From a virus, in the IMG/VR virus record IMGVR_UViG_3300045988_159113: a DNA stretch of 64,000 nucleotides; one strand, written 5' to 3'. How positions within the stretch are numbered: the first letter of the stretch is position 1; the number at the start of each line of letters is the position of its first letter. The notes under the pieces are model-generated. The model searched no databases. It was given only the letters and a program-made list of their open reading frames with translations, and was not told the origin of the DNA. The position numbers were made by a program, and so were the translations under genes. Below, one piece after another: positions 1 through 64,000 of this stretch.

Positions 1-2058
1 ATCGCTATCAATACGGAGACGCTCTTTTTCAAGCTGCATCTTTTCTTGGTCGTACTTCTCGATTTGCTTCTGGGCTTGCTACAACTGCTTTTGCATCTGC
101 TGTAGCTGCTGCTGTGATTCTTGCAGCTTCTGTTGTAATTGTTGGATTTGGTTATTTTCCGCCTTCTACTTCTCCATAGCCTACTTTACTTTAATCTTCA
201 AATCCGTCAAACTCTTACTAGTCAACGCTTCAAAAATGATATCCGGCGCTAGGGTCTATGATTGGATAAAGTTCGGAATTACTTGCATCAGCTTCGCCAT
301 ATCTTGCATGACATCTGTGCTGCTGCTTATATGTATATCGTAATCGCTAAGTGTGAAATGTTCAGGGAGAGCAGTGAATACTTTCTGGAATTTATCACCT
401 AGGATAATTGTCCCAGTTAGTCCGTTCTTGTATACTATCTTTGCCTCATTCAGAGCATCTAACAACATCTCGCAAGTCACGAGGTCCATTTGCTGATAGT
501 ACTGTTTGGTTATAGTGAATGAATTGTTTGCACTCAATTTTACATTACTCACTGCGTCCTTCTATTCGATACCGTTCAGTCGCTCCTGGAATACTCCGGT
601 GATACTGGACGCTGTCTCTTCTATGGACTACAAAGCAACCTAGATAGCTTGAATAGCCCCAACTTTTACGGTATCATCAAATCCATTGAAAATTGTATTG
701 ATAGGTGCCTGACCAGCAGCTGCTCGTCCTTCCTGTGAGGTGTCGATCAAGCCAAGGCCTCCCTTCTTATATGCTAGCCATTTCTGTATTCTCTCCGGCC
801 AGTTAACGCCAAGGTTGGTAGGGATAAGGCTTTCATCTATCCAATCACCAACTGTTCCACTGTTGGCAATGATGTTGTCTCTGTAATAATGTAAAAGATT
901 ATATCGATCTTGTAAAGGAACACAAGCCAGAACCAGAGAGTACGGCTGACTCCCTCGGTTTGTGAAATAGACCCCGTTGACTGTCAAGCCACAATAGCTT
1001 GGGTTGTCAATAGAACGCACAGCAGAATCATCTTTGCCTGTTAGGATATAGATGTCATCATTGATTCTAACTGTGCGATATCTGTTCATCACGAAATTCT
1101 TATCGGTTTCTATCCATTCAACCTCATATACAGGGAGCAACTTGTTGTATCTGTTGTTTTGCTCATCTGTTGGATAGCCTGGGATGATAGCCTCCTCTCC
1201 TGCTCTCAATCCTTGAGTAGCTGGAACTCCGTTATGCTCAAAGGTCCTAATGTAAGAGTACGAATAATCAGACGCTGCATCTTCCCATTCCTTTTCTATC
1301 TTCTCAACATCTTCACGCGATAAATCCTGACCGTATTGCATCAAGATCTGTGATTTGGAAAGCCATTTCCTGACAACTACACGGTACGAATCCTTGACAT
1401 ATGGAGATTCCGGATTTCGATCTATAAAGGTGTTTAGAGGATTCAATACTTCTATCTATACATTATTCCTGTTTACGCTCGGCTTTACCCTGTAAAAGCA
1501 ATAGCCAGTGATCAATATATCTAGCAATAACTCGCGGAGCTTTCTCATGATGTCGGTACTTCTCGACTGCATTAAATACTCGATGACATTCTGCGCTGCT
1601 ATCTCGTACTGGCTGGTGAAGTTTGTCTTCACGTCCTATATGATCTTCTGAAGCGCAGTCTCTATATTATGGTCGACAGTATCCTTGCCGTCTATAAATG
1701 AGAGGATATCATTCTTGAGTTTTTTCTGCATGAACTTGTAGACCTACTCGTGAATCTGAATCTATTTCTCCCTTTCCATCGCGCTGATAGTCTTGGAATC
1801 CTTGCAGGAAACCTTCGGCAATACCGGAGTACCAAGATACTCTCCGATCAATACGTCCACGTGTTTCTTAATAAGCGGTATGAATTCAACGGAAGTAGGG
1901 CTTCCTATTCCGAAGTTCTCCTCAAGGTATCTGTACTATTCGGAGTTCATCTTTCCGTTATAGTAGTTATACGCCTTTTGCAAGTCTGTCTTCTCGTACA
2001 CTAGCTCCGTGATGGCGTTGTCTGTACATTCCTGCAAGCGTTCCTGCTCTTTTGTCAT
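1..2058 (-). CDS. portal protein (3' end outside window); TAG read as sense
   Basis: ATG at 2058. Track ORFs 640..1446 and 256..552 are in the same frame and separated only by TAG (in-frame TAG at 1936,1762,1744,1636,1456,640,628,562,256,181). AYNYYNGK near the N-terminus and LQDRYNLLHYYRDNIIANSG are portal-like. Lies downstream of terL. Confidence 0.7.
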
Positions 2059-2084
2059 TATTATAAACTTTTAATATTTATGTC

Positions 2085-2831
2085 CTACTCTCCAACCATC
2101 CGTATTTTAGAATGGTAAGCATTAGGAAATTTCTTTCGTCTCACAAGATCCCACAAGTATTCACTGATAAAACCTTCCAGACGACGCTGCCATTTGATGT
2201 TTCCCTTGAACCAGTTGCCTTTTTTGAATTGTTCATTCATGAAATCCTCAACCTGTTTGTTTCCATCTATTCCAAAATAAGAATCAAACCGTTTGAGAAC
2301 ATCAAAAACAAAATGTGCACCTTCCATGAAATCATCGTGTTTCATAATGAACATGTTGCAATATGAGCATTGCGCATCTTCCAGAAAATCATCATAAACC
2401 GGCAAGTATGACCTGTCCGCTTCTCTTATTGCCAACCTTAAAGGATTAATGAAAATCGAGCTATGATAAACAGATATATTGACCTTGTTCATAAGCCCGG
2501 AGGACCAGGTTTTCGTATACACTGCGCCGTGCTTGTCAACTATATCACGCGCTTTTCCTAGATCTTCCATAAAGTCATCAAAAAACCTTCTGTAATGGCA
2601 GAAGCCGATATATTCAGGTATTAACTCCTCGTGCTCCATGACGTGTTTGATCTGGCAAGCTTCACCATAGCATATATTGTGCTTTTCCGTGAACTCATCA
2701 TTCATATATATAACAGGAGACAAATCATCAAAAACATTCTCATTTTGCGCAGCGATAAAATAGCCATCACTGTGTGGGTGATCTCCTGTTATTGTATTAT
2801 GCGCGCATATGTACATCCTCAAATCATCCAT
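2085..2831 (-). CDS. DUF4422-like glycosyltransferase-family protein
   Basis: Intact 248-aa ORF. Motifs YIGFCHYRRFF, CNMFIMKHDDF and RRLEGFISEYLW match my recollection of the DUF4422 family. No internal TAG. Ends at TAG 2085 with an in-frame TAA 8 codons later (2061). Confidence 0.65.
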   Translation of the reverse strand: MDDLRMYICAHNTITGDHPHSDGYFIAAQNENVFDDLSPVIYMNDEFTEKHNICYGEACQIKHVMEHEELIPEYIGFCHYRRFFDDFMEDLGKARDIVDKHGAVYTKTWSSGLMNKVNISVYHSSIFINPLRLAIREADRSYLPVYDDFLEDAQCSYCNMFIMKHDDFMEGAHFVFDVLKRFDSYFGIDGNKQVEDFMNEQFKKGNWFKGNIKWQRRLEGFISEYLWDLVRRKKFPNAYHSKIRMVGE

Positions 2832-3165
2832 TACTTACTAGATCTTTCTGTCCTATATGGTGTGTGCTGTGGTCTATCGGGCATGGCATATGACGCTCGA
2901 ACATATCGGTCTTGTATCCTGTGTAGAATTTCGTATCAGTCAACCGGCGACCATGAAGCTCTTTTTCTAGATATTCGAGAAACTTATCATCGTCTAGCTG
3001 CGCGCATATATGGAGAGGGTGCTCTGGATCATTCAATCCAAGCACAAGATCAATAGCTCCACCTGGTAATCTGTGAATATTCAAAAGGCCAACATAACAC
3101 TTGCCGTATACTTTAAAAATAGTTTCTAGGATCGCTTGAGCGAACTTGTCCGTAGCTGTAGTCAT
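2824..3165 (-). CDS. hypothetical protein
   Basis: Intact 113-aa ORF with ATG start and TGA stop. No TAG. 8-nt overlap with the downstream gene. Confidence 0.5.
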   Translation of the reverse strand: MTTATDKFAQAILETIFKVYGKCYVGLLNIHRLPGGAIDLVLGLNDPEHPLHICAQLDDDKFLEYLEKELHGRRLTDTKFYTGYKTDMFERHMPCPIDHSTHHIGQKDLVSNG

Positions 3166-4411
3166 TGGTTTGCAAATACATGTTAAAATTAGCCGTCATC
3201 TAGTTATTCTTTTTGATAGGTCCGAAATGTTTGATCCCTCGTTCGTCATAATAATATCCAAAATCAACAAACTCATCGTCTGCTTTTTTCTATGCCTACG
3301 GCGTGATTCCGGACAGCTCTTCATCTGCAAGCTCACATTCTCCCATAGCAGCCACGATATCAAACTTACGTTTGTTTTCGTCAGAGTATCTTGATAACTC
3401 ATCAAGCATTTCCTCAAACCATATATCGTAGCCATAATCAAGGACGAAATCCTTAATCAGGTCTGTCTAATGATCGATAACAGCAGGAGATGCTGGGGAT
3501 CCGTATTGCTACGTTTTACGTCTTGCTATATCTGGATATGTTGCAGATGGGCGTTTCATGAAGTAATTCAAGAGATGCCTATCACGTGCCCATGTCACCA
3601 TGGACATCCTCGTTGCCTCGATGTTAATCTGGCAGTTGTAATACATAGCAAGACCAATAGCTACCTCATAAGCTTCTCGTATATCATCCGGTCTATCTTT
3701 ATATATGGCAACGTATCTAGGCGTGCGATTGCCAAACGTGCGACGCTTGACAACCATACAGAAATCAGACGGATCTTTGTATGTTGATGATGTCTGCAAC
3801 ATACCGATATCAATTCCGTCAATACCGGCGACATATAGGTTGTTTGTTTTCTCTATCAGACCTTGAGACTCACCGTCTCGCTCTTTATCTTCTACCCATA
3901 GTGGATGCTCTAAAATCTTGATCTTGCCATCTTTGCAAGCATTCCATATAACGCTCTAAACATGGGCTCTATCAACCTTGCGCTCTGTATTCTTATACTG
4001 GAAACGTATGGTGCCAATATCAATAGGCGGACATTCATGCATTGCGCGGATGCGTGTGAGCTATTCGGCAATAGTTGCCCTGTTGAATTTATTCTGAACT
4101 CCAGAAGAAAAAGCCTCTGTATCATTGAACGGATACTCTGCACAGTGATCAATGAGTGCAGCAGGATCAGAAGCCATAGCTGCACGAATCTCATTTTGCC
4201 ATTCTACAACAGCGTCAGGATCAACAAATCCTCTATGCGAAAGAAACCGCTTTCTATCTTTTGGTATCTTGGTGCAAGGTATGAAAAAAGAAGTCAACAC
4301 CTCTGCACCGTTTTGCGTGTATCTGTGCCGATGTGGGAGAATACCGTAAACCTCAGGATGGTAAAACATACGCTGTAATCCATCGAGTGATTCCTTGGTG
4401 TCTCCAGATGT
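3113..4411 (-). CDS. terL: terminase large subunit, C-terminal (nuclease) segment
   Basis: Track ORFs 4061..4441 and 3509..3802 share one frame and are joined by TAG codons. Sequence TSGDTKESLDGLQRMFYHPE... through ...YVAGIDGIDIG is terminase-like. The last in-frame TAG is at 3200; the first TAA is at 3113. Confidence 0.65.
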
Positions 4412-4608
4412 CATAATATTTTCGTCAATGCTTTTTATCATTGCTCCTTACGCTTTCACGTAAGATTGGCGTACATTTTCCAGTATTAACTGGTCGGGCA
4501 CTCTTGGAGATATTATTTCAATCTCTACGCTCTACATTTAACAACTCGGTGTCGGCAGTTAAGCGTTCACCGATTTTGCCCGATTTTATACGGGGGCCAT
4601 CTTGGTTA
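4412..4608 (-). other. 197-nt intervening sequence splitting terL (candidate group I intron, or a gap between two terL polypeptides)
   Basis: The upstream terL frame closes at TAA 4606-4608 directly after ...VCGG. Deleting exactly 4412..4608 joins GGT (4609-4611) to ACA (4409-4411) in frame, giving VCGG-TSGDT. The segment starts after a U and ends in G. It contains several short hairpins plus AAGGAG 5 nt before an internal ATG (4441). Confidence 0.4.
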
Positions 4609-5592
4609 ACCTCCGCACACACGTATTCCCCATGACGCATTCATGGGACCAACAAGCGCCGTTGCCTGGATGTATGCCTTAGCAAAATTCTTCCATGAAC
4701 CTACCTCGTCCATGGCAAGAATATCCAAACGGAATCCACGCAACTTGCTTGGGTTATCTGCGACAATGCCGATAATCTAAGACATCCATCCTACCTCGAT
4801 TTTTTGTCCGTTGATTATCTTATAATGAGAGGATCTTTTCCAATCAGTGGAATCTTTCACCTATCGTAATTTAAAAAATCCGCCATCAGTGTTGTCGTTT
4901 AAAAAAGCCAAACAGTTCCAGATCTTACCGATAGTGTTGTCTAAATAGTCAGATCTATGAGTGGCTAACATGTTTATGGAATTTTTGATGCAATTATAGC
5001 TGTTGGCTAGAATTGCTGAAAGCATCTCAGAATAACCTACCTCTCGTGCTTTCATTATCACGGCATTCCTTCTGAGTCTTTTACACATCTCATAATAATG
5101 AAAAAACTCATATTGCCCAGCATAAAAAGCCGGGAAAATAAAAAGACGACCACCACCTGACTTTTCAGTGTTGTCAAGGTCCATAAGCTGGAAATAATTC
5201 AAGAAAAAATAATTGTCACCAGTTATGGTGTAGCCGTTCACGGTCATCCCGTGCTTGCATCGCTTATATTCCTCAAGCCAAAAATCCTGGAATGCTTTCG
5301 TCCCTTTATGGAACTACGTATAGTGTCCAGTTCGCAAGAAAGAATCCCTCGCCTCAGTGAACCAGTCAGGATCGAAATCTAGCCCAGATGTTTTGTTTAT
5401 CGGAATGTATCCAGTAAGCTCATAAGATAGATCAGTATCAAAAAATACGATCTCTTGATCAATAGGTATATCCCACTAGCCTTTGTGCTCGCTTTTTACC
5501 TATTCAACAATTGCATCTTCATCATGAATATCCTTGAGCATTACCTCGTCAACAATTTTCTGTATCTCCTCAGGATATTGTACATTTTTCAT
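4609..5592 (-). CDS. terL: terminase large subunit, N-terminal ATPase segment
   Basis: ATG at 5592. Includes track ORF 4861..5247 extended through in-frame TAGs. Walker-B-like RLDILAMDEVG. The frame differs from the C-terminal segment. Confidence 0.7.
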
Positions 5593-5595
5593 AAA

Positions 5596-6186
5596 TCAAA
5601 AATCACCTTCGGGCATAAACCCGTCTTCTGCTCCTCCTCGTATGGACGAACGTTCCGCCAGCTCCTTCTTTACCTGACTCTCTAATGTTGTCAGAGAATC
5701 ATGAAGCTTGTTCAATGAGTTGATCTCCTGAATCAAATTCTTCACCTAAAACATCGGCTTTCCTGTCAGTTCATCACGCTCCTCAGGATCTATATTGACA
5801 AAATAGTTTGCTATCTTATCAATCGCAAAACGCGCTGACTCTAAGAGTCTAATGCTCCGGTCCTAGTTCTACATCTCCTAAAACTTACGACATGCTTCCC
5901 TAAACACCGGGTCATTAAACTCTTCATCCGTCAGTTGCGAATCTTTGAGCGCCGCCTCATGGCGTTCTCCCTGAGATATGTCGCTATACAAAGAATGCCA
6001 ATGTAAAGCAAGGTAAATATAAGTAAGCTCGCGAAACATACGTAGTCCATATTCACCAGTTGGATCTTCCTTGCACTTATTCCGCTCTGGATCAGCAAGA
6101 TCAGCAAACTCCTTGATCAATAAGATCTCAGGACGGTTGATCTCAATACGATTGTGAGCAGAATCATATACAAAGAAATTGTTCAT
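5596..6186 (-). CDS. hypothetical protein upstream of terL
   Basis: ATG at 6186; track ORF 5878..6186 extended through TAG codons to TGA at 5596 (591 nt, in frame). The position would fit a small terminase subunit, but no motif was seen. Confidence 0.45.
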
Positions 6187-6535
6187 AAATTATTTATATT
6201 TTAGTAGCCTTGTGCTTTTAATCTTCACTGTGCTAAACGAGCTGCAATTTCCTAATTGTACAAGTCATTCAATCTTTAATAGTTGCCGTTTCCGAAAGAC
6301 TTAATTCCGGAGTTAACCTCATATGTATTTTTATCAATAGGTATAGATTTATTGGTTCCGGTCTATTCAAGAGAGTATATTGTATCAGGTACAGTCTCTG
6401 GCACTATTTTCAAATATTCTTTTGATGGATACTTTATTTCTCTCACAAGATTAACTCCTTCATAATAATCTGGGAATAAATCATCTGCATTTTTATTCAA
6501 CGCATTTGCAACATCGTTTCTATGTACATCTTTAA

Positions 6536-7099
6536 TTACTTGCTTCTTAGAAACTGCCTCCTTGTCTGATATATCTCAGCACGGATTCCGTTCATTGCGC
6601 GGGTAACAGCACCCTTCCTCATCTTCTTGCCGCATTTTGCCTTCTGAACTGCCTTCTGCTCTTTCTGCTTACATACGGGACACATAGAACCACCGGCTGC
6701 ATAATATGTCTTGTAATATCCTTCGGGGCATTCACCTTTGAGACTGCGAATAAAATTCAACTTTGCCCCACGACGTGCAGACTGTACTGATGCCTAATCA
6801 ACAACTGCCTGAATCAACTGAGTAGCTGCGCCAGGCTGAGATAACTGAGCAAATGCTTCGGGATTATCATTCTCCAACTCCTCAGCTCCTGCCTCAACGA
6901 GCTCATCACTTGCAGCTATCTACTCCAGAGTCTCTGGTTGTTTGGATATAAGCTGAGCAACCTAACTGACAACGTCCTATATGCTGGTGTCGTTGCCCTA
7001 CTGCTTCTGATATCCATAGAAACCAATGATAGCCTTCTGAAGCATGGCGTCCTGCTGATCTTCCTAAGCAGCGCCGCCTTGTTCGTAATAGTTAATCAT
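6536..7099 (-). CDS. hypothetical protein with C-terminal cysteine cluster
   Basis: ATG at 7099. The N-terminal part is interrupted only by TAG (about 6). The C-terminal part is track ORF 6536..6760 (GECPEG...CPVCKQ). Confidence 0.45.
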
Positions 7100-7118
7100 A
7101 TATTAGTGTTTTATTTTA

Positions 7119-8435
7119 TTAGTTAAAAATTGCATCTCTCCCACTATTTGTTATATTGTAATTTTTGTAGAATTGATTATAGTTTCGTTGTAGTGCATTA
7201 TTATACTCTTCAGTGTCAAGCTTATCTTTACCGAATTGTTTGATAAATGCATCACGGAACTTTGCTGAGTATAATCTGTGCAATTTCATTGAACTTATGC
7301 TTCCTTTAGCATGATATCTCTATCCTTCATCTATTATTGGCTATGCTACCTATTTGCCTACATTAGCCCAGAAATTACTAATGGTTATTTGTGGCTATGG
7401 TTTAGCGTCAGCTTGCATAGACCCATCAGTTCTCCACCATCCCATGTTTCCGTTTTTGTCAAGGTATCTTCCGGTATTATAATATTTTGTGCCATCTTTA
7501 GCAGTTATTTCAGAAGTACCGTCTCCTAGAATTCTTTGACTCCATCCTTGGCCAAATATTCCGTTAAATTTTCGCATAGTCTCATTGCCAAATTTACCAT
7601 CAGCACCAGTTCCTACTAGACCTTGCCATGTAGTCAAATCATTGCCTTGCCAGTTGTATGATGGAGTCCATGCGGATCTCCGACGTGACGCATTACTCTA
7701 TGGCGCTGGCTATGCATTTACCTATGTGTTAGCCGTTTGCTGTTTCCAAGTCGGCTGCAACTTCTGAGCATATGCTGTCATAGCGCCAGGCGTATATCCT
7801 CCCTGATACTATTGAAGCATATTCTAAAAACTCTAAGAGATAGGTGTTTCTGTAGGTTTCTGCCAATTTCCATGGTCCCAATTTGCGCGAGATGCATTTT
7901 GATGTTCTGAAAAATATTCATGAACACGTCTGTTTGCATCGGCTTCAATAGTTCCAGCTTTAAAATTGTTATCACTATACATCCCAGCATTTTGTCGGCC
8001 ATTACGAATCATATCCATAGCATTGCGTCTATTAAACTGCTAGCCGCCAGAGAAATTGCTGGCCATCTGCATATTCGCGCCATTCCAAACAACAGCATCC
8101 TATCCAAGAGCACGTAAATCATTTTTAAGTCTACGCCTCTTACCAAGACCTCTATAACGGCTGCTGTTCAGATTTATAATTTTCTGATTGTTATAGAAAT
8201 CAGGATTCCTATTCTATGACTACTGATCAGCTTGCTGCTCATGGTCGTTTACTGTCCCTTGCTGCTATCCAATAGGCTTGTATGTTTCTGAACCTGTATG
8301 TTCTGGTTTCTATACTGCAGCAGGCTGCCTAGTAAACGACAAAGAAGATGGGTCAACTGTAGACCAATCAGGCATAGTATAGTTTAATGTAGTTCCGTCA
8401 TCACGATACGGTACACCCTTAAAATCTTCAGCCAT
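7119..8435 (-). CDS. hypothetical virion protein with peptidoglycan-binding-like motif
   Basis: ATG at 8435, TAA at 7119 (1317 nt). Joins track ORFs 7833..8018 and 7395..7637 through TAG codons. GADGKFGNETMRKF resembles a PG-binding repeat. Confidence 0.5.
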
Positions 8436-8436
8436 A

Positions 8437-8667
8437 TCACTTTACAAGTTCAAGGTCCTTTGTACTAAACACGCCTTCCTGCAGCTCCTGCTATGTATTG
8501 AACCATATGCACTTGATGCCCTTCAGGCTGTTTCCCTTATCTACGTTTCTTTTGAAAACATTTGTAACCTTTCCGATCACGATCATATCAGGACGATTTT
8601 GAATGTCCTATTTGACCCTTACAACCTGACCAGGAAGGAAATAAATCTTATCTTCCTCATTTAACAT
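8437..8667 (-). CDS. small protein, DUF2158-like
   Basis: ATG at 8667, TGA at 8437, 2 in-frame TAG. FLPGQVVRVK...IKCIWFN...FSTKDLELV resembles the small YodC/DUF2158 pattern. Confidence 0.4.
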
Positions 8668-8673
8668 AATTTT

Positions 8674-9267
8674 TCACTTCTTTTTATTGGACCCATTAAA
8701 ACGTTCAGTGAGTCCTGAGTTTATAACTACCAAAGCGCGTGTCTCATTTACAAGTACGAGTCCCTGCTTGAAGAATGGAACGGGCACCTCGCTGACAACC
8801 GTCCAATAGATAACGTCCCCATCCTTCACATACTTACACTCCGGACCTGCATCGACAACCTCTCCAACATGAATCATAGACTTCTCTTCCTCATATTCTC
8901 CGGTCTCATTCGATTTGTAAGTTGGAGCATATCCGCCAGTGTCAAGAATGATGCCACTGTCGGTCTTCGTGATCCTCTGGAAAGGATTCTGCGAATAAGG
9001 CTTCACCAAAACATAGTTGTAGATTGCCTTGATCTCCATCTTATCAAATTCCTCATTGAACTTTTCCGCGTATTTGCCGACTGCCTTCTCATGGTCCTCG
9101 AGCTTCTTCTGCATGTCGTCAATCTTCTGATTGATCCTTGTAGCAGCTTCTCTTTCCATAATACGATCAGCGTTCTTTCCATTTAACACAAAATGCTTGG
9201 CTGTCTCAATATTTGTAGCCACGCGTGCAAGCTTCTCATTACTATTCATTCCAATTCTCTCGTCCAT
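8674..9267 (-). CDS. GroES/Cpn10-like co-chaperonin domain protein
   Basis: Intact 197-aa ORF. The C-terminal half (YVLVKP...TDSGIILD...GEVVDAGP...VKDGDVIYW) follows the Cpn10 pattern. Confidence 0.5.
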   Translation of the reverse strand: MDERIGMNSNEKLARVATNIETAKHFVLNGKNADRIMEREAATRINQKIDDMQKKLEDHEKAVGKYAEKFNEEFDKMEIKAIYNYVLVKPYSQNPFQRITKTDSGIILDTGGYAPTYKSNETGEYEEEKSMIHVGEVVDAGPECKYVKDGDVIYWTVVSEVPVPFFKQGLVLVNETRALVVINSGLTERFNGSNKKK

Positions 9268-9287
9268 AATTCAAAAATTTTAAAACA

Positions 9288-9521
9288 TTACCATTTATTT
9301 AATTTACATTTCTCATCTTTTACTGTTATCTTACTCTCTATTATACAGCCACACTTTTTGCAAATAAATCCAAAAAGTGGTATATATAGTTTTTGATCGC
9401 ACGAACGGCAAGCCGCGTATCTCTTCCTGGAAAACTCAGGATAAATATGGAATAAGTTCTTGAAATTCCCTTCGAGAATATTCCACATTTTATGAGCGAT
9501 CATCAAAATCATATTCACCAT
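9288..9521 (-). CDS. Cys-rich small protein (paralog of 9515..9778)
   Basis: ATG at 9521 overlaps the upstream stop. CRSC...CKKCGC...C..NKW C-terminus is shared with its neighbour. Confidence 0.4.
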   Translation of the reverse strand: MVNMILMIAHKMWNILEGNFKNLFHIYPEFSRKRYAACRSCDQKLYIPLFGFICKKCGCIIESKITVKDEKCKLNKW

Positions 9522-9778
9522 TTTCCTGCAACACATTCCGCTGTCGAATTACTCCATTTAAATTTTAACATACAACCGCAACCTCTAACAAATCCTTTGC
9601 GTGCTTCAAAAGCAATATCATCATTTTCTGGATTTATCCATAGATTGCTATTACATATTCCTCCATGACTTGAGGAAAATATTGGGCACTTCTCACATAT
9701 CTGTTGCCTAATTTCGATGTAATCTTTGTCTAGTCCAAGCTTCTTACTTACATCTTCATCAAGAAATTTCTCTATCAT
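9515..9778 (-). CDS. Cys-rich small protein
   Basis: Intact 87-aa ORF. CEKCP...C...GCGC...C..GKW. Confidence 0.5.
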   Translation of the reverse strand: MIEKFLDEDVSKKLGLDKDYIEIRQQICEKCPIFSSSHGGICNSNLWINPENDDIAFEARKGFVRGCGCMLKFKWSNSTAECVAGKW

Positions 9779-9781
9779 AAA

Positions 9782-10609
9782 TCAAAAAATTAAAGGTTTC
9801 ATTTTCTGCATAGTGTCTTCATGTTTTAGCTTCTTCTGATAATATGAAATCATATTCTCCACTTCATCCTTCAGATAGTCACACTTGTACATAGTACCAG
9901 CACCTGTTGTTGGATCAATGTGATAGATTATGAGTTCCTTGACTTTTAGCTCTGGTTTTATTTTTGTCAACATCCAGGCATAAGTAGACACTTGTAGTTG
10001 GTACTCGTTAAAATTACAATTGTCAAATTTGTTTAATGGATACAGCATCCGTTGTGTTGTCCTTGTCTGCTGATTATAGGACGCAGCTTTTTTGTTAATC
10101 TTACTGTTAGTTTTGAAGTCAATGACAATGATATCATTGAGATCTTTAACTAGAAGGTCAACTTTACCATTTAGTCGAAAATCACCGTCCTCGTACCTGA
10201 TAGAAAATTCAGAATACGCGCCGCGAGGTAAGTCCAAATCTGAGTAGTCATTCATAAATTCAAACTTACCTCCCAGCCCGAATCGTTCCAGGGTCTGTTT
10301 GCCGCCCTTGAAGGAATCCTCCAGCTGTTTGTGGATGATAGTTCCACGGTCACAGGCGTCTTGTTTGCTTTTCTGCCACTGATCAAGTATATTCTGCTTT
10401 TCCCGATTGAAGTCTGTTTCATTTATATCATACAACATCAACAGGTCCGTGTCTATCTTATGTTTAGAAAGTACCGATTTTTTTTCAACCTACCATCTGT
10501 CTTTTGGTATCAATCTCTCGAGTGCTTTTACTCCACTCCAAAACTCCTTATCGAAGGGCGCTACAAATGAGTGAATTAAATCGGTTACATTTATATTATG
10601 TGTAGACAT
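9782..10609 (-). CDS. PD-(D/E)XK (Cas4/RecB-like) nuclease
   Basis: ATG at 10609, one in-frame TAG, then track ORF 9782..10441. Motifs GTIIHKQLE, GKVDLLV...IVIDFKT and LQVSTYAWML. Confidence 0.55.
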
Positions 10610-10645
10610 TTTTCCGTTCTCCATTTAAACATTCAACATTATAAT

Positions 10646-10879
10646 TTAATCTTTGGATGACTTACTCTGAAACTCTAACAGTTTAGATTTGTATGAGTAA
10701 TCCATACCAATTAAGGAACCAGCGAAAGTACACGTTTCACCAAATGCTATAAGTACCGAAGAGTGAATCACGCCCATTGGTGGAACTGTAAATCCAGCGA
10801 CAAGAAGCAACAGTCCAGCGGTCAATATTACAGAAGCCATGCGGAGCTGAAATCTTAGCTTCCTTTCTTTCTGATTCAT
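10646..10879 (-). CDS. small membrane protein (two hydrophobic helices)
   Basis: Intact 77-aa ORF with two hydrophobic stretches. Confidence 0.45.
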   Translation of the reverse strand: MNQKERKLRFQLRMASVILTAGLLLLVAGFTVPPMGVIHSSVLIAFGETCTFAGSLIGMDYSYKSKLLEFQSKSSKD

Positions 10880-10935
10880 ATGAAACTTAATTTTTAAAAA
10901 TTGACATATATCTTGATTGGTTTATATTCTACGCA

Positions 10936-10956
10936 ATAATACTATTATTGTTACAT
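10936..10956. promoter_or_regulatory. near-palindromic divergent late promoter box
   Basis: CAATAATACTATTATTGTTAC reads TAnTATTATTG on both strands. It lies between divergent genes starting at 10879 (-) and 10972 (+). Confidence 0.45.
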
Positions 10957-10971
10957 AAAATAGCAGCAATT

Positions 10972-11610
10972 ATGGTACATCTCTTAAAAAAGGGATCCGG
11001 CATTCATATAAAAAAATCACATGAGGGAAGATTTACGGAATATTGCGGAGGCAATGTGACAGAAGAATGCATACGGAGAGGGAAAAACTCCCCGGATCCA
11101 AAAATACGAAAACAGGCAGTCTTTGCATAGAATGCCAGAAAATTCAAACACCAAGACGGCGGCTCCATTTATGGAGCACCTTAGATATAGACAAATGGAA
11201 ATCTCTCGCAGCAATGGAAATAGCAGCAAGAGATGGCTGCGCAAAATTTCAACCAAAGCATGGAGTGGGAAAAACAGCTTGATGAAATGAAGCGCATGCA
11301 AGAATCACAGGCTCTTGGTAAAAGCATAGGAAATACTGTTGGCTCTTTAGTTGGTACCGGTATGCAAGCAATTGCACAAAATATCAGAGAAAGAAGAGCT
11401 GGTAGCGAAGAAGGAGAAGTGAAAGGAAATTCTCAACAGCCAACAGTACCATAGGCTACGACATCATATCAAATGCCATAGCTTCCAACATCATTGCAAG
11501 GAATTAACAACATGATGAGAAATCCTTTCGCAATTCCACAACAAATGCCTACTATGATGAACGGTGGCAATATAGAACGCTTAATCAGAAAAATAGACAG
11601 ACATGGATGA
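10972..11610 (+). CDS. hypothetical Q-rich protein
   Basis: ATG at 10972. Track ORFs 10948..11130 and 11233..11454 are in the same frame, joined by TAG. Ends at TGA 11608-11610. Confidence 0.5.
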
Positions 11611-12868
11611 ATTGTTCTCTACATATAAGGCCGTTGAGCCGATGCTAGTATAGGAAGAAATAGAAATCCCAGATTTAAATACAACATCAAGATATGATAC
11701 TTTTCTTGAAACATTAAATAGGTACAGAGAAGCATAGGGTCAAAAATAGCCAGAAGCATAGAAACAAGATGATAACCAAAACTGGTTCACTAATACAAAA
11801 ATAAGACAGACGACACCTTCTGTCTCAAACCTCGCAACAGCTATTGACTATACAACAAAAGACCTATAGACGATGTTGAATGAATAGGGGCTTGATAAAT
11901 ATATAAGAATAACAAGTGGATTCCGAGATCATAATGTAGGAAAAGCTGGCAACAGATCAAATCATAGAAAGAAAAACAAACACGGACATTCTATGGCTTA
12001 TGATATAGCTCCAGCATAGGGAGAAACTTTTGATTCTATATATTAGAAAATGAAGGAGAACCCTGCAATGTAGCAATGGTTATCTCAAAATGGTTTTAAT
12101 ATAAACGACGAAACAGATGCTGCAACATTAAGACGGACAGGAGGAACTGGTGCTCATTTTCATATTGGACCTGATAAGTTTAATATTAGAAAAGGATAGT
12201 CTGGTTTTGATACGTCAAATTTGTTTTCGGCATATAAAGCTGTAGAGTTACCTATTAAGCCAATCATTAAACCGGTAATTCCAAACATTGAATATAATAG
12301 TACAGGTATGCCAGATATATATATTGGTAGCAACACGCCAACTTAGCAAAGCGAATAGAAAGCTGATGATGACCAGTCGTGGTTCTCAAATACAAAACTA
12401 AGAAAAACGCCAACTGCTCCTGTAGTATTACCAAAGTAGAAAGAGAATGAGGCTGCAATAAATAGTCCAACTTTTGATTCTGATTTTCAAAAATTCGGAA
12501 CGTCAAAAATATTCTCTGATCACAAGAATTTCTGGAAACGTCTTGCATTTTCCGAATCAAGCCTAAATTCATAGGCTTCAAATAAAAGCGGAGCTTTCGG
12601 ATATTTTCAGATAATGCCACAGTCTAGAACTGGGGTTGACGTAGCATCTCAATTTAAAGATGCGGAAAAATTAATGACATCACACATGTCATTAATAAAC
12701 GACGAAGATCGCAAACTAGCACAACAAAAAGGAATAACAGAAGAAGGACTGATGGCTGGCGTTTGGCTAGGAGGTCCTGGAGGAGTAAAAAAAGCACTGA
12801 GAAGTCAGGGAAACGCAAAAGACTCGAATGGTACATCAGTGATGAGTTACATGAAAAAGTTTTCGTAA
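11603..12868 (+). CDS. cell-wall hydrolase: LAS-type zinc peptidase domain plus lytic transglycosylase domain
   Basis: ATG at 11603 (ATGGATGA overlap), TAA at 12868, 1266 nt with 14 in-frame TAG. SGFRDHN...HGHSMAYD...AHFHIG (H-x6-D ... H-x-H). ESSLNS[TAG]ASNKSGAFGYFQIMPQS is an SLT-like signature with a TAG inside it. Confidence 0.6.
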
Positions 12869-12939
12869 TAATAGATAAAACGTTTTATGAAATTTCTGAG
12901 ACAAACCCAGGAAGAAGCTTATAAATAAAATAAAAAAAA

Positions 12940-12972
12940 GTCCGAGAAATAAAACTCTCGGACTTTTTTTTT
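12940..12972. terminator. bidirectional intrinsic terminator
   Basis: GTCCGAGA / TCTCGGAC stem with an A-run before and a T9 run after, between convergent genes. Confidence 0.7.
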
Positions 12973-12992
12973 ATGTGGCAAATCTACAATCA

Positions 12993-14045
12993 TTATTTTA
13001 CATACTATCTTTCCAACGTTTTACCAGCATCAATTCTTGGTTTCTATAATACCGGAATACTGATCTCATTTCCTTTTGTATCATGAACGACTTTCTCACC
13101 AACTTGCTTCCATCCATATTCTGTTTTGAATCTATTAAGTCCATGAACTCCTCCGGGGCTTAGATTTCCATATGTAGATAAAAATTCACCTTCCGGAAAA
13201 TCTGCAGCATAGGTATCAAAAAGAAACTTCTTCTCATTTGGGCTTAACATCTGTCTCCCATCTACTCCGTGGAATGTATCAGCTGTCTTAAAATGAACGC
13301 TATGATATCCTGGCTCAAGATCATCAACCCTTTCGAAGAATGAAGGTTTTCCTTCTAGCCTGTAACGAGTCGCAGGATTCCATCCTTGATAATTACGCCA
13401 TACCTTAACCTCTGGTCCCTCTTTTATTACTCTCGTTGCTTCATATGGATACAAGGCTTGACTTACGCTTTCTGTAGTCTGTGCTCCATGCTATATTCCA
13501 GTCTCTGCTGCTTTAGCTTCTGCTTCTAAAACTTTAGAATTTATTTTTATTGCCCCATCAGCAGCTCTAACAACAGGAGCAGCTACCATAGCAACATCAA
13601 CTGCAGACTTTAATATTAGAGGATATGTGACTTTTGCAAGATCACTAGCTGATGAGTTCGGATCGTCCCATACCGCGTTTGCATGATCAACTAAACCATC
13701 AGCTCCTGAAAAAGTGTTGTATAATCCAGTCGCACCACTAGCAAATGCCATAGGACCAGGTGCAAAAGTCCAACCAAGCATATTGGCAATACCGACAAAT
13801 GGCTTGCTTCCTCTCTCCATAGCAGCGTTGAAATAACGAGCACCACGCGCCGCTTCAATCTTACGCCTCTCAGCATCAGATAACTCAGCACCCTACGGTA
13901 TCATATCACTCGATGTAGCTGGTGCTCCTATACCTGCACCTTCAGGTGTCACGGTTATCCATTCGAAATTCCCAACTCTTCCAAGTGGATTATCTGGCGT
14001 ACGTTCAACCTACTCGTATTTTATAGATTCCTTTTTCTTACTCAT
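12993..14045 (-). CDS. hypothetical structural protein
   Basis: ATG at 14045. Track ORFs 13491..13820 and 13044..13454 are in the same frame. Continues through TAG 13044 and 13005 to TAA 12993, about 20 nt before the terminator. Confidence 0.5.
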
Positions 14046-14061
14046 TGCAAAAATATTTATT

Positions 14062-14080
14062 TTGCAATTATAATATAAAA
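14062..14080 (-). promoter_or_regulatory. late promoter box
   Basis: Minus strand reads TATATTATAATTGCAAA about 17 nt upstream of ATG 14045. Same box as at 15526, 32577 and 33218. Confidence 0.45.
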
Positions 14081-14184
14081 ACCCGATGCTCTTTTCTAAG
14101 AAAGAACACCGGGCCGAATTAATTATTTAATCGTGAATGAGTTTCTGTTTTAAAGCCCGATGCTTTTTTCTAAAAACACCAGGC
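14077..14184 (-). terminator. two tandem intrinsic terminator hairpins (related sequences)
   Basis: Hairpins at 14082..14113 and 14155..14184. Mismatches on the plus strand (A-C, C-A) become G-U wobbles on the minus-strand RNA. The first is followed by U5 on the minus strand. Confidence 0.55.
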
Positions 14185-14208
14185 CGAAAGTTTTCATTAT
14201 CAATTTTT

Positions 14209-14400
14209 TCACTTATAGTATAAAACCTCATGTCCTGTAAGGCTCAGGGTTTCATATATCAACTTGATCGTTTCGGCATTATCATCCTTGGAGATCAATA
14301 TATCCTTTGGAATCATTATCCTATCGTAATGATTCAGAAACTCAACATCTGGCTACTTAGCCTGTTCAATGTCAAGTGTTACAGTTCTGATGTTTCCCAT
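14209..14400 (-). CDS. small hypothetical protein (63 aa)
   Basis: ATG at 14400 (TAATG overlap), one in-frame TAG, TGA at 14209. Confidence 0.35.
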
Positions 14401-14567
14401 TATCGTACACTTAAAGCGTTCAGATCATCTTGATAGTCAAGCCACCACTGTCTGTTTGTCCAGCCATTAGCGCGAGCCATCTCGTCAATCTCGGTTGCAC
14501 GATCAATAACACGACGCGCCTATCTCTTCAGCAACCACTCAATAAACATATAGATTTTACCTTTCAT
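14400..14567 (-). CDS. small hypothetical protein (55 aa)
   Basis: ATG at 14567 (ATGA overlap), one in-frame TAG, TAA at 14400. Confidence 0.35.
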
Positions 14568-14713
14568 GATACAATCATTGTGTTCGATTCGTACTTTCCA
14601 CTATTTACAAACTTCGTGGCCTCATCTTCCGTGTCAAATATTCTGACTTGTGTTACAAAATTCTCACCATCGAAAATCTTGCGATACACCTTGTTCTTGT
14701 CCTGGGTATACAT
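14564..14713 (-). CDS. small hypothetical protein (49 aa)
   Basis: ATG at 14713 (TAATG overlap), TGA at 14564. Confidence 0.35.
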   Translation of the reverse strand: MYTQDKNKVYRKIFDGENFVTQVRIFDTEDEATKFVNSGKYESNTMIVS

Positions 14714-15027
14714 TAACATTCACATTTTATACATTTAACAAACTTGAAATCATCATGAGAACCAGGAAGATGGCTCAGATCAGGGCGAGTAGATACAATC
14801 GTATATACCCCATTAAAAAAATAGTATAACTCAACCGTCCTCCCTACAACGTCCTCCTTACGTTGCCCGTTTGAGTTAAGCTCACAAAAAGCCTTCTCTA
14901 AGTCATCTTCCTTTATGTTGTCTCTTATGATTTCTATATCATTCTCATCAAGCTTTAATTTCTTCAGCTTCTTTTTCAAATCGCGACACTGAAACAATTT
15001 CTCGCGATATTTGAATATAGTTCCCAT
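14713..15027 (-). CDS. hypothetical protein
   Basis: Intact 104-aa ORF ending in TAA. Confidence 0.5.
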   Translation of the reverse strand: MGTIFKYREKLFQCRDLKKKLKKLKLDENDIEIIRDNIKEDDLEKAFCELNSNGQRKEDVVGRTVELYYFFNGVYTIVSTRPDLSHLPGSHDDFKFVKCIKCEC

Positions 15028-15045
15028 TCATTCGCTCATTACTAG

Positions 15046-15121
15046 TAGGGACGCCAGGATTCGAACCCGGTCCAAGAGGGTTAGAGCCTCCTGTGCAATG
15101 AACCACATACACCACATCCCT
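15046..15121 (-). tRNA. amber suppressor tRNA, anticodon CUA (reads UAG)
   Basis: Minus strand folds as a cloverleaf: acceptor AGGGATG/CGTCCCT, D stem GTGT/GCAC, anticodon stem GGAGG/CCTCT with loop CT-CTA-AC, T arm CCGGG-TTCGAAT-CCTGG, discriminator A. Confidence 0.85.
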
Positions 15122-15130
15122 ATTTAGTAA

Positions 15131-15502
15131 TCACATTCTCATATTTTCAAGATTATGAATTTTCTTTCCTATCACCGCATTCACACACTGCTTGAACTCA
15201 TTGATGCCATGACGAACGGCACCATAGTCTTCAGTAGAATCACAAAGCTCTGCAAGCTTTCTAACACCTCCATCAGTCGTCTTGTTCATAAGATCACAAG
15301 CCTCAACAAAAACATCATCATCAAGTCTTGCTATCTGCTCACGAAATTCACTGATGAACTCAGGAACACTTGGCTCCTCGGTGATCTTTACCATGTAGCT
15401 GTTGTCATCAAAATCATACTCAACAACACGATCACCACTTCTAAACTTTCCCTTCGGGTTCTTCTACGCCGCACTAAGCAGCTAACTTATCATATCCTGC
15501 AT
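15131..15502 (-). CDS. hypothetical protein
   Basis: ATG at 15502, two in-frame TAG, then track ORF 15131..15394 (372 nt). Confidence 0.45.
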
Positions 15503-15525
15503 ATTGTCATTGTTTATTGGTTACA

Positions 15526-15545
15526 TTGCAATCATAATATAAAAA
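15526..15545 (-). promoter_or_regulatory. late promoter box
   Basis: Minus strand reads TATATTATGATTGCAAT upstream of ATG 15502. Confidence 0.4.
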
Positions 15546-15601
15546 ATGCCAAAACCCAAATTTTTTGTGTTAATTTAGGTTAAGGCATATGTTAAAAAGT
15601 G

Positions 15602-15904
15602 TCACAGCGAATAAAGTATCGCTCCGATCATCATAACTACGGAATTCAAAACTCCACCTAGCGTTGTAAACAATACGTCGATCTTATCTGCTCGATAGTC
15701 TACCGCTTCTTTCACAATACCAGCAACAGCAGCAACAACAACTCCACCAAGGGAGACAGCAACGACAAGCCAACCAGTCAACCCTTCCTACATGGATAGG
15801 ATGTTTGTTATAATCGATGCTATCACGTAACCAAGAGATACATGTTCCAAAAGGTTTGTGTGCTCTTCAAAGAAAGAGCGCAACCTTTTCTTTAACTTAC
15901 TCAT
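15602..15904 (-). CDS. membrane protein (about 100 aa)
   Basis: ATG at 15904, one in-frame TAG, TGA at 15602. Hydrophobic stretches LGYVIASIITNIL, WLVVAVSLGGVVVAAVAGIV and LGGVLNSVVMMIGAILY. Confidence 0.45.
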
Positions 15905-15910
15905 TATTTA

Positions 15911-17710
15911 TTAAATTATAGTCCAACCTTTCGCGAGAGCTGCGGCTTTCTATTCGTCGCTAATCGCCCACATCGCGTTTTTCTTTAATGTTGCAGATCT
16001 TACAAGGCTTGTGCTCGCATCATCATCGCCTTTTTCTATGGTCAGATCTGTCAAGTTATCAATCAAATATGCTATACTGTCAGCATCCAAAGCTGGAAGC
16101 CAAGACGAGAAATCCCAATTGCCATGATTCAATCGCTAGATTCTTACATCTGTCAGCTTATCGCAACCATTGAATGCATTTTTTATGTTAATCCCCTCGG
16201 GCTTGACATATCGCATATCAAGCACAGGACCTATCTTGACAAGGTTATTGCAAGACTCAAAAGCCTATGGCATAAATTCTACAATAAGCAAATTATCATC
16301 AGCAAATCTATCCGTGCCATATTGCGGTATCTCTGTGATCTTGAAGCAATAATCACAGAACCACCCGATGTTCGTACTCCTGTATGCTCGCGTTTCATCA
16401 TTCACATACGCAGCGCTCCAATGAATACTCGGAAGCTCCAAGAGATTATTGCACTGTTCAAAAGCTGCTGATAGATCTCTTGCCCATGCTACCTTGTTCA
16501 TATGGATATGGCGCACCTCATGCATCCCTCCAAACATTCTATGCATAGATGATACTGCAGAAGTGTTGTTGAATGTTAATTCGTCAATATTGGTGCCACT
16601 CCAAGCATAACCGCCAGCCATGAATTCGATATCAAAATTGAAGGTCCAGTGGCCTTTCATGTCTGTATTATCCTTAAACCACGCATCGTCTGGATTCGCA
16701 TCTCCGGTAGTAAAAACTGCATAATTACTGAATACCTTAGTCTTACAATACTCTTTGAGCTACTACACAAATGCATCATTCCACATTCTGCCGGTAAACT
16801 GGACATATTCGACAGTCTCTACCTTACTCTCCGTATTATAGGAATACTTAACCAATCCATCCATGTTATCCAAAACGGGCATATAGGATCCGTTGCATTT
16901 GTGGATGATACTCTTGACGCCAGTGGACCAATCTCTAACTACAGTATCAACGATACCGTGATAGATAAGATTATCAAGATCCTTGACTCTATGATATACA
17001 AGATTCTCACCGATGTATGCATTATAGCACTCGCTCTTCGTTTTGTCAATAGGCGGTGTGAATTGCTTAGTGTGATAATCTAACCCGTCAACACTAACGA
17101 GCACATTTTGCATTTCAAGTCTCACCTAGTCTATGGTTCTTATCTTTGGCTTTATAACAACTGCTATATGATTACTGCCTACTCTATGTATAGTGACCGT
17201 GCGCTTGTCCTGGCTTATATCTGCAATACTTCCATGGCTCGTATCAACAATAAACTCAGAATCATCAAAGCGGCCATCTAAGAAATTTATAATGATGGGA
17301 TGATCACCGAAATCAAGGCATGCGTTGTCTTTATCGTCCTTAAAGTTGCTATCATTACCCCATAAGGTGATAGCTTCACACCATGGCTCATTTTTCCAGC
17401 CATTAGCCGCGAAGTTCTTGGTCATCCCTTTTGTTATATTCTTATTGCGACCGTCTTGAATATAACCCCAATAATGTGCTCCATTATTGAGATCTTTAAG
17501 AGCACCACCAGGAACACCTAAATCCCAAGGCCACCAGTAAATCCAATCGTTATTATAACAAGGAGCAAACCATAAACCGCGAACGTAATATCCGCCAGCA
17601 TCAGATGCGTATTTATACCAACTCCATAACGCATCACCCTTAGGTTTAGGTTCTGGATAAGAGAATCTCAAATGAACGACATCCTGGTTTCCTATTTTTA
17701 ACCCACTCAT
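15911..17710 (-). CDS. tail fiber / receptor-binding candidate with BspA-like leucine-rich repeats
   Basis: Track ORFs 17126..17710, 16763..17125, 16265..16660 and 15950..16132 share one frame and are joined only by TAG, including tandem TAG-TAG at 16760-16765. Repeats FEQCNNLLELPSI, FESCNNLVKIGPV and FNGCDKLTDVRI. Runs through TAG 15950 to TAA 15911. Confidence 0.55.
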
Positions 17711-17850
17711 TTGATAGCATATAAAACATTATCACTTTTTGGATCTAGTGCATCATACTCATCCTAAGAAAGTATTTGCACCTTGTCGCGGGCTGTCTAA
17801 TCACAAAGATCGTATACCTAGCCCTTTATGGTTATTTTGCTTATTTCCAT
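17707..17850 (-). CDS. small protein (47 aa) with fiber-N-terminus-like EYDAL...LYAI motif
   Basis: ATG at 17850, 3 in-frame TAG, TGA at 17707 overlapping the next ATG (ATGA). Confidence 0.35.
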
Positions 17851-17870
17851 AATGTAAAAAATTAATTCAG

Positions 17871-17894
17871 CAACAATTATAGTATTATTGTGTA
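17871..17894. promoter_or_regulatory. near-palindromic divergent late promoter box
   Basis: CAACAATTATAGTATTATTGTGTA gives TAGTATTATTG on plus and TACTATAATTG on minus. It lies between starts 17850 (-) and 17919 (+). Confidence 0.45.
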
Positions 17895-17918
17895 TAATTT
17901 TATAAATTTATATTAAAT

Positions 17919-19601
17919 ATGGCAAACGAATATAGAGCGAAATCATTCGCAGATGCTTTCAGACAAGCACGGAGAGATATCGGTAGTGGGGGGCAAGCGG
18001 TTTGGATCCGACCAAACGGCACACGCATGGTATTCAACACAAACCTCAAAGAAGAGATACCTGTAAATCAAACCGTTTATTCTCCTCTTCTTTCTAGCGA
18101 AGATGAAAGATTGGCGGAAAGAAGGTACAAAGAAGCTTTGGAATCATCAAGAAGAGCTTTGGCTTCAGAAATCGGTATTAATTTAGTACAAGGCAAAAAA
18201 GTGCCAACAAAAATGATACCATAGCTTGATGTACAAAACAAAGAGGTTGGAATATACCAAATTAATCCAAACGCAAGCTCCGAGGAAACAAGATGGATCA
18301 AAACACTTCCATAGATAGATGTGATTGCACAACGTACACATCACAAAATGAGAAAAAATTCCCAAACAGGAGAGCTTGAGTCTGCATAGGAGAATTTTTA
18401 CCCAGTTAAACCTGATTATGAAATTGGAAAAGGAAATAGTGTTCATTATAATTTCAACACAGGTGAATATGAGATGATAGATAAAAACGGAGAAATTCTC
18501 GCAACATCACCAGATGGTTCTGTTCTATCTGATCCTTCACTCTGGACTCAATCTCATAATGGAAGAAATGGAGACATCGAATAGTCAAAATAGACATTCG
18601 AATAGCAGAAAGCAGCAGAATAGATGGCCAACATGAGAAGAGACGAAGAAAATCACACAATCAATAGCCCATTACATATTCTTACAGATGAAAACGGGAA
18701 TATAGTTGTAGATAAAAATGGCAAACCTATATATAACGGATAGCTTACTACAGATCAAGTAGTAGATGGAATGAATTATGGCAAACAAATTTTCGTAGAT
18801 GCTGTTTAGAATTTTGGGCTCGATGGAGTCAATCACGCCATATTAGGCGGACTCAAAATGGCAACAGATGGAGATTATACATCAGACGATTATCTGAACG
18901 GATTCTTAGCATCCAAAGATCATGTAGGAGGAGCAGGAGACTTTTTCGAGGTAGAAGGACCAAAATCAAGATTCGCTTTGAATCTTATAAACCCAACATC
19001 ATTATTCACACTCGGGGCTACAACAAAGTTCAAATTGCCAGAGATGACTGTCGTAACAACTAAAGGATAGCCAATTCGCCTCAGTGTTCCAAATGCGCCG
19101 GCATCAATGTATAGAAGAGGAATGCAAGCGAATGAAGGAATGGGAACAATAACAAGAAATGTTGGACGAGGAGGACAAAAGTCTTGGGTCTAGCATGGAG
19201 GCAAACATGTTGCTGGTACAGGTTCACATATCGAGGTAATACCAACATAGAGTACAGGATTAATGTACACTCCTGGCGAAATTAGTATGCGACCACTCAC
19301 AACAATGACATATGATCTCTATCCAAAGAGGATATGGGAAACAAAACCAATCATACCAGCACTTAACGTGGAATATGAAGGTGGGCCAGAATCAACAGGC
19401 TATCAGTATGAAAGAATGTTAGGCAATCCTGATGAAGTAAACTCTTCGGCAGCACCAGATGTAGCAATGCCAGGAAATGTTACTGTAAACGGATCAAATG
19501 ACAAGATAAACAGAGGAAGATCAAACGGAAGAAGACTCCTCAAGAGAACAAAAGCAAGAAAATCAAGATAGGAAACAGGAAATATCGACATAAGTAATTA
19601 A
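17919..19601 (+). CDS. hypothetical virion protein (560 aa)
   Basis: Track ORFs 17919..18224, 18858..19070 and 19263..19571 share one frame. About 13 in-frame TAG. TAA at 19599-19601. Confidence 0.5.
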
Positions 19602-19603
19602 TT

Positions 19604-20131
19604 ATGTTATCAGTAGAAGAAAGATTGAGACGAAAAGACGAGCTCATCAAAAATGGCTATAAAGTAGAACGAAACGCTAGCTGGGGACCAAACCTCAATA
19701 AGATGTATATGTCTATGAAAGCCAAAACTCCAAAAAAGAAATCCTGGGCACAAAGCGTAAAAGATGAAGGTCTAATCTCTGGAACGATGGATAAAATGGG
19801 AATAACAAATCCATACGCAAAGGTAGCAGCAGAATTTACTCCGTTAATACCAGGAATCGGAAACTATATCTCAGCAGCAAATGCAATTACTGATTTAGGA
19901 CGCGGACATTTCAAAGATGCTGCGTGGAATGCATTGTATGCACTACCTGTAGCAGGAAATGTAATGAAAGGATTAGGAATGGGAGCAAAAGCTCTGAAAG
20001 GCTTGAACGCAGTTGGAAGAGTAGGCGGCATAGCACAATGGGGAGATGTAATCGGACAGACAGCAGCACCAACAATCAAAACAATAAGGGACGCATGGAA
20101 CGACCCACAAACGGAAGAATATTATGGCTAA
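19604..20131 (+). CDS. hypothetical protein, Gly/Ala-rich C-terminal half
   Basis: Intact 175-aa ORF with no TAG. Confidence 0.55.
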   Translation: MLSVEERLRRKDELIKNGYKVERNASWGPNLNKMYMSMKAKTPKKKSWAQSVKDEGLISGTMDKMGITNPYAKVAAEFTPLIPGIGNYISAANAITDLGRGHFKDAAWNALYALPVAGNVMKGLGMGAKALKGLNAVGRVGGIAQWGDVIGQTAAPTIKTIRDAWNDPQTEEYYG

Positions 20132-21026
20132 TAAAGCACAGACAACAAAAAAACTGCTTACATCAAAAGCAGGAAAGAAAGGAATCCAATGGACAGTTGG
20201 ATAGGTGAAGAAAGGAATCACCTGGCTTGGAGGAGGACAAGGTAAAGTAAATCGGAAAGCAGAATAGTATGTCGAAAAACAAGCTGAATCACTAAAGAAA
20301 GCAAAATCAGCATAGAGTAAGGCAACACGCAATCTGAATAAATCAATAGAAAGCGTGACTGGAACAAAATGGTCAAGCCGAAATGGATATCCTCAAATGA
20401 CAGGAGAATTGGCAGAAATGAAAGCTGCAAGAGATTTGCTTGCTAGAAATACAGCAAGAGAAGCAAAAGCATTCAAGAAAATGTCCGGTCTTGCAAGACA
20501 AAAAGCAGAAGACGAAGTACTTAGATCTGGACTCACACGTGCAGGGATCGGAGGCGCAGCACTACTTGCCGGTATACCTGTATATAACGCTCTGACAGAT
20601 GAACCAGAAATGTATGATGCTAGTAATCTGCAAGCAATTGAACCAGAAGTGATTGAACCCGAAACATTACCTGGATCAGGAGTAGAAAGCCTCAGATATT
20701 ACGCAAGAGATACAGACCCATACTGGAATAATGGGAACCCTATCATACAAAATTCAGATGGCACACTCTTCATAAATGGACAACAGTTCGACGATAGAGA
20801 TAAAGCCGCAGCAGCTGCAGCAGGATTCGATAATGTGTTCGATTATAAAGCGGCAAGAGCAGGACTGAGCAGCAGAGAAGAAGTTGCGGAATTACAACGG
20901 CAACTAGGATTGAAACCCGATGGACTGTTTGGAATAAATACAGAAAAAGCATACTACGATTATATGAGATCAAATCCACAAGAAGTGGCAGATCGATATA
21001 TATCTGACGGATGGATACAAGTGTAA
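20124..21026 (+). CDS. hypothetical protein with C-terminal peptidoglycan-binding-like motif
   Basis: ATG at 20124 overlaps the previous stop. 3 in-frame TAG, then track ORF 20355..21026. LQRQLGLKPDGLFGINTEKAY resembles PG_binding_1. Confidence 0.5.
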
Positions 21027-21030
21027 AAAT

Positions 21031-21060
21031 AAAAGGAGACCAGAAATGGCCTCCTTTTTT
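21031..21060. terminator. intrinsic terminator between convergent genes
   Basis: AAAAGGAGACC-AGAAA-TGGCCTCCTTTTTTT. Confidence 0.6.
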
Positions 21061-21079
21061 TATGCCCCCCCCCTGGGGT

Positions 21080-22021
21080 TTATTTACGAAAAATATTTCC
21101 TCCCCTCTTCTAATATAAAACAAACGGCTGTAAAAATTCGACTTGACCAGACTATCCAATTCTAGCACTTCCAGGATAAATCCGCTTGTTCCAAACATCT
21201 ACAAACGCAGCCTTCTACTAAGGACTAACAGCAGCCTTCCACATGTCATATAAATCCTTATTATGAACAGCCGTATTGTTTAGCTCAGTGAAAGCATTTC
21301 TCGAAAATCTTAGTGCATTACCATCTCTAGCACCCTGTCTGACAATAGCAGCATAACTGTCAGGGCTTAAACCAGATTTGTGAAGACCCTTGTCCGCCAC
21401 ATCTTCCAATAAGACTTTCACAGCACCACGATGAGAACCCTGGTTCTTCATGAAACTACCCAATGGAGCAGATGCAAAATCTCCGGATAAATAAGTACCA
21501 GGACGTACAATCTCACGAATAGTAGACCAAAAAGTACGCATGTCTTCCTTCGGAATGACATTCCCCAACTCATCTAAAACCTTACCAGTGTCCTGCTTAT
21601 ACTCAACACCAGGAGGAGTCAAAATGACATTCATCGTACCGTTCTCATATGGAGTAGCTGATAAAGTGCCCCAACCAGCCTTTCCACCATTAGATGGAGT
21701 AACACCATAACCAGGTAATACCTTACCACTAGAAGGAAGAAATACTTTCTTCCCATCCGGCATTGTTATCAAACCATCAAGAGTACGCTTCGGGCCAGAT
21801 TGAATCATATGCCTAACACCAGGAATATCACCAGGCTTCGCAATATCACGCCAAACATAACGCTTGCCATCAAATAAAAACTTGTCTGCCTTAGACTAAG
21901 TAGAAACCCATTTCTCATAATCCTGCAAAGCAGCACGCTGAAATTTGTTTAAAGAGCCATAAGCTCCCTTAGATAAACCCAAAATCTCACGAAGAGAGCG
22001 AGAAACTATTTTCGAATTCAT
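21080..22021 (-). CDS. hypothetical protein
   Basis: ATG at 22021, one TAG, then track ORF 21218..21808. The standard-code stop is a tandem TAG-TAG (21215-21220). The frame stays open to TAA 21080, next to the terminator. Confidence 0.45.
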
Positions 22022-22028
22022 TTTTTTT

Positions 22029-22048
22029 CGCAATTTTAGTATTTATTT
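22029..22048 (-). promoter_or_regulatory. late promoter box (degenerate)
   Basis: Minus strand reads AAATACTAAAATTGCGAAAA just upstream of ATG 22021. Confidence 0.3.
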
Positions 22049-22094
22049 CGAACACGAGTGGAGACCATATGTGTCCACCCCCGGGGGTGTCCAC

Positions 22095-22127
22095 AAAAAA
22101 AAATAGTCTTTCAAGTCGTATGTAAGT
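22095..22127 (+). promoter_or_regulatory. early promoter-like motif, copy 1 (partial)
   Basis: AAAAAAAAATAGTCTTTCAAGTCGTATGTAAGT. Confidence 0.4.
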
Positions 22128-22289
22128 TTCTGACGAAACGTGAACGTTCATGGTTTCGGTCGGTGCGACTTGAAGTTGGTTCAGCACCTAAAATAAGAAA
22201 CTGACATTTTAACCTTACGGCTCACTTTGCACTGCAAGGAGTGAGACCGATAACTATTGCAGAGGGTGGGTGAAAGACCCACTAAAAAG

Positions 22290-22685
22290 ATGAAAACAGG
22301 ATTTATCAATGCAACAATAAAGATTTTATGGCCTGAGACTGAAGAGGCCACAAAATCTTTCATCTTCGGGGTTTACGACTTCGAAGAGGAAAAGGCAATG
22401 GACTTTATGGCAAGGCAAATAACCTATGCCATGAAGTCCATTGACCACGAGTTCCTTTTGAGGAATGCGGCTGATTGGCTGCTCGGACCCGATGAGATTG
22501 GGTCCGATGACCCTATTTTTTTACGCCCAGAAAAAGGGCATAAGAAGATGGTGGCATCTGGCCCTGGCTGTGTTCAAAACAAGGCTTATTGCCTTGTAAT
22601 TGAATATGGAATGAACGAGAACGAAACTGCGGATGAATTTGACCCACAGATGTTCGCGAAAATGGTTGATGAATTTCTCAAATAA
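22290..22685 (+). CDS. early hypothetical protein
   Basis: ATG at 22290 inside track ORF 22257..22685. FGVYDFEEE is shared with 23905..24210. Confidence 0.55.
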   Translation: MKTGFINATIKILWPETEEATKSFIFGVYDFEEEKAMDFMARQITYAMKSIDHEFLLRNAADWLLGPDEIGSDDPIFLRPEKGHKKMVASGPGCVQNKAYCLVIEYGMNENETADEFDPQMFAKMVDEFLK

Positions 22686-22703
22686 CATCAACCAACGACA
22701 ACC

Positions 22704-22747
22704 AGCACAGCAGGCATCCTACTTTTGGGGTGCTTGCTGTGCTTTTA
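22704..22747 (+). terminator. intrinsic terminator
   Basis: AGCACAGCAGGCATCC / GGGGTGCTTGCTGTGCT stem followed by TTTT. Confidence 0.6.
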
Positions 22748-22751
22748 ATTT

Positions 22752-22792
22752 TAAACGTCTCAAAATAGTCTTTGTATACGTTAGTATATACC
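22752..22792 (+). promoter_or_regulatory. early promoter-like motif, copy 2
   Basis: TAAACGTCTCAAAATAGTCTTTGTATACGTTAGTATATACC. Confidence 0.5.
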
Positions 22793-22911
22793 TGACGGTA
22801 TAAGCACGTCATTCGGTTCATTCCCGAATTAAAACAATAGAATGGCGCACTTTGAGTGGTTCAACGCAACAAGGCAACCACACAAGTTTAACCTTGTAAA
22901 AACAAAGAAAC

Positions 22912-23196
22912 ATGAAACAAGGACAGACTTTTGAGGTGGTTGGCGTCATAAAAAATGCCAGCCAACCTTATCTTGTGCTCTCTCTTGCCATAGGCAATGG
23001 AGAAACGCATGAAGTGGCATGCGTGCCATTCAACAAGTTTCTCCAATGTGAGAGACTTGGAGAGATTATTTCTAACGTTGATGGTCAGTGTACCATTGAT
23101 GAAATAGAAAAACTGATTGATAATGTGAGAGGTGAAAAACCTTTCACTCTTGCCGTAGCAATATACGGTGAAGTTGAGCATTACATTGGCTTCTAA
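22912..23196 (+). CDS. early hypothetical protein
   Basis: Intact 94-aa ORF in its own promoter-terminator cassette. Confidence 0.55.
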   Translation: MKQGQTFEVVGVIKNASQPYLVLSLAIGNGETHEVACVPFNKFLQCERLGEIISNVDGQCTIDEIEKLIDNVRGEKPFTLAVAIYGEVEHYIGF

Positions 23197-23216
23197 ATAA
23201 AGCAGTTAATGCTCAA

Positions 23217-23251
23217 GCCTACCCGCTACACTTCGTGTGTGGCGGGCAGGC
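23217..23251 (+). terminator. hairpin terminator
   Basis: GCCTACCCGCTACAC-TTCG-TGTGTGGCGGGCAGGC. Confidence 0.55.
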
Positions 23252-23262
23252 ATTCTTAAAAC

Positions 23263-23299
23263 TAAAACGTCAAACTAGTCTGCAAAACGTTTGTATCTC
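23263..23299 (+). promoter_or_regulatory. early promoter-like motif, copy 3
   Basis: TAAAACGTCAAACTAGTCTGCAAAACGTTTGTATCTC. Confidence 0.5.
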
Positions 23300-23420
23300 T
23301 AAGACGTGAGAACGTCACGGCTATCATCCTTGCATTTCCGTACTTTTGTTGTGTTTCTGAAAGCAAGGGCAGAAATACATGGGATATTTAAGTTTCACCC
23401 AATAAAGAAAAAGAAGAGAC

Positions 23421-23732
23421 ATGAAAGAAAACAAGAAAGATTGGACTTGGGCAACCAAGTCTAATGAGGTCGAGTCGCTTGTTCCAGACCTCGAGATTGG
23501 GCGTACTTATACAGTGCAGCCCATGGGAGCTGAAAAGCTCCCTAATGGCAGACATGCCGTAATGGTTTACGTCTGCGAACTGGGAGAGTTCAGAACTTTC
23601 CCAATAGGTTGCTTTGGGAAACACATTTTCACACTTGGTGAAGAGTTTTCCAAAGCAAAGTTCCATGTCGTTGTCTCTAAAGCAGAGATAAACGGCAAAA
23701 TGACTAAATCTTGGAAAGTTGAGTTGGCATGA
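23421..23732 (+). CDS. early hypothetical protein
   Basis: Intact 103-aa ORF. Confidence 0.55.
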   Translation: MKENKKDWTWATKSNEVESLVPDLEIGRTYTVQPMGAEKLPNGRHAVMVYVCELGEFRTFPIGCFGKHIFTLGEEFSKAKFHVVVSKAEINGKMTKSWKVELA

Positions 23733-23755
23733 GCCAACTCTTCTTTTCTTTTATC

Positions 23756-23789
23756 GCATCGCTCCTTGGCATATAGGGAGCGGTGCTTT
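23756..23789 (+). terminator. intrinsic terminator
   Basis: GCATCGCTCC...GGAGCGGTGC followed by TTT. A second small hairpin (GTTGGC/GCCAAC) spans the stop codon. Confidence 0.55.
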
Positions 23790-23794
23790 GAAAC

Positions 23795-23833
23795 TTAAAC
23801 GTCAAAAATAGTCTACTATCGTATGTAAGTACG
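23795..23833 (+). promoter_or_regulatory. early promoter-like motif, copy 4
   Basis: TTAAACGTCAAAAATAGTCTACTATCGTATGTAAGTACG. Confidence 0.5.
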
Positions 23834-23904
23834 TGAGCGTACAAACGTACAATCCTGCGGTTGCCATTGCGCAGTTTATCAGTGGCGAACTTAATTTCCT
23901 ACAT

Positions 23905-24210
23905 ATGGAAAATTTTAAGGAGACAAACCCCAAGGAATATTTGAGATTTGGGGTTTATGACTTGGACAGCAAGGACTTGTTGTTCATTGCCATCCAAGGT
24001 TTCTTTGCATCAACAGCGTGGTGCAAAGGAGATAAAGAATATAACGCTGTAATGGGCCAAAAGTTTGAGGCTATTACCTCTGACGACGGCAAAAGTTGGA
24101 GTTTAGACCGCGCTAACATTAGGCGCGTGTCCAACAAGGAGCAGTTTGATAGACTCCTCAAGGACTCCTGCAAGGAATTCAAAGACATTGCTGCAAAATA
24201 TATGCAGTGA
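23905..24210 (+). CDS. early hypothetical protein (paralog of 22290..22685)
   Basis: First ATG of track ORF 23833..24210, which otherwise begins inside the promoter motif. FGVYDLDSK. Confidence 0.5.
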   Translation: MENFKETNPKEYLRFGVYDLDSKDLLFIAIQGFFASTAWCKGDKEYNAVMGQKFEAITSDDGKSWSLDRANIRRVSNKEQFDRLLKDSCKEFKDIAAKYMQ

Positions 24211-24215
24211 TGAAT

Positions 24216-24250
24216 GCGCGAGTAACCATACAAGGTTGCTCGCGCTTTTT
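24216..24250 (+). terminator. intrinsic terminator
   Basis: GCGCGAGTAACC-ATACAA-GGTTGCTCGCGC followed by TTTTT. Confidence 0.7.
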
Positions 24251-24255
24251 AATTT

Positions 24256-24296
24256 CTAAAACGTAAAAGTAGTCGTCCGTATACGTCTGTATATGC
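24256..24296 (+). promoter_or_regulatory. early promoter-like motif, copy 5
   Basis: CTAAAACGTAAAAGTAGTCGTCCGTATACGTCTGTATATGC. Confidence 0.5.
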
Positions 24297-24410
24297 TTGC
24301 GCATAAACGTCCACCCTTTGGACTGATTGCGTACTATCCCACAAAACTTTGCTGACTGAGTGCAAGGTGGGCAGGGGATAGTTTTTGTTGTTCTTCTAAA
24401 AACAAGAAAC

Positions 24411-24914
24411 ATGGAAGAAAAGACAACAAAGCGCCCAAGGCGCGTAATGGTCAGTGAGGGCAAGCTGCTCATCATGACCGAACTCCCTTTTATAGAGGGA
24501 GAACCAAGACCATGCACTAACTTCTTTAAGGCTTATAATGGCAAGGCAGCAGCACTTGCCATAGAAGCATTAAAGGAGCGTGTAAACGTGTGCATTTCAA
24601 CCTTACAACACAACTTGAATAAAGTTTCACGTGTTGGCGTTCAAGGGGCAGAATGGGGCACAGGGCACTTTTCAATGGCAGCATACGAAGCCATGGAGGA
24701 AAGCATAGAGCGCCTAATAGATGGACAACTCCCAACTCGTTTGGGCGCTATCCAAACGCTTAAAGCCATGAGGGAGGTGACCTATGCTTGTAATACCTAT
24801 AGGGTAATTACAGAGAGAGCGAGCAATCTAAAGATGAATTATCCAGAATTTTCTGACGTTAAAACTTTCATCTTTAACGTTATGTGTGAGGTGGCGATAA
24901 TGGGAGAGGATTAA
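24411..24914 (+). CDS. early hypothetical protein
   Basis: ATG at 24411 within track ORF 24360..24914. Confidence 0.55.
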   Translation: MEEKTTKRPRRVMVSEGKLLIMTELPFIEGEPRPCTNFFKAYNGKAAALAIEALKERVNVCISTLQHNLNKVSRVGVQGAEWGTGHFSMAAYEAMEESIERLIDGQLPTRLGAIQTLKAMREVTYACNTYRVITERASNLKMNYPEFSDVKTFIFNVMCEVAIMGED

Positions 24915-24934
24915 GCACCATCTCATATCCCCAA

Positions 24935-24980
24935 GTGGGGAGCGGTACAATGTGCCGTTCCCCACGATATTGGGCTTTTT
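24935..24980 (+). terminator. terminator-like hairpin
   Basis: GTGGGGAGCGGTACA / TGTGCCGTTCCCCAC. The T5 run lies 10 nt downstream. Confidence 0.4.
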
Positions 24981-24987
24981 GTAAAAT

Positions 24988-25023
24988 TCAAAACGTCAAA
25001 AGAGTCATCTGTATAGTATATTC
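24988..25023 (+). promoter_or_regulatory. early promoter-like motif, copy 6
   Basis: TCAAAACGTCAAAAGAGTCATCTGTATAGTATATTC. Confidence 0.45.
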
Positions 25024-25064
25024 TAAAACGTTAAAATAGTCCTAAAATCGTCTGTATTTTATTG
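25023..25064 (+). promoter_or_regulatory. early promoter-like motif, copy 7 (tandem with copy 6)
   Basis: CTAAAACGTTAAAATAGTCCTAAAATCGTCTGTATTTTATTG. Confidence 0.45.
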
Positions 25065-25160
25065 ACTTCGTCAATAAGCGTCCTGCCCTTTCGGGGTAGC
25101 CCTCAGGATTGCTTAATGTTGTACACCAATTAGGGGCTATTGGTAAAAATTCCTAACAAT

Positions 25161-25775
25161 ATGATACAAGGAGTTTTTGAAGGCGATGCCTTCGCAGCAG
25201 TGCTCAATGCTACGTTTGCGTTGAGCGCAACACGGCTTCCTGTCAACAAGCCGTTTTTCGTGGTTGGTAGTTCTATCGTTTCGCTCAAAAACGACAAGGG
25301 CGAGATGATAATGAACAGGGACGGAAACCCCATGCCGTTCCCCGTTCTCCTTATTCGCTTTGCGAAGAAAGGAGATAGCGCACCAACAAAATGCGCAGCC
25401 AACAAGACCCCAACAAAGGTACAACGCTTCCCCGCTGAGGTAGTTACCGCAACCATTCCCGCAGGGGAGGGAGTGGTCAACGAGACCTTGTTTCTGTCAA
25501 CCATTACGCGTGACGTGAGAGATGCGGTTGACGAGGCAAACCAGTTTGTGCGCATACAGCACACTGGTGTGGCTGCTGATGCGGCACGTGCAGCGCAGGC
25601 TGCTAACGACACGAACGAGAAGGCTCTTGTGCGCGTCTGCAAGGCTATTTATGCCATGCAAGACGAAGGCAAGTGTTGGGTGTTGAAACCCAACGACTGC
25701 GCCAAGTTGACAAGAGATGGCAGACGTTACCCTGCCATCTATGTCAACTTGGAGTCGGCAGCAATACCGACATAA
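25161..25775 (+). CDS. early hypothetical protein, G+C-rich gene
   Basis: ATG at 25161 within track ORF 25140..25775. Cassette context supports the plus strand over antisense ORF 25130..25642. Confidence 0.55.
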   Translation: MIQGVFEGDAFAAVLNATFALSATRLPVNKPFFVVGSSIVSLKNDKGEMIMNRDGNPMPFPVLLIRFAKKGDSAPTKCAANKTPTKVQRFPAEVVTATIPAGEGVVNETLFLSTITRDVRDAVDEANQFVRIQHTGVAADAARAAQAANDTNEKALVRVCKAIYAMQDEGKCWVLKPNDCAKLTRDGRRYPAIYVNLESAAIPT

Positions 25776-25797
25776 GCCGTACCTTTTCCCTATACTC

Positions 25798-25830
25798 GCA
25801 CCCCTTTGCTCCTATGTGGGCAAGGGGTGC
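25798..25830 (+). terminator. hairpin terminator
   Basis: GCACCCCTTTGC...GCAAGGGGTGC. Confidence 0.5.
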
Positions 25831-25880
25831 TTGCCTATCACACACACACACACCACGCGAAACTAACATGTCTCCGACAT

Positions 25881-25910
25881 GTAAACGTCAAAATAGTCAA
25901 GTGTATTCGG
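25881..25910 (+). promoter_or_regulatory. early promoter-like motif, copy 8
   Basis: GTAAACGTCAAAATAGTCAAGTGTATTCGG. Confidence 0.5.
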
Positions 25911-26026
25911 CTGCCTGTCCTTGACGGTATCTGGTGCTCCGTCGTTAAATGTATTAGCACCACAAAGACGGTATATGGCGTTCCGTCTATAAATGTATTA
26001 ACGCCACAAATTAAAAGATTACGATC

Positions 26027-26584
26027 ATGATCGATCCAGAAGTCGAGCTCACTAGAGCTCTTGAGAACCCTGACAATGTGAAGGGTTCCTCTTTCACCGG
26101 CGCAATGCGCAGCGGTGAGATGTTAAACACCGTAGATGGCGATGTCATCATTATGCCTGCTTCTCTCGAGGAGCTTGATGGCAAGATCATCACGCACAAG
26201 AACTTGCGCAATGCGCAGAGTATCATGTGCCGTGCCATCAACAACGGTGTTGAGAAAGTTGTGGAATTTTGGCCTAACTCTTTGTGCCGTGTTGGCCAGG
26301 AGTATACCAAGGCTGACTTCGAGGGTGCTATTGCTCACCGCACTGGCAACACATTCCCCAACGAGGGCGAAGTAGTGGATACAGTCAAGAACTGTCCCAC
26401 TGTTGCTAAGGCTATGGAGCAGCTGTATGGTAAGGCCATCAAATTCACCAAGCTCAAGGACTACACAACAGTCCGTTTCGGTACAAACGACCTTCGTGAT
26501 ACCAACAGTTGGACCATTGAGTTTGTTCCGGTGCCTGGTGCTGCTCCTACTCGTCCATCAGGTGGTAGTCGTTCACGCCGTTGA
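26027..26584 (+). CDS. early hypothetical protein, G+C-rich, basic Gly/Ser/Arg tail
   Basis: Intact 185-aa ORF starting at ATG 26027. Confidence 0.6.
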   Translation: MIDPEVELTRALENPDNVKGSSFTGAMRSGEMLNTVDGDVIIMPASLEELDGKIITHKNLRNAQSIMCRAINNGVEKVVEFWPNSLCRVGQEYTKADFEGAIAHRTGNTFPNEGEVVDTVKNCPTVAKAMEQLYGKAIKFTKLKDYTTVRFGTNDLRDTNSWTIEFVPVPGAAPTRPSGGSRSRR

Positions 26585-26597
26585 GAACTGTATTCGG

Positions 26598-26632
26598 GAG
26601 GCTATGCAGTGAGAACTGCATAGTCCTCTTTG
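26598..26632 (+). terminator. intrinsic terminator
   Basis: GAGGCTATGCAGT-GAGA-ACTGCATAGTCCTC followed by TTT. Confidence 0.6.
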
Positions 26633-26656
26633 ATGGTACAAAAATCCCTGTCAGGC

Positions 26657-26682
26657 AGAATAGCTGTCCCGTAAATGTATAC
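26657..26682 (+). promoter_or_regulatory. degenerate ninth copy of the early motif
   Basis: CAGAATAGCTGTCCCGTAAATGTATA. Nested in the inverted repeat TCCCTGTCA...TGACAGGGA. Upstream of tRNA-like cluster 1. Confidence 0.3.
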
Positions 26683-26907
26683 GGGTGGTTTCTACTTGAC
26701 AGGGATTGTATTCTCAAATTCGTACGTCGCCATGGTTGAGTATCAGCACTTTAGTAACGGTGGAATAATTTATTGCACTGGTTCTGGTCTCGAATGTAAT
26801 GATGCGGAGTTGGTGCGTGTTGCCTTACGTCGTGAATACGACAGTACAGGTTTAGCGTACCAACTTCGTATTTTGGAAATTGCGTCCCAACTTGGGATAC
26901 ACTTATA

Positions 26908-26951
26908 GCCTGTGTTATGGAAAACGACATGTTCGAGTCATGTCACAGGCA
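26908..26951 (+). ncRNA. tRNA-like minihelix (acceptor stem plus T arm only), unit 0
   Basis: GCCTGT-gttatggaaaac-GACATG TTCGAGT CATGTC-ACAGGC-A. No D stem or anticodon arm. Confidence 0.5.
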
Positions 26952-26972
26952 CTTTTGTATCATATTGTCATA

Positions 26973-27049
26973 ATCACACGGTCTGTGAAGATAGTGTGGT
27001 TTTAATTCCCTGAGTGGTATAACCAGGTTCGAATCCTGGCAGGGGAACG
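26973..27049 (+). ncRNA. GNRA-capped hairpin plus tRNA-like minihelix, unit A
   Basis: Hairpin ATCACAC-GG-TCT-GTGA-AGA-TA-GTGTGGT, then TTTTAA linker. Minihelix TCCCTG-AGTGGTATAA-CCAGG TTCGAAT CCTGG-CAGGGG-AACG. Confidence 0.55.
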
Positions 27050-27075
27050 AATTTTAAAAAATTCAAAATAAAGTA

Positions 27076-27240
27076 ATGCAATACATCGCTTACCTCTGGA
27101 ACGGTAGGACTCATGACAAGTATGCCATGTTGTCTTACGTTGGAGAGGAAGAGTTGGATGCTTTCAAAAAGAGAGTGAAGTCATGCTATCCCTATACTCA
27201 GGGATGGTATGCTGAATTCTCTGTTTTTGAGAGAATCTAA
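27076..27240 (+). CDS. small hypothetical protein (54 aa)
   Basis: ATG to TAA ORF (MQYIAYLWNGRTHDKY...) below the track length cutoff. Confidence 0.3.
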   Translation: MQYIAYLWNGRTHDKYAMLSYVGEEELDAFKKRVKSCYPYTQGWYAEFSVFERI

Positions 27241-27318
27241 CTCGACTTGGGTTATGCTTCCCAAGGTGTAGACAAAAAGCAACCTTTCAACAAAAAATAA
27301 ACAAAAAAAACAAAGAAG

Positions 27319-27699
27319 ATGAAAAATTCGAAAATTCATGATTGCAAGATTGTTGATGATGTATCTATACACAACTCTATTCTTAGAGAGTCTCGTATAG
27401 GAGGCATTTCCAACATCGTTAATTCGACAGTCTGCAATTGTATTATTAACGATTGTGTGATTAGAAATTGTACTGTGAAGGCTTCTGTCCTTCGCAATGC
27501 AATAATAAATGGCAAAGAATGCTGTGTTAGCTTGAAATTAGGCCAAATGGCATGTGTGCCAAAAGCATACAAGAGTTATGCAGTAACGATAGACAACGAC
27601 CGTATAAACATGCTCTTTATTTCCGACAAGAACGTGTGGGAATTTGATGTGTGTTCACCAGAAGAGCTGCTAATTGCGCTCAAATTCCATCGTGTATGA
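27319..27699 (+). CDS. beta-helix-repeat protein, family A member 1
   Basis: Intact ORF with short hydrophobic/polar repeats (NSILRESRIGGISNIVNSTVCNCIINDCVIRNCTV). Related to 29688.. and 32094... Confidence 0.55.
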   Translation: MKNSKIHDCKIVDDVSIHNSILRESRIGGISNIVNSTVCNCIINDCVIRNCTVKASVLRNAIINGKECCVSLKLGQMACVPKAYKSYAVTIDNDRINMLFISDKNVWEFDVCSPEELLIALKFHRV

Positions 27700-27923
27700 T
27701 ATGGTCCACTTCCGATGACTCCAAACTCCTCGAGTTGTGGAGTCATCACTACACTGTCAATGCTATCTGCTCAATATTGGGCAGAAGCAAAAGCAGCGTA
27801 TATAAACGCATAGAGAGGTTAAAAACAAACAAAAAAAACAAAGATGAACACAAACGAATTTCTTGGCAAAGTGCTTCCAAGAACTGCTATGTCCAAAGAG
27901 GAGATGGCAAAGACCGTCTCTGA
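27696..27923 (+). CDS. small putative HTH protein
   Basis: ATG at 27696 (ATGA overlap). W..SDD.KLLELW......ICSILGRSKSSVYKRIERL resembles a Myb / sigma region 4-like HTH. Confidence 0.35.
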   Translation: MIWSTSDDSKLLELWSHHYTVNAICSILGRSKSSVYKRIERLKTNKKNKDEHKRISWQSASKNCYVQRGDGKDRL

Positions 27924-28047
27924 TGCGAGTGAAGACTCGCTATTCCGCGATGTCGAGAAGTCAGCCAGAATGATGGGTGACAACTCCGGCATCTGTGGAA
28001 TGTTGAGCTCTGAGGAGGTTTCCGAAACTGCTTCGCGCCTCTTCTAA
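27844..28047 (+). CDS. hypothetical protein
   Basis: ATG preceded by AAAAAACAAAG, the start context recurring in this arm. Overlaps the previous ORF by 80 nt. Confidence 0.4.
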   Translation: MNTNEFLGKVLPRTAMSKEEMAKTVSDASEDSLFRDVEKSARMMGDNSGICGMLSSEEVSETASRLF

Positions 28048-28100
28048 TCCTATAAGCCCTGCCGTGTATTACGGCGGGGCAACCTTTAACATTAAGAAAC

Positions 28101-28319
28101 ATGAATAAGATCAAAAAGGCCATCAGGAGCCTTAATCCTGTTATTCGCACCGCCATAATTTTGGTGGTAGCGTTTATTGCCGCTATGCTTAGTGGCTTCT
28201 TCTTTGGGCACTATCTAGGTAACTCGTCGCCCATCAACTTCTTTGTATTGGTTGTATTTGCAACCTTTGTAATAGTTGGTGTTTATGTTCACCTTATTGA
28301 AGATAGCGATGATGAGTAA
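28101..28319 (+). CDS. small membrane protein with acidic C-terminus
   Basis: 72 aa, two hydrophobic helices, ends EDSDDE. Confidence 0.5.
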   Translation: MNKIKKAIRSLNPVIRTAIILVVAFIAAMLSGFFFGHYLGNSSPINFFVLVVFATFVIVGVYVHLIEDSDDE

Positions 28320-28500
28320 AACATACCAAGCCCTGATCAAAATGATCATCGAGGGCAAGACTGGCGAGGAGTATAAAAAGCTACTCGCTGGTTTAGATGA
28401 GAGCGAGAGAAAAGAGATAAAGGAGTATGAGAAGAAGTTCAAGGAGACTAAACTTGCACAAAAGGCTGCCGAGAATTTCTTTAATGTATTCGGAGTATAA
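28309..28500 (+). CDS. small hypothetical protein
   Basis: ATG at 28309 within track ORF 28276..28500. Overlaps the upstream stop. Confidence 0.45.
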   Translation: MMSKTYQALIKMIIEGKTGEEYKKLLAGLDESERKEIKEYEKKFKETKLAQKAAENFFNVFGV

Positions 28501-28513
28501 AAAAGATAGAGAT

Positions 28514-28750
28514 ATGAAAAGTAAGATAATAACCTGGTGGCATCAGTGTGGTGCCTTCATTACCATCCTGCTTGCTTACGCCGTAGCAACAGGGTCTGCG
28601 ATATACGGCGTAGAGATAGCCAGAAAGTACAATGATATCTTCTGGTTGGTGTTCGCCATTATGGTTGGGCTCTTGATTTCCCTGTTTATAGGGATTGTAT
28701 ACCAAGAGTTCACTATTGAGGAACTTTTAAAGGATGATGACAATGACTAA
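28514..28750 (+). CDS. small membrane protein with acidic C-terminus
   Basis: ATG at 28514 within track ORF 28427..28750. Two hydrophobic helices. Ends KDDDND. Confidence 0.5.
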   Translation: MKSKIITWWHQCGAFITILLAYAVATGSAIYGVEIARKYNDIFWLVFAIMVGLLISLFIGIVYQEFTIEELLKDDDND

Positions 28751-29096
28751 TAAGGAAATAGCCGACCGTATCAATTCGGCGATGCTCCCAGACGTGGAGT
28801 TGTCTCCGAGTTCTTTTCGGGCTACACTCATTGAGTGTGGCCTGAAATATAGCAACATGACCGCGTACATTATCCGCCAGTGTTCAACTTGTTTTGAGGA
28901 AAGACAGGTCGGAAATAACAACAAGCGGATTCGTCGAGTTCGACCTGTGACAGCTGAGGTCATCAAGAAAACCTACGAGCTGAAATCATGTCACCGTACA
29001 AAAGCGGTGAAACTTGAAGAAAAGGAGCTTCTCGAAGATCAGCGAGCAATCGCTCGTTTGAAAAAGAGAGGCTATCTCGTTTTTAAACAACTTTGA
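28734..29096 (+). CDS. hypothetical protein
   Basis: Intact 120-aa ORF. Confidence 0.5.
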   Translation: MMTMTNKEIADRINSAMLPDVELSPSSFRATLIECGLKYSNMTAYIIRQCSTCFEERQVGNNNKRIRRVRPVTAEVIKKTYELKSCHRTKAVKLEEKELLEDQRAIARLKKRGYLVFKQL

Positions 29097-29134
29097 CACT
29101 TTGTCGTTTTTAGTTATATTTTGTTGAAAGGATA

Positions 29135-36191: not shown

Positions 36192-37060
36192 TAGAGAGCG
36201 CCGTGCATAACGGTCACCTACTCCACAGAATAGAAGCCATGAGTACCATGTGTTTTGGTAATTTTATTATCAAACCTGGTACCAAGGGTGGTTGGATTGA
36301 GAGTGAAAGCAACCTGGGCGAAACTGCCTGGGTTGCTGACAATGCCATGGTTTACGATGACGCTGTTGTTAGTGATCATGCTGTGATCTACGGCAATGCT
36401 GTTGTCAAAGACTGCGCAAAGGTGTATGGTTATGCGAAAATAGGCGATAAGGCCATCGTTCGTGATCACGCTAAGGTTTTCGGGAATGCGAGAGTTATAG
36501 GCGAAGCTATCGTTAGTGATGAAGCTGTTATCTCTGACTCTGCCACTATTATGGAATCTGCTATTGTTAGTGATAAGGCAAAAGTGTTGTGCCATGCTGT
36601 CATCACTGATGAAACCACCATTTGTGGTGAGGCTGTTATTGGTGGAAATACCAACATTAGCGATAGTGCTACTGTTTACGGTAAGGTTATGGGTTATGCC
36701 ATGGTATATGGTAATGCTCGTGTTAACAAGAATGCGAGGATTAGTAATCATGCTATAATCTATAACAACGCTTGTATAAATGGTAAAGTAGGCGGCAGTG
36801 CTGTTGTAGCTGGTGTTGTCTACGGATCCGTGAAAGGCAGCTGTACTCTTGGTCCCGATGTCATTATTGGCGAAAACGTGGATTTTGACTGTAGTGTCAG
36901 CATCTCTGAAAAACTAGCACTGGAAAGCAACGATGATTTCGTATATGTTCGTTGTGGTTCTGGCAAGTTCTTGTATGTTAAATCAAAAGACCGGTTTTTC
37001 GGGGAATTCCCAAATAGGGATGAATCTGAGAGAATTAAAAAGATAATAAAAACGATATGA
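36179..37060 (+). CDS. left-handed beta-helix (hexapeptide-repeat) protein, family C member 2
   Basis: HLLHRIEA...GGWIESESNLGETAWV followed by hexapeptide-type repeats. Confidence 0.6.
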   Translation: MYRIIESAVHNGHLLHRIEAMSTMCFGNFIIKPGTKGGWIESESNLGETAWVADNAMVYDDAVVSDHAVIYGNAVVKDCAKVYGYAKIGDKAIVRDHAKVFGNARVIGEAIVSDEAVISDSATIMESAIVSDKAKVLCHAVITDETTICGEAVIGGNTNISDSATVYGKVMGYAMVYGNARVNKNARISNHAIIYNNACINGKVGGSAVVAGVVYGSVKGSCTLGPDVIIGENVDFDCSVSISEKLALESNDDFVYVRCGSGKFLYVKSKDRFFGEFPNRDESERIKKIIKTI

Positions 37061-37368
37061 AGGCTTTAAGAAATTCAGGTTATAGATACCTGAAGTATAG
37101 AGTCTATGGTAAACCGTTGGGTTATGGTATATTGGGCGCTCATGTATCCGATAATACCATAACCCTTTCGCTTATTATAAAGGATAACAACAGGGAAAAT
37201 ATAATCTGGAAGAGTGCAGAACGAGAGTTTCACGATTATCAATCTTGTGTTGATGCCATCAAGGATTGCGAAGCTGAGATTTTTGATAAGTCTCCTATCG
37301 CTTTTCAGATGAACAAAGACGTGAGATATGATTTCGAGGAAAATCCAGATGTTAATTGTGAAATATGA
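37057..37368 (+). CDS. hypothetical protein
   Basis: Intact 103-aa ORF with ATGA overlaps at both ends. Confidence 0.5.
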   Translation: MKALRNSGYRYLKYRVYGKPLGYGILGAHVSDNTITLSLIIKDNNRENIIWKSAEREFHDYQSCVDAIKDCEAEIFDKSPIAFQMNKDVRYDFEENPDVNCEI

Positions 37369-37937
37369 AAAGATTCATTATAAAAAACGCAGACGGGACT
37401 CAGCAGTATGTGATGCCTGCTGTACATGATACAAGAAAAAAAGCTGAGGAAACTTTGATGGGTTACATCCATAGCCGCAACAAATTTACTGAGGAATATT
37501 TGTCTTTGTTTGACTTCATTATTGAAGTGGAAAAATGTGATGAACCAAGTAAAATCATTCCAGACTTTGAACAAGCAAAACAGGTCATAGGCTCTGCCGA
37601 ATTTGTTCTTGCAAAAGAGTCTTTTTGTTTTCGCGATGTTGAGATTAATTACAAACACCTGACGTCTTTGATTGCCATAAACCAATTATTTAACATTGCT
37701 GAAGCATGGAATAAGTTAGATGAGTTCGTGCCTAATCTCTCGAATAGTTCTCAAAAGAAATGGTTTCCATGGTTCAAATATAGCAAGAATACCGAAAGAT
37801 TTGTGTATGCTGGCGTAAGTTGTTCGCCAGTAAGTATTACTGCAGATTTTGGTGTTCATGTCTGTTTTAAATCACGTGAACGCGCACAACAATTTGGAAT
37901 GCAATTTGTTGATTTATTCGACAAAGCGTTCCAGTAA
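37365..37937 (+). CDS. hypothetical protein, family D member 1
   Basis: MKRFIIKNADGTQQYVMPAVHDTRKKA...ERAQQFGMQFVDLF. Confidence 0.6.
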   Translation: MKRFIIKNADGTQQYVMPAVHDTRKKAEETLMGYIHSRNKFTEEYLSLFDFIIEVEKCDEPSKIIPDFEQAKQVIGSAEFVLAKESFCFRDVEINYKHLTSLIAINQLFNIAEAWNKLDEFVPNLSNSSQKKWFPWFKYSKNTERFVYAGVSCSPVSITADFGVHVCFKSRERAQQFGMQFVDLFDKAFQ

Positions 37938-37949
37938 CAAGAATAAGTT

Positions 37950-38534
37950 ATGAAAAGATATATTATCAAGAACGAGGATGGTACTACACAAACAGTAATG
38001 CCTGCAATTCATAATACTCGCAAGGAAGCATTGCTGACTATCTTGCAATATGCAACTGAAGTTGTAAAACGTGATAAGGATGATAGTCGCATTGAAATTC
38101 CTGTGGACTATATGGTTGATGAAATTGATGAGGTGGATGCGAATGATTGTATACCAAATTTCAAAGCTGCAAAACAGCTTATAGGATCATCAAAATTTAT
38201 TCTCGCAGAAGATTCATATTGTTTTTCAGGTATTGAATTTAACATTGTACATACTAGAGCACTAGTTGCATTAAATAAGTTGTTTACTATTGCGCAAGCA
38301 TGGAATATGTTAGATAATTTTGTGCCGAATTTTTCAAATTACGAACAATGCAAGTGGTTTCCTTGTTTCGAGTATAATAAGGATACTAAAGAGTTTGTTT
38401 TTGATAAAGCGCGTTATGCACTTTCATATACTAATGCGCCTACTCAACTTCGCCTTTGCTTCAGAACAGAAAAACGTGCGGAGCAGTTCGGAAGACAATT
38501 TGTTGATCTTTACAACCAAGTATTTTTGTTATGA
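37950..38534 (+). CDS. hypothetical protein, family D member 2
   Basis: MKRYIIKNEDGTTQTVMPAIHNTRKEA...KRAEQFGRQFVDLY. Confidence 0.6.
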   Translation: MKRYIIKNEDGTTQTVMPAIHNTRKEALLTILQYATEVVKRDKDDSRIEIPVDYMVDEIDEVDANDCIPNFKAAKQLIGSSKFILAEDSYCFSGIEFNIVHTRALVALNKLFTIAQAWNMLDNFVPNFSNYEQCKWFPCFEYNKDTKEFVFDKARYALSYTNAPTQLRLCFRTEKRAEQFGRQFVDLYNQVFLL

Positions 38535-39121
38535 AAAAATATATTATCAAAAATAAAGACGGTAGTGAGCAGACAGGAATGCCTGAATTTTATGACACTC
38601 GTAAGAAAGCATGGTTGGCTATCTTGGACTATGTGGAAGACGATAGTCATATTGAAGACTATATAGTCGAAGAGGTAGATATGAAAGATGTGAACGAGTA
38701 CATAACAGATTTTGAAAAAGCAAGACAAGTACTTGAACTTAAACCAAACATTAGTTTTAGTGTTATTAATGATTTAAGAAGAGATAGTGCTGTATTGCAT
38801 GAAAAGATTTCAAGATTTGCAAAAGAGATAAACCCAAAGTATCTTGATGCACTGATTGCTTTGAATAAGCTATTCACTATTGCTGAAGCGTGGAACAAAT
38901 TAGATGGCTTTGTGCCTGATTTCTCTAATTGGTCACAAAACAAATGGACTCCATTGTTTGGACAGACAACTTCAACTAAGAGATTAAAGCTCTCTACAAC
39001 TTGTATGTTTACTGAGGTGAATGAAAGTTTCGGTCCTCGACTTTGCTTCAAAACACGTGAACGTGCATGGCAGTTTGGAACTCAGTTCTTAGATTTATAT
39101 AATCAAGTATTTTTGTCATGA
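38531..39121 (+). CDS. hypothetical protein, family D member 3
   Basis: MKKYIIKNKDGSEQTGMPEFYDTRKKA...ERAWQFGTQFLDLY. Confidence 0.6.
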   Translation: MKKYIIKNKDGSEQTGMPEFYDTRKKAWLAILDYVEDDSHIEDYIVEEVDMKDVNEYITDFEKARQVLELKPNISFSVINDLRRDSAVLHEKISRFAKEINPKYLDALIALNKLFTIAEAWNKLDGFVPDFSNWSQNKWTPLFGQTTSTKRLKLSTTCMFTEVNESFGPRLCFKTRERAWQFGTQFLDLYNQVFLS

Positions 39122-39975
39122 GATACAAGATAACTGATGAGACCCTCAAGATGGGTGATCTCACATTGCATAGGATCGAAGCCACCGAACGCTTCAGTGT
39201 TGGCGATCATTTCGTCATACCTGGAGACAAAGGTGGCTGGATTGAGAAGGAATCAAACCTTCAAGAGAACGCATGGGTAGATGGTGATGGCCTGGTCTAT
39301 GGCGATGCTGTCGTTACTGGCAATGCTAGGATATTTGACAACGGCACTATTCGTGATAATGCTAAGGTCTATGGCAACGCTATTGTCAGGGGTTGTTCCA
39401 AGGTTATGGATAATGCCTGCATATGCCAAAATGCCCAGGTTTCTGGCTATACTATCATAAGAAATGACGCTATGATATCTGGCAATGCCAAGGTCATAAA
39501 CTGCGCTGAAGTTTCTAACAGTGCGCGTGTGTGTGGTCATGCTCTCGTCAGTTCAAACGCCAAAGTCAGTGATAGTGCCATTGTATGTGGTAATGCCATG
39601 GTTCGTGGTCATGCTAAGGTTAGAGGATATGCTGAAGTAAGTGGTGATGCTCTTGTTCACAGCTATGCAACAATCAGTGATCATGCTATCGTTACTGATT
39701 CTGCTAAGATCGGACAGAATTGCACCATTATGGACTATGCTTTTATTGGCGGCTCTGCCGAGTTGGAAGAAGTAACTGTCAAAGGATTTGTGAGGTTTGA
39801 CCTGCCTGTCACTATTAATAGGCATGTAACCTTGTTTGATTCTATAACCTTGTTTGATTCTAATGATTTCGTAAGTGTAATCTTACAAGGTAAGGCTTAC
39901 GTTTACATTAAATCAATTGACACCTGGTTCTCGACTCCGCCTTTGAATATTAAAGATTCAATCGAAAAATTATGA
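39118..39975 (+). CDS. left-handed beta-helix (hexapeptide-repeat) protein, family C member 3
   Basis: LTLHRIEA...GGWIEKESNLQENAWV followed by hexapeptide-type repeats. Confidence 0.6.
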   Translation: MRYKITDETLKMGDLTLHRIEATERFSVGDHFVIPGDKGGWIEKESNLQENAWVDGDGLVYGDAVVTGNARIFDNGTIRDNAKVYGNAIVRGCSKVMDNACICQNAQVSGYTIIRNDAMISGNAKVINCAEVSNSARVCGHALVSSNAKVSDSAIVCGNAMVRGHAKVRGYAEVSGDALVHSYATISDHAIVTDSAKIGQNCTIMDYAFIGGSAELEEVTVKGFVRFDLPVTINRHVTLFDSITLFDSNDFVSVILQGKAYVYIKSIDTWFSTPPLNIKDSIEKL

Positions 39976-40019
39976 AGTACAAGTATACGTCTTGATGATC
40001 GGTTTAGGAAATAGAAGAT

Positions 40020-40100
40020 ATGATCGTTTTATTTGTTATAGCAATTATTTTGCTGGAGTTCTACCTATTGATTAATATGGAGGACGAATTGAGGAAATGA
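40020..40100 (+). CDS. small hydrophobic peptide (26 aa) with acidic end
   Basis: MIVLFVIAIILLEFYLLINMEDELRK. ATGA overlap with the sigma gene start. Confidence 0.3.
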   Translation: MIVLFVIAIILLEFYLLINMEDELRK

Positions 40101-40774
40101 GAAAGTTAAAGATCGGGAACATGCGTTCCTTTGCTCGTGACGATTGGTGGCTTCATGAGTCTAACAAATACAAACCAGTTTCTGCGGAGGAAGAGGCAAG
40201 CCTCAGTAGGGATAAGTTGATAGAGCACAACCTCCGCTTCGCTATTAGCGTTGCCAAGCAGTATGCCTATACCAACATCCCTATCGAGGACCTCATCCAA
40301 TACGCGAATATTGGTCTTGTCAAGGCTGCTGATCTATGGGATCCCACGCGTGGATTCAAGTTCATCAGCTATGCTGTCTGGTGGATCAGGCAAACTATCA
40401 TGGCGAATGTCAAAAATTCTATCGTTAGTATGCCTATCAACCAGTGGCGAGCTCTTAACACAGAACATAGAGAGCTCGAAAAGAAAAGTCAGGAGGATGA
40501 ATTCCTTTATGACTCTTGTGTCCCAAGAAAGGTTGGCTTTGAGGATTGGATGGTTGGTTCTTATGAAGAAGAAAAAGGGACTATGTACACCTTCGAGCAG
40601 CTGATTTCCAAGCTCACGAAAAGAGAGCAGGATATCATCAGGAAAAGGTATGTAGATAACCGGACCCAATGCGACATTGCCGAGAGTATGGGATGCACAC
40701 GTGAGAATGTGCGAAGTATTGAGTCAAAAGCTTTAAGAAAGCTAAGGCGAATGTTAAAACATCGAGATTTATGA
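40097..40774 (+). CDS. sigma-70 family RNA polymerase sigma factor
   Basis: Region 2: LIEHNLRFAISVAKQY...DLIQYANIGLVKAADLWDPTRGFKFISYAVWWIRQTI. Region 4: LTKREQDIIRKRY...DIAESMGCTRENVRSIESKALRKLRRML. Confidence 0.85.
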   Translation: MRKLKIGNMRSFARDDWWLHESNKYKPVSAEEEASLSRDKLIEHNLRFAISVAKQYAYTNIPIEDLIQYANIGLVKAADLWDPTRGFKFISYAVWWIRQTIMANVKNSIVSMPINQWRALNTEHRELEKKSQEDEFLYDSCVPRKVGFEDWMVGSYEEEKGTMYTFEQLISKLTKREQDIIRKRYVDNRTQCDIAESMGCTRENVRSIESKALRKLRRMLKHRDL

Positions 40775-41307
40775 AAGTCAAAGAATTAAGACCTATATTG
40801 GAGCATCTTGATGGCGATATCGAGGTTGAATTCGCAATCGCATACCAACAAGAAGCTCCCAAAAATCAAGAGACTCACAAAAACGAGTTCCGTGATAACT
40901 ACCGAACTTGTGGAAGCTACACTTTTGGTCATGCAAAATTCATAACAGATCCTCAAGGTTTGAGTGTTGAGTGTTGGCCAATCTATAATTCAAAAGGGCT
41001 CCTTGGTTACCTTCGCAAAACAAATATCATATCGATATGTGACCAGAACCAAGCGAGGATAAAAGGTTTTAAATATTGGAAACGAGTTTCTCGTCATGAG
41101 GATCAGCTCCTCCAAGCAATCGTTGATTTTGTTTGTGTAGAATATGACAGCTACAGGAAAGAGTTTCAGACTCTATTCACTTTAGAGGATGACTGGTACT
41201 TTGCTATAGATGACTATCCAGAATTCGATGATGAAGAAGAAGAGGAGGATTATTGGAATACTTATCACGACAAAGGTATTGTTCCCCTTGTTTATTTCGT
41301 AAAGTAA
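40771..41307 (+). CDS. hypothetical protein, family E member 1
   Basis: MKVKELRPILEHLDGDIEVEF...CWPIYNSKGLLGYLRK. Acidic C-terminal stretch. Confidence 0.55.
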   Translation: MKVKELRPILEHLDGDIEVEFAIAYQQEAPKNQETHKNEFRDNYRTCGSYTFGHAKFITDPQGLSVECWPIYNSKGLLGYLRKTNIISICDQNQARIKGFKYWKRVSRHEDQLLQAIVDFVCVEYDSYRKEFQTLFTLEDDWYFAIDDYPEFDDEEEEEDYWNTYHDKGIVPLVYFVK

Positions 41308-41387
41308 AAATCGGCAAACTGCCGTTTTCATATTTTCATTCATTTCATTTCATTCATTTATTCATTAATTTCAAAAACATTACTAAA

Positions 41388-41984
41388 ATGAAAGTAAGAG
41401 ATTTGAAGAGCCTGCTGGCAGGCGTAGACGAGAACCTTGAGGTTGGTATCAGCTACTGGGACTTTACCCTTTTCTTGAAGGGCGCCGGAGTCAAGAATGA
41501 CATGTTCCATCTTGAGTTTGGCGATACAAGACCAGAGGCAGGACCAACTCCTGGACATGAAATTTCGACCGCTACGACCAACATCAACAGCAACGAGACA
41601 GAGGACGATGCGCCCGTTCCAGAGGATGAAGAACAGCCTATTTCTGATTCTGCAGAGTACACTATCGGTGCTTTGACTACTGTATCAGACCCCAATGGCA
41701 ATGAGATCAAGTGCTGGCCAATCAGCAACTCCGCAGGCCTGGTTGGCTACCTTCGCAAGAAGGATCTGCTCCAGGAGCGCACATCTAGTGAGGCAGCATC
41801 TCGCAATACAGCATTCAGATACTGGAAGCTGGTGAGCAACCACGAGATTGCTTTGCTCAGAACTATCAGGAATTTCATCGCTGATGAGCTCAGTATGAGC
41901 GCCCGCCTGTGGACTACTGAAGGTACACTGTACGGTGAGGCCGGAACAAGCGTCGCACCTTTGGTTTATTTTCCTGAGGTATAA
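41388..41984 (+). CDS. hypothetical protein, family E member 2
   Basis: ATG at 41388 (MKVRDLKSLLAGVDENLEV) in track ORF 41253..41984. CWPISNSAGLVGYLRK. Confidence 0.55.
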   Translation: MKVRDLKSLLAGVDENLEVGISYWDFTLFLKGAGVKNDMFHLEFGDTRPEAGPTPGHEISTATTNINSNETEDDAPVPEDEEQPISDSAEYTIGALTTVSDPNGNEIKCWPISNSAGLVGYLRKKDLLQERTSSEAASRNTAFRYWKLVSNHEIALLRTIRNFIADELSMSARLWTTEGTLYGEAGTSVAPLVYFPEV

Positions 41985-42032
41985 CTAAGGATGCCCTCCT
42001 TCGGGAGGGCTCCTTTTTAAAAAAAAAGAAAG

Positions 42033-42290
42033 ATGATTCACACTGCAGAAATAAAACGTGGCGATGATGTTCTTGACACAATCCACGTATTAGATACTCC
42101 TATAGCGGATGTTATAATCTGCCAGGAAGCGAGCCATTTTTTCGCAGGATTTACAGCTCTACCTTGGGAGGAATACATCGAAAAAATCGATGGTATTATC
42201 GTGACAGTAGATGGTGAGTTCTTCGGAGACTCTGGGCCTTTCTTTGTTGCGAAAGAGCAATATGAAGATTTCAAAAAGAAAATAAGATGA
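42033..42290 (+). CDS. hypothetical protein
   Basis: Intact 85-aa ORF. Confidence 0.5.
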   Translation: MIHTAEIKRGDDVLDTIHVLDTPIADVIICQEASHFFAGFTALPWEEYIEKIDGIIVTVDGEFFGDSGPFFVAKEQYEDFKKKIR

Positions 42291-42499
42291 TCACAGTTTT
42301 AAGTTTCCGAAAAAGTGATGGTCGCACTGAAACCATCAGTATTCAGTCTAACGGGATCAACCTGGCAACTATGATTCAGGATGCCGTGACAAGACTGGTA
42401 GACTTCAAGATGCTAAACAAGAAGTCAGAAGTGAAAGCAGGAGACCATGGGCACTTGACCTATGAGTCTGAGGAGTTTATCGTAAATGCCACGTACTGA
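42287..42499 (+). CDS. hypothetical protein
   Basis: Intact 70-aa ORF with ATGA overlap. Confidence 0.5.
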   Translation: MITVLSFRKSDGRTETISIQSNGINLATMIQDAVTRLVDFKMLNKKSEVKAGDHGHLTYESEEFIVNATY

Positions 42500-42642
42500 T
42501 GTATTACATACTAGCAACGGGTAATGACAATAAAGTCTACGAGGATCCCCACGCAGTCAATGCTATGTATAATAGAGCAGAATCTGCTACATTGTACAAA
42601 GTAAGCGATCAGGGAGATATGGAAGTTGTAAAAAGTAAATAA
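42499..42642 (+). CDS. small hypothetical protein (47 aa)
   Basis: ATG overlaps the upstream TGA. MYYILATGNDNKVYEDPHAV... Confidence 0.3.
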   Translation: MYYILATGNDNKVYEDPHAVNAMYNRAESATLYKVSDQGDMEVVKSK

Positions 42643-42661
42643 CCACAAAAATTAAAAAACG

Positions 42662-43021
42662 ATGTTAAAAGGTTTAGAACGTATGAAGTTGAGGTGCAAC
42701 GGGTTGCGCTTCACCGTAAAGGAAGAGGCCAAGATCGTGGTTTGCTCTGGTGATTTTGTATGCCGGCAGACTGGCAAGAACTACCACGTCCACGCAGTGG
42801 CAAAAACAGATGATGTTGATGCTTTTGACGAGACAGTAGGTAAGCGCCTGGCTCGTGCTCGTTGTGAGCACAAGGCATATATGCGGTTCAGAAATGATAT
42901 CCGCAACATGCAGAGAGAAGCCAAGCGGCATTTGGAGATTATCACAAACACGTTGGACATGGTATGCCTACATCGGCTGCCAGTTCAAAGGGGATATATC
43001 AAGTCTTTGACCAGACGATGA
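42662..43021 (+). CDS. hypothetical protein
   Basis: Intact 119-aa ORF. Confidence 0.5.
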   Translation: MLKGLERMKLRCNGLRFTVKEEAKIVVCSGDFVCRQTGKNYHVHAVAKTDDVDAFDETVGKRLARARCEHKAYMRFRNDIRNMQREAKRHLEIITNTLDMVCLHRLPVQRGYIKSLTRR

Positions 43022-43088
43022 TCTATTTTTTCGGCTTAGCGCTATTATTCTTAATGATGGCGATGGATTCAAATGATGACGACTGGGT

Positions 43089-43544
43089 ATGAATAAAGGC
43101 GAGATTTATCAGAATGGCTTCTACCTGATGGTGGGGGCCATTCTCGGTATTATTGGGACCTGTACTTTCAACTCTGTGGCTACACAGCAAGAGGTCCTGA
43201 TAAAAACCGAGGTGAAAAGGGACACGATCGTTGCCATGAGGCCAGAGCTTAATGAGCAGAACCTGAAAGAGAAGCTCGCAAGATTGCCGCACCATGACGT
43301 GGTGTTTAAACAGGCAAAGCTTGAGTCGAGACTTGGCAAGTCAAAAGTATATAAGAGAACAAACAACCTATTTGGCTTGAGAAAAAACGGAGCCTATCGA
43401 TCTTATGATCACTGGACGGAGTGCGTGGATGATTACGAACGCCTTATCTCGTCCAGATATAAAGGCGGGTGTTATTACACCTTTCTCGAGAGAATAGGCT
43501 ATGCAGAAGATCCAAATTACATTTCTAAATTAAAAATGATATGA
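43089..43544 (+). CDS. membrane-anchored glucosaminidase-like cell-wall hydrolase
   Basis: N-terminal hydrophobic helix (FYLMVGAILGIIGTCTF). FKQAKLESRLGKSKVYKRTNNLFGLRK...YDHWTECVDDYERLISSRY follows the glucosaminidase (FlgJ-type) pattern. Confidence 0.5.
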   Translation: MNKGEIYQNGFYLMVGAILGIIGTCTFNSVATQQEVLIKTEVKRDTIVAMRPELNEQNLKEKLARLPHHDVVFKQAKLESRLGKSKVYKRTNNLFGLRKNGAYRSYDHWTECVDDYERLISSRYKGGCYYTFLERIGYAEDPNYISKLKMI

Positions 43545-43557
43545 GTAAGTATAAGAA

Positions 43558-44373
43558 ATGTTTAGCAAAACGCTGGTGGGACAAATTGCCCGAATCAGAA
43601 AAGGCTGCTCTCACTCGTCTGGGATCAGTCAAGCAGCGGACAATATGATAACGTACCTGTTATTATCTAAGGATAGCAAGAGTTGCTACGCTTTAGATAT
43701 AACATGGGAAAATGGGAAGACTTGTTGCCGGATGAATGTCGACACCATCGCAACAGATATGACAATAAATGAGGTAAGAGCTATCAACTCAATGATACGA
43801 GAGTGCGTTGAGGGTATGCTTTGTCCTGTTTCTGTTATAGAAACCACAATATATTTTGGAGGTCATGCTTATTTCATTCAGGACGGCATCATCTATCAGG
43901 ATGATAAACAGTTTGTAGGTCCTTGGTTCAAGTTAGGTGATATGCTGAATGATTGGATGGAAAAGCGACCGTTCACTATTACTCCAAACGGCAACATGTT
44001 TCAACTTGTAGTTGGTGACACTTCGGAAGTCAAGGCGGCGAATAAGGTATGCATAAACGGATCGTTTTATAAAACCATCAACTTTGACCTTGCCAAGTCT
44101 CTCCCATGTTATACTAAGTTTATGACATTCCAGATTCCGGAAAATGACGGTCGGTTTATTCCATATTGCCACAATAAGGTTGAACTCTTGCGTGTATTGC
44201 ACAACATCAATAACTACGAAGACGTAGATATGCGAGATTACAAATTCGAGAATGGCAAATGGGAGATAACAGAACGCGTGCTTTCGCGACTGTATGAAAG
44301 AGTCATCGGTTCTTCGGAAGTGTCAAATGTTGAAGACATCAAAAAAGTCATAAGATTTTTAGATAATGTTTAA
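43558..44373 (+). CDS. family F, divergent member F1
   Basis: Similar to F2. FENGKWEIT...VSNVEDIKKVIRFL tail. Confidence 0.5.
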   Translation: MFSKTLVGQIARIRKGCSHSSGISQAADNMITYLLLSKDSKSCYALDITWENGKTCCRMNVDTIATDMTINEVRAINSMIRECVEGMLCPVSVIETTIYFGGHAYFIQDGIIYQDDKQFVGPWFKLGDMLNDWMEKRPFTITPNGNMFQLVVGDTSEVKAANKVCINGSFYKTINFDLAKSLPCYTKFMTFQIPENDGRFIPYCHNKVELLRVLHNINNYEDVDMRDYKFENGKWEITERVLSRLYERVIGSSEVSNVEDIKKVIRFLDNV

Positions 44374-45193
44374 GCTGTATCTATTATCTCAGGATAATAC
44401 CGAGATGTACAATGCATACGTAACCTTCAACAATGACAGAACTGACGTTAGAATTTATAGGTGTCAGAATGTGTTAAGCTTCGCCGAAGTTTTACAACAC
44501 AATATAGAAGTCAAATGTCTTGAAAGGATACTGTGCCCTATTTACTTCTATGCCAATCATTGGATTTTTGGGGGCTATAATTATGAAATTTTACATGGTA
44601 ATACTTATAAAGATAGAATCACTGGACCTCCCTGTTGGATGGCTGCACAGAACATAGCGACAGAAGCTTCTAAGTTTCTCGCCTCTCTCCCGATTCGCAT
44701 AACAGCACAGAAGGTAGACTGGCCAGATGAACGCACTTTCTACTGCTTGAATATGATAGGGGCAGACGGGCGTGCAATAACTAGGACGTCATTTCCTGTT
44801 AAGTTAGCGAATGGTTATCTCACTCTGGATTTTAAAATCCCAGGAGGATACGATGACCTTATCGAACTCTTCGATCTTAAACCTATGGATGACGGGATTA
44901 TTCCAGCGTGCAAAGGAAAGGATAAGCTCCACGCTCTGCTCAAAATATTAAACTCAAGAACTGAGCAAGATATTAAATGTTACCGTAAAGTGCTGACTAA
45001 ACAGTTGAAGAATGGCAAGTGGATCATTACCTCGCCAAATCCGCGTGATCTGATCGCTAGCGATATCTATAAACTGTATAGTGAGATTGTCGGCTATCCT
45101 GTGAAGAGGGGAATATCTCCTGAAGTAAACACCAAAGAAGATTTAGATAAAATTATCACATATTTAAAAGATGCCAAAATATTATCCCGGTAA
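44366..45193 (+). CDS. family F, divergent member F2
   Basis: LKNGKWIIT...VGYPVKRGISPEVNTKEDLDKIITYLKD. Same tail type as F5. Confidence 0.55.
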   Translation: MFKLYLLSQDNTEMYNAYVTFNNDRTDVRIYRCQNVLSFAEVLQHNIEVKCLERILCPIYFYANHWIFGGYNYEILHGNTYKDRITGPPCWMAAQNIATEASKFLASLPIRITAQKVDWPDERTFYCLNMIGADGRAITRTSFPVKLANGYLTLDFKIPGGYDDLIELFDLKPMDDGIIPACKGKDKLHALLKILNSRTEQDIKCYRKVLTKQLKNGKWIITSPNPRDLIASDIYKLYSEIVGYPVKRGISPEVNTKEDLDKIITYLKDAKILSR

Positions 45194-45560
45194 GTATTCG
45201 ACCGACTTATCTAACCATATCATAGACTACCTAGGGTATCAGGCGGATAAGGAACTCGAATACGCCAAACCTGAACAGTTGGAGGTTGTCAAAAAGGCAG
45301 CCGACATACTTAAAGAGATCGCACTCCAGTGTCGAGACATCAATCCTATCGTCTTCGCTATAGCGAGGATGAAAAGGAAGGATAAAATCCTAAGGATTGA
45401 CAAGGAGACAGGAGAGAAAAAATACATCAAAGTTTGGAAGAAGGAGATTTTCCCACCCGGAAACTCCGGACGCCTTACTCTTCTTGATAAGGGCAGGATT
45501 GCCTGGACCAAAGATGAAATCATCCAGGAGAACAATCATGAGTATTTTTATAAGCCATAA
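45171..45560 (+). CDS. hypothetical protein, family G member 1
   Basis: 129 aa, collinear with 45573..45962 along its whole length. Confidence 0.55.
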   Translation: MPKYYPGKYSTDLSNHIIDYLGYQADKELEYAKPEQLEVVKKAADILKEIALQCRDINPIVFAIARMKRKDKILRIDKETGEKKYIKVWKKEIFPPGNSGRLTLLDKGRIAWTKDEIIQENNHEYFYKP

Positions 45561-45572
45561 AGTCAGATAATT

Positions 45573-45962
45573 ATGTCGAAATGTTATCCAGGTAAATATT
45601 CAAGAATTTTGGCTGACCGTATCATGGGTTATCTAAGGTTTCAGTCAGACCAAGAACTTGAATGTGCCAAACCAGAGCAAATCGAACTTATCAAATGCGT
45701 CATGAGTACTCTCAGGCAAATTGCTGATCAGTGTCGATATATTGATCCTGTTATCTTTGCTATTGCGAGGATGAAAAGGAAAGGAAAAATTCTCAGGATT
45801 AACAAAGCTACTGGAGAAAGAAGGTATATCAAAATTTTGGAAAAAGAAATCTTCCCTCCTGGTGATTCTGGGAGAATCACTCTTTCTGATAAAGGTAAAA
45901 TTGCCTGGACAAAAGATGAGATTATCCAAGAAAATAATCATGAATACCTTTACAAGCCGTGA
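45573..45962 (+). CDS. hypothetical protein, family G member 2
   Basis: 129 aa tandem duplicate. Confidence 0.55.
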   Translation: MSKCYPGKYSRILADRIMGYLRFQSDQELECAKPEQIELIKCVMSTLRQIADQCRYIDPVIFAIARMKRKGKILRINKATGERRYIKILEKEIFPPGDSGRITLSDKGKIAWTKDEIIQENNHEYLYKP

Positions 45963-46174
45963 AGTATTACGCAGGAGATAGAGTCTCGCAAACTTGGTTT
46001 GAGTGGTGTGTCCGCAGTTTGAGATTTGGGTCTTGTAAACCTGAGTCTTGCCCAAACTGCAAGACATACCATGCAGCCAATGAGAAAGTCAAAAAATTGT
46101 TAAAAAGTTATATCAAAAGACAGTATGCAGGAAATGATTGTTTTGAACGGGAAGATGTTGAAAGAGGAAGCTGA
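45959..46174 (+). CDS. hypothetical Cys-containing protein
   Basis: Track ORF with a GTG start overlapping the upstream TGA. Confidence 0.3.
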   Translation: MKYYAGDRVSQTWFEWCVRSLRFGSCKPESCPNCKTYHAANEKVKKLLKSYIKRQYAGNDCFEREDVERGS

Positions 46175-46305
46175 AGAGCTTAACAGATACACTTCTCGTT
46201 TTGGCGCGTTCTGAGCGCGTTAAATTCTTCTGGTGAACAATTACACCAGAAAGACGAGATCTTCGCTCTACGAGCCAGCAAATGGCAAAAATCAGGTATT
46301 GAGAG

Positions 46306-46545
46306 ATGAAAAACGTATACGAGATTAAAGGTAAGGGGTTCATCGTTGGTGATTACCCTGCCTGTAACAGTGACAAATGGCTGATGATTGACGCCACAGC
46401 TTTCAATGATACCAACATTAGGAAAACGTTGGTATACGGAGAGGTTGCCGTGTATCTTGGCAGTGTTAAAGAGGTAATCGGAAGACACAAACGGCAGATG
46501 CACGAGATAAGGCGATACACAAAGGCCATATTGAGAAGATCATAG
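46306..46545 (+). CDS. hypothetical protein
   Basis: Intact 79-aa ORF ending in TAG. Confidence 0.45.
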   Translation: MKNVYEIKGKGFIVGDYPACNSDKWLMIDATAFNDTNIRKTLVYGEVAVYLGSVKEVIGRHKRQMHEIRRYTKAILRRS

Positions 46546-46586
46546 ACTAACGAGATCATATTTTGTTAATATGAAATTCTTAGGAT

Positions 46587-46880
46587 ATGACGGACAATTA
46601 CCCTATGGGTACTGCAGACGATCCCAAGGCTCCATGGAACCAGAAAGAGGAACCTTTTAAAAGTGTAGATGTGGCAGTGGTTGCTGTAATGACTAAATAC
46701 TGCACACTATGGAACAGAGGCGAGAGTCTGGAAGAAAGCTATTCAAATTCCGAGTATTCGATACAGGATATGTTGGATATGCTCAAGGTCTACGTTGAAA
46801 AAGACGTGGATAATAAAAACAGAAGTGCTATCCTTTCATCTATCGATGGATGGTACACGGAAACAATAACGATAGAATAA
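46587..46880 (+). CDS. hypothetical protein
   Basis: Intact 97-aa ORF. Confidence 0.5.
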   Translation: MTDNYPMGTADDPKAPWNQKEEPFKSVDVAVVAVMTKYCTLWNRGESLEESYSNSEYSIQDMLDMLKVYVEKDVDNKNRSAILSSIDGWYTETITIE

Positions 46881-46892
46881 AAAAAACAAGAA

Positions 46893-47207
46893 ATGGAAAG
46901 ATTCAATGGAAAGCTTGTGAGACTTTATGAAGTCCACGGAGAATTCGCAGAGCTTCTGTGTTATATGCGCGTAAAGCGTGCGTTTAATAAAGAAGACAAG
47001 TCCGATGATGTCGTCCTCGATGGAATCATTGTCTCATTCGAGCTTAACAAAAACACCGGGCGATTGGTTCTCGATACAAAGAAAGCGTCGACATGTAAAA
47101 CCTTCGCTGAGTACGAAGAGCTGCAAGTGATCAGTGAGTCAGAACTTGCTGGTATAGCTCAGGCTTGCTTTGATGTTGCACTGTATAAAGCTGGTGTCAT
47201 ATCATGA
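46893..47207 (+). CDS. hypothetical protein
   Basis: Intact 104-aa ORF. Confidence 0.5.
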   Translation: MERFNGKLVRLYEVHGEFAELLCYMRVKRAFNKEDKSDDVVLDGIIVSFELNKNTGRLVLDTKKASTCKTFAEYEELQVISESELAGIAQACFDVALYKAGVIS

Positions 47208-47584
47208 GCAGCTATTTTACGATCTCTCTCAGGCCAAAAAGGTCTGAGGGGGACCTGTCGCTTGTTTCTTATTCAAGAGTGTCGGAAGTCTATGATGAAC
47301 TTTACGAGGGAACCACAGACAGTCAGGGCGAATTGACTAAGGAAAAGATCGATGGGATTGTGGGCAATCTGGAGGCCAAAATATCCAGAGATAAAGACCA
47401 ACTGCATAAGTATCACGAACTGGCAAAAATCAACACAGAATATGTCGAGGATTATATTTCTTTTGGCGAGTATGTCGATAATGAAATCGAGACACTCAAC
47501 AAAATCAAGACAATCCAGGACATAGTGCATGATACCTATGACGGTTATAATAGTTTCGAATCTGTTAATTGGAAAATAGAATGA
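47204..47584 (+). CDS. hypothetical protein
   Basis: Intact 126-aa ORF with ATGA overlap. Confidence 0.5.
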   Translation: MSSYFTISLRPKRSEGDLSLVSYSRVSEVYDELYEGTTDSQGELTKEKIDGIVGNLEAKISRDKDQLHKYHELAKINTEYVEDYISFGEYVDNEIETLNKIKTIQDIVHDTYDGYNSFESVNWKIE

Positions 47585-47940
47585 AAGCAAAATATAAATA
47601 TGGAGACATTGTTTCCTTTGAACTTAATGGTGAAAAGATGCAGGGCATCGTGTACATAGTGGACCACAATGGCACGTTTGAACAAAGCACCTATCCATCT
47701 TATGACATTATGGTGAACCACATGCTGTACAAGCACATCACGGAACCGTGTGTGTCTCTTGTTCTTGCTTCACCATTTCATAATGCCAGGTATGTGTTTG
47801 ATGAGGATTTCGCTAATCGTCTCCTCTGTCTGGCTGAGAATGCTAAGGATAACTCAGTCTCAGGATTTGCTGACGAGATGATAGAAAAGGCAAAAGTCTT
47901 GATCGAGTACCAAAAACTCGCAAAGTATGGTGACCTGTAA
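47581..47940 (+). CDS. hypothetical protein
   Basis: ATG at 47581 (ATGA overlap) in track ORF 47569..47940. Confidence 0.5.
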   Translation: MKAKYKYGDIVSFELNGEKMQGIVYIVDHNGTFEQSTYPSYDIMVNHMLYKHITEPCVSLVLASPFHNARYVFDEDFANRLLCLAENAKDNSVSGFADEMIEKAKVLIEYQKLAKYGDL

Positions 47941-48787
47941 TTTTTATATCCCACTATCTGATACAAATAAATACCTCAGAATTGACTATCTCAATGCTCG
48001 TTATAGCGTAGTAGCCGGCACTATTAATTTTGATCTTTTTAGTGCTATAAACAGGATAAATTTTACAAGTTATCAACATGACTATGGCATAGCTCCTATT
48101 ATCTCCATAAACAAAAACGGAGACGTTAAGATAGGCAACGAGATATTCAACAGTATCTGGCACAATGTGCCTGGCTCTGCCCGTCAGCTTTTTGGTTGGG
48201 AGTGGACAGATGAAAGGTTCGGTGAGTATATAGTGGAGAGAATACGTCAGCTAATTTTTATACCGGCTGGTTCTCGTGATGATTTCAGACTTTGGATTGG
48301 TGATAACAGTGGACGCGTGCGCATTACTCATTTCATGGATAAGGTGACATTGATATCTATGGATGATGTTTATCTTTCTTGCATATGGAATCATTATCAT
48401 ATAGCACGGAAGGAGATATCGCGGATTATTGGCCATACATTTTCAGGCTATGTGTTTCCATTTTGTCCTTATGAAGAGACAGTCTACAAAATCATCAACT
48501 ACATAAACGAGAACTATAAGTCAGGGACTACAATCTCTGCCTCTATTGATACAGTCACGATTGGCTGCAAACAGTACGAGATAAAGCAGACAAAGAAAGG
48601 TATGTATTACCTGGCGGATTTCCCTGCTGCCGAGCATCGCGTTCTTCTCAAGTCCTATATCATCGCCCTTTTTCCTGGAAAAAGATTCGTGGGAGTATTC
48701 CCAGAATTTGAGACAAAAACAGAATTGTTAAAATTTATTAGCAGAATAAAAGATGATAGAAGATTTTCTGAAAAAAAAGATAGGTGA
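47927..48787 (+). CDS. family F member F3
   Basis: VYKIINYINENY...YEIKQTKKGMYY...GVFPEFETKTELLKFI. Confidence 0.6.
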   Translation: MVTCNFYIPLSDTNKYLRIDYLNARYSVVAGTINFDLFSAINRINFTSYQHDYGIAPIISINKNGDVKIGNEIFNSIWHNVPGSARQLFGWEWTDERFGEYIVERIRQLIFIPAGSRDDFRLWIGDNSGRVRITHFMDKVTLISMDDVYLSCIWNHYHIARKEISRIIGHTFSGYVFPFCPYEETVYKIINYINENYKSGTTISASIDTVTIGCKQYEIKQTKKGMYYLADFPAAEHRVLLKSYIIALFPGKRFVGVFPEFETKTELLKFISRIKDDRRFSEKKDR

Positions 48788-49640
48788 CATAACCGGCTTC
48801 GAGATATTCTTCAGATTTGGAGCCAGACTTTGGTTTCGATTTAATCTTATAACTGGGGAACATGAACTAGTCAATCGCGCTGATCATTGGGAAGATGCAA
48901 ATGATTTTGCTATGCGATATTACAAATATCGGTTCCTAGTAGATCCACCTATCCGCATCATTGGTGACAACAAGATACTGATGCCAAATTTCGAATACGA
49001 CACAGAAAGGAAAAAGTACAAGATAACACTGTACGATTGTGAAGAGCGAAGTTTTACAATCTATGGATTACTTGAACATCTACGTCGTCGTGTAAAGCGT
49101 CTTGTCTTTGTTCCTGTTCAATATTGCCAGTTTATCATGAACTTTGGAAATCTTCATGTGATGGCTGAGATCACGGAAACTCCACGATGGTTTCAAATAG
49201 TGTGTGATAACGACATGATACCTAAGATGTTGGAATATTACAGGATAAGAGAAACACCGCCTAATGTTCAAATCGTGGATGGATCAATGATCATAGGCGA
49301 GACTCTAGAGGATATCCTGGAATTTATTAATCAGGTAAACGCTAAGTGTTATAACATCGTAGATGTTGACATTCCAAATAAGGGCTTAACTTTCTCAATT
49401 GAAGACGATAACATTATCATCAACGGAGAGAAGTTTGAGATCAGAAAAAGCAGGATGTCAAAGTTCTATGTGCGTGGATTTGATGAAAACACCAGTCATA
49501 AGATTGCGGAGTTTTTCAAGCAACAATATCCAGACAAACGCACAACGGGAGTATTCCCGGAGTTTAAAACAAAAGAGGATTTAATAGATTTTATTTTGAA
49601 ATTAAAAGATGACTCAAATATATTTGAAAACATATCGTAG
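48753..49640 (+). CDS. family F member F4
   Basis: FEIRKSRMSKFYVRG...GVFPEFKTKEDLIDFI. Ends in TAG. Confidence 0.6.
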   Translation: MIEDFLKKKIGDITGFEIFFRFGARLWFRFNLITGEHELVNRADHWEDANDFAMRYYKYRFLVDPPIRIIGDNKILMPNFEYDTERKKYKITLYDCEERSFTIYGLLEHLRRRVKRLVFVPVQYCQFIMNFGNLHVMAEITETPRWFQIVCDNDMIPKMLEYYRIRETPPNVQIVDGSMIIGETLEDILEFINQVNAKCYNIVDVDIPNKGLTFSIEDDNIIINGEKFEIRKSRMSKFYVRGFDENTSHKIAEFFKQQYPDKRTTGVFPEFKTKEDLIDFILKLKDDSNIFENIS

Positions 49641-50394
49641 ATTACATGTCTATGATATAGAAACTGAAAAAGTCGAAATCTTCACTGGAAGGTTATCAGA
49701 CGAGGTAACAATCCGAGAGGACGAAAACAGACTTGCACCAATCAGTCCCTATATTGAGAATGTTATATCTATCTTTGGTGTAAAGTGCGCCCTTGCTGTG
49801 AGTTATAGAACAAAGGACGGAATGCGGATCAATGTACCTAGATCAAGTGCTCCGATCCGGTATCTATTCAATAAAACAGACGGCGATCCGTACATTAACA
49901 CTATCGACTTTATCCGTAAGCTTCAGAGTATTTTAAAGTATTCGTCGAAGTATTACAAATTCATTGGCTCAACTTCCATGGTAGGAAATGGCCAGCAATT
50001 CTTCAATTTGGCTAACAAAGAAGATATCAGATCAGCCAACATTAGGTACAACTATGACCAAATAAAAAATCCGTTCTGCAATTATATGCGGAAGAATTTG
50101 GTGAATGTATGGCTCGAGAGTATATCGGGTGCAATAGACAATCTTCATTTTAGGAATTTCATGACATGGTATATTCTGGAAGGAAATGTTCCTGAAGATC
50201 TGGAAATTGTCAAAACATGCCTCGGTATGTATTACATAAAATCACAGCGAGGAGTTGACCCATTCCAAGGCATACAAAACAAGTATGATTTTGTATCTGC
50301 AATTGTAGGATACAAAGTAAGAAAAGGCATCTCTCCAGAAGTGAGAACTGAAGAAGATGCCAAAGCAGTCATCGAACGTTTAAATTGTAGATAA
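49609..50394 (+). CDS. family F member F5
   Basis: IVGYKVRKGISPEVRTEEDAKAVIERL tail. Confidence 0.55.
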   Translation: MTQIYLKTYRRLHVYDIETEKVEIFTGRLSDEVTIREDENRLAPISPYIENVISIFGVKCALAVSYRTKDGMRINVPRSSAPIRYLFNKTDGDPYINTIDFIRKLQSILKYSSKYYKFIGSTSMVGNGQQFFNLANKEDIRSANIRYNYDQIKNPFCNYMRKNLVNVWLESISGAIDNLHFRNFMTWYILEGNVPEDLEIVKTCLGMYYIKSQRGVDPFQGIQNKYDFVSAIVGYKVRKGISPEVRTEEDAKAVIERLNCR

Positions 50395-51326
50395 TGGGAT
50401 TTTTTATAGCTTATAATAAAATTTACCTCGCAGAGAGTAACGGAAGGATTACCTCCCTCTTGAATATCGACGAGATAGATTTTCCGTGTACGTTCATAAA
50501 TAACGAAGTGAATTCCTATGATGAACTCAAACAGGTATTGATAGATGAGAACACAAGCCGGTTCTTTCAATATCAGCGAACGATGGGACATAAGCCAGTT
50601 TTGGAAATTGCGACCACCAAAAAGCGTAGTAGGTTTACGATTTCGTTTTATGATCAAGTGATCTATGAGGAGTTTGAAGATGGAACTATTGCGGTTGCAA
50701 ATAATCTAAGCAAGGCCGTTAGGGAAGTTTTGAATTCTTCAGATTCTATTTTCACAAAGTATCAAATACTCCTTGAGTTGTTGCCTATCAAAACGATAGG
50801 GAAATATATGTTCAGGATTGGGCGAAATGAAAATCTTAATCGTTCTATGAATGGTATGATTTACAGATACGGTGAAGCATTCTATCTTGTAGGCAGCAGG
50901 CTGACAGATTTTTTTGATGAGGCCGTTATCGCTCAGCTGCTTCTCAGAAATCAGCTCAACTATATTGACGACGGTATCTTTAAGTCCAAAATAGCCAGCG
51001 TCTACACCACAATATCTTTTATGGATTTTATCCGGGAACTCAATTCATCTATCTATCTTACCAATAGAGAAAAGATTGAATTGAACGGAGATCAAATCAT
51101 ATATGGAGACAATAAGCTTTCAATTAAGCAATCCCCGACAAACAACAAGTGGTTCATCGCTGGTCCTTTTGATCTTATCCTTAACATGTTCGGAGCAGAA
51201 ACTCGAGCTGAACTCGATGAATATATCTCAAAACAGATAGGAAAGAAAAGAAGGAATGGTGTATTTCCAAATTGTGACTCAAGGGATGAAATAATAAAAC
51301 TTGTAGAGTCATTACAAAATGAGTAA
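50394..51326 (+). CDS. family F member F6
   Basis: SIKQSPTNNKWFIAG...GVFPNCDSRDEIIKLV. Confidence 0.6.
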   Translation: MGFFIAYNKIYLAESNGRITSLLNIDEIDFPCTFINNEVNSYDELKQVLIDENTSRFFQYQRTMGHKPVLEIATTKKRSRFTISFYDQVIYEEFEDGTIAVANNLSKAVREVLNSSDSIFTKYQILLELLPIKTIGKYMFRIGRNENLNRSMNGMIYRYGEAFYLVGSRLTDFFDEAVIAQLLLRNQLNYIDDGIFKSKIASVYTTISFMDFIRELNSSIYLTNREKIELNGDQIIYGDNKLSIKQSPTNNKWFIAGPFDLILNMFGAETRAELDEYISKQIGKKRRNGVFPNCDSRDEIIKLVESLQNE

Positions 51327-52332
51327 ATACAAATATTACATTTACGAAAATCTTTCAAGTAGACTTGTATGTCTTGATCTTATCATAGGAGCTTTCGTGT
51401 CTGATTTCGTTAATGTGTATAGCATGCAAACTTGTCAGTACGAATTCAAAGATAAGAAATTTGAGACAGCTTATGAATTCCTATCTTATTTAAGACTTTT
51501 GAATTCTTCGACTGCTATGAATTATGAGAATGATTTTGGAATCAGACCTCCGTATAAAGTAGATCAAAAAATCATCGGACCAAGACTTTATACATATTTT
51601 GAATTCAAAAGTTCGGCTGTAAGTTTTACACCATCTATAGTTCCAAATTTGCATCTAAATAAACCGATTGACAAATTCTTTGCAAATACAAAAGGCCAGC
51701 GTTTTGACATAGAGTATATGATAAAGTTGCATAACTTTCTCATTAACTCGATGGTTATAAGTCCATTGCTCAAAAGTGGCACCAACCAAGTTGGCACCTA
51801 TCAATTTCTGATTAGGTATGCTGATGGAAAAACTACGACTGCTATAATTAATCGCGGCGCATGCGAAAATCGTTGTTATCTTTACGCACATTGTATGGCT
51901 AATGAAGAGATTTTCAACTCTTACAATATTCCAAAAAGAGAGATCTTAAAGATCTTAGAAGATGCCGGGTTTGAATGGCACGGAAGATGGCCTGAAACGA
52001 ATATGCAAACCGTCTATAAGATCATCGACTACATCAATCAGCACTACTATGCTTTTTGTTCATCTGTAGACGACGATTTTGTAGTTTCTGATTCTGGCAT
52101 TTCATATTGCGGAATTATCTTCAAAATCAAGCAACATAGAAATGGTAAGTGGTATATCGACGGAGATATCACGAAAATCATTTCTATGTTTAAGATGCCA
52201 GACATAACAGAATTTAGGAATTTTATTAACAAAGTTCTTGGAAGAAAATTCAGAAAAGGAGTTTTTCCTGAATGCGACTCAAAGGAAGAAATTATAAAAC
52301 TTTTAAATGAAATAACAAAATGTCCAACTTAA
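51319..52332 (+). CDS. family F member F7
   Basis: WPETNMQTVYKIIDYINQHYYAF...KIKQHRNGKWYIDGD...GVFPECDSKEEIIKLL. Confidence 0.65.
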   Translation: MSKYKYYIYENLSSRLVCLDLIIGAFVSDFVNVYSMQTCQYEFKDKKFETAYEFLSYLRLLNSSTAMNYENDFGIRPPYKVDQKIIGPRLYTYFEFKSSAVSFTPSIVPNLHLNKPIDKFFANTKGQRFDIEYMIKLHNFLINSMVISPLLKSGTNQVGTYQFLIRYADGKTTTAIINRGACENRCYLYAHCMANEEIFNSYNIPKREILKILEDAGFEWHGRWPETNMQTVYKIIDYINQHYYAFCSSVDDDFVVSDSGISYCGIIFKIKQHRNGKWYIDGDITKIISMFKMPDITEFRNFINKVLGRKFRKGVFPECDSKEEIIKLLNEITKCPT

Positions 52333-53333
52333 TACCCGACTTAAAATACTGGTATTATTCCAAGAAATCTAAGCATCTCATCAAACTTGGGTTCTCGTCT
52401 ACCGATGATTGGGCTATTACTCTTGTAAGTTTTCCGTTTACTTATTCAACACCTTGTGAGTTTTATAAGTTCGAAAATGAACGAGACCTTGTCTTCTTCT
52501 GCAACGGACACAACCGCGAAGTGGAGAAAAAGTACAATGAAATCTACAAGATCAAACCGCCATATAATCTTCGGACATTCCTGGATTATACGGGAGAGAA
52601 TGTGGCATGCTTGTTCATTTATAAAGGGCGCGCGCTCGCGTTCAAGGATATGCAGTCTATACCAGATTTGAATAGGGCGTTTTGGAATCCAAAAGATGAT
52701 GCACTTGTTTATGACTTCTTTAAAGAATGCGACGGCGAATTGTTTGATGTCGCTTTTCTCTTGAAGCTCCACAAATTCGCTTTGGAAAATATGATCTTTA
52801 CACCCGAGATAACACTCAATGGCAAAGTAGATTTCAATGTCAAGGTTAAAAACCAAGTGTACCACGCAAGAGTTCAAGGTGGTTATTATCCAGGAAAGTC
52901 ATATTTTCTTCACTTTTATAAGATAAGTAATGATGTAGTCTTTAAGTATTATAAAATACCAGAAAAGACTATTTCAGACTTATTTTCTGTTAGAGAAGGA
53001 TTATGGCCATACTCCGACGAGAAGACGCTTTACGCTATTATTGATTTCGTAAATGAATCAAGATACGCGAACTTTTTATCTCAGAAAATAAGCATCAAGG
53101 ATAACGTCATCACTTGCCAGTTTGGAATGTTTACCATAGAACAGAACAAAAAGGGGAAGTGGTATCTCAAAGGAGACATCGATGGTATACTCCACATGTT
53201 CAATCTCGGCACTGCTGCTGAGTTAAAAGTATATGTGAACAATATTCTTGGTGTAAAAAGAAGAGCTGGCGTCTTCCCTGAGTGTGAGACGAAGGAGGAA
53301 GTTATAAAGCTTTTAAACAAGGTAACAGAATGA
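52320..53333 (+). CDS. family F member F8
   Basis: LKYWYYSKK...KIKPPY...LHKFALEN...IIDFVNESRYANF...NKKGKWYLKGD...GVFPECETKEEVIKLL. Confidence 0.65.
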   Translation: MSNLIPDLKYWYYSKKSKHLIKLGFSSTDDWAITLVSFPFTYSTPCEFYKFENERDLVFFCNGHNREVEKKYNEIYKIKPPYNLRTFLDYTGENVACLFIYKGRALAFKDMQSIPDLNRAFWNPKDDALVYDFFKECDGELFDVAFLLKLHKFALENMIFTPEITLNGKVDFNVKVKNQVYHARVQGGYYPGKSYFLHFYKISNDVVFKYYKIPEKTISDLFSVREGLWPYSDEKTLYAIIDFVNESRYANFLSQKISIKDNVITCQFGMFTIEQNKKGKWYLKGDIDGILHMFNLGTAAELKVYVNNILGVKRRAGVFPECETKEEVIKLLNKVTE

Positions 53334-54340
53334 ATACATTAAAATACTGGTATTATTCCAAGAAGCAAAAGACATTTGCTTTTCTTGGATTCCCGTCTAT
53401 TGATGATTCACATATCTCACGTGTACAATTTCCAATTACTATTTCTGATTCTTCTGGGCCTCACAGGTTCACTAACGAGAATGCACTTGTTTCTTATTGT
53501 GCTGAGCACAACCGACAAGTAGAGAAAGAGTACGAGGAAACATTCAAAATAGAACCTCCATATCTCTTACAGCCATATATTGATTACGATGGCAGTATGA
53601 CGTATTATGTTTATTACAGAGATCGTGAGCTTGTATTTGAAGATATGCATGTCATTCCTAAGCTTAACAAAGACATTTGGAATACTGTGGAAGATGCTCC
53701 TATTTACGAATTTCTTAGAAGGCATCGCGGTCAACTGTTTGATTCTGCGATGATGACACAGTTTCACAAGTTCGCGCTGGCGAATGAAGTGTTCTCTCCA
53801 TGTCATGCGACCTTTGGACGTGTTAGGTTTGCAGTGAAGCTAGGGGATCGCATAAGTATTGCAGAAGTTTGTGGACGTCTTAGCAGAGAAGACCCTTGCT
53901 TCTTGAACTTTGACAGCAAAGCAGAGTCAAACAAAGAGGTTTTCGAGTATTACAACATATCACGAGAATATCTTTCCAATCTCTTCCACATCGATACAAC
54001 AGGAGATTGGCCGTACTCTGCAAAACAAACAGTGTATGACATCATCAATTACATAAACAGTACAAAATACGCGAACTGTTCGATACCTCAGGGAATAATT
54101 ATTCAAGGCAATGTTGTCAAGTATCAATCTGCAACATTTACCATAGAGCAAACTAAAAACTCAAAGTGGTATTTGTGCGGTGATATTAATAGCATCCTTG
54201 AAATGTTCGGGCTCGATAGCAAAGATAAGCTAAGAACATATGTGAATAGTATTCTCGGAGAGAAGAAAAGATCCGGAATCTTTCCTGAATGTGAAACAAG
54301 AGAGGAAATCAAGAAACTCATAACATCAATAACAACATGA
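53330..54340 (+). CDS. family F member F9
   Basis: LKYWYYSKK...FHKFALAN...IINYINSTKYAN...TKNSKWYLCGD...GIFPECETREEIKKLI. Confidence 0.65.
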   Translation: MNTLKYWYYSKKQKTFAFLGFPSIDDSHISRVQFPITISDSSGPHRFTNENALVSYCAEHNRQVEKEYEETFKIEPPYLLQPYIDYDGSMTYYVYYRDRELVFEDMHVIPKLNKDIWNTVEDAPIYEFLRRHRGQLFDSAMMTQFHKFALANEVFSPCHATFGRVRFAVKLGDRISIAEVCGRLSREDPCFLNFDSKAESNKEVFEYYNISREYLSNLFHIDTTGDWPYSAKQTVYDIINYINSTKYANCSIPQGIIIQGNVVKYQSATFTIEQTKNSKWYLCGDINSILEMFGLDSKDKLRTYVNSILGEKKRSGIFPECETREEIKKLITSITT

Positions 54341-55347
54341 ACAATTTTGCATATTATGTATATAACGACATCAATAATTGTGTTTATAGTCTTGATCTTT
54401 TAAGTGAGACAGTAACCAAGTCGCTTGATTTTTGGATTAATACTCATACTGGATATCATTTTTTCCATGAAATATTTAATTCAAAACCCGAGCTTTTGAG
54501 ATGTCTGAATGATATGAATCAGGCAACGGCTAATTCATACACTAGGACATTTTTGATAGATCCGCCGTATTACGTAAAGCAGTCATGGCAGCCAGTAACG
54601 AACATATTGTCAACTCGTATAACAGCCTATAATATGACCTGTACATTCATTGCAGAAGGAGGAGGTCCTACTGGTTGTGAAAATGGCACGGAGTTCGAGA
54701 AGTTTCTTTTTATGAATAGAGAAAAGCGTTTCGATATTTATTATCTTGCACGCATTCATAAGTTTCTTATCAAATCTAAAATTGTTAGACCAGTTGTGAA
54801 TGATGGGAGAGCCTTGCCTAGGTTAATTGACGATATACTGTTCAATGTTGCCCTTGGTACTGGTGATACAACAACAGCAAAGATTGATAAATTCAGTGGG
54901 TTTTTCCTCAACCTCAAAGGTTGTACTAATGACCAGATCTTCAAGACTTACGGAATAGAAAAAGCAAGTCTTCAAAGATTCCTGACTAAGCCAATGGTCG
55001 CTACTCAGTATTGGCCAGAGGACACGCTGGATTCATTGGCTAAGATTATCAACTATATCAACAACAACTTCTACGCTTTTTGCGGTCCGAAAACAACATT
55101 GTCAATTTCTGGTAATGAAATTATGTTTTTCGGAACTTCTCTTTTCGTTTCACAATTGAAGAATGGGAAGTGGTACATCAAAGGTGATATGGAAAAGATA
55201 TGTCAGCTGTTTGGTGTATCCACTTGTGTAGAGCTTAGGCGTTTTGTTGATAGAACACTTGGGGAGAAAATACGCCATGGTATATTTCCCGAGTGTGATT
55301 CGAGAGATGAGATTTTTAAATTACTAGATAAAGTGAAAAATGTCTGA
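54337..55347 (+). CDS. family F member F10
   Basis: IHKFLIKS...IINYINNNFYAF...LKNGKWYIKGD...GIFPECDSRDEIFKLL. Confidence 0.65.
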   Translation: MNNFAYYVYNDINNCVYSLDLLSETVTKSLDFWINTHTGYHFFHEIFNSKPELLRCLNDMNQATANSYTRTFLIDPPYYVKQSWQPVTNILSTRITAYNMTCTFIAEGGGPTGCENGTEFEKFLFMNREKRFDIYYLARIHKFLIKSKIVRPVVNDGRALPRLIDDILFNVALGTGDTTTAKIDKFSGFFLNLKGCTNDQIFKTYGIEKASLQRFLTKPMVATQYWPEDTLDSLAKIINYINNNFYAFCGPKTTLSISGNEIMFFGTSLFVSQLKNGKWYIKGDMEKICQLFGVSTCVELRRFVDRTLGEKIRHGIFPECDSRDEIFKLLDKVKNV

Positions 55348-56323
55348 TTTAAAATATCTATATTATTCAATTAAACAAGGGAAGCTTCTAGCTCTTTATC
55401 TTGAAGATGGAAAGTTTGACCTTTACCCTGTAAGATTTCCGTTTGAATTTGAATCGAAAACTTTTTCTGGTCCAACTGGACTTGTTCTTTTTTGTGAAAG
55501 TTATAACAAAACAACAGCGAAGAAGTACAGGAAGCTTTACGGAATCAAACCACCATATGTTCTTCATACTTATATTGGTATCGGAGGAGAAGTTGTGTGT
55601 TTATTTACTTTTCACGGGAACAAATTGTCTGTTACTGATGGATTGGACTTTCCAAAATTAAACACTACAATTTGGAATCAGGAAATTGATGCGCCACTTG
55701 ATAACTTCTGCAAACAACACCAAGACAAAATGTTCAACTTGTCGGCAGTGATTGCATTTCACAGGTTCTTCATTGATAGCATGGTTATCGCACCGATAGG
55801 TCCCGGCTATTTTAATGCAAAACTTGACGGGATTATTTATCATACTGAGATAAGAGCAGATTCAGATTTTTGGTATCTGTATTTTTCAAATTCTCTATCA
55901 AACGATCATATCTTTGAGTATTATAATATACCAAAAGATGAAGTTTTGGAAGTGATAAACCAAAAGCATTGGGCTGGGGCTTGGCCAGAGTCAAGTAAAG
56001 AAAACCTGTTCAAACTTATTGATTATATCAACAGAAGGTACTATGCAAATTTTGTATACGAGAGTTTTAAGATCACGGAAAATTCTATCGTGTCCAATTT
56101 TGGATGTTTGGATTTCAAGCAGAACAAGAAGAGTGGCGGCTGGTTCCTATCCGGGAATATGAATGTCATTCTCGCTTTGTTCAAACTTGAATCTATAGGA
56201 GATTTGAAAGCTCGTGCGAATGAAATTCTCGGAAAACAAAAACGAAGTGGTATTTTCCCAGAATGTGATTCGAAAACAGAACTCATTGCACTCATAAAAA
56301 CAATTAAAGATGAACGCAGATAA
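55340..56323 (+). CDS. family F member F11
   Basis: GIKPPY...LIDYINRRYYANF...GIFPECDSKTELIALI. Confidence 0.65.
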   Translation: MSDLKYLYYSIKQGKLLALYLEDGKFDLYPVRFPFEFESKTFSGPTGLVLFCESYNKTTAKKYRKLYGIKPPYVLHTYIGIGGEVVCLFTFHGNKLSVTDGLDFPKLNTTIWNQEIDAPLDNFCKQHQDKMFNLSAVIAFHRFFIDSMVIAPIGPGYFNAKLDGIIYHTEIRADSDFWYLYFSNSLSNDHIFEYYNIPKDEVLEVINQKHWAGAWPESSKENLFKLIDYINRRYYANFVYESFKITENSIVSNFGCLDFKQNKKSGGWFLSGNMNVILALFKLESIGDLKARANEILGKQKRSGIFPECDSKTELIALIKTIKDERR

Positions 56324-57287
56324 TGTATATTATCTTTTCTATGATCAGGTAAATCAAGAATTGATAAAGCTGGATCTGTTGGAACTTTCTGACTTACCAA
56401 ACAAAACATGTTTCGTAACTTTCCCGTTTGTGCTCAATGGTAAATATGCGCACAATGGTCATGACTTGGTTAACTTAATTAACGAGTATAACGGAAGAGT
56501 CTATAACAGGTATCAGGATGAGTACAAGATCAAACCGCCGTATTTCATAAAATGTGCATATAATCAAATCGGACGTGTTGATGTTTCCATATTCTACAAG
56601 AAAAAACATTTCTTGTTTTATGATAATAAGATAAGCAATCCTGACGATTATCCTATTATTGATTCTTTCGTTTCCAAGCATAAGTCTCTACCATTCTGCG
56701 GTGTCTATATGAAGAAACTTCATGAGTTCATTATGGATAACCAAATCGTGCGCCCAAATCCAAAACCAGGAGGCATTTATTTCAATGTTGTGATAAAGGG
56801 CAAGATTTACAAGGCTTATATTTGTAAAGAAAGTACCGATCATTGTTTTCTCTCTTTCCCATTAACAGGAAACAGATATGCCTTTGATTGTTATAATATA
56901 AGCGAGGAAGAAGTGTTGAATGTTCTTGGTATCAATGAGTGGCAAGGTGATTGGCCTGAAACACCAGAAAGAAAAGTGTATGTTCTGCTTGATTATATCA
57001 ACGAGAACCGTATGGCTGGACCTGTTATCGACAGGTTAAAGATAGACGGCAATAAGATCATCACATCTTTTGCTGAGTTCGAGATAAAGCAAACGAAGAC
57101 TGGCAAGTGGTATATTCGGGGAAATATTGAGCAGATATGCTTGTTGTTTAAAGTTCCTAATATTACGGAACTCAAACATCTTGTCAACAAGATAATTGGC
57201 AACAAGATACGGCACGGTGTCTTTCCGGAATGTGATTCGAGAGAAGAGGTCACGAAACTTTTAAAATCAATTAGAGATGACAGATAA
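56310..57287 (+). CDS. family F member F12
   Basis: KIKPPY...LLDYINENR...EIKQTKTGKWYIRGN...GVFPECDSREEVTKLL. Confidence 0.65.
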   Translation: MNADNVYYLFYDQVNQELIKLDLLELSDLPNKTCFVTFPFVLNGKYAHNGHDLVNLINEYNGRVYNRYQDEYKIKPPYFIKCAYNQIGRVDVSIFYKKKHFLFYDNKISNPDDYPIIDSFVSKHKSLPFCGVYMKKLHEFIMDNQIVRPNPKPGGIYFNVVIKGKIYKAYICKESTDHCFLSFPLTGNRYAFDCYNISEEEVLNVLGINEWQGDWPETPERKVYVLLDYINENRMAGPVIDRLKIDGNKIITSFAEFEIKQTKTGKWYIRGNIEQICLLFKVPNITELKHLVNKIIGNKIRHGVFPECDSREEVTKLLKSIRDDR

Positions 57288-58236
57288 GTTTTATTATCTT
57301 TTTTATGACCGTATAAACGGAAAGATAATCAGATTAGATTTGTTTAACGCTAACCTATCAATAGGCGAAGCCGTTTCTGTGATGTTTCCATGGGCAATTG
57401 ATGGGAGGCTTACACATAATGATGGCGAAGTAGTGATGGCGATCAACAAACACAACCAAAGAACATATAAACGATATATTGAGAAGTTTAAAATCAGACC
57501 TCCGTACTATATCGAAAATGTGCTCGGCGTTCGTGGTATGATCAATGCTATTGTTACTTACAAAAGTAGGTCACTTTTGCTTAAAGAGTACATGCTTGTC
57601 GACAAGTATAATGATGTCGCTCCATTCTTTGCTAAATATGACTATGCGAAGTTTAACATCTGTTATATGATAGGGCTTCACAAGTATATCTTGGACAATC
57701 AGATCATACGTCCTAGCAAACATAATAGCGGAATGTTTAGCGTCATGATACTTGGTAAAAGCTATATCGCGAATGTTGTAGTTTCACTAGATCATTGCTT
57801 CCTTAACATAGAAGGTATATCAAACGGAGCAGTCTTCAATCATTATAAAATAGGTAAATCAAAAGTCCTTGAAGTACTCAGGATAGACAAATGGTACGGA
57901 GACTGGCCAGAGACTACCGAAGACAAGGTGTACGAGTTAATCAACTATATCAACGAGTGCAGAAGCTCAAGCACTAATCCTGATAAAGTTGAGATAAGCG
58001 GAAATGAAATCATCACAGATTTTGCTAGACTTGAAATAAAGCAAAGCAAAAATGGTAAATGGTATATCAGTGGCTCGCTCGAGAATATATTGAAATTGTT
58101 TCATATTGACGACCAAGTCGAGTTGAAGCAAATGGTCAATAACCTTTTCGGATCTAAGCGACGCGCTGGTGTATTCCCTGAACTTGATTCTCGTGATGAT
58201 GTTATTAAACTAATCAAAGTAACGCAACATGAATAG
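57277..58236 (+). CDS. family F member F13
   Basis: KIRPPY...LINYINECR...EIKQSKNGKWYISGS...GVFPELDSRDDVIKLI. Ends in TAG. Confidence 0.65.
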   Translation: MTDKFYYLFYDRINGKIIRLDLFNANLSIGEAVSVMFPWAIDGRLTHNDGEVVMAINKHNQRTYKRYIEKFKIRPPYYIENVLGVRGMINAIVTYKSRSLLLKEYMLVDKYNDVAPFFAKYDYAKFNICYMIGLHKYILDNQIIRPSKHNSGMFSVMILGKSYIANVVVSLDHCFLNIEGISNGAVFNHYKIGKSKVLEVLRIDKWYGDWPETTEDKVYELINYINECRSSSTNPDKVEISGNEIITDFARLEIKQSKNGKWYISGSLENILKLFHIDDQVELKQMVNNLFGSKRRAGVFPELDSRDDVIKLIKVTQHE

Positions 58237-59281
58237 AGAAACTGATTTCTTTTATCTATTTTACAATAGAACCAACAAATACTTGGTACAGTTGGATCTG
58301 TTGAGTAATTACTCGGAGAATATATCTTGTCGAACAGTAGATGGCGATAAGTACAAGCTGTATGGCAAGTATTTCAAAGCAGAGGATGAGTTTATCCAAG
58401 CTGTTAATGATTTCAATGTGTCGATGGCTCAAAAGTATTTTAGCAAGTTCAAGATTCTTGCACCGTATAGATTAGAGTGTCAGCTCTTATTCTATATAGA
58501 CGGAGGGGCAGACTACAACATATACATCTCAACACATGACAGATGCTATCGTTTCATTTATGGCAAGGAAACGCCTGCAAACTTTATAGAATTTGCACGT
58601 ATCCGCAATATAGAGCCGGGGACTTTCAATCTTCGCTATATGCTGAACCTACATACTGCACTTTTGAACTCTGCAGTGTTCAGGGCTGGATATGACAGGG
58701 GCAAGTTCTGTTATACTGTAAACTGTGGAGAAAATTCTTTCTGTGCTCATATCGCGAAGTCAAGAGTAAGAGCTGGCTGTTATTTCCTAGCCTTTAGTCC
58801 TAATATTCCGAATGACTACGTCTTCGCGTATTACAACGTCAATAGGCAAAACATCAAGGATCTCTTGACTGTAGACTCCTGGACCGGAAAGTGGCCCGAG
58901 GATGTCGAGTCGACAATCTACGCGATCATGCAGTATATGAACAGAACATATATCGCAAATGCCAATTTTAGTTTTGTAATAGATGATGATGCTGTCATGT
59001 TCAACGGTACCAGATACCCATTCAAACAAGCAAAGAAGGGAGGCTGGTTCTTGTCTGGCAATATTGAGAAGATACTTCAGATGTTCGGTCTTGATAGTGT
59101 CGACTCATTACGTAAGACAGCGAACCTATATCTTGGAGCAAAGAACAGACCGGGAGTTTTCCCAGAATGCGACACAAAAGAAGAGTTGATAAACTTGATT
59201 AAAATGTTCAAAGATGGAGAGCGAAAAATCAAAATTTCCGGTTCTTCTGTACTTCGATCCATGCAGCCGGATGATCTATAA
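58229..59281 (+). CDS. family F member F14
   Basis: IMQYMNRTYIAN...KQAKKGGWFLSGN...GVFPECDTKEELINLI. A 19-aa tail overlaps the F15 start. Confidence 0.65.
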   Translation: MNRETDFFYLFYNRTNKYLVQLDLLSNYSENISCRTVDGDKYKLYGKYFKAEDEFIQAVNDFNVSMAQKYFSKFKILAPYRLECQLLFYIDGGADYNIYISTHDRCYRFIYGKETPANFIEFARIRNIEPGTFNLRYMLNLHTALLNSAVFRAGYDRGKFCYTVNCGENSFCAHIAKSRVRAGCYFLAFSPNIPNDYVFAYYNVNRQNIKDLLTVDSWTGKWPEDVESTIYAIMQYMNRTYIANANFSFVIDDDAVMFNGTRYPFKQAKKGGWFLSGNIEKILQMFGLDSVDSLRKTANLYLGAKNRPGVFPECDTKEELINLIKMFKDGERKIKISGSSVLRSMQPDDL

Positions 59282-60233
59282 GTTCCCGCTTATCTGGACA
59301 ACGGACATAGAACACTTGAAGTTCGAGATACTTATTGAAGAACTCGGATCAAGTACTGTATGGTTTCGTGGTATGAAATATGAGAACACGGAGGAACTCC
59401 TGCGTTTTATATCCAAAGAGAACGAGAAGACGCGTAAAAAGTATAAAGAGAAATATGGCATTTTTCCGCCATATGTTATTACTCAATGTACTTTTAACAC
59501 GACTTATTCAATTTGTATTAGAACGCACAATTGCGAAAACTATGCTGTGTTTTTATTTGAAGATGGGGAAAAGCTTCCTGAGTGTATTGCAAATGGAGAA
59601 GTTCCTGTTTTTCGCAATGCAGAAATTAAAGCTAGCGATAGGTTTAATATTAAAACACTCATCAAGTTGCATAACTCCATCGTCTCAAATTATGTAGTAC
59701 GTCCTGCGATTTATTTGGATTGTTGTGATAGGTATGTTGCAAAAATAAACGGCACGCTTTATGATGCTAGGATTGTTAGAGTTGCTGATAATACTTTCTA
59801 TTTACAGTTTTTCACGATTCCCAGCATAAAACTTTTTAAGTATTATGACATAAAGTTTACAGAATACGAGCCTATCATATCTCATGACTTCCGTTTGATG
59901 GATGGCTATATCCCTGTGGATAATAAAGAGCACATCCTAAAAATTCTTGACTTCATCAATAGTAAGCGCTGTGCTATGGAGTATGCATCGTTTACTATCA
60001 AAAGCGATACTATCCTAAGTAATGGATGTATGTTCAAGATAGTCCAAACGCCAACTGGCAAGTGGTACATAAAGGGTAAGAGTGACGACTTCCCTAAGGT
60101 GTTCAAGTGCTCAAGTATGGAGGAGATCAGAGAGTTTGCGATCAAGCTATTCGGGCGAAGGATTACTGGAGTATTCCCAGAGTGCAACACCAGGGAAGAG
60201 TTGTTAACTTTAATCGAGAAGATGAAGAAATGA
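59214..60233 (+). CDS. family F member F15
   Basis: GIFPPY...ILDFINSKR...VQTPTGKWYIKGK...GVFPECNTREELLTLI. Confidence 0.65.
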   Translation: MESEKSKFPVLLYFDPCSRMIYKFPLIWTTDIEHLKFEILIEELGSSTVWFRGMKYENTEELLRFISKENEKTRKKYKEKYGIFPPYVITQCTFNTTYSICIRTHNCENYAVFLFEDGEKLPECIANGEVPVFRNAEIKASDRFNIKTLIKLHNSIVSNYVVRPAIYLDCCDRYVAKINGTLYDARIVRVADNTFYLQFFTIPSIKLFKYYDIKFTEYEPIISHDFRLMDGYIPVDNKEHILKILDFINSKRCAMEYASFTIKSDTILSNGCMFKIVQTPTGKWYIKGKSDDFPKVFKCSSMEEIREFAIKLFGRRITGVFPECNTREELLTLIEKMKK

Positions 60234-61255
60234 TAATCCAACTTTTAGAAGAACCGACTTATCTATACTTTGACCAGATGGTGATGAAAGTCTACCAGCT
60301 GCCAATAATGCATACGATACAGTTGTCGGCTGTTGAAGTTTACAACGTACGACATCCTCAAGGCATCATGTCAATGCGCGAACGAGAAGTTGACCTATGG
60401 TTTCGAGATGCGCATTACAACACGATCGGTGATCTCTTGAAGTATATAAACAAGAGAAACGAGAGAATGTTCAAATATTACGTTGAGAAATTCGGAATTT
60501 CTCCTGCTTACTTTTTGGACCAAGAAGCTGATGCGGATAATGTAGTCATTACCACTATTGTAACACATCTCGATTCTTACCGTTTTGAATGTGATGGTCG
60601 GATAGATTATGAAATAATAGAGAAGACTATTCCCGTTTTCAGTTATGCAGACATCAAAGAAGATGACCGTTTTGGCGCAGAAGTTCTGGTGAAGATGCAC
60701 AACTCCATCATCAAAAACCAGGTGATAAAACCCACCATATACAAGAACGTTTACACCGTAAGAATGGGCGATTTGTTTGCAAAAGCAAAAATCGATACGA
60801 TGGATATAGGTAGGGTGCCTGGCTATCATTTGCATTTTCTATCTTATCATGATAGGATTGTTTTTGATTATTACCACATACGATATTCTGACTTTGCTTA
60901 TGTGATCCCTGATACCGAATTGAGTAACGGGATACCTGTTGGCCCAGAAGAAGATATCAGAAAGCTCATCAACTATATCAATATGACATATTGCGTTTGT
61001 GAGGGCTCAAAGTTTAGTGTGAATGATAATATTATCATCTGCAATAAGCACAAGCTTGAAATTACACAAACGCGAAACGGCAAATGGTATATCAAGGGTG
61101 ATGTTTTACTCGCTTTTGGGTTGGATAGTATGGAGGCAATCAGAAAGGCTGCGTCTGATCTCTTCGGTAAAAAGAGGATGAACGGAGTATTCCCGGAATG
61201 CGATTCCAAGGAAGACCTCCTGCGACTCGTTGAAGTTCTTAGAAAATACAGGTGA
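60230..61255 (+). CDS. family F member F16
   Basis: ATG at 60230 (ATGA overlap) in track ORF 60107..61255. LINYINMTY...TQTRNGKWYIKGD...GVFPECDSKEDLLRLV. Confidence 0.6.
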   Translation: MIIQLLEEPTYLYFDQMVMKVYQLPIMHTIQLSAVEVYNVRHPQGIMSMREREVDLWFRDAHYNTIGDLLKYINKRNERMFKYYVEKFGISPAYFLDQEADADNVVITTIVTHLDSYRFECDGRIDYEIIEKTIPVFSYADIKEDDRFGAEVLVKMHNSIIKNQVIKPTIYKNVYTVRMGDLFAKAKIDTMDIGRVPGYHLHFLSYHDRIVFDYYHIRYSDFAYVIPDTELSNGIPVGPEEDIRKLINYINMTYCVCEGSKFSVNDNIIICNKHKLEITQTRNGKWYIKGDVLLAFGLDSMEAIRKAASDLFGKKRMNGVFPECDSKEDLLRLVEVLRKYR

Positions 61256-61328
61256 GATTTCGGGTTTTAACAAACCGATTTATTGATTTATGTCAAGAAA
61301 TTTTCAAGCGATTTGCTTTTTAGGATTT

Positions 61329-61346
61329 TAAATAGTATTATTGAAA
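61329..61346 (+). promoter_or_regulatory. late-type promoter box
   Basis: AAATAGTATTATTGAAAC. Same TAGTATTATTG core as at 10941 and 17881. First intergenic gap after the family F array. Confidence 0.45.
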
Positions 61347-61482
61347 CGCTAACAAAAAAGTAATGCTATGAGAAAAATTAAAAATGCTATCAAATGGGTT
61401 TCTAGGCGTATGTCTACGAATTCCTACTGGCTTCCAACGGGAACCTTCCCGTGCTGAAGCCAGCAGCAAAGATTAATTTTTA

Positions 61483-62160
61483 ATGGTACGAGACATTTTT
61501 ATCAAAACATGTGAGGATGGTATCGATGATTTGATATCAATCCCCGATACAGCGGAAATATATGAACAGTTCCAATATGCCGATGGATCCTTTGAGTATA
61601 TAATCGTTGACGATTACAACAGCGAGAATATATCCCAAATGATGAAATACCGCAACGATTATGATGTTATATCTTACAATAACACATACGTCATGATCAT
61701 TGTTAACGCCATCGATATCACAGGGTGCGATATAAAGAAGGAACAGTTCAAATTTCCAACTGCCTATGTTCGGTTTTATAAAGAGAATCCGCACATATGG
61801 GAACTAGCAAAAGGGCGGTTTGGTGTTGACCTGTCAGGGATGGATGAGTACACGGACGATCAGCTGGAGTTTCTAAAAGACAACGTTACATTTAATATTG
61901 CCTTTATGAAAATCAGGAAATCTTCCGATGTGCATTTCCTCGTTGATAAGGTACACATAAAAACAAAAAGCGGATCTCCAAAGTTCGCTGTAGAGTATAA
62001 GAAGATTGGGTTTTGTTCCGCTTTCGATACTCAGTACGATCTGACCGGGGTTTCAAATAAGGCTGACACTGTCTATTCTGAATTTTGCACAAAAGAAGAA
62101 TATGATGATGCGCTATGCCGAGTGTTAACAGTCTTGGGAGTTAAGAAGTTTGAGGTATGA
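61483..62160 (+). CDS. hypothetical protein
   Basis: Intact 225-aa ORF. Confidence 0.55.
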   Translation: MVRDIFIKTCEDGIDDLISIPDTAEIYEQFQYADGSFEYIIVDDYNSENISQMMKYRNDYDVISYNNTYVMIIVNAIDITGCDIKKEQFKFPTAYVRFYKENPHIWELAKGRFGVDLSGMDEYTDDQLEFLKDNVTFNIAFMKIRKSSDVHFLVDKVHIKTKSGSPKFAVEYKKIGFCSAFDTQYDLTGVSNKADTVYSEFCTKEEYDDALCRVLTVLGVKKFEV

Positions 62161-62525
62161 TGAAATTGATATGCCATGGTTATTCACGTAACGCGTTGGT
62201 TATCTCTTTCTACCTAGACGGAAAACGAATTATGGACGGAATCTATATCTTCGAAATGGAAGCTTTCAAGGTTCTCCGGATGTCAGACGTATGCGTTGAG
62301 GTGTATAAAGAGATCATGGATGCTTTAGTGAAAGATGGCTTTTTCGAAAATAGGTTCCGGATATTGTGCAAAGATAGAACTTTAAAACAAAAAATCAGGG
62401 AGTATGAGCGAGAAAAATCTGATAGAGCAAAGGCAAGAGGCAAACTTGCGCTTGCTGGAGATTATTCAGGATTATTTGGAGAAGTACCCAAGCTTACGCT
62501 TCGGCCAGGCATTGATCAACCTTAA
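62157..62525 (+). CDS. hypothetical protein (3' end uncertain)
   Basis: Intact 122-aa ORF. Its last 122 nt overlap the next ORF in another frame. Confidence 0.4.
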   Translation: MMKLICHGYSRNALVISFYLDGKRIMDGIYIFEMEAFKVLRMSDVCVEVYKEIMDALVKDGFFENRFRILCKDRTLKQKIREYEREKSDRAKARGKLALAGDYSGLFGEVPKLTLRPGIDQP

Positions 62526-62616
62526 CATACTTGAACCAACAGACAACACGGCCGTTGTAAAAGATCCATATTACGACGAACCGATGGCAATGTTGGATAG
62601 AATAAAACAAGAATGA
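62404..62616 (+). CDS. hypothetical protein
   Basis: Intact 70-aa ORF. ...LRFGQALINL...DPYYDEP... looks like a small conserved phage protein. Confidence 0.45.
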   Translation: MSEKNLIEQRQEANLRLLEIIQDYLEKYPSLRFGQALINLNILEPTDNTAVVKDPYYDEPMAMLDRIKQE

Positions 62617-63227
62617 AAGTATATCGAATACAACAGAAGAATTTTAATTCCATAACGCAGTCAACACTTAGTGTAGAAGATGGGACGAAGTTTCAATTTA
62701 TACCAACAGGAAAAGAGGACATGTACAATGTCGCCTATATCACTGATGGCAGTAAAGAGAACGTCATAAGGTGTAAAAGATTAGTGAACTCTTTTCAGTT
62801 TCTACTTCCTTATGATAAGCTCCTTATCATTCTCAAGGACTTCATGGGCAAGCCGTTCGAGGAATCGACGGAGATAAAGATCAATGATTTCTATCTCTCT
62901 TGTTTCCCAAAGGGGCATCCAGAAAGACCGCTTGAGTTCTATCATGTGCTTGACTTTACAGGAACCGCGTTCAAGGTAATACGTGTAAGGATAACGGATC
63001 CATTAAACAAGATATATAATCCTCGGATTGAGTACACAACAATCGCACCGCTTACTTTGTTCAGAAGCCAGACGGGAATAGCTAGAGGTCCAGAGACTGC
63101 GCTGTTTACTGACTTCATGAAAAAAGAAGATTTCGAGCGTTATATGGATATCATAACTCTTACACTGAAAGGAGACACCAATCGTTTAATGACAAATGAA
63201 ATACTTTACAATTCAGGAGCTGACTAA
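62613..63227 (+). CDS. hypothetical protein
   Basis: Intact 204-aa ORF. Confidence 0.55.
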   Translation: MKVYRIQQKNFNSITQSTLSVEDGTKFQFIPTGKEDMYNVAYITDGSKENVIRCKRLVNSFQFLLPYDKLLIILKDFMGKPFEESTEIKINDFYLSCFPKGHPERPLEFYHVLDFTGTAFKVIRVRITDPLNKIYNPRIEYTTIAPLTLFRSQTGIARGPETALFTDFMKKEDFERYMDIITLTLKGDTNRLMTNEILYNSGAD

Positions 63228-63651
63228 TTCATAGACAGCTAAAGCAAAGGGTCTTGATAATACTCCGGACCCACAACAGGAGCACAATCTCCGCAGGCTT
63301 ATCGAGGAGCTGCTCGATCCATTACGTGAAGCTTGGGGTAAACCGATAAAGGTAACCTCCGGGTTCCGTGGTTTCGCACTTAATAAATGCGTTAAAGGAT
63401 CAAAAAGTTCGGCTCATTGTATAGGAGCAGCTGCGGATCTTGTACCTGTAGATGGGAAGATGCCACAATTCAAAAGATTCGTGAGAGACTGGTTGACTGA
63501 AAACAATATCAAGTTTGACCAGTATATAGATGAGAGAAGTGGAAACAGTGAGTGGGTACATCTGGGACTTATCAACCAGTCAGGAAGACAGAGGAGACAA
63601 TTTCTGATGTATCGCAACAAGACGTATGTATCATTGAAGGATATATGTTAA
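63196..63651 (+). CDS. endolysin, peptidase M15 (zinc DD-/LD-peptidase fold) with one in-frame TAG
   Basis: ATG at 63196. MKYFTIQELTNS[TAG 63232]TAKAKGLDNTP...SGFRG...SSAHCIGAAADL...EWVHLG. The track shows only the part after an internal Met (63460..63651). Confidence 0.75.
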
Positions 63652-64000
63652 AAATCGGAACGCATGATTCAGCGACAGGCGAGAAAGCCATGTCGTGGTG
63701 GATGAAGCTCTTGACTCCTTTTTGGAAGACACAGAGCAAGACAATCAAAGAGCAGTATGAGGCAGGCTGCCGTATGTTTGACATTAGAGTCAAGAAGGTA
63801 GGCCGCGAGTATTACTGCGCTCATGGTTTGTTTGTAACAGAGAAGACAGCGCACGAGATCTTCACAGAGCTTGACAATCTCGGGGGATGCTATGTTGCTG
63901 TCACTTGGGAAGGAAAAATGACAACGGACGAGGAGAAGGCTTGTTTCAAAAGTTGGTATCAGAGAGTAAGGAAGAAATACAAAAACACATTCTGGGGGCC
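63645..64000 (+). CDS. PI-PLC X-domain-like phosphodiesterase (partial, runs off window)
   Basis: ATG at 63645 (ATGTTAA overlap). Open to the window end. MLKIGTHDSATG...GCRMFDIRV resembles the GTHDS / R.FD.R signature. Confidence 0.4.
   Translation, partial: MLKIGTHDSATGEKAMSWWMKLLTPFWKTQSKTIKEQYEAGCRMFDIRVKKVGREYYCAHGLFVTEKTAHEIFTELDNLGGCYVAVTWEGKMTTDEEKACFKSWYQRVRKKYKNTFWG

Follow-up and report, generated by a model that had tools for sequence, protein, structure and literature searches.

In the standard code (code 11), the large late genes in the first third of the window analysed here break up at TAG codons, which raises the question of whether TAG is a sense codon in these genes, which residue it stands for and how it is decoded. 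The window is the whole stretch of DNA under study, 64,000 nucleotides (64 kb) of a phage genome of roughly 150–200 kb, and the labels early and late were assigned to its genes by gene content and strand. Our preferred reading, to which we give a probability of about 0.9, is that of a large crAss-like gut phage that uses code 15 (TAG read as glutamine) in 1–22 kb, with a tRNA of anticodon CUA as the likely decoder, and that is otherwise compatible with the standard code.

Distribution of TAG codons across the window

Positions 1..22021 contain approximately 21 ORFs on both strands that are bounded by TAA and TGA only. Within these ORFs there are 108 in-frame TAG codons per 6,351 codons (1.7%), which would amount to 31% of all glutamine codons of the block if TAG stands for Gln. 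TAG occurs in the late genes at a similar frequency in-frame (108) and off-frame (~96 per frame), whereas in-frame TAA and TGA are both at zero, in comparison to ~162 TAA and ~234 TGA per frame off-frame. Stop-to-stop ORFs of at least 150 aa cover 0.357 of positions 1–22050 under code 11 and 0.857 once TAG is read as sense; recoding TGA or TAA instead, as controls, gives 0.53 and 0.55, respectively. The gain in ORF length over table 11, whose absence would have spoken against the sequence-only reading, is large and specific to TAG. In positions 22050–64000, reading TAG as sense raised coverage from 0.69 to 0.76, the smallest gain of the three (controls 0.84 and 0.90). This analysis confirmed that the packaging and structural third of the fragment uses TAG as a sense codon and that the remainder avoids TAG, with a sharp partition at ~22.0–22.3 kb. 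The following genes of the recoded block are referred to below:

1..2058, minus strand: portal gene, 12 in-frame TAG (phrog_6547, E=9e-50); N-terminus at 2058, C-terminal end beyond the window edge
7119..8435, minus strand: unannotated late ORF, 16 TAG in 438 codons, the highest of all genes
11603..12868, plus strand: SLT (lytic transglycosylase) domain protein, 14 in-frame TAG in 421 sense codons
15911..17710, minus strand: unannotated late ORF of 599 aa, 6 TAG including a tandem TAG-TAG
17919..19601, plus strand: unannotated late ORF of 560 aa, 13 TAG
21080..22021, minus strand: last recoded ORF, at the block boundary, 5 TAG including a tandem pair, the second in the block

These counts agree with those first made from the letters alone, namely at least 10 TAG in the portal, 14 in the SLT-domain gene, about 13 in 17919..19601 and a tandem TAG-TAG in 15911..17710. 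Profile matches of the portal, the large terminase subunit (TerL) and the SLT-domain protein run through in-frame TAGs; one TAG of the SLT-domain gene is located within the motif region, ESSLNS-TAG-ASNKSGAFGYFQIM, and the product matches Pfam SLT with 22.1 bits (cut-off 21.3) over residues 307–344, as well as phrog_3310. Four ORFs of the block contain no TAG. The description of this part as the structural half is documented in part only, as the family matches are limited to five (portal, TerL, SLT-domain protein, a GroES-like protein and a PD-(D/E)XK-like exonuclease) and the majority of the recoded ORFs are without annotation. The product of 7119..8435 had no match in Pfam or PHROG.

The remaining part of the window contains the following features:

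22290..64000, mostly plus strand: block compatible with both codes, without in-frame TAG and with nearly all stops TAA or TGA
32600..33164, plus strand: ordinary tRNA cluster (Lys-UUU, Leu-UAA, Gln-UUG), whose Gln tRNA serves as comparison for the suppressor
40097..40774, plus strand: sigma-70 family factor (Pfam Sigma70_r2 and r4; phrog_351, E=1.4e-46)

Early plus-strand genes of at least 100 aa have no in-frame TAG in 10,430 codons, against ~160 per frame off-frame, and only 3 of the 51 early-region genes of this size end in TAG, in agreement with the earlier statement that TAG appears from 22.3 to 61.3 kb only as a rare stop. In the two large TAG-ending genes, a TGA follows as backup stop after 2 and 4 further sense codons. 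TAG stops are equally rare (4/86) in the standard-code relative MT835470, and their rarity alone is therefore no evidence of adaptation to a suppressor. The other genes of the 22290..64000 block include one for a replication-initiator-like protein and numerous small ones without known function. Gene content is compatible with an early/late division, with portal, TerL and SLT on one side of the partition and the sigma factor, the replication initiator and the ordinary tRNAs on the other. The phage sigma factor may be a candidate driver of later transcription; a search for a shared late-promoter motif did not find one.

TAG stands for glutamine

To identify the residue at TAG, 36 related portal genes were aligned, 24 of them recoded (with in-frame TAG only) and 12 in the standard code (with none). 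Glutamine was the commonest residue opposite TAG, accounting for 37% of the standard-code residues in comparison to a background of 6.5% (5.7-fold enriched), and was the majority residue in 36 of the 81 TAG columns; enrichment was lower for E (2.1-fold) and K (1.7-fold). Column 40 contains solely Q (19 sequences) or TAG (16). The standard-code portals have a gap at only 1 of the 81 TAG columns, and these columns fall within conserved blocks and not at protein ends; the check proposed in the sequence-only reading thus revealed nothing that speaks against recoding. Opposite 31 TAGs, MT835470 has Q in 26%, E in 19% and K in 13% of cases, with 33%, 11% and 10% opposite true Gln columns. The substitution profile of TAG columns matches that of CAA/CAG columns and is unlike those of E, K, Y, W, L and S columns.

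Furthermore, the window was compared with three independently assembled genomes of 96–98% nucleotide identity, with which it has 124 TAGs in common. Of the 22 differences that involve TAG among these near-identical genomes, 20 are TAG<->CAG. The rate of this exchange (0.061) matches that of CAA<->CAG (0.060) and AAA<->AAG (0.058), while all other neighbour codons of TAG interchange with it at a rate of at most 0.004. Overall, synonymous and non-synonymous differences stand at 550:136. TAG<->CAG exchange acts like a neutral synonymous change, which this comparison supports, and because it proceeds at the neutral rate among co-occurring genomes 97% identical, the reassignment is complete and still turning over. 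Such interchange is unusually direct population-level evidence. The alignments and the codon exchanges together show that glutamine is the residue predicted for TAG in the recoded block, as had been proposed for the late genes before any homolog was aligned.

Two other explanations of the TAG codons have to be weighed against this. Genuine stops, in a decaying, pseudogenised remnant or through sequencing or assembly errors, would account for the fragmentation of every large late gene under code 11, but this is hardly credible, given that the interruptions involve one stop codon only (108 TAG, no TAA or TGA), that the 124 common TAG positions recur in independent assemblies, that the mostly synonymous differences indicate purifying selection across the TAGs, and that the TAG-only pattern recurs in two thirds of the related portals (24/36). 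In the recoded block, neither TAA/TGA codons and frameshifts at TAG-like density nor relaxed selection past each gene's first TAG was seen. It is also very improbable that TAG is a sense codon for another residue, such as Glu, Lys, Tyr, Trp, Leu, Ser or pyrrolysine. E and K do rank second and third opposite TAG, the CUA tRNA described below carries the ARAGORN label 'tRNA-Pyl', given from the anticodon alone, and its body is divergent from Gln tRNAs. However, Q far exceeds both residues in enrichment and genuine Gln columns show equal spill-over to E and K; TAG is almost never exchanged with AAG, GAG, TGG, TAT/TAC, TTG or TCG; no pyrrolysine machinery was seen within the window; and in related crAss-like phages, peptides found by proteomics prove that TAG is read as Gln (PMC9523058).

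A probable suppressor tRNA within the recoded block

Code-15 phages often, though not always, encode a suppressor tRNA with anticodon CUA, and one was identified by ARAGORN within the recoded block:

15045..15121, minus strand: suppressor tRNA with anticodon CUA (Rfam tRNA model 47 bits, GA 29)

It follows the recoded gene 15131..15502, which has the same orientation, at a distance of 9 nt. The tRNA(CUA) is 100% identical in the three near-identical genomes, whose protein genes differ by 2–4%, and in the homolog from a divergent phage (L042) the anticodon arm is unchanged. Its anticodon loop is C-U-CUA-A-C. When compared with the identity set of E. coli GlnRS (weak 1:72, G2-C71, G3-C70, G10, U35 and G73), which may differ from the rules in Bacteroidota, it has A1-U72, G2-C71, G3-C70, G10 and U35; the discriminator is A73, where E. 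coli tRNA-Gln has G73, and A73 is also present in the phage's own tRNA-Gln(UUG). Positions 8–14 (UGGUGUA) are the same as in the phage tRNA-Gln(UUG) genes, with the body as a whole showing 42–59% identity to two Gln tRNAs and a weak D-stem (G-C, U-G, G-U, U-U). The tRNA(CUA) probably derives from a tRNA-Gln.

The host might instead supply the decoding, by a suppressor of its own or as a code-15 host, with the phage tRNA(CUA) dispensable or non-functional. The degenerate D-arm would fit this, as would the recoded relative MT835539, which is without a CUA tRNA in 55 kb and has a UUA-anticodon tRNA, and recoding and detectable suppressor tRNAs agree imperfectly in the literature (PMC7886860). We nevertheless consider it improbable: the complete absence of in-frame TAG from 42 kb of the same genome indicates that these genes are translated while TAG still acts as a stop, the tRNA is strictly conserved as described, down to the anticodon arm in the divergent homolog, and Bacteroidota, the known hosts of crAss-like phages, translate with the standard code (bioRxiv 10.1101/2021.08.26.457843).

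With the phage's own tRNA as the most likely decoder, the packaging, virion and lysis-type genes of 1–22 kb would read UAG as glutamine and would terminate only at UAA or UGA. The tRNA(CUA) would be charged by the host GlnRS and would compete with the host release factor 1. Since the remaining 42 kb has no in-frame UAG and nearly always stops at UAA or UGA, it could be read by an unmodified host ribosome right after infection, with full-length late proteins, containing up to 16 UAG each, expected only after the suppressor has accumulated. Late transcription would supply the UAG mRNAs and their decoder together, because the suppressor lies inside the late operon, directly after a recoded gene. 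We infer from this a possible role of recoding in early/late timing, with a regulatory or anti-host benefit.

In E. coli, supE is a tRNA-Gln with anticodon CUA that competes with RF1 and places Gln at UAG. As a glutamine-type tRNA reading UAG, it is the mechanistic analogue of the phage tRNA(CUA). Suppression by supE is partial and takes place at rare sites, whereas the phage genes contain up to 16 UAG, so that very efficient decoding would be needed here; unlike supE, the present tRNA is phage-encoded and has an unusual D-arm.

It is a tentative and rather doubtful extension of this mechanism that the suppressor was deliberately wired into the late operon as a self-contained, feed-forward 'code-switch cassette', delivering the code switch and the UAG-rich mRNAs in one step. 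The features cited for such a cassette are the 9-nt spacing, the separation from the ordinary tRNA cluster and the remodelled D-arm. It would place the switch in the late operon; the published model of code switching over the course of infection (bioRxiv 10.1101/2021.08.26.457843) instead has the early, standard-code region express the code-change genes.

An intron in the terminase gene

The sequence-only reading had every pair of neighbouring gene pieces in one frame, with nothing but TAG in between. This fails at TerL, whose two halves are in different frames because of a 197-nt insertion and not because of a TAG:

4609..5592, minus strand: TerL exon 1 (ATPase part), 5 in-frame TAG, phrog_6681 profile 49–308
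4412..4608, minus strand: ORF-less group I-type intron, 197 nt, between the G-G and T-S-G-D codons
3113..4411, minus strand: TerL exon 2 (nuclease part), 7 in-frame TAG, phrog_6681 profile 332–734, stop TAA at 3113..3115

Exon 1 ends with ...GGA GGT and the opening codon of the insertion is TAA. The exons are contiguous in L008, L026 and MT835470; L008 and L026 are 97–98% identical to the window and lack the intron, while L007 has an intron at a different TerL site. In an alignment of nine copies, 91.8% of the cells of the structure are paired, in comparison to 26–42% with the partners slid, and 28 of the 45 pairs show compensatory change, a number reached by 0 of 500 shuffles. Both crossing helices of the P3/P7 pseudoknot covary, and a conserved core is accompanied by peripheral hairpins. 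Every copy ends in G and is preceded by ...GGT, with the 5' exon ending in U. The P1 pairing of the 5' exon end with an internal guide sequence is perfect in L018 and 5/6 in the window, L039 and L007; for three copies at a site 6 nt downstream no guide sequence was found. On this structural evidence the insert is a group I-type intron, with splicing predicted.

The Rfam group I model RF00028 gave no match to the window copy at E<=10, and none of 13 further copies attained GA; the best match, L024, had 16.8 bits (GA 50, E=0.049). The weak alignment agrees with P3, P4 and P8 as derived independently. The versions in L029 and L002 are ~1.1 kb in length, and in that of L029 an ORF of 305 aa carries two LAGLIDADG-type motifs (Pfam E ~0.002–0.003, below the cut-off). 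ORF-less group I introns of ~200 nt in terL have likewise been described in Jug jumbo phages of gut Bacteroides (PMC12880540), also with relatives carrying homing-endonuclease ORFs and with presence varying among close genomes. In contrast to the Jug phages, the carrier here is recoded and of a separate lineage, and the copies tested fall below the RF00028 threshold. More doubtful still than the cassette, the widespread family of ~200-nt introns, which escapes the Rfam group I model when its curated threshold is applied, may explain some of the 'unknown forms of gene fragmentation' reported for Zeta crAss-like phages.

Relationship to crAss-like phages

The portal and TerL are ~23% identical to those of classified Crassvirales, and tblastn of the portal against Crassvirales portals revealed 21–27% identity with E down to 3e-18. 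The order from TerL to portal is that of Suoliviridae cr273_1, with two small ORFs between them here. The closest relatives are found on contigs of 143–197 kb, comparable to the 145–192 kb reported for the Zeta group (PMC7886860; PMC12386605), with which the phage also shares TAG recoding, intron-interrupted core genes and backup stops shortly after TAG stops. The characteristic RNAP and DNAP genes of the Zeta group are absent from the 64-kb window, these signature genes lying outside it. These data support a distant crAss-like relative that resembles the Zeta group in the contig sizes of its relatives, in recoding and in the intron.

Recoding mainly in late genes, with suppressor tRNAs, has been published for crAss-like phages (PMC7886860), and late genes that use code 15, suppressor tRNAs, and introns as a frequent feature have been described up to and including the Zeta group (PMC7886860, PMC12386605). 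Earlier publications cover the recoding, the regulatory logic that probably underlies it and its validation by proteomics, and this phage is a clean further example and not a new phenomenon: it adds a well-resolved case of code partitioning within one genome, from a large crAss-like lineage. The late genes of this genome require translation table 15, and TerL requires intron-aware models; standard pipelines shatter portal, terminase and tail/lysis genes, and the phage identity is missed. As in other code-15 crAss-like phages (PMC7886860; bioRxiv 10.1101/2021.08.26.457843; PMC9523058), TAG as Gln is confined to a contiguous packaging, structural and lysis unit, the remaining genome is standard-code-compatible and a tRNA-Sup(CUA) is encoded by the phage itself. 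Unlike in those phages, neither release factor 2 nor aminoacyl-tRNA synthetase genes (including GlnRS), nor any other 'code-change' gene, were found within the 64-kb window, and the suppressor tRNA is located inside the recoded block and not with the tRNAs of the standard-code part. The two codes are interleaved at short phylogenetic distance here as well, with 24 recoded and 12 standard portals.

TAG as a sense codon in the late block

The G+C content of the window is 39.8%. When stop-to-stop ORFs were listed with only TAA and TGA counted as stops, long reading frames appeared on either strand of 1-22 kb, and every one of them contained numerous internal TAGs. The principal ones are as follows:

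1..2058, minus strand: portal, 12 in-frame TAG
minus strand: terminase large subunit (TerL), in two halves, 5 and 7 in-frame TAG
7119..8435, minus strand: ORF, 16 in-frame TAG
11603..12868, plus strand: ORF, 14 in-frame TAG
15911..17710, minus strand: ORF, 6 in-frame TAG including one tandem pair
17919..19601, plus strand: ORF, 13 in-frame TAG

All TAG counts of the sequence-only reading were reproduced, including the TAG within ESSLNS-TAG-ASNKSGAFGYFQIM. Reading TAG as sense lengthens the ORFs of this block: ORFs of at least 150 aa cover 0.36 of 1-22 kb in the standard code (code 11) and 0.86 with TAG as sense, compared with 0.53 and 0.55 for the control recodings of TGA and TAA, respectively. 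At 22-64 kb, TAG as sense gave the smallest coverage gain of the three recodings. The late ORFs contain 108 in-frame TAGs in 6,351 codons, the same frequency as off-frame TAG, and no in-frame TAA or TGA. Past 22.3 kb, where long ORFs had been described as free of internal TAG, none of the 10,430 codons in plus-strand genes of at least 100 aa is an in-frame TAG; off-frame, each frame holds about 160.

TAG terminates 3 of the 51 genes of at least 100 aa in the non-recoded part, and in the two large ones among these three a TGA follows as backup, after 2 and 4 sense codons. The rarity of TAG stops in early genes was rejected as a sign of adaptation, because a standard-code relative uses them equally rarely. 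The base 5' of in-frame TAG in 1..22021 is A in 56% of cases (background 30%; 24-34% before CAG/CAA). This bias was not consistent across nine recoded relatives, and we dropped it as a suppression-context signal, leaving it as a lineage quirk.

Amino acid encoded by TAG

PHROG and Pfam matches of the portal, TerL and SLT domain extend across the TAGs without a break. No match to 1-22 kb was found in the phage collection by megablast, and relatives were therefore sought at the protein level. The portal has ~23% identity to distant crAss-like relatives and 55-66% to three unannotated human-gut contigs, including MT835470 (117 kb), a standard-code genome, and MT835539, which is TAG-recoded. The MT835470 residues facing 31 window TAGs are Q in 26%, E in 19%, K in 13%, D in 10% and R in 10%, and those facing true CAA/CAG columns are Q in 33%, E in 11% and K in 10%. 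In this comparison, the TAG substitution profile is that of CAA/CAG columns and unlike those of E, K, Y, W, L and S columns.

A scan of IMG/VR added 33 portal loci, giving an alignment of 36 portals, 24 of them with TAG as the only in-frame stop and 12 without any in-frame stop. TAG occurs at 81 distinct alignment columns; in the standard-code portals, 37% of the cells at these columns are Q (background 6.5%), and 36 of the columns have Q in the majority. Where the standard-code portals agree to at least 80%, Q occupies 12 of 21 TAG columns; one alignment column is made up entirely of Q (19) and TAG (16).

The most stringent comparison is with three contigs of 143-197 kb that match the window at 96-98% identity and have 124 TAG positions in common with it. 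Among these near-identical genomes, 20 of the 22 TAG differences are exchanges between TAG and CAG. The rate of this exchange per comparable codon (0.061) is indistinguishable from those of CAA-CAG (0.060), AAA-AAG (0.058) and TTG-CTG (0.068), and exchange of TAG with TGG, AAG, GAG, TAY, TTG, TCG or TAA does not exceed 0.004. Synonymous and non-synonymous differences number 550:136 overall. Taken together, these data show TAG to be a fully synonymous Gln codon under purifying selection, not a lesion. Local sequence comparisons were enough to settle the TAG question: the original finding is correct, and its interpretation, late genes in code 15 (TAG read as Gln), is supported.

Suppressor tRNA within the late cluster

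ARAGORN and Rfam both detected a tRNA with anticodon CUA in the recoded block; the ARAGORN label 'Pyl' derives from the anticodon alone. Its features, all at 15045..15121 on the minus strand, are:

anticodon loop and T-arm: both canonical
acceptor and D positions: A1-U72, G2-C71, G3-C70, G10
positions 8-14: UGGUGUA, the same as in the tRNA-Gln(UUG) genes of the window and MT835539
D-stem and discriminator: weak D-stem, A73

The sequence is unchanged in all three of the near-identical genomes. Its homolog on a 103-kb contig shares the anticodon arm and has a canonical D-arm, and the CUA tRNAs of other recoded relatives have U1-A72 and the same D-arm motif. The suppressor belongs to the minus-strand late cluster, 9 nt past the stop of recoded gene 15131..15502 and co-directional with it, and the ordinary tRNAs (Lys, Leu, Gln) are in the non-recoded part, at 32.6-33.2 kb. 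We infer both its charging with Gln and the timing of its expression. A sigma-70 consensus scan around the tRNA gave chance-level hits only, and no late-promoter motif common to the regions preceding the late operons and the tRNA emerged, only AT-rich k-mers.

The same cluster contains a 101-aa ORF (15602..15907, minus strand) with hydrophobic segments and one TAG, on sequence alone possibly a holin-like membrane protein. Two recoded relatives have CUA suppressors of 89-90 nt (L025, 103..192; L027, 303..391) with a Gln-like body and an ~18-nt unpaired insertion in the variable region. MT835539 (L006/L002) has 29% G+C and 46 TAGs in its portal; no CUA tRNA was found within 55 kb. It does carry an 85-nt tRNA with anticodon UUA (complement of 6356..6440), which would read UAA and, via wobble, UAG. 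ORF coverage in its first 12 kb is very low whichever code is used.

A group I-type intron in TerL

The statement that neighbouring pieces of late genes share a frame and are separated only by TAG fails for TerL, whose two ORFs are in different frames and are split by a 197-nt insertion. TerL is a single unbroken ORF in MT835470 and in two genomes 97-98% identical to the window (L008, L026). The insertion and related TerL inserts in other viral loci are located as follows:

4412..4608, minus strand: window, 197 nt, ORF-less, preceded by GGT, final base G
same site as in the window: L018, L039
6 nt downstream of the window site: L024, L029, L002
residue ~186: L007 (7028..7220), L002
residue 686: L035

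An AAGGAG before an ATG at 4441 raised the alternative of two separately translated polypeptides. This was rejected because the AAGGAG falls within a conserved hairpin region of the intron, relatives have the two halves contiguous, and excision of 4412-4608 recovers the frame and the G-G-T-S-G-D motif, reading ...C-G-G/T-S-G-D... across the junction. From sequence and predicted structure, TerL appears to be split by a group I-type intron and not by TAG. Insert sizes span 193 nt to 1.1 kb; the L029 version, at 1.1 kb, contains an ORF with two LAGLIDADG-type motifs. The site is polymorphic: the intron is missing from two 97-98% identical genomes and lies elsewhere in the TerL of a third.

In a common core of nine aligned copies, 91.8% of the proposed pairs form, against 26-42% with partners slid; compensatory changes were found at 28 of the 45 pairs. 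The P3/P7 pseudoknot topology is seen in a pair of crossing helices supported by covariation. The Rfam group I model RF00028 was the top match on L024 (16.8 bits, E=0.049, GA 50), its P3, P4 and P8 agreeing with those independently proposed; no tested copy of the family reached the gathering score. Searches with nhmmer found one copy in the window and showed the family to be common in IMG/VR, with full-length ORF-less copies in at least 40 of 120 pattern-selected loci.

On viral contig L099, a canonical group I intron scoring 88.9 bits in Rfam adjoins a compact-family copy (9344..9597 and 9734..9977, minus strand). In L039, the portal match (10001..12280) exceeds the others in length by 222 nt and has TAA and TGA in frame, which suggests an insertion, possibly an intron.

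Comparison with published phages

In crAss-like phages, TAG is reassigned to Gln or TGA to Trp "mostly in late genes", with suppressor tRNAs and code switches between close relatives, and the Zeta group (145-192 kb) is rich in introns (Yutin et al., PMC7886860). Borges et al. proposed that standard-code early genes prepare a code change enabling late and lysis translation (bioRxiv 10.1101/2021.08.26.457843). Peptides with Gln at TAG were found in crAss-like phages (Peters et al., PMC9523058), and TAG stops in Zeta phages are noted to be followed by backup stops (PMC12386605). The window agrees with all of these descriptions and is a clean, fresh instance of an established phenomenon, the only departures of note being that the suppressor sits in a late operon and that TerL is split by an intron. 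The latter also matches phenomena already described (PMC12880540, PMC7886860): compact group I introns of ~206 nt split terL in gut Bacteroides jumbo phages, where splicing was seen in metatranscriptomes (PMC12880540). Assignment to Crassvirales is based on distant portal and TerL homology and gene order; Zeta membership is plausible. The recoding would presumably serve a regulatory purpose.

The non-recoded part

Gene functions at 22-64 kb are mostly unrecognised. Those assigned are:

30951..31730, minus strand: replication-initiator/DnaD-like protein
40097..40774, plus strand: sigma-70 family factor, regions 2 and 4 (phrog_351, E=1e-46)
within 22-64 kb: glucosaminidase

The sigma factor is a candidate for the switch to later transcription, and this gene content would fit the designation of the region as early. 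Pfam and PHROGs revealed no release factor, aminoacyl-tRNA synthetase or other code-change gene at 22-64 kb. The motif AAACGTNAAANTAGTC followed by ...TGTAT occurs in five plus-strand copies (23265, 24259, 24991, 25026 and 25883; chance expectation 0.75), each preceding one of this block's first genes, and probably serves as an early promoter or operator.

Thirteen tandem paralogous genes (47927..61255, plus strand; 261-350 aa, 21-46% mutual identity) lie with overlaps of a few bases and match nothing in Pfam or PHROGs; this one diversified gene family of unknown function takes up ~13 kb of the non-recoded block. Further small paralog sets at 33484..35004, 35412..37060, 37365..39121 and 39118..39975 (plus strand) comprise two phrog_11581 proteins, three ~190-aa paralogs and three hexapeptide/beta-solenoid proteins.

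Follow-up and report, generated by a model that had tools for sequence, protein, structure and literature searches.

On the minus strand of the window (the whole 64-kb stretch of viral DNA analysed here), exon 1 of terL extends from ATG 5592 to ...GUG UGC GGA GGU, with position 4609 as its last base. UAA 4608-4606 follows directly 3' of this exon, and the TerL reading is picked up in a different frame at ACA 4411-4409, to end at TAA 3115-3113. The length of the intervening segment, 197 nt, is not a multiple of three. When positions 4412-4608 are deleted, GGU is joined to ACA, and a single 760-codon ORF is obtained which reads ...IRVCGG:TSGDTKESLDGLQRMFYHPE... (colons mark insertion sites throughout). 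An initial sequence-only reading had proposed that terL is interrupted in this way, with the exon stopping right after ...VCGG, the rest of the protein continuing downstream in another frame, and the frame being restored by exact removal of 197 nt. Translation bore out each of these points at the same coordinates. Outside 4412-4608, terL is intact.

What had escaped the sequence-only reading are 12 in-frame TAG codons in terL, a gene in which no in-frame TGA occurs. Given these codons and a suppressor-type tRNA with a CUA anticodon (Table 1), TAG is a sense codon in this phage. UAA 4606-4608 must therefore be regarded as a real stop, and as an event of a different kind from the TAG codons.

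Spliced TerL produced one continuous match to phrog_6681 (crAss-type TerL) in the PHROGs search (residues 47-704, E=2.5e-71). Pfam and PDB sequence searches returned no match, and the protein was thus recognised by PHROGs only. Whether residues are missing at the junction, a point raised by the sequence-only reading, was decided by alignment with the uninterrupted TerL of MT835470.1 (41% identity). The alignment is ungapped across the junction (IRVCGG:TSGDTKESLDGL versus TRFVWG:TGGDQGPALDGL), and no residues are missing. The break is located inside a conserved GG-T-(S/G)-G-(D/E) motif, approximately 30 residues past a Walker-B-like LDILAMDE; this motif presumably represents the ATPase coupling motif.

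A U preceding the segment (4609) and a G at its end (4412), both pointed out in the sequence-only reading as group I characteristics, are present. The exact boundaries are ambiguous by 1 nt. Intron-less alleles read GGN-GGG-ACA, with GGG where the window has GGU, and removal of 4413-4609 also restores the frame and yields the same protein. Positions 4412-4608 were preferred on the basis of the group I rules, which place a U before the 5' splice site and a G as the last intron base.

Table 1. Coordinates of terL, of the predicted intron and its structural elements, and of the suppressor-type tRNA in the window.
Feature	Position	Strand	Description	Basis or support
terL exon 1	4609..5592	-	328 codons, N-terminal part of the ATPase domain, ends ...IRVCGG; last base U 4609	Translation, phrog_6681 match, alignment with intact TerL
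Predicted ORF-less group I intron	4412..4608	-	197 nt; opens with in-frame UAA, closes with G 4412	Allele absence/presence, covariation, leave-one-out match
terL exon 2	3113..4411	-	432 codons plus TAA stop 3115-3113; opens with ACA, the Thr of the GG:TSGD motif	
P1	4587..4619	-	Last 11 exon and first 2 intron bases, UGUGCGGAGGU:UA (4619-4607), pair with internal guide UGGCCCCCGUAUA (4599-4587); loop ACCAAGA 4606-4600	Minimum-energy fold
Candidate P10 guide AGAUG	4598..4602	-	Complementary to 3' exon CAUCU 4410-4406; 5 bp only	Suggested by complementarity
P3 5' strand UCGGGC	4578..4583	-	Pairs with 4499-4494	100% paired (n=16), all 6 pairs changed on both sides
P4-P5 domain	4546..4573	-	P4 UCGGUG (4573-4568)/CACCGA (4551-4546) around short P5 (GC/GC)	
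P6 position	4536..4545	-	Reduced to GUUGUUAAAU, stem of at most 3 bp	Alignment A2 and per-row check
P7 5' strand G-A(bulge)-GCGUA	4526..4532	-	Pairs with 4473-4468; presumed guanosine-binding helix	100% paired
P7.1 hairpin GAGAU-UGAAAUAAU-AUCUC	4507..4525	-	Between P7 and P3'	5/5 pairs compensatory, 100% paired; 98.7% in the 82 model-fitted sequences
Conserved linker CAAGAGU, then P3 3' strand GCCCGA (4499-4494)	4494..4506	-		
P8 hairpin CCAGU-UAAU-ACUGG	4480..4493	-		Compensatory changes
J8/7 AAAAUG and P7 3' strand UACGCC	4468..4479	-		J8/7 invariant in the family (A2)
P9 hairpin CUUACG-UGAAAG-CGUAAG	4447..4464	-	3' strand and next bases form AAGGAG	5/5 counted pairs compensatory, 100% paired
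P9.1 hairpin CAAUG-AUAAAAAG-CAUUG	4426..4443	-	ATG 4441-4439 inside the 5' strand	99% paired, 6/6 pairs compensatory
3' tail ACGAAAAUAUUAUG	4412..4425	-	Ends in the terminal G (omega-G, 4412)	
Suppressor-type tRNA, CUA anticodon	15045..15121	-	Needed to read the 12 TAG codons of terL	ARAGORN and Rfam tRNA match

Core fold of the segment and its RNA family

The minus-strand RNA of the segment folds better than shuffled sequence (z = -3.25). An alignment of 16 ORF-less copies (A2), to which a group I structure consisting of P3, P4, P5, P6, P7, P7.1, P8, P9 and P9.1 was applied, had 97.2% of its cells paired; when the partners were slid by 1-3 columns this value dropped to 28-43%. Changes on both sides were found in 34 of the 45 pairs, and none of 500 shuffles reached any of the observed measures. 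Among 82 distinct sequences 98.0% of the cells were paired, a figure which is biased towards the structure because this larger alignment was fitted to a model. The core order P3-P4-P5-P6-P7-P3'-P8-P7'-P9, including the P3/P7 pseudoknot, is present in the segment.

P3 is paired in every A2 sequence, with six different helix sequences. P4 (6 bp) is 100% paired and near-invariant, and P5 is 85% paired in A2 and shows compensatory changes. In P7, the G-C and C-G pairs beside the bulge are invariant, and covariation is seen in the two pairs that vary (AU/GC 45:32 and GC/AU 45:31 among the 82 model-fitted sequences). P7.1 is the sole hairpin between P7 and P3'; a second one was not seen there. P9, supported in A2, had no single consistent register in the MAFFT alignment A3 (44/75 cells paired) and was omitted from the covariance model described below. 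Three hairpins listed in the sequence-only reading, namely GAGAU/AUCUC, CCAG/CUGG and CUUACG/CGUAAG, correspond to P7.1, P8 and P9, respectively, and are all supported by covariation. The fourth, CCCG..CGGG, was ruled out, as CGGG belongs to the 5' strand of P3, which covaries with the distant GCCCGA.

As aligned, the segment is a cut-down member of its family. It lacks P2, and P6, which in relatives comprises 7 bp with a conserved AUUGCGAAAGG loop, is limited to 3 bp at most; both elements are kept in almost all relatives. The size of 197 nt compares with approximately 260-290 nt that we estimate for typical ORF-less relatives.

With regard to the 5' splice site, the pairing of GGCCCCCG with the exon end, which the sequence-only reading had described as imperfect, represents P1. 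The final U of exon 1 (4609) is engaged in a U•G pair within this helix. With P1 anchored on the U•G, 7 of 8 pairs form, a number equalled by 50 of 5000 shuffles. P1 helices with the same U•G were read by hand in four relatives (L005-A, GGU:AG/CUGCC; L001-B, CGGU/GCCG; L187, GGGGU/GCCCU; L199, GUCGGU/GGUCGAC). In L005-A and L001-B, whose boundaries are set by intron-less alleles, the last intron base is also G, and the 3' ends of relatives read ...GAUAACAAnnUG. A P10-type pairing like the candidate listed in Table 1 was not seen in the sister intron L005-A.

A covariance model of the P7-P9.1 domain (R1) was built from 15 relatives, with the window excluded. In this leave-one-out setting, R1 matched positions 4422-4537(-) at 90.7 bits (E=5.3e-18). 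The scan of the 64-kb window with R1 revealed no further copies, the next best score being 12.6 bits. R1 also recognised the terL intron of phage JCL1032 (EU409559.1), the CDS of which is annotated as a join, at 81 bits. The R1 match to the intron annotated in the dUTPase gene of crAssphage (BK010471.1) was weaker, with 27.9 bits, yet significant. The Infernal search against Rfam, which had been put forward with the sequence-only reading as a check, was silent: RF00028 did not match the segment, neither at the gathering threshold nor at E<=10 on 4250-4800, and no Rfam intron family matched the whole window at gathering thresholds or at E<=0.05. As the annotated JCL1032 intron was missed by RF00028 as well, along with other family members run alongside, this silence is given little weight and is regarded as a false negative. 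One relative (L132) gave a full-model match to RF00028 with 45.8 bits (E=1.4e-8), below the 50-bit gathering threshold.

A strict DNA pattern covering P4 to J8/7 was found in three viral contigs only, and a looser pattern of the 3' half in at least 120 viral contigs; the family comprises at least 97 structured copies. By BLAST, the family core was detected in phages of Staphylococcus, Bacillus, Clostridioides, Oenococcus and a cyanobacterium, and in several crAss phages. Family matches are often located beside annotated HNH or LAGLIDADG genes. In longer relatives, the endonuclease ORF resides in the loop of P1 or of P5, and the ORFs of both long introns of MT835539.1 (L001) pass the Pfam cut-offs of LAGLIDADG_1/_3.

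Presence and absence among near-identical phages

Viral contigs were scanned with the TerL alignment, which yielded three contigs (L003, L004 and L005) with a terL approximately 98% identical to that of the window at the DNA level. In L003 and L004, precisely the window's 197 nt are missing (GTGTGCGG[C/A]GGGACATCTGGAGAC versus GGAGGT:intron:ACATCT in the window). The 197-nt intron is also absent from L005, and this contig carries a related insertion of 193 nt at another terL site, after residue 185 (Walker-A-like KAREVGYSE; GAGAGGT:AGGAUUU...AUAUUUUG:AGGTTATTC). Both introns were found by a metagenome scan in two contigs of approximately 193 kb, L206 (OLWK01000011.1) and L207 (OLXI01000008.1). 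Their copy at the window's site is identical to the window's intron at 197/197 positions, and the exons differ at 41/2304 positions (1.8%). The exon rate predicts 3.5 differences over 197 nt; finding none has a probability of approximately 0.03. An identical intron in genomes with 1.8% exon divergence hints at recent exchange through recombination of co-infecting phages.

All four states thus occur among terL genes that are approximately 98% identical: neither intron (L003, L004), the 193-nt intron only (L005), the 197-nt intron only (the window), and both (L206, L207). Judged from these alleles, the pattern is the one expected for mobile introns and not for a fixed split gene, and it shows that gain or loss of the two introns is independent.

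An insertion of approximately 1.1 kb is located near the same terL site in MT835539.1. Homology to the window's segment extends over its 3' 215 nt, and several stems differ between the two by changes on both strands. Relative to the window's site, the MT835539.1 copy is placed 6 nt downstream (MGGTG:GE versus VCGG:TS), with a guide adapted to the shifted site. The same core was found at two further terL sites in other crAss-like contigs.

Taken together, it is highly likely that 4412-4608 is a group I intron without an ORF, located in the terL gene of a gut crAss-like phage, for which we infer splicing. This assignment, already proposed in the sequence-only reading, rests on five independent kinds of evidence: presence and absence among near-identical alleles, a covarying structure, the leave-one-out match, membership in one family with annotated introns, and the LAGLIDADG ORFs of relatives.

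Alternative explanations and predicted splicing pathway

As P2 is absent and P6 nearly so, autonomous folding and catalysis of the RNA are not guaranteed. The segment might be derived from a group I intron but no longer be an autonomous ribozyme, so that a phage or host protein or another trans factor would be needed. Such a dependence would fit the retention of P2 in almost all relatives, together with a P6 that goes beyond the three weak pairs at most which are left here, and LAGLIDADG proteins are generally known to be able to serve as maturases. It would also fit the many intron-encoded proteins reported for crAss-like genomes (PMC7886860). On the other hand, P1, P3, P4, P5, P7, P7.1, P8, P9 and P9.1 are all intact in the window, and the copies of the 193-nt sister intron in two phages differ at 3 positions only, all of them in loops. 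Natural ribozymes of approximately 200 nt, such as that of Azoarcus, are moreover generally known to self-splice. Loss of autonomy is considered unlikely, though it is the strongest of the competing explanations.

According to the sequence-only reading, TerL might alternatively be made as two polypeptides: the ATPase part would terminate at UAA 4606-4608 as an N-terminal fragment, and ATG 4441 would be the start of a separate C-terminal one. This ATG is in frame with exon 2 and located 7 nt downstream of AAGGAG, a Shine-Dalgarno sequence of a kind which that reading found nowhere else in the window. The same bases are, however, accounted for by the RNA structure: AAGGAG consists of the 3' strand of P9 and the adjoining linker, ATG 4441 is contained in P9.1 (5' strand), and in relatives, which lack the ATG, these positions covary with their partners. 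Furthermore, a split at this place is not conserved in homologues. None of 82 compared terL loci is divided here into two ORFs without an intron core, the phages with approximately 98% identity encode one fused TerL minus exactly the 197 nt, and the break is located within the conserved GG-T(S/G)G(D/E) motif. Shine-Dalgarno sequences are also generally known to be little used by Bacteroidota and their phages. Synthesis of TerL in two pieces is thus very improbable.

Even less credence is given to ribosome hopping of the T4 gene 60 type over the 197 nt, to a sequencing or assembly artefact, or to a pseudogene in a defective phage. A Gly codon directly before the stop (GGU UAA) resembles the take-off site of gene 60, but a GGN landing codon is missing (the bases before ACA are UAUUAUG), and the gap of 197 nt compares with 50 nt in gene 60. 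The metagenomic origin of the sequence would be compatible with an artefact; against this, the identical 197 nt are present in two further independent assemblies of approximately 193 kb, i.e. in three in all, with every stem intact, and the segment belongs to the family of structured copies described above. The intact remainder of terL argues against a pseudogene. A group II intron was rejected because the segment starts with UAACC instead of GUGYG, is 197 nt long versus several hundred or more, and has no Rfam group II match, and an intein because it is out of frame and opens with a stop codon.

If 4412-4608 is spliced as a group I intron, the terL pre-mRNA would fold so as to bring the exon 1 end and the internal guide together in P1, with the last exon U in the U•G wobble. 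Free guanosine bound in P7 would attack the 5' splice site. The intron's terminal G would then replace the guanosine, and the 3'-OH of exon 1 would attack the 3' splice site, a step in which P10 (CAUCU with AGAUG) possibly assists. Ligation of GGU to ACA would generate the 760-residue TerL with the junction GGAGGU-ACAUCU (...GUGUGCGGAGGU-ACAUCUGGAGAC...). The UAA at intron bases 1-3 probably halts ribosomes before they enter the intron and unfold the ribozyme. A homing endonuclease is not encoded in the intron. It probably spreads by recombination between co-infecting relatives, for which sibling introns would supply endonucleases in trans, or by reverse splicing.

Relation to known introns and implications

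The intron of the Lactobacillus delbrueckii phage JCL1032 is reported to splice in experiments. It resembles the window's intron with respect to both host gene (terL) and RNA family, the R1 scores of the two being obtained with a model that includes neither sequence. Shared elements are J8/7 (AAAAU-UA-GC), the P9.1 loop AUAAAAAG and P7.1. The two differ in phage background, a Firmicute siphovirus as opposed to a crAss-like phage of a probable Bacteroidota host, and in insertion site, and P2 and P6 are lacking in the window's copy.

Introns of crAss-like phages of the Zeta and Delta groups and the crAssphage dUTPase intron come from the same phage assemblage, with which the window's phage shares a genome size of approximately 193 kb, TAG reassignment and a suppressor tRNA; like terL, the Zeta- and Delta-group insertion sites are in conserved late genes. 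Up to 14 group I introns per genome have been described in the largest crAss-like phages (145-192 kb, with TAG or TGA reassignment), and in the Delta group terL was chiefly presented as an intein-containing gene (Yutin et al. 2021, PMC7886860). Those Zeta- and Delta-group introns were detected via endonuclease domains (PMC7886860), an approach which the window's ORF-less intron escapes, as it does Rfam.

Similarities also exist to the IA introns of phages (T4 td/nrdB/nrdD, Twort, SPO1; term-IVS introns of B. cereus prophage, PMC2504315). These comprise an extra hairpin P7.1 between P7 and P3', a U before the insertion point, which is located where an essential gene is most conserved, a stop codon with which the intron opens, relatives whose peripheral loops hold homing endonucleases, and a P1 that is re-tailored for each site while the core is conserved. 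Unlike those introns, which contain P7.1 and P7.2, the window's intron has P7.1 alone and is far shorter. Phage and Bacillus group I introns have their insertion point behind a U and often open with a stop codon, and homologous copies at slightly shifted positions with an adapted guide have been described in Bacillus prophages (Tourasse and Kolstø, PMC2504315). Terminase genes are recognised targets of group I introns (PMC3984707), and introns of this type were already known from phage terminase genes (PMC3984707, PMC2504315; also the JCL1032 record).

With regard to size, a counterpart is the pre-tRNA-Ile intron of Azoarcus, which has approximately 205 nt and is generally given as the smallest group I intron in nature that is able to self-splice. 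Compactness, the lack of an ORF and a length of about 200 nt are common to both. The Azoarcus intron, however, belongs to subgroup IC3, is inserted in a tRNA anticodon loop and has no sequence relation to the window's intron; it also keeps P2 and P6, of which the former is missing and the latter nearly gone in the window. The 197-nt intron and its 193-nt sister are at or below the Azoarcus size. [quoted passage not shown]

Our understanding of how group I introns work is unchanged by these results, and group I introns had already been reported both in crAss-like phages and in phage terminase genes. What is new is an ORF-less, very small copy that neither Rfam nor screens based on endonucleases can see. 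If it is self-splicing, such a natural group I core, with 193-197 nt, no P2 and a mere vestige of P6, would be of use as a minimal ribozyme. For the annotation of crAss-like phages, the consequence is that terL, their main phylogenetic marker, is called as several fragments unless the intron is removed and TAG is read as sense. Since ORF-less copies escape both endonuclease- and Rfam-based screens, the intron load of these abundant gut phages is probably underestimated.

Conserved single-stranded motifs and Rfam sensitivity

Three single-stranded motifs are almost unchanging across the intron family in A2, the alignment of 16 copies lacking an ORF. Two of them are loops, that of P7.1 (UGAAUAAAUAUAAU) and that of P9.1 (AUAAAAAG), and the third is the 3' tail (GAUAACAA); all three probably form tertiary contacts. 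In the window intron the P7.1 loop is shorter than the family motif (UGAAAUAAU), and the 3' tail diverges from it (ACGAAAAUAUUAUG).

With the Rfam model RF00028 (Intron_gpI), the annotated terL intron of JCL1032 (L208 2040-2160) remained unmatched even at E ≤ 0.01, as did the family members L089, L093, L123 and L161 run beside it. The curated model lacks sensitivity for this widespread phage lineage.

Positions of introns, intron motifs and tRNA genes.
Feature	Sequence: position	Strand	A2 columns	Remark
193-nt Walker-A-site intron	L005: 3555-3747; L207: 3630-3822			
Third terL intron site	L032: 5056-6084; L036: near 5986			
P7.1 loop motif	window: 4512-4520		110-135	
P9.1 loop motif	window: 4431-4438		224-231	
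3' tail motif	window: 4412-4425		239-246	
tRNA, CUA anticodon	window: 15045-15121	-		ARAGORN, label 'Pyl'
Three-tRNA cluster (Lys-UUU, Leu-UAA, Gln-UUG)	window: 32600-33164	+		

Genetic code and endonuclease ORFs

In the window phage TAG is evidently a sense codon. Its terL (3113-5592, minus strand) contains 12 in-frame TAG and no TGA codons, and the tRNA genes include one with a CUA anticodon; in such phages TAG is read as Gln (Yutin et al. 2021, PMC7886860). Late genes of the window were broken up under standard ORF calling. The first terL intron of MT835539.1 (intron A) carries a LAGLIDADG ORF (L001 2150-2990) with in-frame TAG codons, and this endonuclease is therefore translated with the reassigned code of the phage.

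An annotated intron with an HNH endonuclease is present in the dUTPase gene (230-1914) of prototype crAssphage (BK010471.1). Its 3' end resembles the window intron family (91% over 45 nt), and R1, the covariance model built from 15 relatives, scored it at 27.9 bits. The presence of this intron contrasts with the statement that alpha-gamma crAss phages are without such insertions.

Insertion sites in terL

A related 193-nt intron without ORF interrupts terL of L005, L206 and L207 at the Walker-A-like site KAREV/GYSE (slash, insertion point); two copies compared differed at three positions, all located in loops (P1 loop, L5 and L6). The corresponding site of the window terL is empty (5038/5039, minus strand). 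A third site lies behind residue 686, within the C-terminal nuclease part of terL; there, L032 and L036 harbor an intron of the same family that is approximately 1 kb long and has an ORF in its P5 loop.

The homologous intron of MT835539.1 (3536-4638), which has a LAGLIDADG ORF in its P1 loop, sits 6 nt further downstream than the window intron (4412-4608), in the context MGGTG/GE as compared to VCGG/TS, and its guide sequence is tailored differently. At the Walker-A site, too, terL of L005 and L187 is apparently interrupted at a point 4 nt away from that in L199. Because of these two offsets, the insertion points suggest intron sliding or re-targeting.

What the first reader, a model, noticed from the sequence alone, without database searches (positions are those of the whole stretch)
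15046..15121. Amber-suppressor tRNA (anticodon CUA) embedded in the recoded late operon
The segment forms a complete cloverleaf on the minus strand with anticodon loop CT-CTA-AC. It lies in the same orientation as, and between, late genes that themselves contain TAG (15131..15502 upstream has two). The suppressor is therefore co-located with its client genes. Production of the first suppressor molecules must either precede translation of those genes or use a separate promoter. The charged amino acid cannot be read from the sequence. The acceptor pair is A1-U72 with discriminator A, whereas the phage tRNA-Gln(UUG) at 33092 has U1-A72.
Basis: seen in the sequence. Interest (0 to 1): 0.8.

Follow-up and report, generated by a model that had tools for sequence, protein, structure and literature searches.

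The report
Phage amber-suppressor tRNA, crAss-like lineage
This is a real tRNA gene that reads the stop codon UAG, almost certainly as glutamine, so that a large crAss-like gut phage can translate its UAG-rich virion genes; the strategy is already well documented, though this copy has an unusual acceptor stem and D-loop.

Summary
A 76-nt tRNA with anticodon CUA lies at 15046-15121 on the minus strand (ARAGORN; Rfam RF00005 47 bits against a threshold of 29). The window comes from a distant crAss-like phage, probably of the 'Zeta' type, whose relatives sit on 143-222 kb contigs.

The structural and packaging block (1-22 kb) carries 112 in-frame TAG codons in 20 of 22 ORFs. The 22-64 kb block carries almost none.

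A codon-level comparison with 32 standard-code relatives shows TAG means glutamine. The window's TAGs fall on 6 of 31 conserved Gln columns, 0 of 46 Glu and 0 of 51 Lys (p about 1e-7).

The tRNA sits 9 nt after a TAG-bearing gene in a tight co-directional gene chain. This position is syntenic in relatives with only 58% portal identity.

From D-stem to T-arm it is homologous to the tRNA-Gln-derived suppressors of other crAss-like phages. Its acceptor stem (AGGGAUG/CGUCCCU) and 12-nt D-loop are remodelled, and this form is confined to a narrow clade.

Recoding with phage suppressor tRNAs is published (Yutin 2021, Borges 2021, Peters 2022). This is a new member of a known kind, of modest interest.

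The parts
15046..15121 (-). Amber-suppressor tRNA gene of 76 nt up to discriminator A73. No CCA is encoded; the next bases are C-U-A-G.
   Evidence: ARAGORN. Rfam RF00005, 47 bits. Cloverleaf as minimum-free-energy fold. Consensus structure with compensatory pairs. Identical in 3 IMG/VR contigs, 7 metagenome contigs and the ENA locus L345. A compensatory T-stem variant occurs in L342.
15082..15084 (-). Anticodon CUA (tRNA positions 34-36; linear positions 38-40 because of the enlarged D-loop).
   Evidence: ARAGORN places the anticodon at position 38. The Rfam alignment and the alignment with crAss-like suppressors place the same triplet.
15093..15112 (-). D-arm: stem GUGU/GCAC, shared with the Gln-type suppressors, enclosing an unusually long 12-nt loop AUGUGGUUCAUU. 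RNAfold instead predicts an extended 7-bp bulged stem with a 5-nt loop.
   Evidence: (9 residues in the Rfam D-loop insert against 4 in the consensus). An exact-match search finds this arm only in the window's clade.
15131..15502 (-). Upstream ORF of 123 aa with two TAGs near the N-terminus. Its TGA stop lies 9 nt before the tRNA 5' end. Function unknown.
   Evidence: Homologs sit immediately upstream of the suppressor in L066/L075 (3-4 TAGs across L066, L075 and L043) and in L342/L345.
15602..17850 (-). Co-directional genes further upstream: 47 aa (3 TAG), 599 aa (6 TAG) and a 100-aa membrane-like protein (1 TAG). Together with 15131-15502, 12 TAG codons lie upstream of the tRNA on the same strand.
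14209..15027 (-). Four small overlapping co-directional ORFs directly downstream: 104 aa and 51 aa without TAG, then 55 aa and 63 aa with one TAG each. The first ATG lies 18 nt after the tRNA.
   Evidence: A homolog of 14400-14567 lies downstream of the suppressor in L066/L075.
14080..14115 (-). Terminator-like hairpin (15 pairs plus a T-run). This is the likely 3' end of the transcription unit that holds the tRNA.
   Evidence: Pattern match only.
1..22042 (.). TAG-recoded structural and packaging block: portal, split TerL, PD-(D/E)XK exonuclease, transglycosylase and others. It holds 112 in-frame TAGs in 20 of 22 ORFs (TAG 112, CAA 115, CAG 113).
32600..33164 (+). Ordinary tRNA cluster in the standard-code block: Lys(UUU), Leu(UAA), Gln(UUG). 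The Gln tRNA has the acceptor UGCCCUA/UAGGGCA and A73, identical to the suppressors of related phages.

Best explanation
The gene encodes a functional amber-suppressor tRNA(CUA). During infection it is charged with glutamine, most likely by the host glutaminyl-tRNA synthetase acting through C34/U35 and the weak 1-72 pair. It inserts Gln at the more than 110 in-frame UAG codons of the phage's structural, packaging and lysis-type genes (genetic code 15). It is transcribed as part of the minus-strand gene chain from about 17.85 to 14.1 kb, excised by RNase P and 3'-end processing, and given its CCA end by a CCA-adding enzyme. As it accumulates, translation of the late genes becomes possible. The standard-code block at 22-64 kb can be translated with or without it. 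SHOWN: the tRNA, its anticodon, its structural conservation, its conserved position, the regional recoding, and that TAG corresponds to Gln. INFERRED: which enzyme charges it, co-transcription and processing, and expression timing.
For: The tRNA is detected by two independent methods. Its cloverleaf is kept through compensatory changes across homologs. It is the only CUA tRNA in the window.

The late block holds 112 in-frame TAGs in 20 of 22 ORFs, including portal and TerL. In the early block, 47 of 51 ORFs end in TAA or TGA, and the four that end in TAG have a backup stop 2-16 codons later.

The test that TAG means Gln is not circular, because it uses true CAA/CAG codons in standard-code relatives. 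TAG occurs in at least one recoded relative at 46 of 51 Gln-majority portal columns, against at most 33% for any other residue. The window's own TAGs fall on 6 of 31 columns that are at least 90% Gln, 0 of 46 Glu, 0 of 51 Lys, 0 of 51 Asp, 0 of 55 Tyr and 0 of 15 Trp. Fisher p is 1e-7 against all other residues and 0.003 against Glu. Gln also gives the best mean BLOSUM62 score.

From D-stem to T-arm the tRNA is 85-93% identical to crAss-like suppressors that RefSeq annotates as tRNA-Gln.

The position is syntenic. In L066/L075 (portal 58% identical) a Gln-type suppressor sits between homologs of the same two flanking genes, on the same strand as exonuclease-TerL-portal.

Only 9 nt separate the upstream stop codon from the tRNA, and 18 nt separate the tRNA from the next ATG, so there is no room for a dedicated promoter at the gene itself.

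The literature reports TAG-to-Gln recoding of late genes with phage suppressor tRNAs in crAss-like phages, confirmed by metaproteomics.
Against: The acceptor stem is not that of tRNA-Gln. It is A1-U72 / G3-C70 / G4-C69, whereas the phage's own tRNA-Gln and 43 of 46 sibling suppressors have a Gln-type acceptor such as U1-A72 / C3-G70 / C4-G69. The same acceptor sequence occurs in tRNAs of other isotypes. Gln charging therefore rests on the codon analysis, not on tRNA identity elements.

The 12-nt D-loop is unusual, and the fold's z-score against shuffled sequences is only -1.1.

Only 64 kb of a genome of about 195 kb is visible, so a second suppressor elsewhere cannot be excluded.

No expression, processing or aminoacylation data exist. 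Promoter scans found nothing informative.
Confidence: 0.8

Rival explanations
1. The tRNA is functional but inserts an amino acid other than Gln. Candidates are Lys (U35 plus A73 resemble LysRS determinants), Glu (through a non-discriminating GluRS, with the A1-U72 pair and large D-loop blocking amidation) or Val (the acceptor resembles Bacteroidales tRNA-Val).
For: The acceptor stem and D-loop are not of the Gln type. The acceptor 3' strand plus A73 is identical, and the 5' strand matches at 5 of 7 positions, to Bacteroidales tRNA-Val(CAC). Glu is the second-best residue at the window's TAG columns (mean BLOSUM62 1.25 against 1.76 for Gln), and 8 of 31 TAG columns have a Glu or Asp majority. 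From memory of the literature: E. coli amber suppressors are often mischarged with Lys or Gln, and GatCAB uses U1-A72 and D-loop size as determinants.
Against: At strongly conserved columns the window puts TAG only on Gln (6 of 31). It never does so on Glu (0 of 46), Lys (0 of 51), Asp (0 of 51) or Val (0 of 21). Five TAG sites are 100% Gln in all standard-code relatives with a residue aligned there (6 to 32 of them, depending on the column). The acceptor sequence is not isotype-specific: an identical AGGGAUG/CGUCCCU-A73 stem occurs in a tRNA(CAU), and near-identical stems occur in Pro, Ile, Leu and Arg tRNAs. ValRS depends on A35/C36, which are absent here (established knowledge).
Confidence: 0.07
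2. This copy is a decaying or redundant tRNA, and UAG is decoded by another suppressor encoded outside the window or by a host factor.
For: The D-loop is aberrant and the acceptor is non-Gln. Published surveys detect suppressors in only about 40% of TAG-recoded phages, so other decoding routes are assumed to exist. About two thirds of the genome is not visible.
Against: The sequence is identical in at least 10 independent contigs. A diverged relative shows a compensatory stem change. All 20 consensus pairs are intact. The score is well above the Rfam threshold. The syntenic slot holds a CUA suppressor across clades with only 58% portal identity. The anticodon-arm/T-arm pattern search found one suppressor per contig in the window's clade.
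Confidence: 0.05
3. The tRNA's main role is offensive. It causes read-through of host UAG stop codons to cripple host or defence proteins, and decoding of phage genes is secondary.
For: This has been proposed in the literature for crAss-like phages. Some Zeta phages keep CUA suppressors without any in-frame TAG.
Against: In this phage, 112 in-frame TAGs in essential genes make decoding indispensable. Placement inside the late block points to late expression, which would be too late to be a good anti-defence weapon. The two roles are not mutually exclusive.
Confidence: 0.05
4. It is a pyrrolysine tRNA, which is the label ARAGORN gives it.
For: ARAGORN prints 'tRNA-Pyl' for any cta anticodon.
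Against: The tRNA has a canonical UUCGAAU T-loop, GG in a large D-loop, two nucleotides between the acceptor and D stems, and a 4-5 nt variable region. These are the opposite of the tRNA-Pyl hallmarks, as recalled from established knowledge. The TAG columns correspond to Gln. No aminoacyl-tRNA synthetase domain appeared among the 20 early-block ORFs scanned.
Confidence: 0.01

Closest known systems
tRNA-Gln-derived amber suppressors of crAss-like phages (for example KNV47_gt01 of phage cr53_1, KNV53_gt01 of cr7_1, and those of the Zeta group)
   Same: They share the CUA anticodon. The anticodon stem-loop GGAGG-CUCUAAC-CCUCU is identical to the cr53_1 and MT836720 suppressors. The D-stem (GUGU/GCAC) is the same, and the variable region and T-arm are near-identical. 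They occur in the same biological setting: Crassvirales phages with TAG-to-Gln recoded late genes. In the nearest Gln-type clade the genomic slot is the same.
   Different: The acceptor stem is AGGGAUG/CGUCCCU rather than UGCCCUA/U(A/G)GGGC(A/U). Pairs 1-72, 3-70 and 4-69 are flipped, and pairs 5-68 and 7-66 are replaced on both strands. The D-loop is 12 nt rather than 7-9 nt. No CCA is encoded. This form is restricted to a narrow clade: 3 IMG/VR contigs, 7 metagenome contigs and the divergent L342.
E. coli amber suppressors charged by GlnRS (supE, which is tRNA-Gln(CUA), and su+7, which is tRNA-Trp(CUA)). This comparison is from established knowledge and was not tested here.
   Same: A CUA anticodon provides C34/U35. 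The window tRNA combines this with a weak 1-72 pair, G2-C71, G3-C70 and G10. That is the classical E. coli GlnRS identity set, and it also allows non-Gln bodies such as tRNA-Trp to be glutaminylated.
   Different: The discriminator is A73 rather than G73, although the phage's own tRNA-Gln also has A73. The tRNA is encoded by a phage and serves a programmed recoding rather than rescue of nonsense mutations.
'Code-change modules' and the early-to-late code-switch model of Borges et al.
   Same: A suppressor tRNA is placed next to the recoded structural and lysis genes, and a standard-code-compatible replication/early block lies elsewhere.
   Different: In the Jade-phage module the suppressor, aaRS and release factor are in standard code upstream of the lysis cassette. 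Here the tRNA stands alone, with no aaRS or RF found among the ORFs scanned. It lies downstream of 12 TAG codons in a co-directional chain of closely packed genes.

Membership tests
tRNA (Rfam RF00005) | Covariance-model score at or above the gathering threshold over the full model | tested here: met
   47.0 bits against 29, model positions 1-71 of 71. Independently called by ARAGORN.
tRNA (Rfam RF00005) | Four-arm cloverleaf maintained by compensatory substitutions among homologs | tested here: met
   13 of 20 consensus pairs show changes on both sides and none is broken in the window tRNA. L342 has G52-C62 changed to A52-U62.
Amber-suppressor tRNA | Triplet CUA at positions 34-36 of a 7-nt anticodon loop with U33 and a purine at 37 | tested here: met
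   The loop is CU-CUA-AC. The register is the same in 46 homologous suppressors.
Phage code-15 (TAG to Gln) recoding system | In-frame TAG in essential, conserved phage genes, with TAA/TGA used as stops | tested here: met
   112 in-frame TAGs in 20 of 22 late-block ORFs, including portal (12) and TerL (12); every ORF whose end lies inside the window stops at TAA or TGA (the portal ORF runs off the window edge).
Phage code-15 (TAG to Gln) recoding system | TAG positions correspond to glutamine in standard-code homologs | tested here: met
   Window TAGs fall on 6 of 31 conserved Gln columns against 2 of 697 other conserved columns, p = 1e-7. TAG occurs at 46 of 51 Gln-majority portal columns.
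Phage code-15 (TAG to Gln) recoding system | Gln physically incorporated at UAG | not testable with these tools
   Shown by metaproteomics for two other crAss-like phages (Peters 2022, listed), not for this one.
tRNA-Gln-derived crAss suppressor subfamily | Sequence homology of the D-stem, anticodon arm, variable region and T-arm | tested here: met
   85-93% identity over tRNA positions of about 26-65. The anticodon arm is identical to cr53_1 and MT836720.
tRNA-Gln-derived crAss suppressor subfamily | tRNA-Gln-type acceptor stem (UGCCCUA-like 5' strand; U1-A72 or U1.U72) and a 7-9 nt D-loop | tested here: not met
   The window has AGGGAUG/CGUCCCU with A1-U72 and a 12-nt D-loop. 43 of 46 siblings have the Gln-type stem.
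tRNA-Pyl | Small D-loop without G18G19, no canonical T-psi-C loop, one nucleotide between acceptor and D stems, 3-nt variable loop, and an accompanying pylS gene | tested here: not met
   The tRNA has a UUCGAAU T-loop, GG in a large D-loop, U8-G9, and a 4-5 nt variable region. No aaRS domain was found among the ORFs scanned. The feature list is from established knowledge.

The most novel reading that the evidence does not exclude
The remodelled acceptor stem and enlarged D-loop may be adaptive rather than drift. They might make the suppressor invisible to a host tRNA-targeting defence or quality-control enzyme, or tune its charging by the host GlnRS or GatCAB. The conserved placement of the tRNA directly downstream of TAG-bearing genes on the same strand may also create a self-reinforcing switch. 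Before the suppressor accumulates, ribosomes stall or terminate at UAG and Rho-type polarity limits transcription into the tRNA. Once some tRNA is made, read-through relieves polarity and tRNA output rises, giving a sharp commitment to late protein synthesis.
Probability: 0.1. Interest if true: 0.6.

Novelty: new member of a known kind. Interest (0 to 1): 0.27.

Why it matters
It adds one well-checked example to the established picture that large gut crAss-like phages switch the infected cell to genetic code 15 with their own suppressor tRNA. Two practical points follow. Annotators must translate 1-22 kb of this window with TAG read as Gln, or portal, TerL and most virion genes appear fragmented. 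A Gln-inserting suppressor also does not need a tRNA-Gln acceptor stem, which bears on how host GlnRS is recruited and on isotype prediction for phage suppressors. The syntenic placement of the suppressor inside the recoded operon across divergent relatives would be a useful constraint on models of how the code switch is timed.

Tried and rejected
- Megablast of 11-20 kb against GenBank phages found no match, so the phage was placed by portal tblastn instead.
- phAss-1-type phages were considered as the source and rejected: the window's portal and terminase match crAss-like portal/TerL families and crAss-like genomes instead, and the phAss-1 paper links those phages to Bacillota bacteria, not Bacteroidota.
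- The first portal-homolog alignment showed Gln at TAG columns. I set it aside as possibly circular, because the database proteins may have been called with code 15. I replaced it with DNA-level analysis.
- I considered a chimera with a host tRNA-Val. The acceptor resembles Bacteroidales tRNA-Val(CAC). The same or near-identical stem also occurs in Met/Ile(CAU), Pro, Ile, Leu, Arg and Glu tRNAs, so it carries no isotype information and the idea was dropped.
- I considered TAG meaning Glu, through loss of GatCAB determinants. It was rejected on 0 of 46 conserved Glu columns against 6 of 31 conserved Gln columns.
- Sigma-70-type and Bacteroides-type (TTTG...TAnnTTTG) promoter scans gave nothing near the tRNA and no excess over shuffled sequence.
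- A search for intermediate tRNA forms found no tRNA within 10 kb of the portal in relatives with 70-81% portal identity (L340, L341), and none near the 46-47% homologs of the neighbouring gene (L343, L344).
- The standard-code relative MT835470 (117 kb) has no tRNA at all.
- The contig names were not found in the supplements held for Yutin 2021.
- A Pfam scan of 20 early-block ORFs found no aaRS, release factor or tRNA-modification enzyme.
- Rfam found nothing in the insert that splits TerL.

Full report
**1. The observation**

ARAGORN finds four tRNAs in the window. One has anticodon cta at 15045..15121 on the minus strand. The other three form a plus-strand cluster: Lys(UUU), Leu(UAA) and Gln(UUG) at 32.6-33.2 kb.

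Rfam's tRNA model matches 15121..15046 end to end at 47.0 bits, against a gathering score of 29 (E 6.6e-7). The only irregularity is a 9-nt insert in the D-loop where the consensus has 4.

Reading the sequence directly gives:
- acceptor AGGGAUG/CGUCCCU (A1-U72, G2-C71, G3-C70, G4-C69, A5-U68, U6.G67, G7-C66)
- U8 and G9
- D-stem GUGU/GCAC with a 12-nt loop AUGUGGUUCAUU
- anticodon stem GGAGG/CCUCU with loop CU-CUA-AC
- variable region UGGA
- T-arm CCGGG-UUCGAAU-CCUGG
- discriminator A73, with no encoded CCA

The minimum-free-energy fold is a cloverleaf of -26.3 kcal/mol, with an extended bulged D-stem. The energy is not exceptional against shuffled sequence (z = -1.1). Every factual statement in the finding about the tRNA is correct, including the U1-A72/A73 of the tRNA-Gln(UUG) at 33092.

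**2. What the window is**

Opening TAG changes the ORF landscape only in 1-22 kb. There, long ORFs carry 1-16 in-frame TAGs. From about 24 to 64 kb, mostly plus-strand ORFs carry none or one.

PHROGs identifies a portal (1-2070, minus strand), a large terminase in two pieces (5595-4606 and 4447-3113), a PD-(D/E)XK exonuclease and a transglycosylase-like protein.

Portal tblastn places the phage among Crassvirales at about 23% identity. Three unannotated human-gut 'Bacteriophage sp.' records match at 55-66%. Protein-database relatives at 62-97% identity sit on contigs of up to 222 kb. Contigs that carry the identical tRNA are 143-197 kb long. This size and gene content fit the 'Zeta' crAss-like group of Yutin et al. 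(145-192 kb; TAG, TGA or standard code on neighbouring branches). I could not confirm group membership by name.

In the curated late block, 20 of 22 ORFs contain TAG. There are 112 TAG codons, 115 CAA and 113 CAG, and every ORF whose end lies inside the window stops at TAA or TGA (the portal ORF runs off the window edge). In the other block, 47 of 51 ORFs of at least 100 aa end in TAA or TGA. The four that end in TAG meet a TAA or TGA 2-16 codons later. That block can therefore be read under either code.

**3. What TAG means**

A first alignment with 120 database portal proteins showed Gln at many TAG columns. Those proteins may themselves have been called with code 15, so I repeated the test at the DNA level.

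Of 82 related portal genes (80 fetched from IMG/VR plus two GenBank records), 33 have no in-frame stop at all. The other 49 have 5-36 TAGs, and none has in-frame TGA or TAA.

I used the 32 distinct standard-code genes as reference, where Gln is encoded by real CAA or CAG codons.
- 46 of the 51 Gln-majority columns carry TAG in at least one recoded relative (90%). The figure is at most 33% for any other amino acid.
- For the window's own 31 TAG sites with standard-code homologs (portal, both TerL parts, three further genes), Gln is the majority residue at 10 sites and the only residue at five. Gln also gives the highest mean BLOSUM62 score: 1.76, against 1.25 for Glu and 0.66 for Lys.
- Restricting to columns at least 90% conserved in at least 20 standard-code relatives, the window has TAG at 6 of 31 Gln columns. 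It has TAG at 0 of 46 Glu, 0 of 51 Lys, 0 of 51 Asp, 0 of 55 Tyr, 0 of 15 Trp, 0 of 80 Leu and 0 of 27 Ser columns, and at one Gly and one Arg column.
- Fisher p is 1e-7 for Gln against all other residues, 0.003 against Glu and 0.002 against Lys.

TAG therefore stands for glutamine in this phage. This matches the published prediction and the metaproteomic proof for other crAss-like phages.

**4. Relationship of the tRNA to known suppressors**

A blastn search of the tRNA against GenBank phages hits tRNAs that RefSeq annotates as tRNA-Gln in Crassvirales genomes, among them cr7_1, cr53_1, cr60_1 and cr124_1. ARAGORN shows that the four hits I fetched (cr7_1, cr53_1 and two unannotated gut contigs) have the anticodon CUA.

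The shared part runs from the D-stem to the T-arm. The anticodon stem-loop is identical to that of cr53_1 and MT836720.

Closer relatives of the window phage, with 57-58% portal identity and 28-36 TAGs in the portal, carry a 73-nt CUA tRNA. Its acceptor, UGCCCUA/UAGGGCA plus A73, is identical to that of the window's own tRNA-Gln(UUG). These are plainly tRNA-Gln with a changed anticodon.

Among 46 IMG/VR suppressors that share the exact anticodon-arm/T-arm pattern, 43 have such Gln-type acceptors, often with a U1.U72 mismatch. Only the three contigs of the window's clade have AGGGAUG/CGUCCCU and the long D-loop. Seven human-gut metagenome contigs carry the identical gene. A relative whose neighbouring protein is 72% identical (L342) has the same acceptor and D-arm, with a compensatory G52-C62 to A52-U62 change.

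Across this whole set the cloverleaf is preserved. 13 of 20 pairs show double changes. Five acceptor pairs differ on both strands between the two types and a sixth on one side, and all remain paired.

The window tRNA is thus a structurally intact, divergent member of the crAss Gln-type suppressor lineage, with a replaced acceptor stem and a 4-5 nt D-loop insertion.

**5. Can the acceptor stem say who charges it?**

I searched one genome per bacterial and archaeal species (GTDB representatives) for the T-loop plus the acceptor 3' strand plus A73. Among Bacteroidales and Prevotella MAGs this belongs to tRNA-Val(CAC), whose 5' strand is AGGGGCG. That briefly suggested a Val chimera.

The same search in viral contigs removed the idea. 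It found an identical AGGGAUG/CGUCCCU-A73 stem on a tRNA(CAU), and near-identical stems on Pro, Ile, Val, Leu, Arg and Glu tRNAs. The stem is generic and carries no isotype information.

What can be said rests on established E. coli work and was not tested here. A weak 1-72 pair, G2-C71, G3-C70, G10 and C34/U35 make up the classical GlnRS recognition set. Non-Gln bodies with a CUA anticodon, such as su+7, are glutaminylated. A73 is also the discriminator of the phage's own tRNA-Gln.

Charging by the host GlnRS is therefore plausible, but it is an inference. The Gln assignment itself rests on section 3.

**6. Genomic setting and likely mode of expression**

On the minus strand the genes form a tight chain:
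- 17850-17707, 47 aa, 3 TAG
- 17710-15911, 599 aa, 6 TAG
- 15904-15602, 100 aa, membrane-like, 1 TAG
- a 99-nt spacer
- 15502-15131, 123 aa, 2 TAG
- 9 nt
- the tRNA
- 18 nt
- 15027-14713, 104 aa, no TAG
- three overlapping small ORFs down to 14209

A terminator-like hairpin with a T-run follows at 14115-14080. Another follows the next gene at 12971-12932.

The arrangement is conserved. In L066, L075 and L043 the Gln-type suppressor follows a homolog of the 123-aa gene (3-4 TAGs) and a 46-aa ORF (1 TAG) by 4-5 nt. It precedes TAG-free small ORFs, including a homolog of 14400-14567 in L066 and L075. All of these are on the same strand as exonuclease, TerL and portal. In L342 and L345 the layout matches the window.

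With 9 nt upstream there is no room for a private promoter at the gene. Consensus scans for sigma-70-type and Bacteroides-type promoters were uninformative.

The simplest reading is co-transcription with the surrounding late genes, followed by RNase P and 3'-end processing and CCA addition. The tRNA can be released from the same transcripts whose translation it later enables. The only possible coupling is Rho-type polarity, which I list as a speculative feedback mechanism.

Timing ('late') is inferred from gene content and from the published model for recoded phages. It was not measured.

**7. Comparison with what is known, and novelty**

These points are all published:
- Stop-codon reassignment in phages.
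- Its concentration in late, structural and lysis genes of crAss-like phages.
- Phage-encoded CUA and UCA suppressors, and their origin from tRNA-Gln by anticodon mutation.
- Mass-spectrometric proof of TAG-to-Gln decoding.

The sources are Yutin 2021, Borges 2021, Peters 2022 and the 2025 Zeta-group paper.

The finding is therefore a correct identification of a known kind of element. Three details are specific here and, as far as I could see, not described:
- A Gln-inserting suppressor whose acceptor stem and D-loop are no longer of the Gln type, confined to a narrow clade.
- The syntenic conservation of the suppressor slot inside the recoded operon, directly downstream of TAG-bearing genes, across clades with 58% portal identity.
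- Reliance on a single visible suppressor gene for a codon that makes up one third of all Gln codons in the late block.

These are modest refinements. I rate the finding a new member of a known kind, with interest of about 0.27.

**8. Limits**

- Only 64 kb of a genome of about 195 kb is visible, so a second suppressor, an aaRS, a release factor or a CCA-adding enzyme could lie outside the window.
- Twenty early-block ORFs scanned with Pfam showed none of these.
- The relatives that carry this tRNA type are nearly identical in the tRNA, so covariation within the type rests on a single compensatory pair.
- Whether the two TAGs of the upstream 123-aa ORF are translated rests on two synonymous substitutions and on conserved ORF length in relatives.

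Noticed in passing
window 4448-4605 (minus strand), between ORFs 5595-4606 and 4447-3113: The large terminase is split by an insert of about 160 nt with stops in all three frames, whereas it is contiguous in both standard-code and recoded relatives. An AAGGAG-N2-ATG motif precedes the C-terminal (nuclease) ORF. This could be a genuinely two-piece TerL or an unrecognised small intron. Rfam has no match at E <= 1.
   Followed up: partly
L062:103-192 and L063:303-391 (IMG/VR 3300031992_000733 and 3300031760_000869): Related TAG-recoded phages carry 89-90 nt tRNA(CUA) genes. They have a Gln-type body plus an extra 16-nt hairpin right after the anticodon stem. This looks like a long variable arm or an intron-like insert in a Gln-type suppressor.
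   Followed up: partly
window 47927-61255 (+), also 35412-39975 (+): About a dozen consecutive plus-strand ORFs of 260-385 aa, of which the eight scanned have no Pfam hit, look like a tandem paralog array. Upstream of them lie several hexapeptide / beta-solenoid (YdcK-type) repeat proteins. All are free of in-frame TAG.
   Followed up: partly
window 22200-64000: The non-recoded block avoids TAG as a terminator. 47 of 51 ORFs end in TAA or TGA. The four TAG-ended ORFs (29217-29519, 48753-49640, 57277-58236, 59380-59697) have a backup TAA or TGA 2-16 codons downstream. Their products would therefore be only slightly extended once the suppressor is active.
   Followed up: yes
L006 (MT835539.1) 10827-11854, 15866-16939, 17367-18465: A TAG-recoded relative has inserts of about 1 kb interrupting the exonuclease and, at two places, the TerL coding sequence. 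This fits the intron and intein density reported for Zeta-group phages.
   Followed up: no
L005+L013+L014 (MT835470.1, 117 kb): A relative with 55% portal identity uses the standard code (no in-frame stop in the portal), and ARAGORN detects no tRNA gene in any of its 117 kb. The code state thus switches within this lineage, as the literature reports.
   Followed up: yes
window 30951-31730 (-): This is one of the few minus-strand genes in the otherwise plus-strand block. It encodes a winged-helix / DnaD-N-like DNA-binding protein just upstream of the Lys/Leu/Gln tRNA cluster, and could be a regulator or a replication-initiation factor.
   Followed up: no
L148 (Vicinamibacteria MAG, contig CBDFGD010000002.1), match at 623-644 (-): A bacterial chromosome carries a long-variable-arm (Leu-like body) tRNA with anticodon CUA. 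It was found incidentally in the acceptor-stem search.
   Followed up: no

What the first reader, a model, noticed from the sequence alone, without database searches (positions are those of the whole stretch)
43558..61255. Sixteen-member tandem paralog family occupying over 15 kb, with no recognisable function
Fourteen consecutive genes (47927..61255, 13.3 kb) plus two divergent members (43558.., 44366..) encode 260-350-aa proteins with one shared architecture.
- Many members have an N-terminal (K/F)YW/LYY...L start, then K(I/L)KPPY, then LHKF(A/L)..N.
- These are followed by WPE....VY.(I/L)I(D/N)YIN...YA.
- The C-terminal module is I.GN.I...F.(I/F)KQ.K.GKWY(I/L).G, about 25 aa, then G.K.R.GVFPEC(D/E)(S/T).EE(I/V/L).KL(L/I).

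From the one neighbour pair I compared by eye (F8/F9), identity is only moderate, so the duplications look old or fast-evolving. None of the genes contains TAG. I recognise no known domain. An expansion of this size in a phage resembles the multigene families of large DNA viruses. It suggests a diversified effector set (host takeover, counter-defence or host-range functions), but that is speculation.
Basis: seen in the sequence. Interest (0 to 1): 0.85.

Follow-up and report, generated by a model that had tools for sequence, protein, structure and literature searches.

The report
Sixteen-gene phage family, novel repeat module
A large gut phage related to crAssphage spends about 15 kb on sixteen neighbouring, related genes built from a roughly 80-residue protein module that matches no known family or fold; the genes are real and conserved, but their function is still inferred, not shown.

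Summary
Sixteen + strand genes (43558-45193 and 47927-61255, about 15.0 kb) form one family:
- Ten full-length core members (F7-F16) are 24-46% identical, with E-values from 1e-20 to 1e-100.
- Three members (F3, F4, F6) share only the C-terminal half.
- Three divergent members (F1, F2, F5) share the C-terminal module.

New findings:
- The conserved C-terminus is an independent module of about 80 aa (four short strands, three helices, a G-x-F-P-E loop).
- Core proteins carry two tandem copies of it. Unrelated phage proteins carry two to six.
- Pfam, PHROGs, NCBIfam, PADLOC, PDB sequence profiles and Foldseek (PDB, BFVD) give no significant match, although the AlphaFold models are confident.
- An exhaustive search of 1.84 billion representatives finds only 57 clusters, all unannotated.
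- Related ~117-197 kb phage contigs keep the array in the same order with one-to-one orthologs, with copy loss, one split copy and allele replacement. More distant lineages have 4-8 copies.
- dN/dS is 0.1-0.5, so the genes are functional but evolve faster than most neighbours.

The function is unknown. My best inference is a co-expressed set of non-enzymatic binding proteins made before the late phase, for host takeover or counter-defence.

The parts
43558..44373 (+). F1, the most divergent member. The ORF is 271 aa; the probable true start is the ATG at 43645, giving 242 aa.
   Evidence: BLASTP to F2 gives 3e-14 over 277 aa. The alignment shows shared 'DG.IP.C..K..L' and 'NGKW.IT...LY...G..S.EV..ED..K.I..L' motifs. 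Its orthologs are 241-244 aa.
44366..45193 (+). F2, a divergent member (275 aa) with a C-terminal GxFPE-type module ('KRGISPEVNTKEDLDKII').
   Evidence: A C-module HMM built without F2 gives 7.5e-8. The family HMM gives 1.3e-5.
47927..48787 (+). F3 (286 aa). It shares the C-terminal half (modules A and B) with the core family.
   Evidence: Family HMM gives 2.5e-22, matching profile positions 152-327. BLASTP to core members gives 1e-6 to 1e-12.
48753..49640 (+). F4 (295 aa). It shares the C-terminal half and ends in TAG.
   Evidence: Family HMM gives 3.7e-15. The stop codon is TAG.
49609..50394 (+). F5 (261 aa), a divergent member in which only the C-terminal module is recognisable.
   Evidence: C-module HMM gives 5.5e-7. 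BLASTP to F2 gives 8e-7. The L011 ortholog (38% identity) also hits F12 and F13.
50394..51326 (+). F6 (310 aa). It shares C-terminal module B strongly, and its N-terminal part is divergent.
   Evidence: Family HMM gives 8.3e-29, matching profile positions 229-326.
51319..52332 (+). F7 (337 aa), a full-length core member.
   Evidence: Family HMM gives 1.5e-118. Its ortholog identity in relatives ranges from 47 to 89%.
52320..53333 (+). F8 (337 aa), a core member.
   Evidence: Family HMM gives 7.6e-125. It is 46% identical to F9. It is split into two ORFs in L009/L010.
53330..54340 (+). F9 (336 aa), a core member and a lineage-specific duplicate of F8.
   Evidence: Family HMM gives 5.7e-125. It is absent from L001 and L008.
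54337..55347 (+). F10 (336 aa), a core member.
   Evidence: Family HMM gives 2.5e-114.
55340..56323 (+). F11 (327 aa), a core member with the clearest internal second module (residues 176-233).
   Evidence: Family HMM gives 3.6e-120. The module HMM hits residues 176-233 with i-E 2e-7.
56310..57287 (+). F12 (325 aa), the core member used for the structure model.
   Evidence: AlphaFold2 gives pLDDT 85.4 and pTM 0.72. About 69 ortholog clusters were found in metagenomes. It is absent from L009/L010.
56757..57020 (+). Module A of F12 (residues 150-237), the internal degenerate copy of the module ('...FL.F...N..F.YYNI....G.WPE...E.VY.IIDYIN').
   Evidence: hhalign of the module A alignment against the diverse module alignment A3 gives probability 96.4% and E 1.2e-9 over 70 columns. 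This is the most variable region among F12 orthologs.
57021..57284 (+). Module B of F12 (residues 238-325), the conserved C-terminal GxFPE module.
   Evidence: The module-only AlphaFold2 model has pLDDT 83.4. This region has the lowest dN/dS (0.12-0.23) and the highest paralog identity (38%).
57277..58236 (+). F13 (319 aa), a core member that ends in TAG.
   Evidence: Family HMM gives 1.7e-121. It is 43% identical to F12. The stop codon is TAG.
58229..59281 (+). F14 (350 aa), a core member.
   Evidence: Family HMM gives 2.8e-112. The distant locus L011 carries three F14-like copies.
59214..60233 (+). F15 (339 aa), a core member.
   Evidence: Family HMM gives 4.2e-112.
60230..61255 (+). F16 (341 aa from the ATG at 60230; the ORF opens at the GTG at 60107), a core member and the last gene of the array.
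   Evidence: Family HMM gives 2.4e-111, with the match starting at ORF residue 50. The ATG overlaps the F15 stop by 4 nt.

Best explanation
**What it is (shown)**
- A lineage-restricted multigene family that evolves by gene birth and death, in a roughly 190-200 kb phage distantly related to crAssphage that recodes TAG in its structural genes.
- The proteins are soluble and have near-neutral charge.
- They are built from a previously undescribed module of about 80 aa: four short beta-strands, two helices, a conserved G-x-(F/W)-P-E loop, and a final helix.
- Core members have a family-specific N-terminal region of about 145 aa followed by two tandem modules (A, degenerate; B, conserved).
- The 14 contiguous genes F3-F16 overlap one another by 1-68 nt with no intergenic gaps. 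They therefore look like one translationally coupled operon.
- They contain no in-frame TAG, whereas the structural genes carry about 2 TAG per 100 codons.

**How it most likely works (inferred)**
- The genes are expressed before the suppressor-tRNA code switch, that is, early or in the middle of infection.
- They encode a panel of non-enzymatic binding or adaptor proteins.
- The conserved module B would provide a common interaction (docking or oligomerisation).
- The fast-evolving N-terminal half and the beta-face of module A would give each paralog its own target among host factors or defence proteins. The role would be host takeover or counter-defence.

**Confidence**
- About 0.9 for the anatomy and evolution.
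- About 0.35-0.4 for the functional reading. The overall figure reflects the functional reading.
For: - **Family and tiers:**
- **Independent, repeatable module:**
  - The internal copy is detected by the module HMM (F11 residues 176-233, i-E 2e-7).
  - It is also detected by hhalign (96.4%, E 1.2e-9).
  - The module occurs six times in the 618-aa protein P0161, twice in P0174 and two or three times in P0177, all from other phage-like contigs.
- **Non-enzymatic look:**
  - Across distant modules only one Gly and one Pro are invariant.
  - Invariant positions in the core family are mostly aromatic, Gly or Pro.
  - There are no transmembrane segments, and pI is 5.4-9.1.
- **Standard-code compartment:**
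  - Ten ORFs between 1 and 22 kb carry 87 in-frame TAG in 4,511 codons, and a tRNA with anticodon CTA is present.
  - The family has 0 in-frame TAG in about 5,045 codons.
  - Recoded stops mark late structural and lysis genes in such phages (PMC10879173).
- **Operon-like packing:**
- **Functional constraint with fast evolution:**
  - Family dN/dS is 0.10-0.53, against 0.01-0.14 for six of the seven comparable neighbours; the seventh, 62157-62525, is 0.22-0.69.
  - Module B is the most constrained region (0.12-0.23). The other three regions give 0.23-0.50.
  - Variability among 69 F12 orthologs peaks at residues 150-190, while 'RHGVFPECDSREE' is nearly invariant.
- **Birth-and-death turnover:**
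  - F9 or F12 is missing in some strains, F8 is split in L009/L010, and the F7 and F11 alleles in L001 are only 47-51% identical.
  - Distant lineages carry 8, 5 or at least 4 copies, with independent duplications.
Against: - There is no direct evidence of expression timing, binding partners or phenotype.
- Early or middle timing rests only on codon usage and position. A glucosaminidase-domain gene, which would normally be a lysis-type gene, also sits in this non-recoded block just upstream of F1. Absence of TAG is therefore not proof of early expression.
- dN/dS stays below 1 in every region and gene. Positive selection, which an arms-race model predicts, is not demonstrated.
- The weak structural echoes (tandem SH2, AP2, EsaG) are all non-significant and point in different directions.
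- No match to any known anti-defence or defence family was found.
Confidence: 0.4

Rival explanations
1. The proteins are sequence-specific nucleic-acid-binding proteins, for example transcription or replication regulators or nucleoid remodellers. This would parallel the Bro/KilA-N multigene families of DNA viruses, with each paralog recognising a different site.
For: - The model contains repeated 'three strands then a helix' units.
- The weak BFVD Foldseek hits include AP2-domain and HNH/AP2 proteins.
- The last two helices, separated by an extended loop, loosely resemble a helix-extended-loop-helix motif (my own reading).
- A phage sigma factor lies 3 kb upstream.
Against: - All structural hits are non-significant (best E 0.015, probability at most 0.21, TM at most 0.28).
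- Net charge is near zero (-6 to +7), not basic.
- There is no Pfam hit to Bro-N, KilA-N, AP2 or any HTH family at E up to 1.
Confidence: 0.15
2. The proteins are packaged or ejected virion proteins, or assembly scaffolds. This would parallel the paralogous inner-body proteins of phiKZ-like jumbo phages.
For: - There are many similar-sized paralogs packed in one operon, which suggests co-production.
- Paralogous internal head proteins are known in jumbo phages (my own knowledge).
Against: - There are zero in-frame TAG codons in about 5,045 codons, while the structural genes of this phage carry about 1.9 per 100 codons.
- The array is separated from the structural block (portal and TerL within 1-5.6 kb; TAG-recoded ORFs extend to ~22 kb) and lies on the other transcriptional arm.
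- There is no PHROG structural match.
Confidence: 0.1
3. The paralogs co-assemble into a hetero-oligomeric intracellular structure, such as a compartment, scaffold or cytoskeleton-like array. Module B would be the common assembly interface.
For: - Module B is conserved in all members and is the most constrained region.
- Overlapping genes imply coupled, roughly stoichiometric synthesis.
- The module can be concatenated six times in one chain.
Against: - Individual copies are dispensable in natural strains: F9 or F12 is missing and F8 is split.
- Copy number ranges from 4 to 16 between lineages. That is hard to reconcile with a fixed architecture.
- There is no similarity to chimallin, tubulin, bactofilin or similar proteins.
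Confidence: 0.08
4. The array is evolutionary debris: duplicated genes that are decaying or untranscribed, or selfish mobile cassettes.
For: - One copy is split in L009/L010, and copies show presence/absence polymorphism.
- A TnpB (OrfB_IS605) gene lies a few kb downstream in relatives.
Against: - All 16 ORFs are intact here.
- One-to-one orthologs are kept in order across strains, with dN/dS of 0.1-0.5.
- Shared orthologs persist in a lineage only 28-41% identical.
- There are no nuclease, integrase or transposase domains.
- There are no long DNA repeats or flanking repeats.
Confidence: 0.03

Closest known systems
Multigene families of large eukaryotic DNA viruses (ASFV MGF110/360/505, poxvirus ankyrin/PRANC proteins, herpesvirus US22 family)
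   Same: - Tandem arrays of 10 or more diverged paralogs take up several per cent of the genome.
- Copy number varies between lineages, with gain, loss and pseudogenisation.
- The proteins pair a conserved module with variable regions.
- US22 proteins also carry two copies of their domain per protein (my own knowledge).
   Different: - This is a bacteriophage, not a eukaryotic virus.
- No sequence or fold similarity was detected.
- The function of those families (immune evasion, host range) is established experimentally. Here it is only inferred.
Arrays of paralogous immunity or inhibitor proteins against polymorphic toxins (SUKH superfamily; S. aureus EsaG/DUF600 arrays)
   Same: - Head-to-tail arrays of small, soluble, non-enzymatic paralogs.
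- Each is thought to neutralise a different variant of a target.
- They evolve by birth and death.
   Different: - Those arrays are bacterial chromosomal or T7SS/T6SS-linked.
- The only link here is a non-significant Foldseek hit to EsaG (E 2.3).
- No SUKH or DUF600 Pfam match was found.
Bro (baculovirus repeated ORF) / KilA-N families of DNA viruses and phages
   Same: A repeated gene family in viral genomes that combines a conserved domain with variable partner regions.
   Different: - Bro proteins have a conserved N-terminal DNA-binding domain. Here the conserved module is C-terminal.
- No Bro-N or KilA-N match was found.
SH2-like alpha+beta domains (tandem SH2 of Syk/PLCgamma; SAP; tyrosinase caddie)
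   Same: They are the top-ranked, though weak, Foldseek hits both for the full-length model and for the isolated module. Like them, the module has strands flanked by helices, and two units sit in tandem.
   Different: - The hits have E of at least 0.05, probability of at most 0.23 and TM of at most 0.34.
- There is no phosphotyrosine-pocket Arg motif.
- This is not a supported relationship.
Tandem duplicates elsewhere in the same phage (for example the phrog_7964/5070 trio at 35412-39975)
   Same: They lie in the same non-recoded + strand block and show the same habit of tandem duplication. The trio's C-terminal tail ('GKFLYV...FGEFPNRDESERIKKII') resembles the module.
   Different: hhalign gives only P 0.004 and probability 9%. 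These proteins carry a hexapeptide/bactofilin-like beta-helix that the family lacks.

Membership tests
The family itself (GxFPE-module family, defined here) | A C-terminal module of about 80 aa with a hairpin like 'G(K)W(Y/F)(I/L)', two helices, a G-x-(F/W/S)-P-E loop and a terminal amphipathic helix | tested here: met
   - Detected in F2-F16 by HMM.
- F1 shows it only by alignment to F2.
- No other window ORF matches.
The family itself (GxFPE-module family, defined here) | Core architecture: N-terminal region with the 'KIKPPY' and 'KLH.F...N' motifs, followed by module A ('WPE...YKIIDYIN') and module B | tested here: met
   - Met by F7-F16 only.
- F3, F4 and F6 have modules A and B without the core N-terminal region.
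- F1, F2 and F5 are more divergent.
Any Pfam-A, PHROGs, NCBIfam or PADLOC family | A significant profile-HMM match | tested here: not met
   - Full-length members give no hit at or above the curated cut-offs. The best is Glyco_hydro_85 for F6, at 18.6 bits against a cut-off of 22.2.
- The 25 isolated modules were scanned against Pfam and PHROGs only; no family was matched by more than one of them.
- Multi-module relatives (scanned against Pfam only) give only sub-threshold DUF7773 and DUF7780 hits.
SH2 domain fold | A significant structural superposition with SH2 domains | tested here: not met
   Foldseek against PDB gives best E 0.052, probability 0.23, TM 0.13-0.17 for the full model. For the module alone, the SH2-type hits are weaker (SAP/SH2D1A E 1.4; the overall best hit, CsdE, is E 0.88), with TM at most 0.34.
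SH3-like / WYL-type small beta-barrel | A significant sequence-profile or structural match to SH3 or WYL domains (suggested by the 'GKWYL' hairpin) | tested here: not met
   - The PDB profile search gives best E 0.065 to the Fyn and Src SH3 hairpin.
- There is no Pfam WYL or SH3 hit at E up to 10.
- The module model has only four short strands.
Bro-N / KilA-N / AP2 DNA-binding families | A profile match to the DNA-binding domain, or a significant fold match | tested here: not met
   No Pfam hits were found. AP2-domain proteins appear in BFVD only at E 0.12-0.31 with probability at most 0.08.
SUKH / DUF600 (EsaG) immunity-protein families | A profile match to SMI1_KNR4, SUKH or DUF600, or a significant fold match | tested here: not met
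   No Pfam hits were found. The EsaG structure 8gup matches only at E 2.3.
Viral multigene family evolving by birth and death (a kind, not a homology family) | A tandem array; orthologs conserved in order; lineage-specific duplications, losses and pseudogenes; purifying but relaxed selection | tested here: met
Early/middle (pre-code-switch) gene class of TAG-recoded phages | Transcription and translation before the suppressor tRNA acts | not testable with these tools
   Only indirect evidence is available: 0 in-frame TAG against about 1.9% of codons in structural genes, and the published model (PMC10879173). No expression data exist.

The most novel reading that the evidence does not exclude
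The array is a phage-encoded arsenal of inhibitors or adaptors built on a previously unknown protein fold, the GxFPE module. The module would dock onto one common host or phage machine. The diversified N-terminal and module A surfaces would each capture a different host defence or housekeeping target. This would be a bacteriophage counterpart of the host-range and immune-evasion multigene families of poxviruses, herpesviruses and ASFV, and it would define a new domain superfamily specific to large gut phages.
Probability: 0.3. Interest if true: 0.8.

Novelty: new variant of a known kind. Interest (0 to 1): 0.58.

Why it matters
- **Scale.** Tandem paralog families of this size (16 genes, about 7-8% of a genome of roughly 195 kb) are a hallmark of large eukaryotic DNA viruses, where they encode host-manipulation functions. 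They are rarely documented in phages.
- **Prevalence and lack of annotation.** This family is carried by a crAss-related phage lineage that recurs in human gut metagenomes; some protein clusters hold hundreds of member sequences. It is entirely unannotated and rests on a module with no detectable sequence or fold relatives.
- **What follows if the inferred function is right.** If the members are host-takeover or counter-defence binders, they give a ready-made panel of natural variants with mapped variable and constant regions. These could be used to probe Bacteroidota defence and physiology. The family would also show that phages use the same expand-and-diversify strategy as giant viruses.
- **What follows even without a known function.** The module definition and HMM allow these dark-matter genes to be annotated and their copy number tracked across gut viromes.

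Tried and rejected
1. **Domain databases.** Pfam, PHROGs, NCBIfam and PADLOC scans of full-length proteins gave nothing above threshold, and no family recurred across the isolated modules (scanned against Pfam and PHROGs; multi-module relatives against Pfam only).
2. **PDB sequence profiles.** Searches with the family profile and the module profile gave only chance-level hits: RPL17 at E 0.78 and SH3 at E 0.065.
3. **Foldseek.** The full-length model (PDB and BFVD) and the module model (PDB) gave no hit with E below 0.01. The SH2, AP2 and EsaG echoes were rejected as non-significant.
4. **INPHARED phages.** Megablast and tblastn with the array found no match.
5. **GTDB genomes.** The scan found no relatives, so this is not a bacterial or prophage family.
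6. **Module-profile word-index search.** It recovered only one extra protein.
7. **N-terminal sub-regions.** N1 and N2 were tested against the module by hhalign and are not related (probability below 4%). The idea of four repeats per protein therefore rests only on secondary-structure periodicity and is not claimed.
8. **Other tandem paralog families in the window.** None is significantly related to the module. The best is the phrog_7964 trio, at P 0.004.
9. **Promoter and terminator scans.** Sigma-70-type and Bacteroidetes-type promoter scans and the terminator scan gave counts no higher than in shuffled sequence.
10. **DGR-type or recent gene-conversion explanation for the variability.** There are no long DNA repeats in the array.
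11. **Literature.** Searches on paralog arrays in crAss-like or recoded phages found no description of this family.

Full report
**1. Observation**

All-vs-all BLASTP and a family HMM searched against all 483 window ORFs of at least 50 aa show one family in three tiers:
- **Core, F7-F16 (319-350 aa).** These align end to end at 24-46% identity, with pairwise E from 1e-20 to 1e-100 and HMM E from 1e-111 to 1e-127.
- **F3, F4, F6.** These share only the C-terminal 100-190 residues (HMM E from 1e-15 to 1e-29).
- **F2 and F5.** These share the last ~65-70 residues. An HMM built without them gives 7.5e-8 and 5.5e-7.
- **F1.** It is tied in through F2 (3e-14; alignment).

No other window ORF matches the family.

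Minor corrections:
- F16 probably starts at the ATG at 60230.
- F1 probably starts at the ATG at 43645, because its orthologs are 241-244 aa.
- F4 and F13 end in TAG.
- F8/F9 (46%) is the closest pair, not a typical one.
- The genes total 14,973 nt.

**2. Genomic setting**

*Genetic code.* Between 1 and 22 kb, ORFs are fragmented under the standard code and become long when TAG is read as sense. Ten such ORFs contain 87 in-frame TAG in 4,511 codons. A tRNA with anticodon CTA lies at 15045-15121.

*Phage identity.*
- With TAG read as Gln, these ORFs include a portal protein and a large terminase that is split into two ORFs (PHROG matches).
- The portal is 55-66% identical to unannotated human-faecal phage contigs. 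It is about 20-25% identical, over 70-99% of its length, to Crassvirales portals.
- Homologs of the family sit on metagenomic contigs up to 190-204 kb.
- The element is therefore a TAG-recoded phage of roughly 195 kb, distantly related to crAssphage.

*The non-recoded block.*
- From about 22 kb onward all genes read the same under both codes.
- This + strand block contains a sigma-70-family factor (40097-40774) and a glucosaminidase-domain protein just upstream of F1.
- Otherwise it holds proteins of unknown function.
- Much of it is made of tandem duplicates: six further small paralog clusters lie between 27 and 46 kb.

*Packing of the array.*
- F3 to F16 overlap one another by 1-68 nt with no intergenic space.
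- No promoter or terminator signal rises above the shuffled expectation.

**3. Anatomy of the proteins**

*Full-length model.* An AlphaFold2 model of F12, built on a 30-sequence alignment, is confident (pLDDT 85.4, pTM 0.72).

*The C-terminal module.*
- The conserved C-terminal stretch of about 85 residues folds as four short strands and two helices. An extended loop carrying G-V-F-P-E follows, and then a final helix.
- Predicted on its own, it is again confident (pLDDT 83.4).

*Evidence that it is an independent, repeatable module.*
- The exhaustive profile search turned up proteins from other phage-like contigs that consist of six copies (P0161, 618 aa). Others carry two or three copies interleaved with other sequence (P0174, P0177).
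- A module HMM finds a second, degenerate copy immediately upstream in the core proteins. In F11 it covers residues 176-233 (i-E 2e-7), and it is also found in F7, F8 and F10.
- Profile-profile comparison of that region against the diverse module alignment gives 96.4% probability and E 1.2e-9.

*Other properties.*
- The N-terminal ~145 residues (the 'KIKPPY' and 'KLH.F' motifs) show no detectable relation to the module.
- Across distant modules only one Gly and one Pro are invariant.
- Invariant positions in the core family are mostly aromatic, Gly or Pro.
- The proteins have no hydrophobic segments, and pI ranges from 5.4 to 9.1.
- Nothing suggests an active site.

**4. Comparison with known families**

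*No significant match was found by any method:*
- Pfam, PHROGs, NCBIfam and PADLOC for full-length members; Pfam and PHROGs for isolated modules; Pfam for multi-module relatives.
- PDB sequence profiles.
- Foldseek against PDB and BFVD for the full-length model. The best hits are E 0.052 to tandem SH2 in PDB and E 0.015 to an uncharacterised phage protein in BFVD, with TM below 0.3.
- Foldseek against PDB for the module model, with best E 0.88.

*Distribution.*
- The exhaustive HMM search of 1.84 billion representative proteins found only 57 clusters.
- GTDB genomes hold none, and INPHARED phages hold none.
- No protein carries a name or a Pfam domain.
- Literature searches found no description of the family.

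**5. Evolution**

*Close relatives.*
- Five IMG/VR loci and two ENA loci from related phages carry the same array in the same order, with one-to-one orthologs that are mostly 77-97% identical.
- There is turnover. F9 is missing in L001 and L008. F12 is missing in L009/L010. F8 is split in L009/L010.
- The F7 and F11 positions in L001 hold alleles only 47-51% identical, although the flanking members are 77-85% identical.

*Selection.*
- Pairwise dN/dS (NG86) is 0.10-0.53 for family genes.
- Six of the seven neighbouring non-family genes with true orthologs in the fetched loci give 0.01-0.14. The seventh, the 122-aa gene at 62157-62525, gives 0.22-0.69, within the family's range.
- Pooled by region, module B is the most constrained (0.12-0.23). 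The N-terminal regions and module A give 0.23-0.50.
- Among 69 F12 ortholog clusters, variability peaks in the beta part of module A (residues 150-190). 'RHGVFPECDSREE' is nearly invariant.

*More distant lineages.*
- L011 keeps the same downstream neighbours. It has eight members in the order F5-, F6-, F7-, F8-, F14-, F15/16-, F14-, F14-like, at 28-41% identity. This shows a shared old core plus independent duplications.
- A 178 kb contig (L013) has five short members. A 26% GC contig (L012) has at least four.

*Age of the duplications.* At the DNA level only the motif-coding stretches still align, at 60-78% identity with a period of about 1 kb. The duplications are therefore old and there is no recent gene conversion.

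**6. Interpretation**

*Shown:*
- This is a real, selected, rapidly evolving multigene family that gains and loses copies.
- Its proteins are soluble and built from a novel repeat module.
- The genes are packed as one operon-like unit in the part of a TAG-recoded genome that is read in the standard code.

*Inferred:*
- In such phages, in-frame recoded stops mark late structural and lysis genes that need the suppressor tRNA (PMC10879173). The array is therefore most likely translated before that switch.
- Three features fit a panel of binding or adaptor proteins. There is a constant module that can be concatenated. There are variable surfaces elsewhere in the protein. There are no catalytic signatures.
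- Such a panel would be directed at diverse host targets, for takeover or counter-defence.
- I put about 0.35-0.4 on this reading.

*Rivals:*
- Nucleic-acid-binding regulators (0.15).
- Packaged or scaffold proteins (0.10). The TAG statistics argue against this.
- A hetero-oligomeric intracellular assembly (0.08). The dispensable copies argue against this.
- Junk or selfish DNA (0.03). This is essentially refuted by the conserved orthologs and dN/dS below 1.

*Caveats:*
- Positive selection is not demonstrated.
- The presence of a glucosaminidase gene in the same non-recoded block shows that absence of TAG does not by itself prove early expression.

**7. Verdict**

The kind of thing, a viral multigene family, is known. 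Its scale in a phage and its apparently novel module make it a new variant worth experimental follow-up. Interest is 0.58.

Noticed in passing
window 1-22042 and 15045-15121 (-): The structural-gene block is TAG-recoded. Ten ORFs carry 87 in-frame TAG in 4,511 codons and become long only when TAG is read as sense. A suppressor-type tRNA with anticodon CTA lies at 15045-15121. From about 22 kb onward no gene needs recoding.
   Followed up: partly
window 3113-4447 (-) and 4606-5595 (-): The large terminase is split into two ORFs in different frames about 158 nt apart. PHROG 6681 profile positions 49-308 and 332-734 map to the two pieces. This could be a small intron, a frameshift or an assembly error. 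Rfam found no intron family there.
   Followed up: partly
window 27319-45962 (+): There are six further tandem paralog clusters:
- 27319, 29688 and 32094
- 33484 and 34348
- 35412, 36179 and 39118 (phrog_7964/5070)
- 37365, 37950 and 38531
- 40771 and 41388
- 45171 and 45573

The whole non-recoded block is dominated by tandem duplicates.
   Followed up: partly
window 35412-37060 and 39118-39975 (+): The phrog_7964/5070 trio has a hexapeptide/bactofilin-like beta-helix region. Its C-terminal tail ('GKFLYVKSKDRFFGEFPNRDESERIKKII') resembles the GxFPE module, but hhalign gives only P 0.004 and probability 9%.
   Followed up: partly
window 40097-40774 (+): A phage-encoded sigma-70-family factor (phrog_351, E 1.4e-46) lies about 3 kb upstream of F1. 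As far as I know, this is unusual for crAss-like phages, which typically rely on their own giant RNA polymerase.
   Followed up: no
window 43089-43544 (+): A 151-aa protein with a glucosaminidase domain (PF01832, E 1.7e-15) and a hydrophobic N-terminus lies immediately upstream of F1, in the non-recoded block. It is a lysis-type enzyme without recoded stops.
   Followed up: no
window 49638-49640 and 58234-58236: F4 and F13 terminate with TAG, the codon that is read as sense in the structural genes. With TAG read through they would gain only 5 and 3 residues.
   Followed up: yes
window 52341-52366 and 53339-53364: An exact 26-nt repeat (TTAAAATACTGGTATTATTCCAAGAA, encoding LKYWYYSKK) is shared by the 5' ends of F8 and F9. 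It is the only exact DNA repeat of 20 nt or more reported within the array.
   Followed up: no
L009 and L010 6004-7018: The F8 ortholog is split into two overlapping ORFs (242 and 129 aa). This is either a frameshifted pseudogene or a sequencing error. The same two loci lack F12.
   Followed up: partly
L001 14620-15849; L002 8728-9957; L011 16145-16696: A TnpB-like gene (OrfB_IS605 plus Cas12f1-like_TNB) sits a few kb downstream of the array in related phages. It is full-length in L001 and L002 and truncated in L011.
   Followed up: no
L013 17696-20647; also L001 18603-18917 and L011 19459-20103: Downstream of the array, relatives carry a cluster of Peptidase_C26, COOH-NH2 ligase and glutamine amidotransferase genes. 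From my own knowledge, this resembles phage DNA-base hypermodification cassettes.
   Followed up: no
L004 1239-3095: A 618-aa protein (P0161) consists of six tandem GxFPE modules and little else. It lies in a contig of small same-strand ORFs typical of a phage early region.
   Followed up: partly
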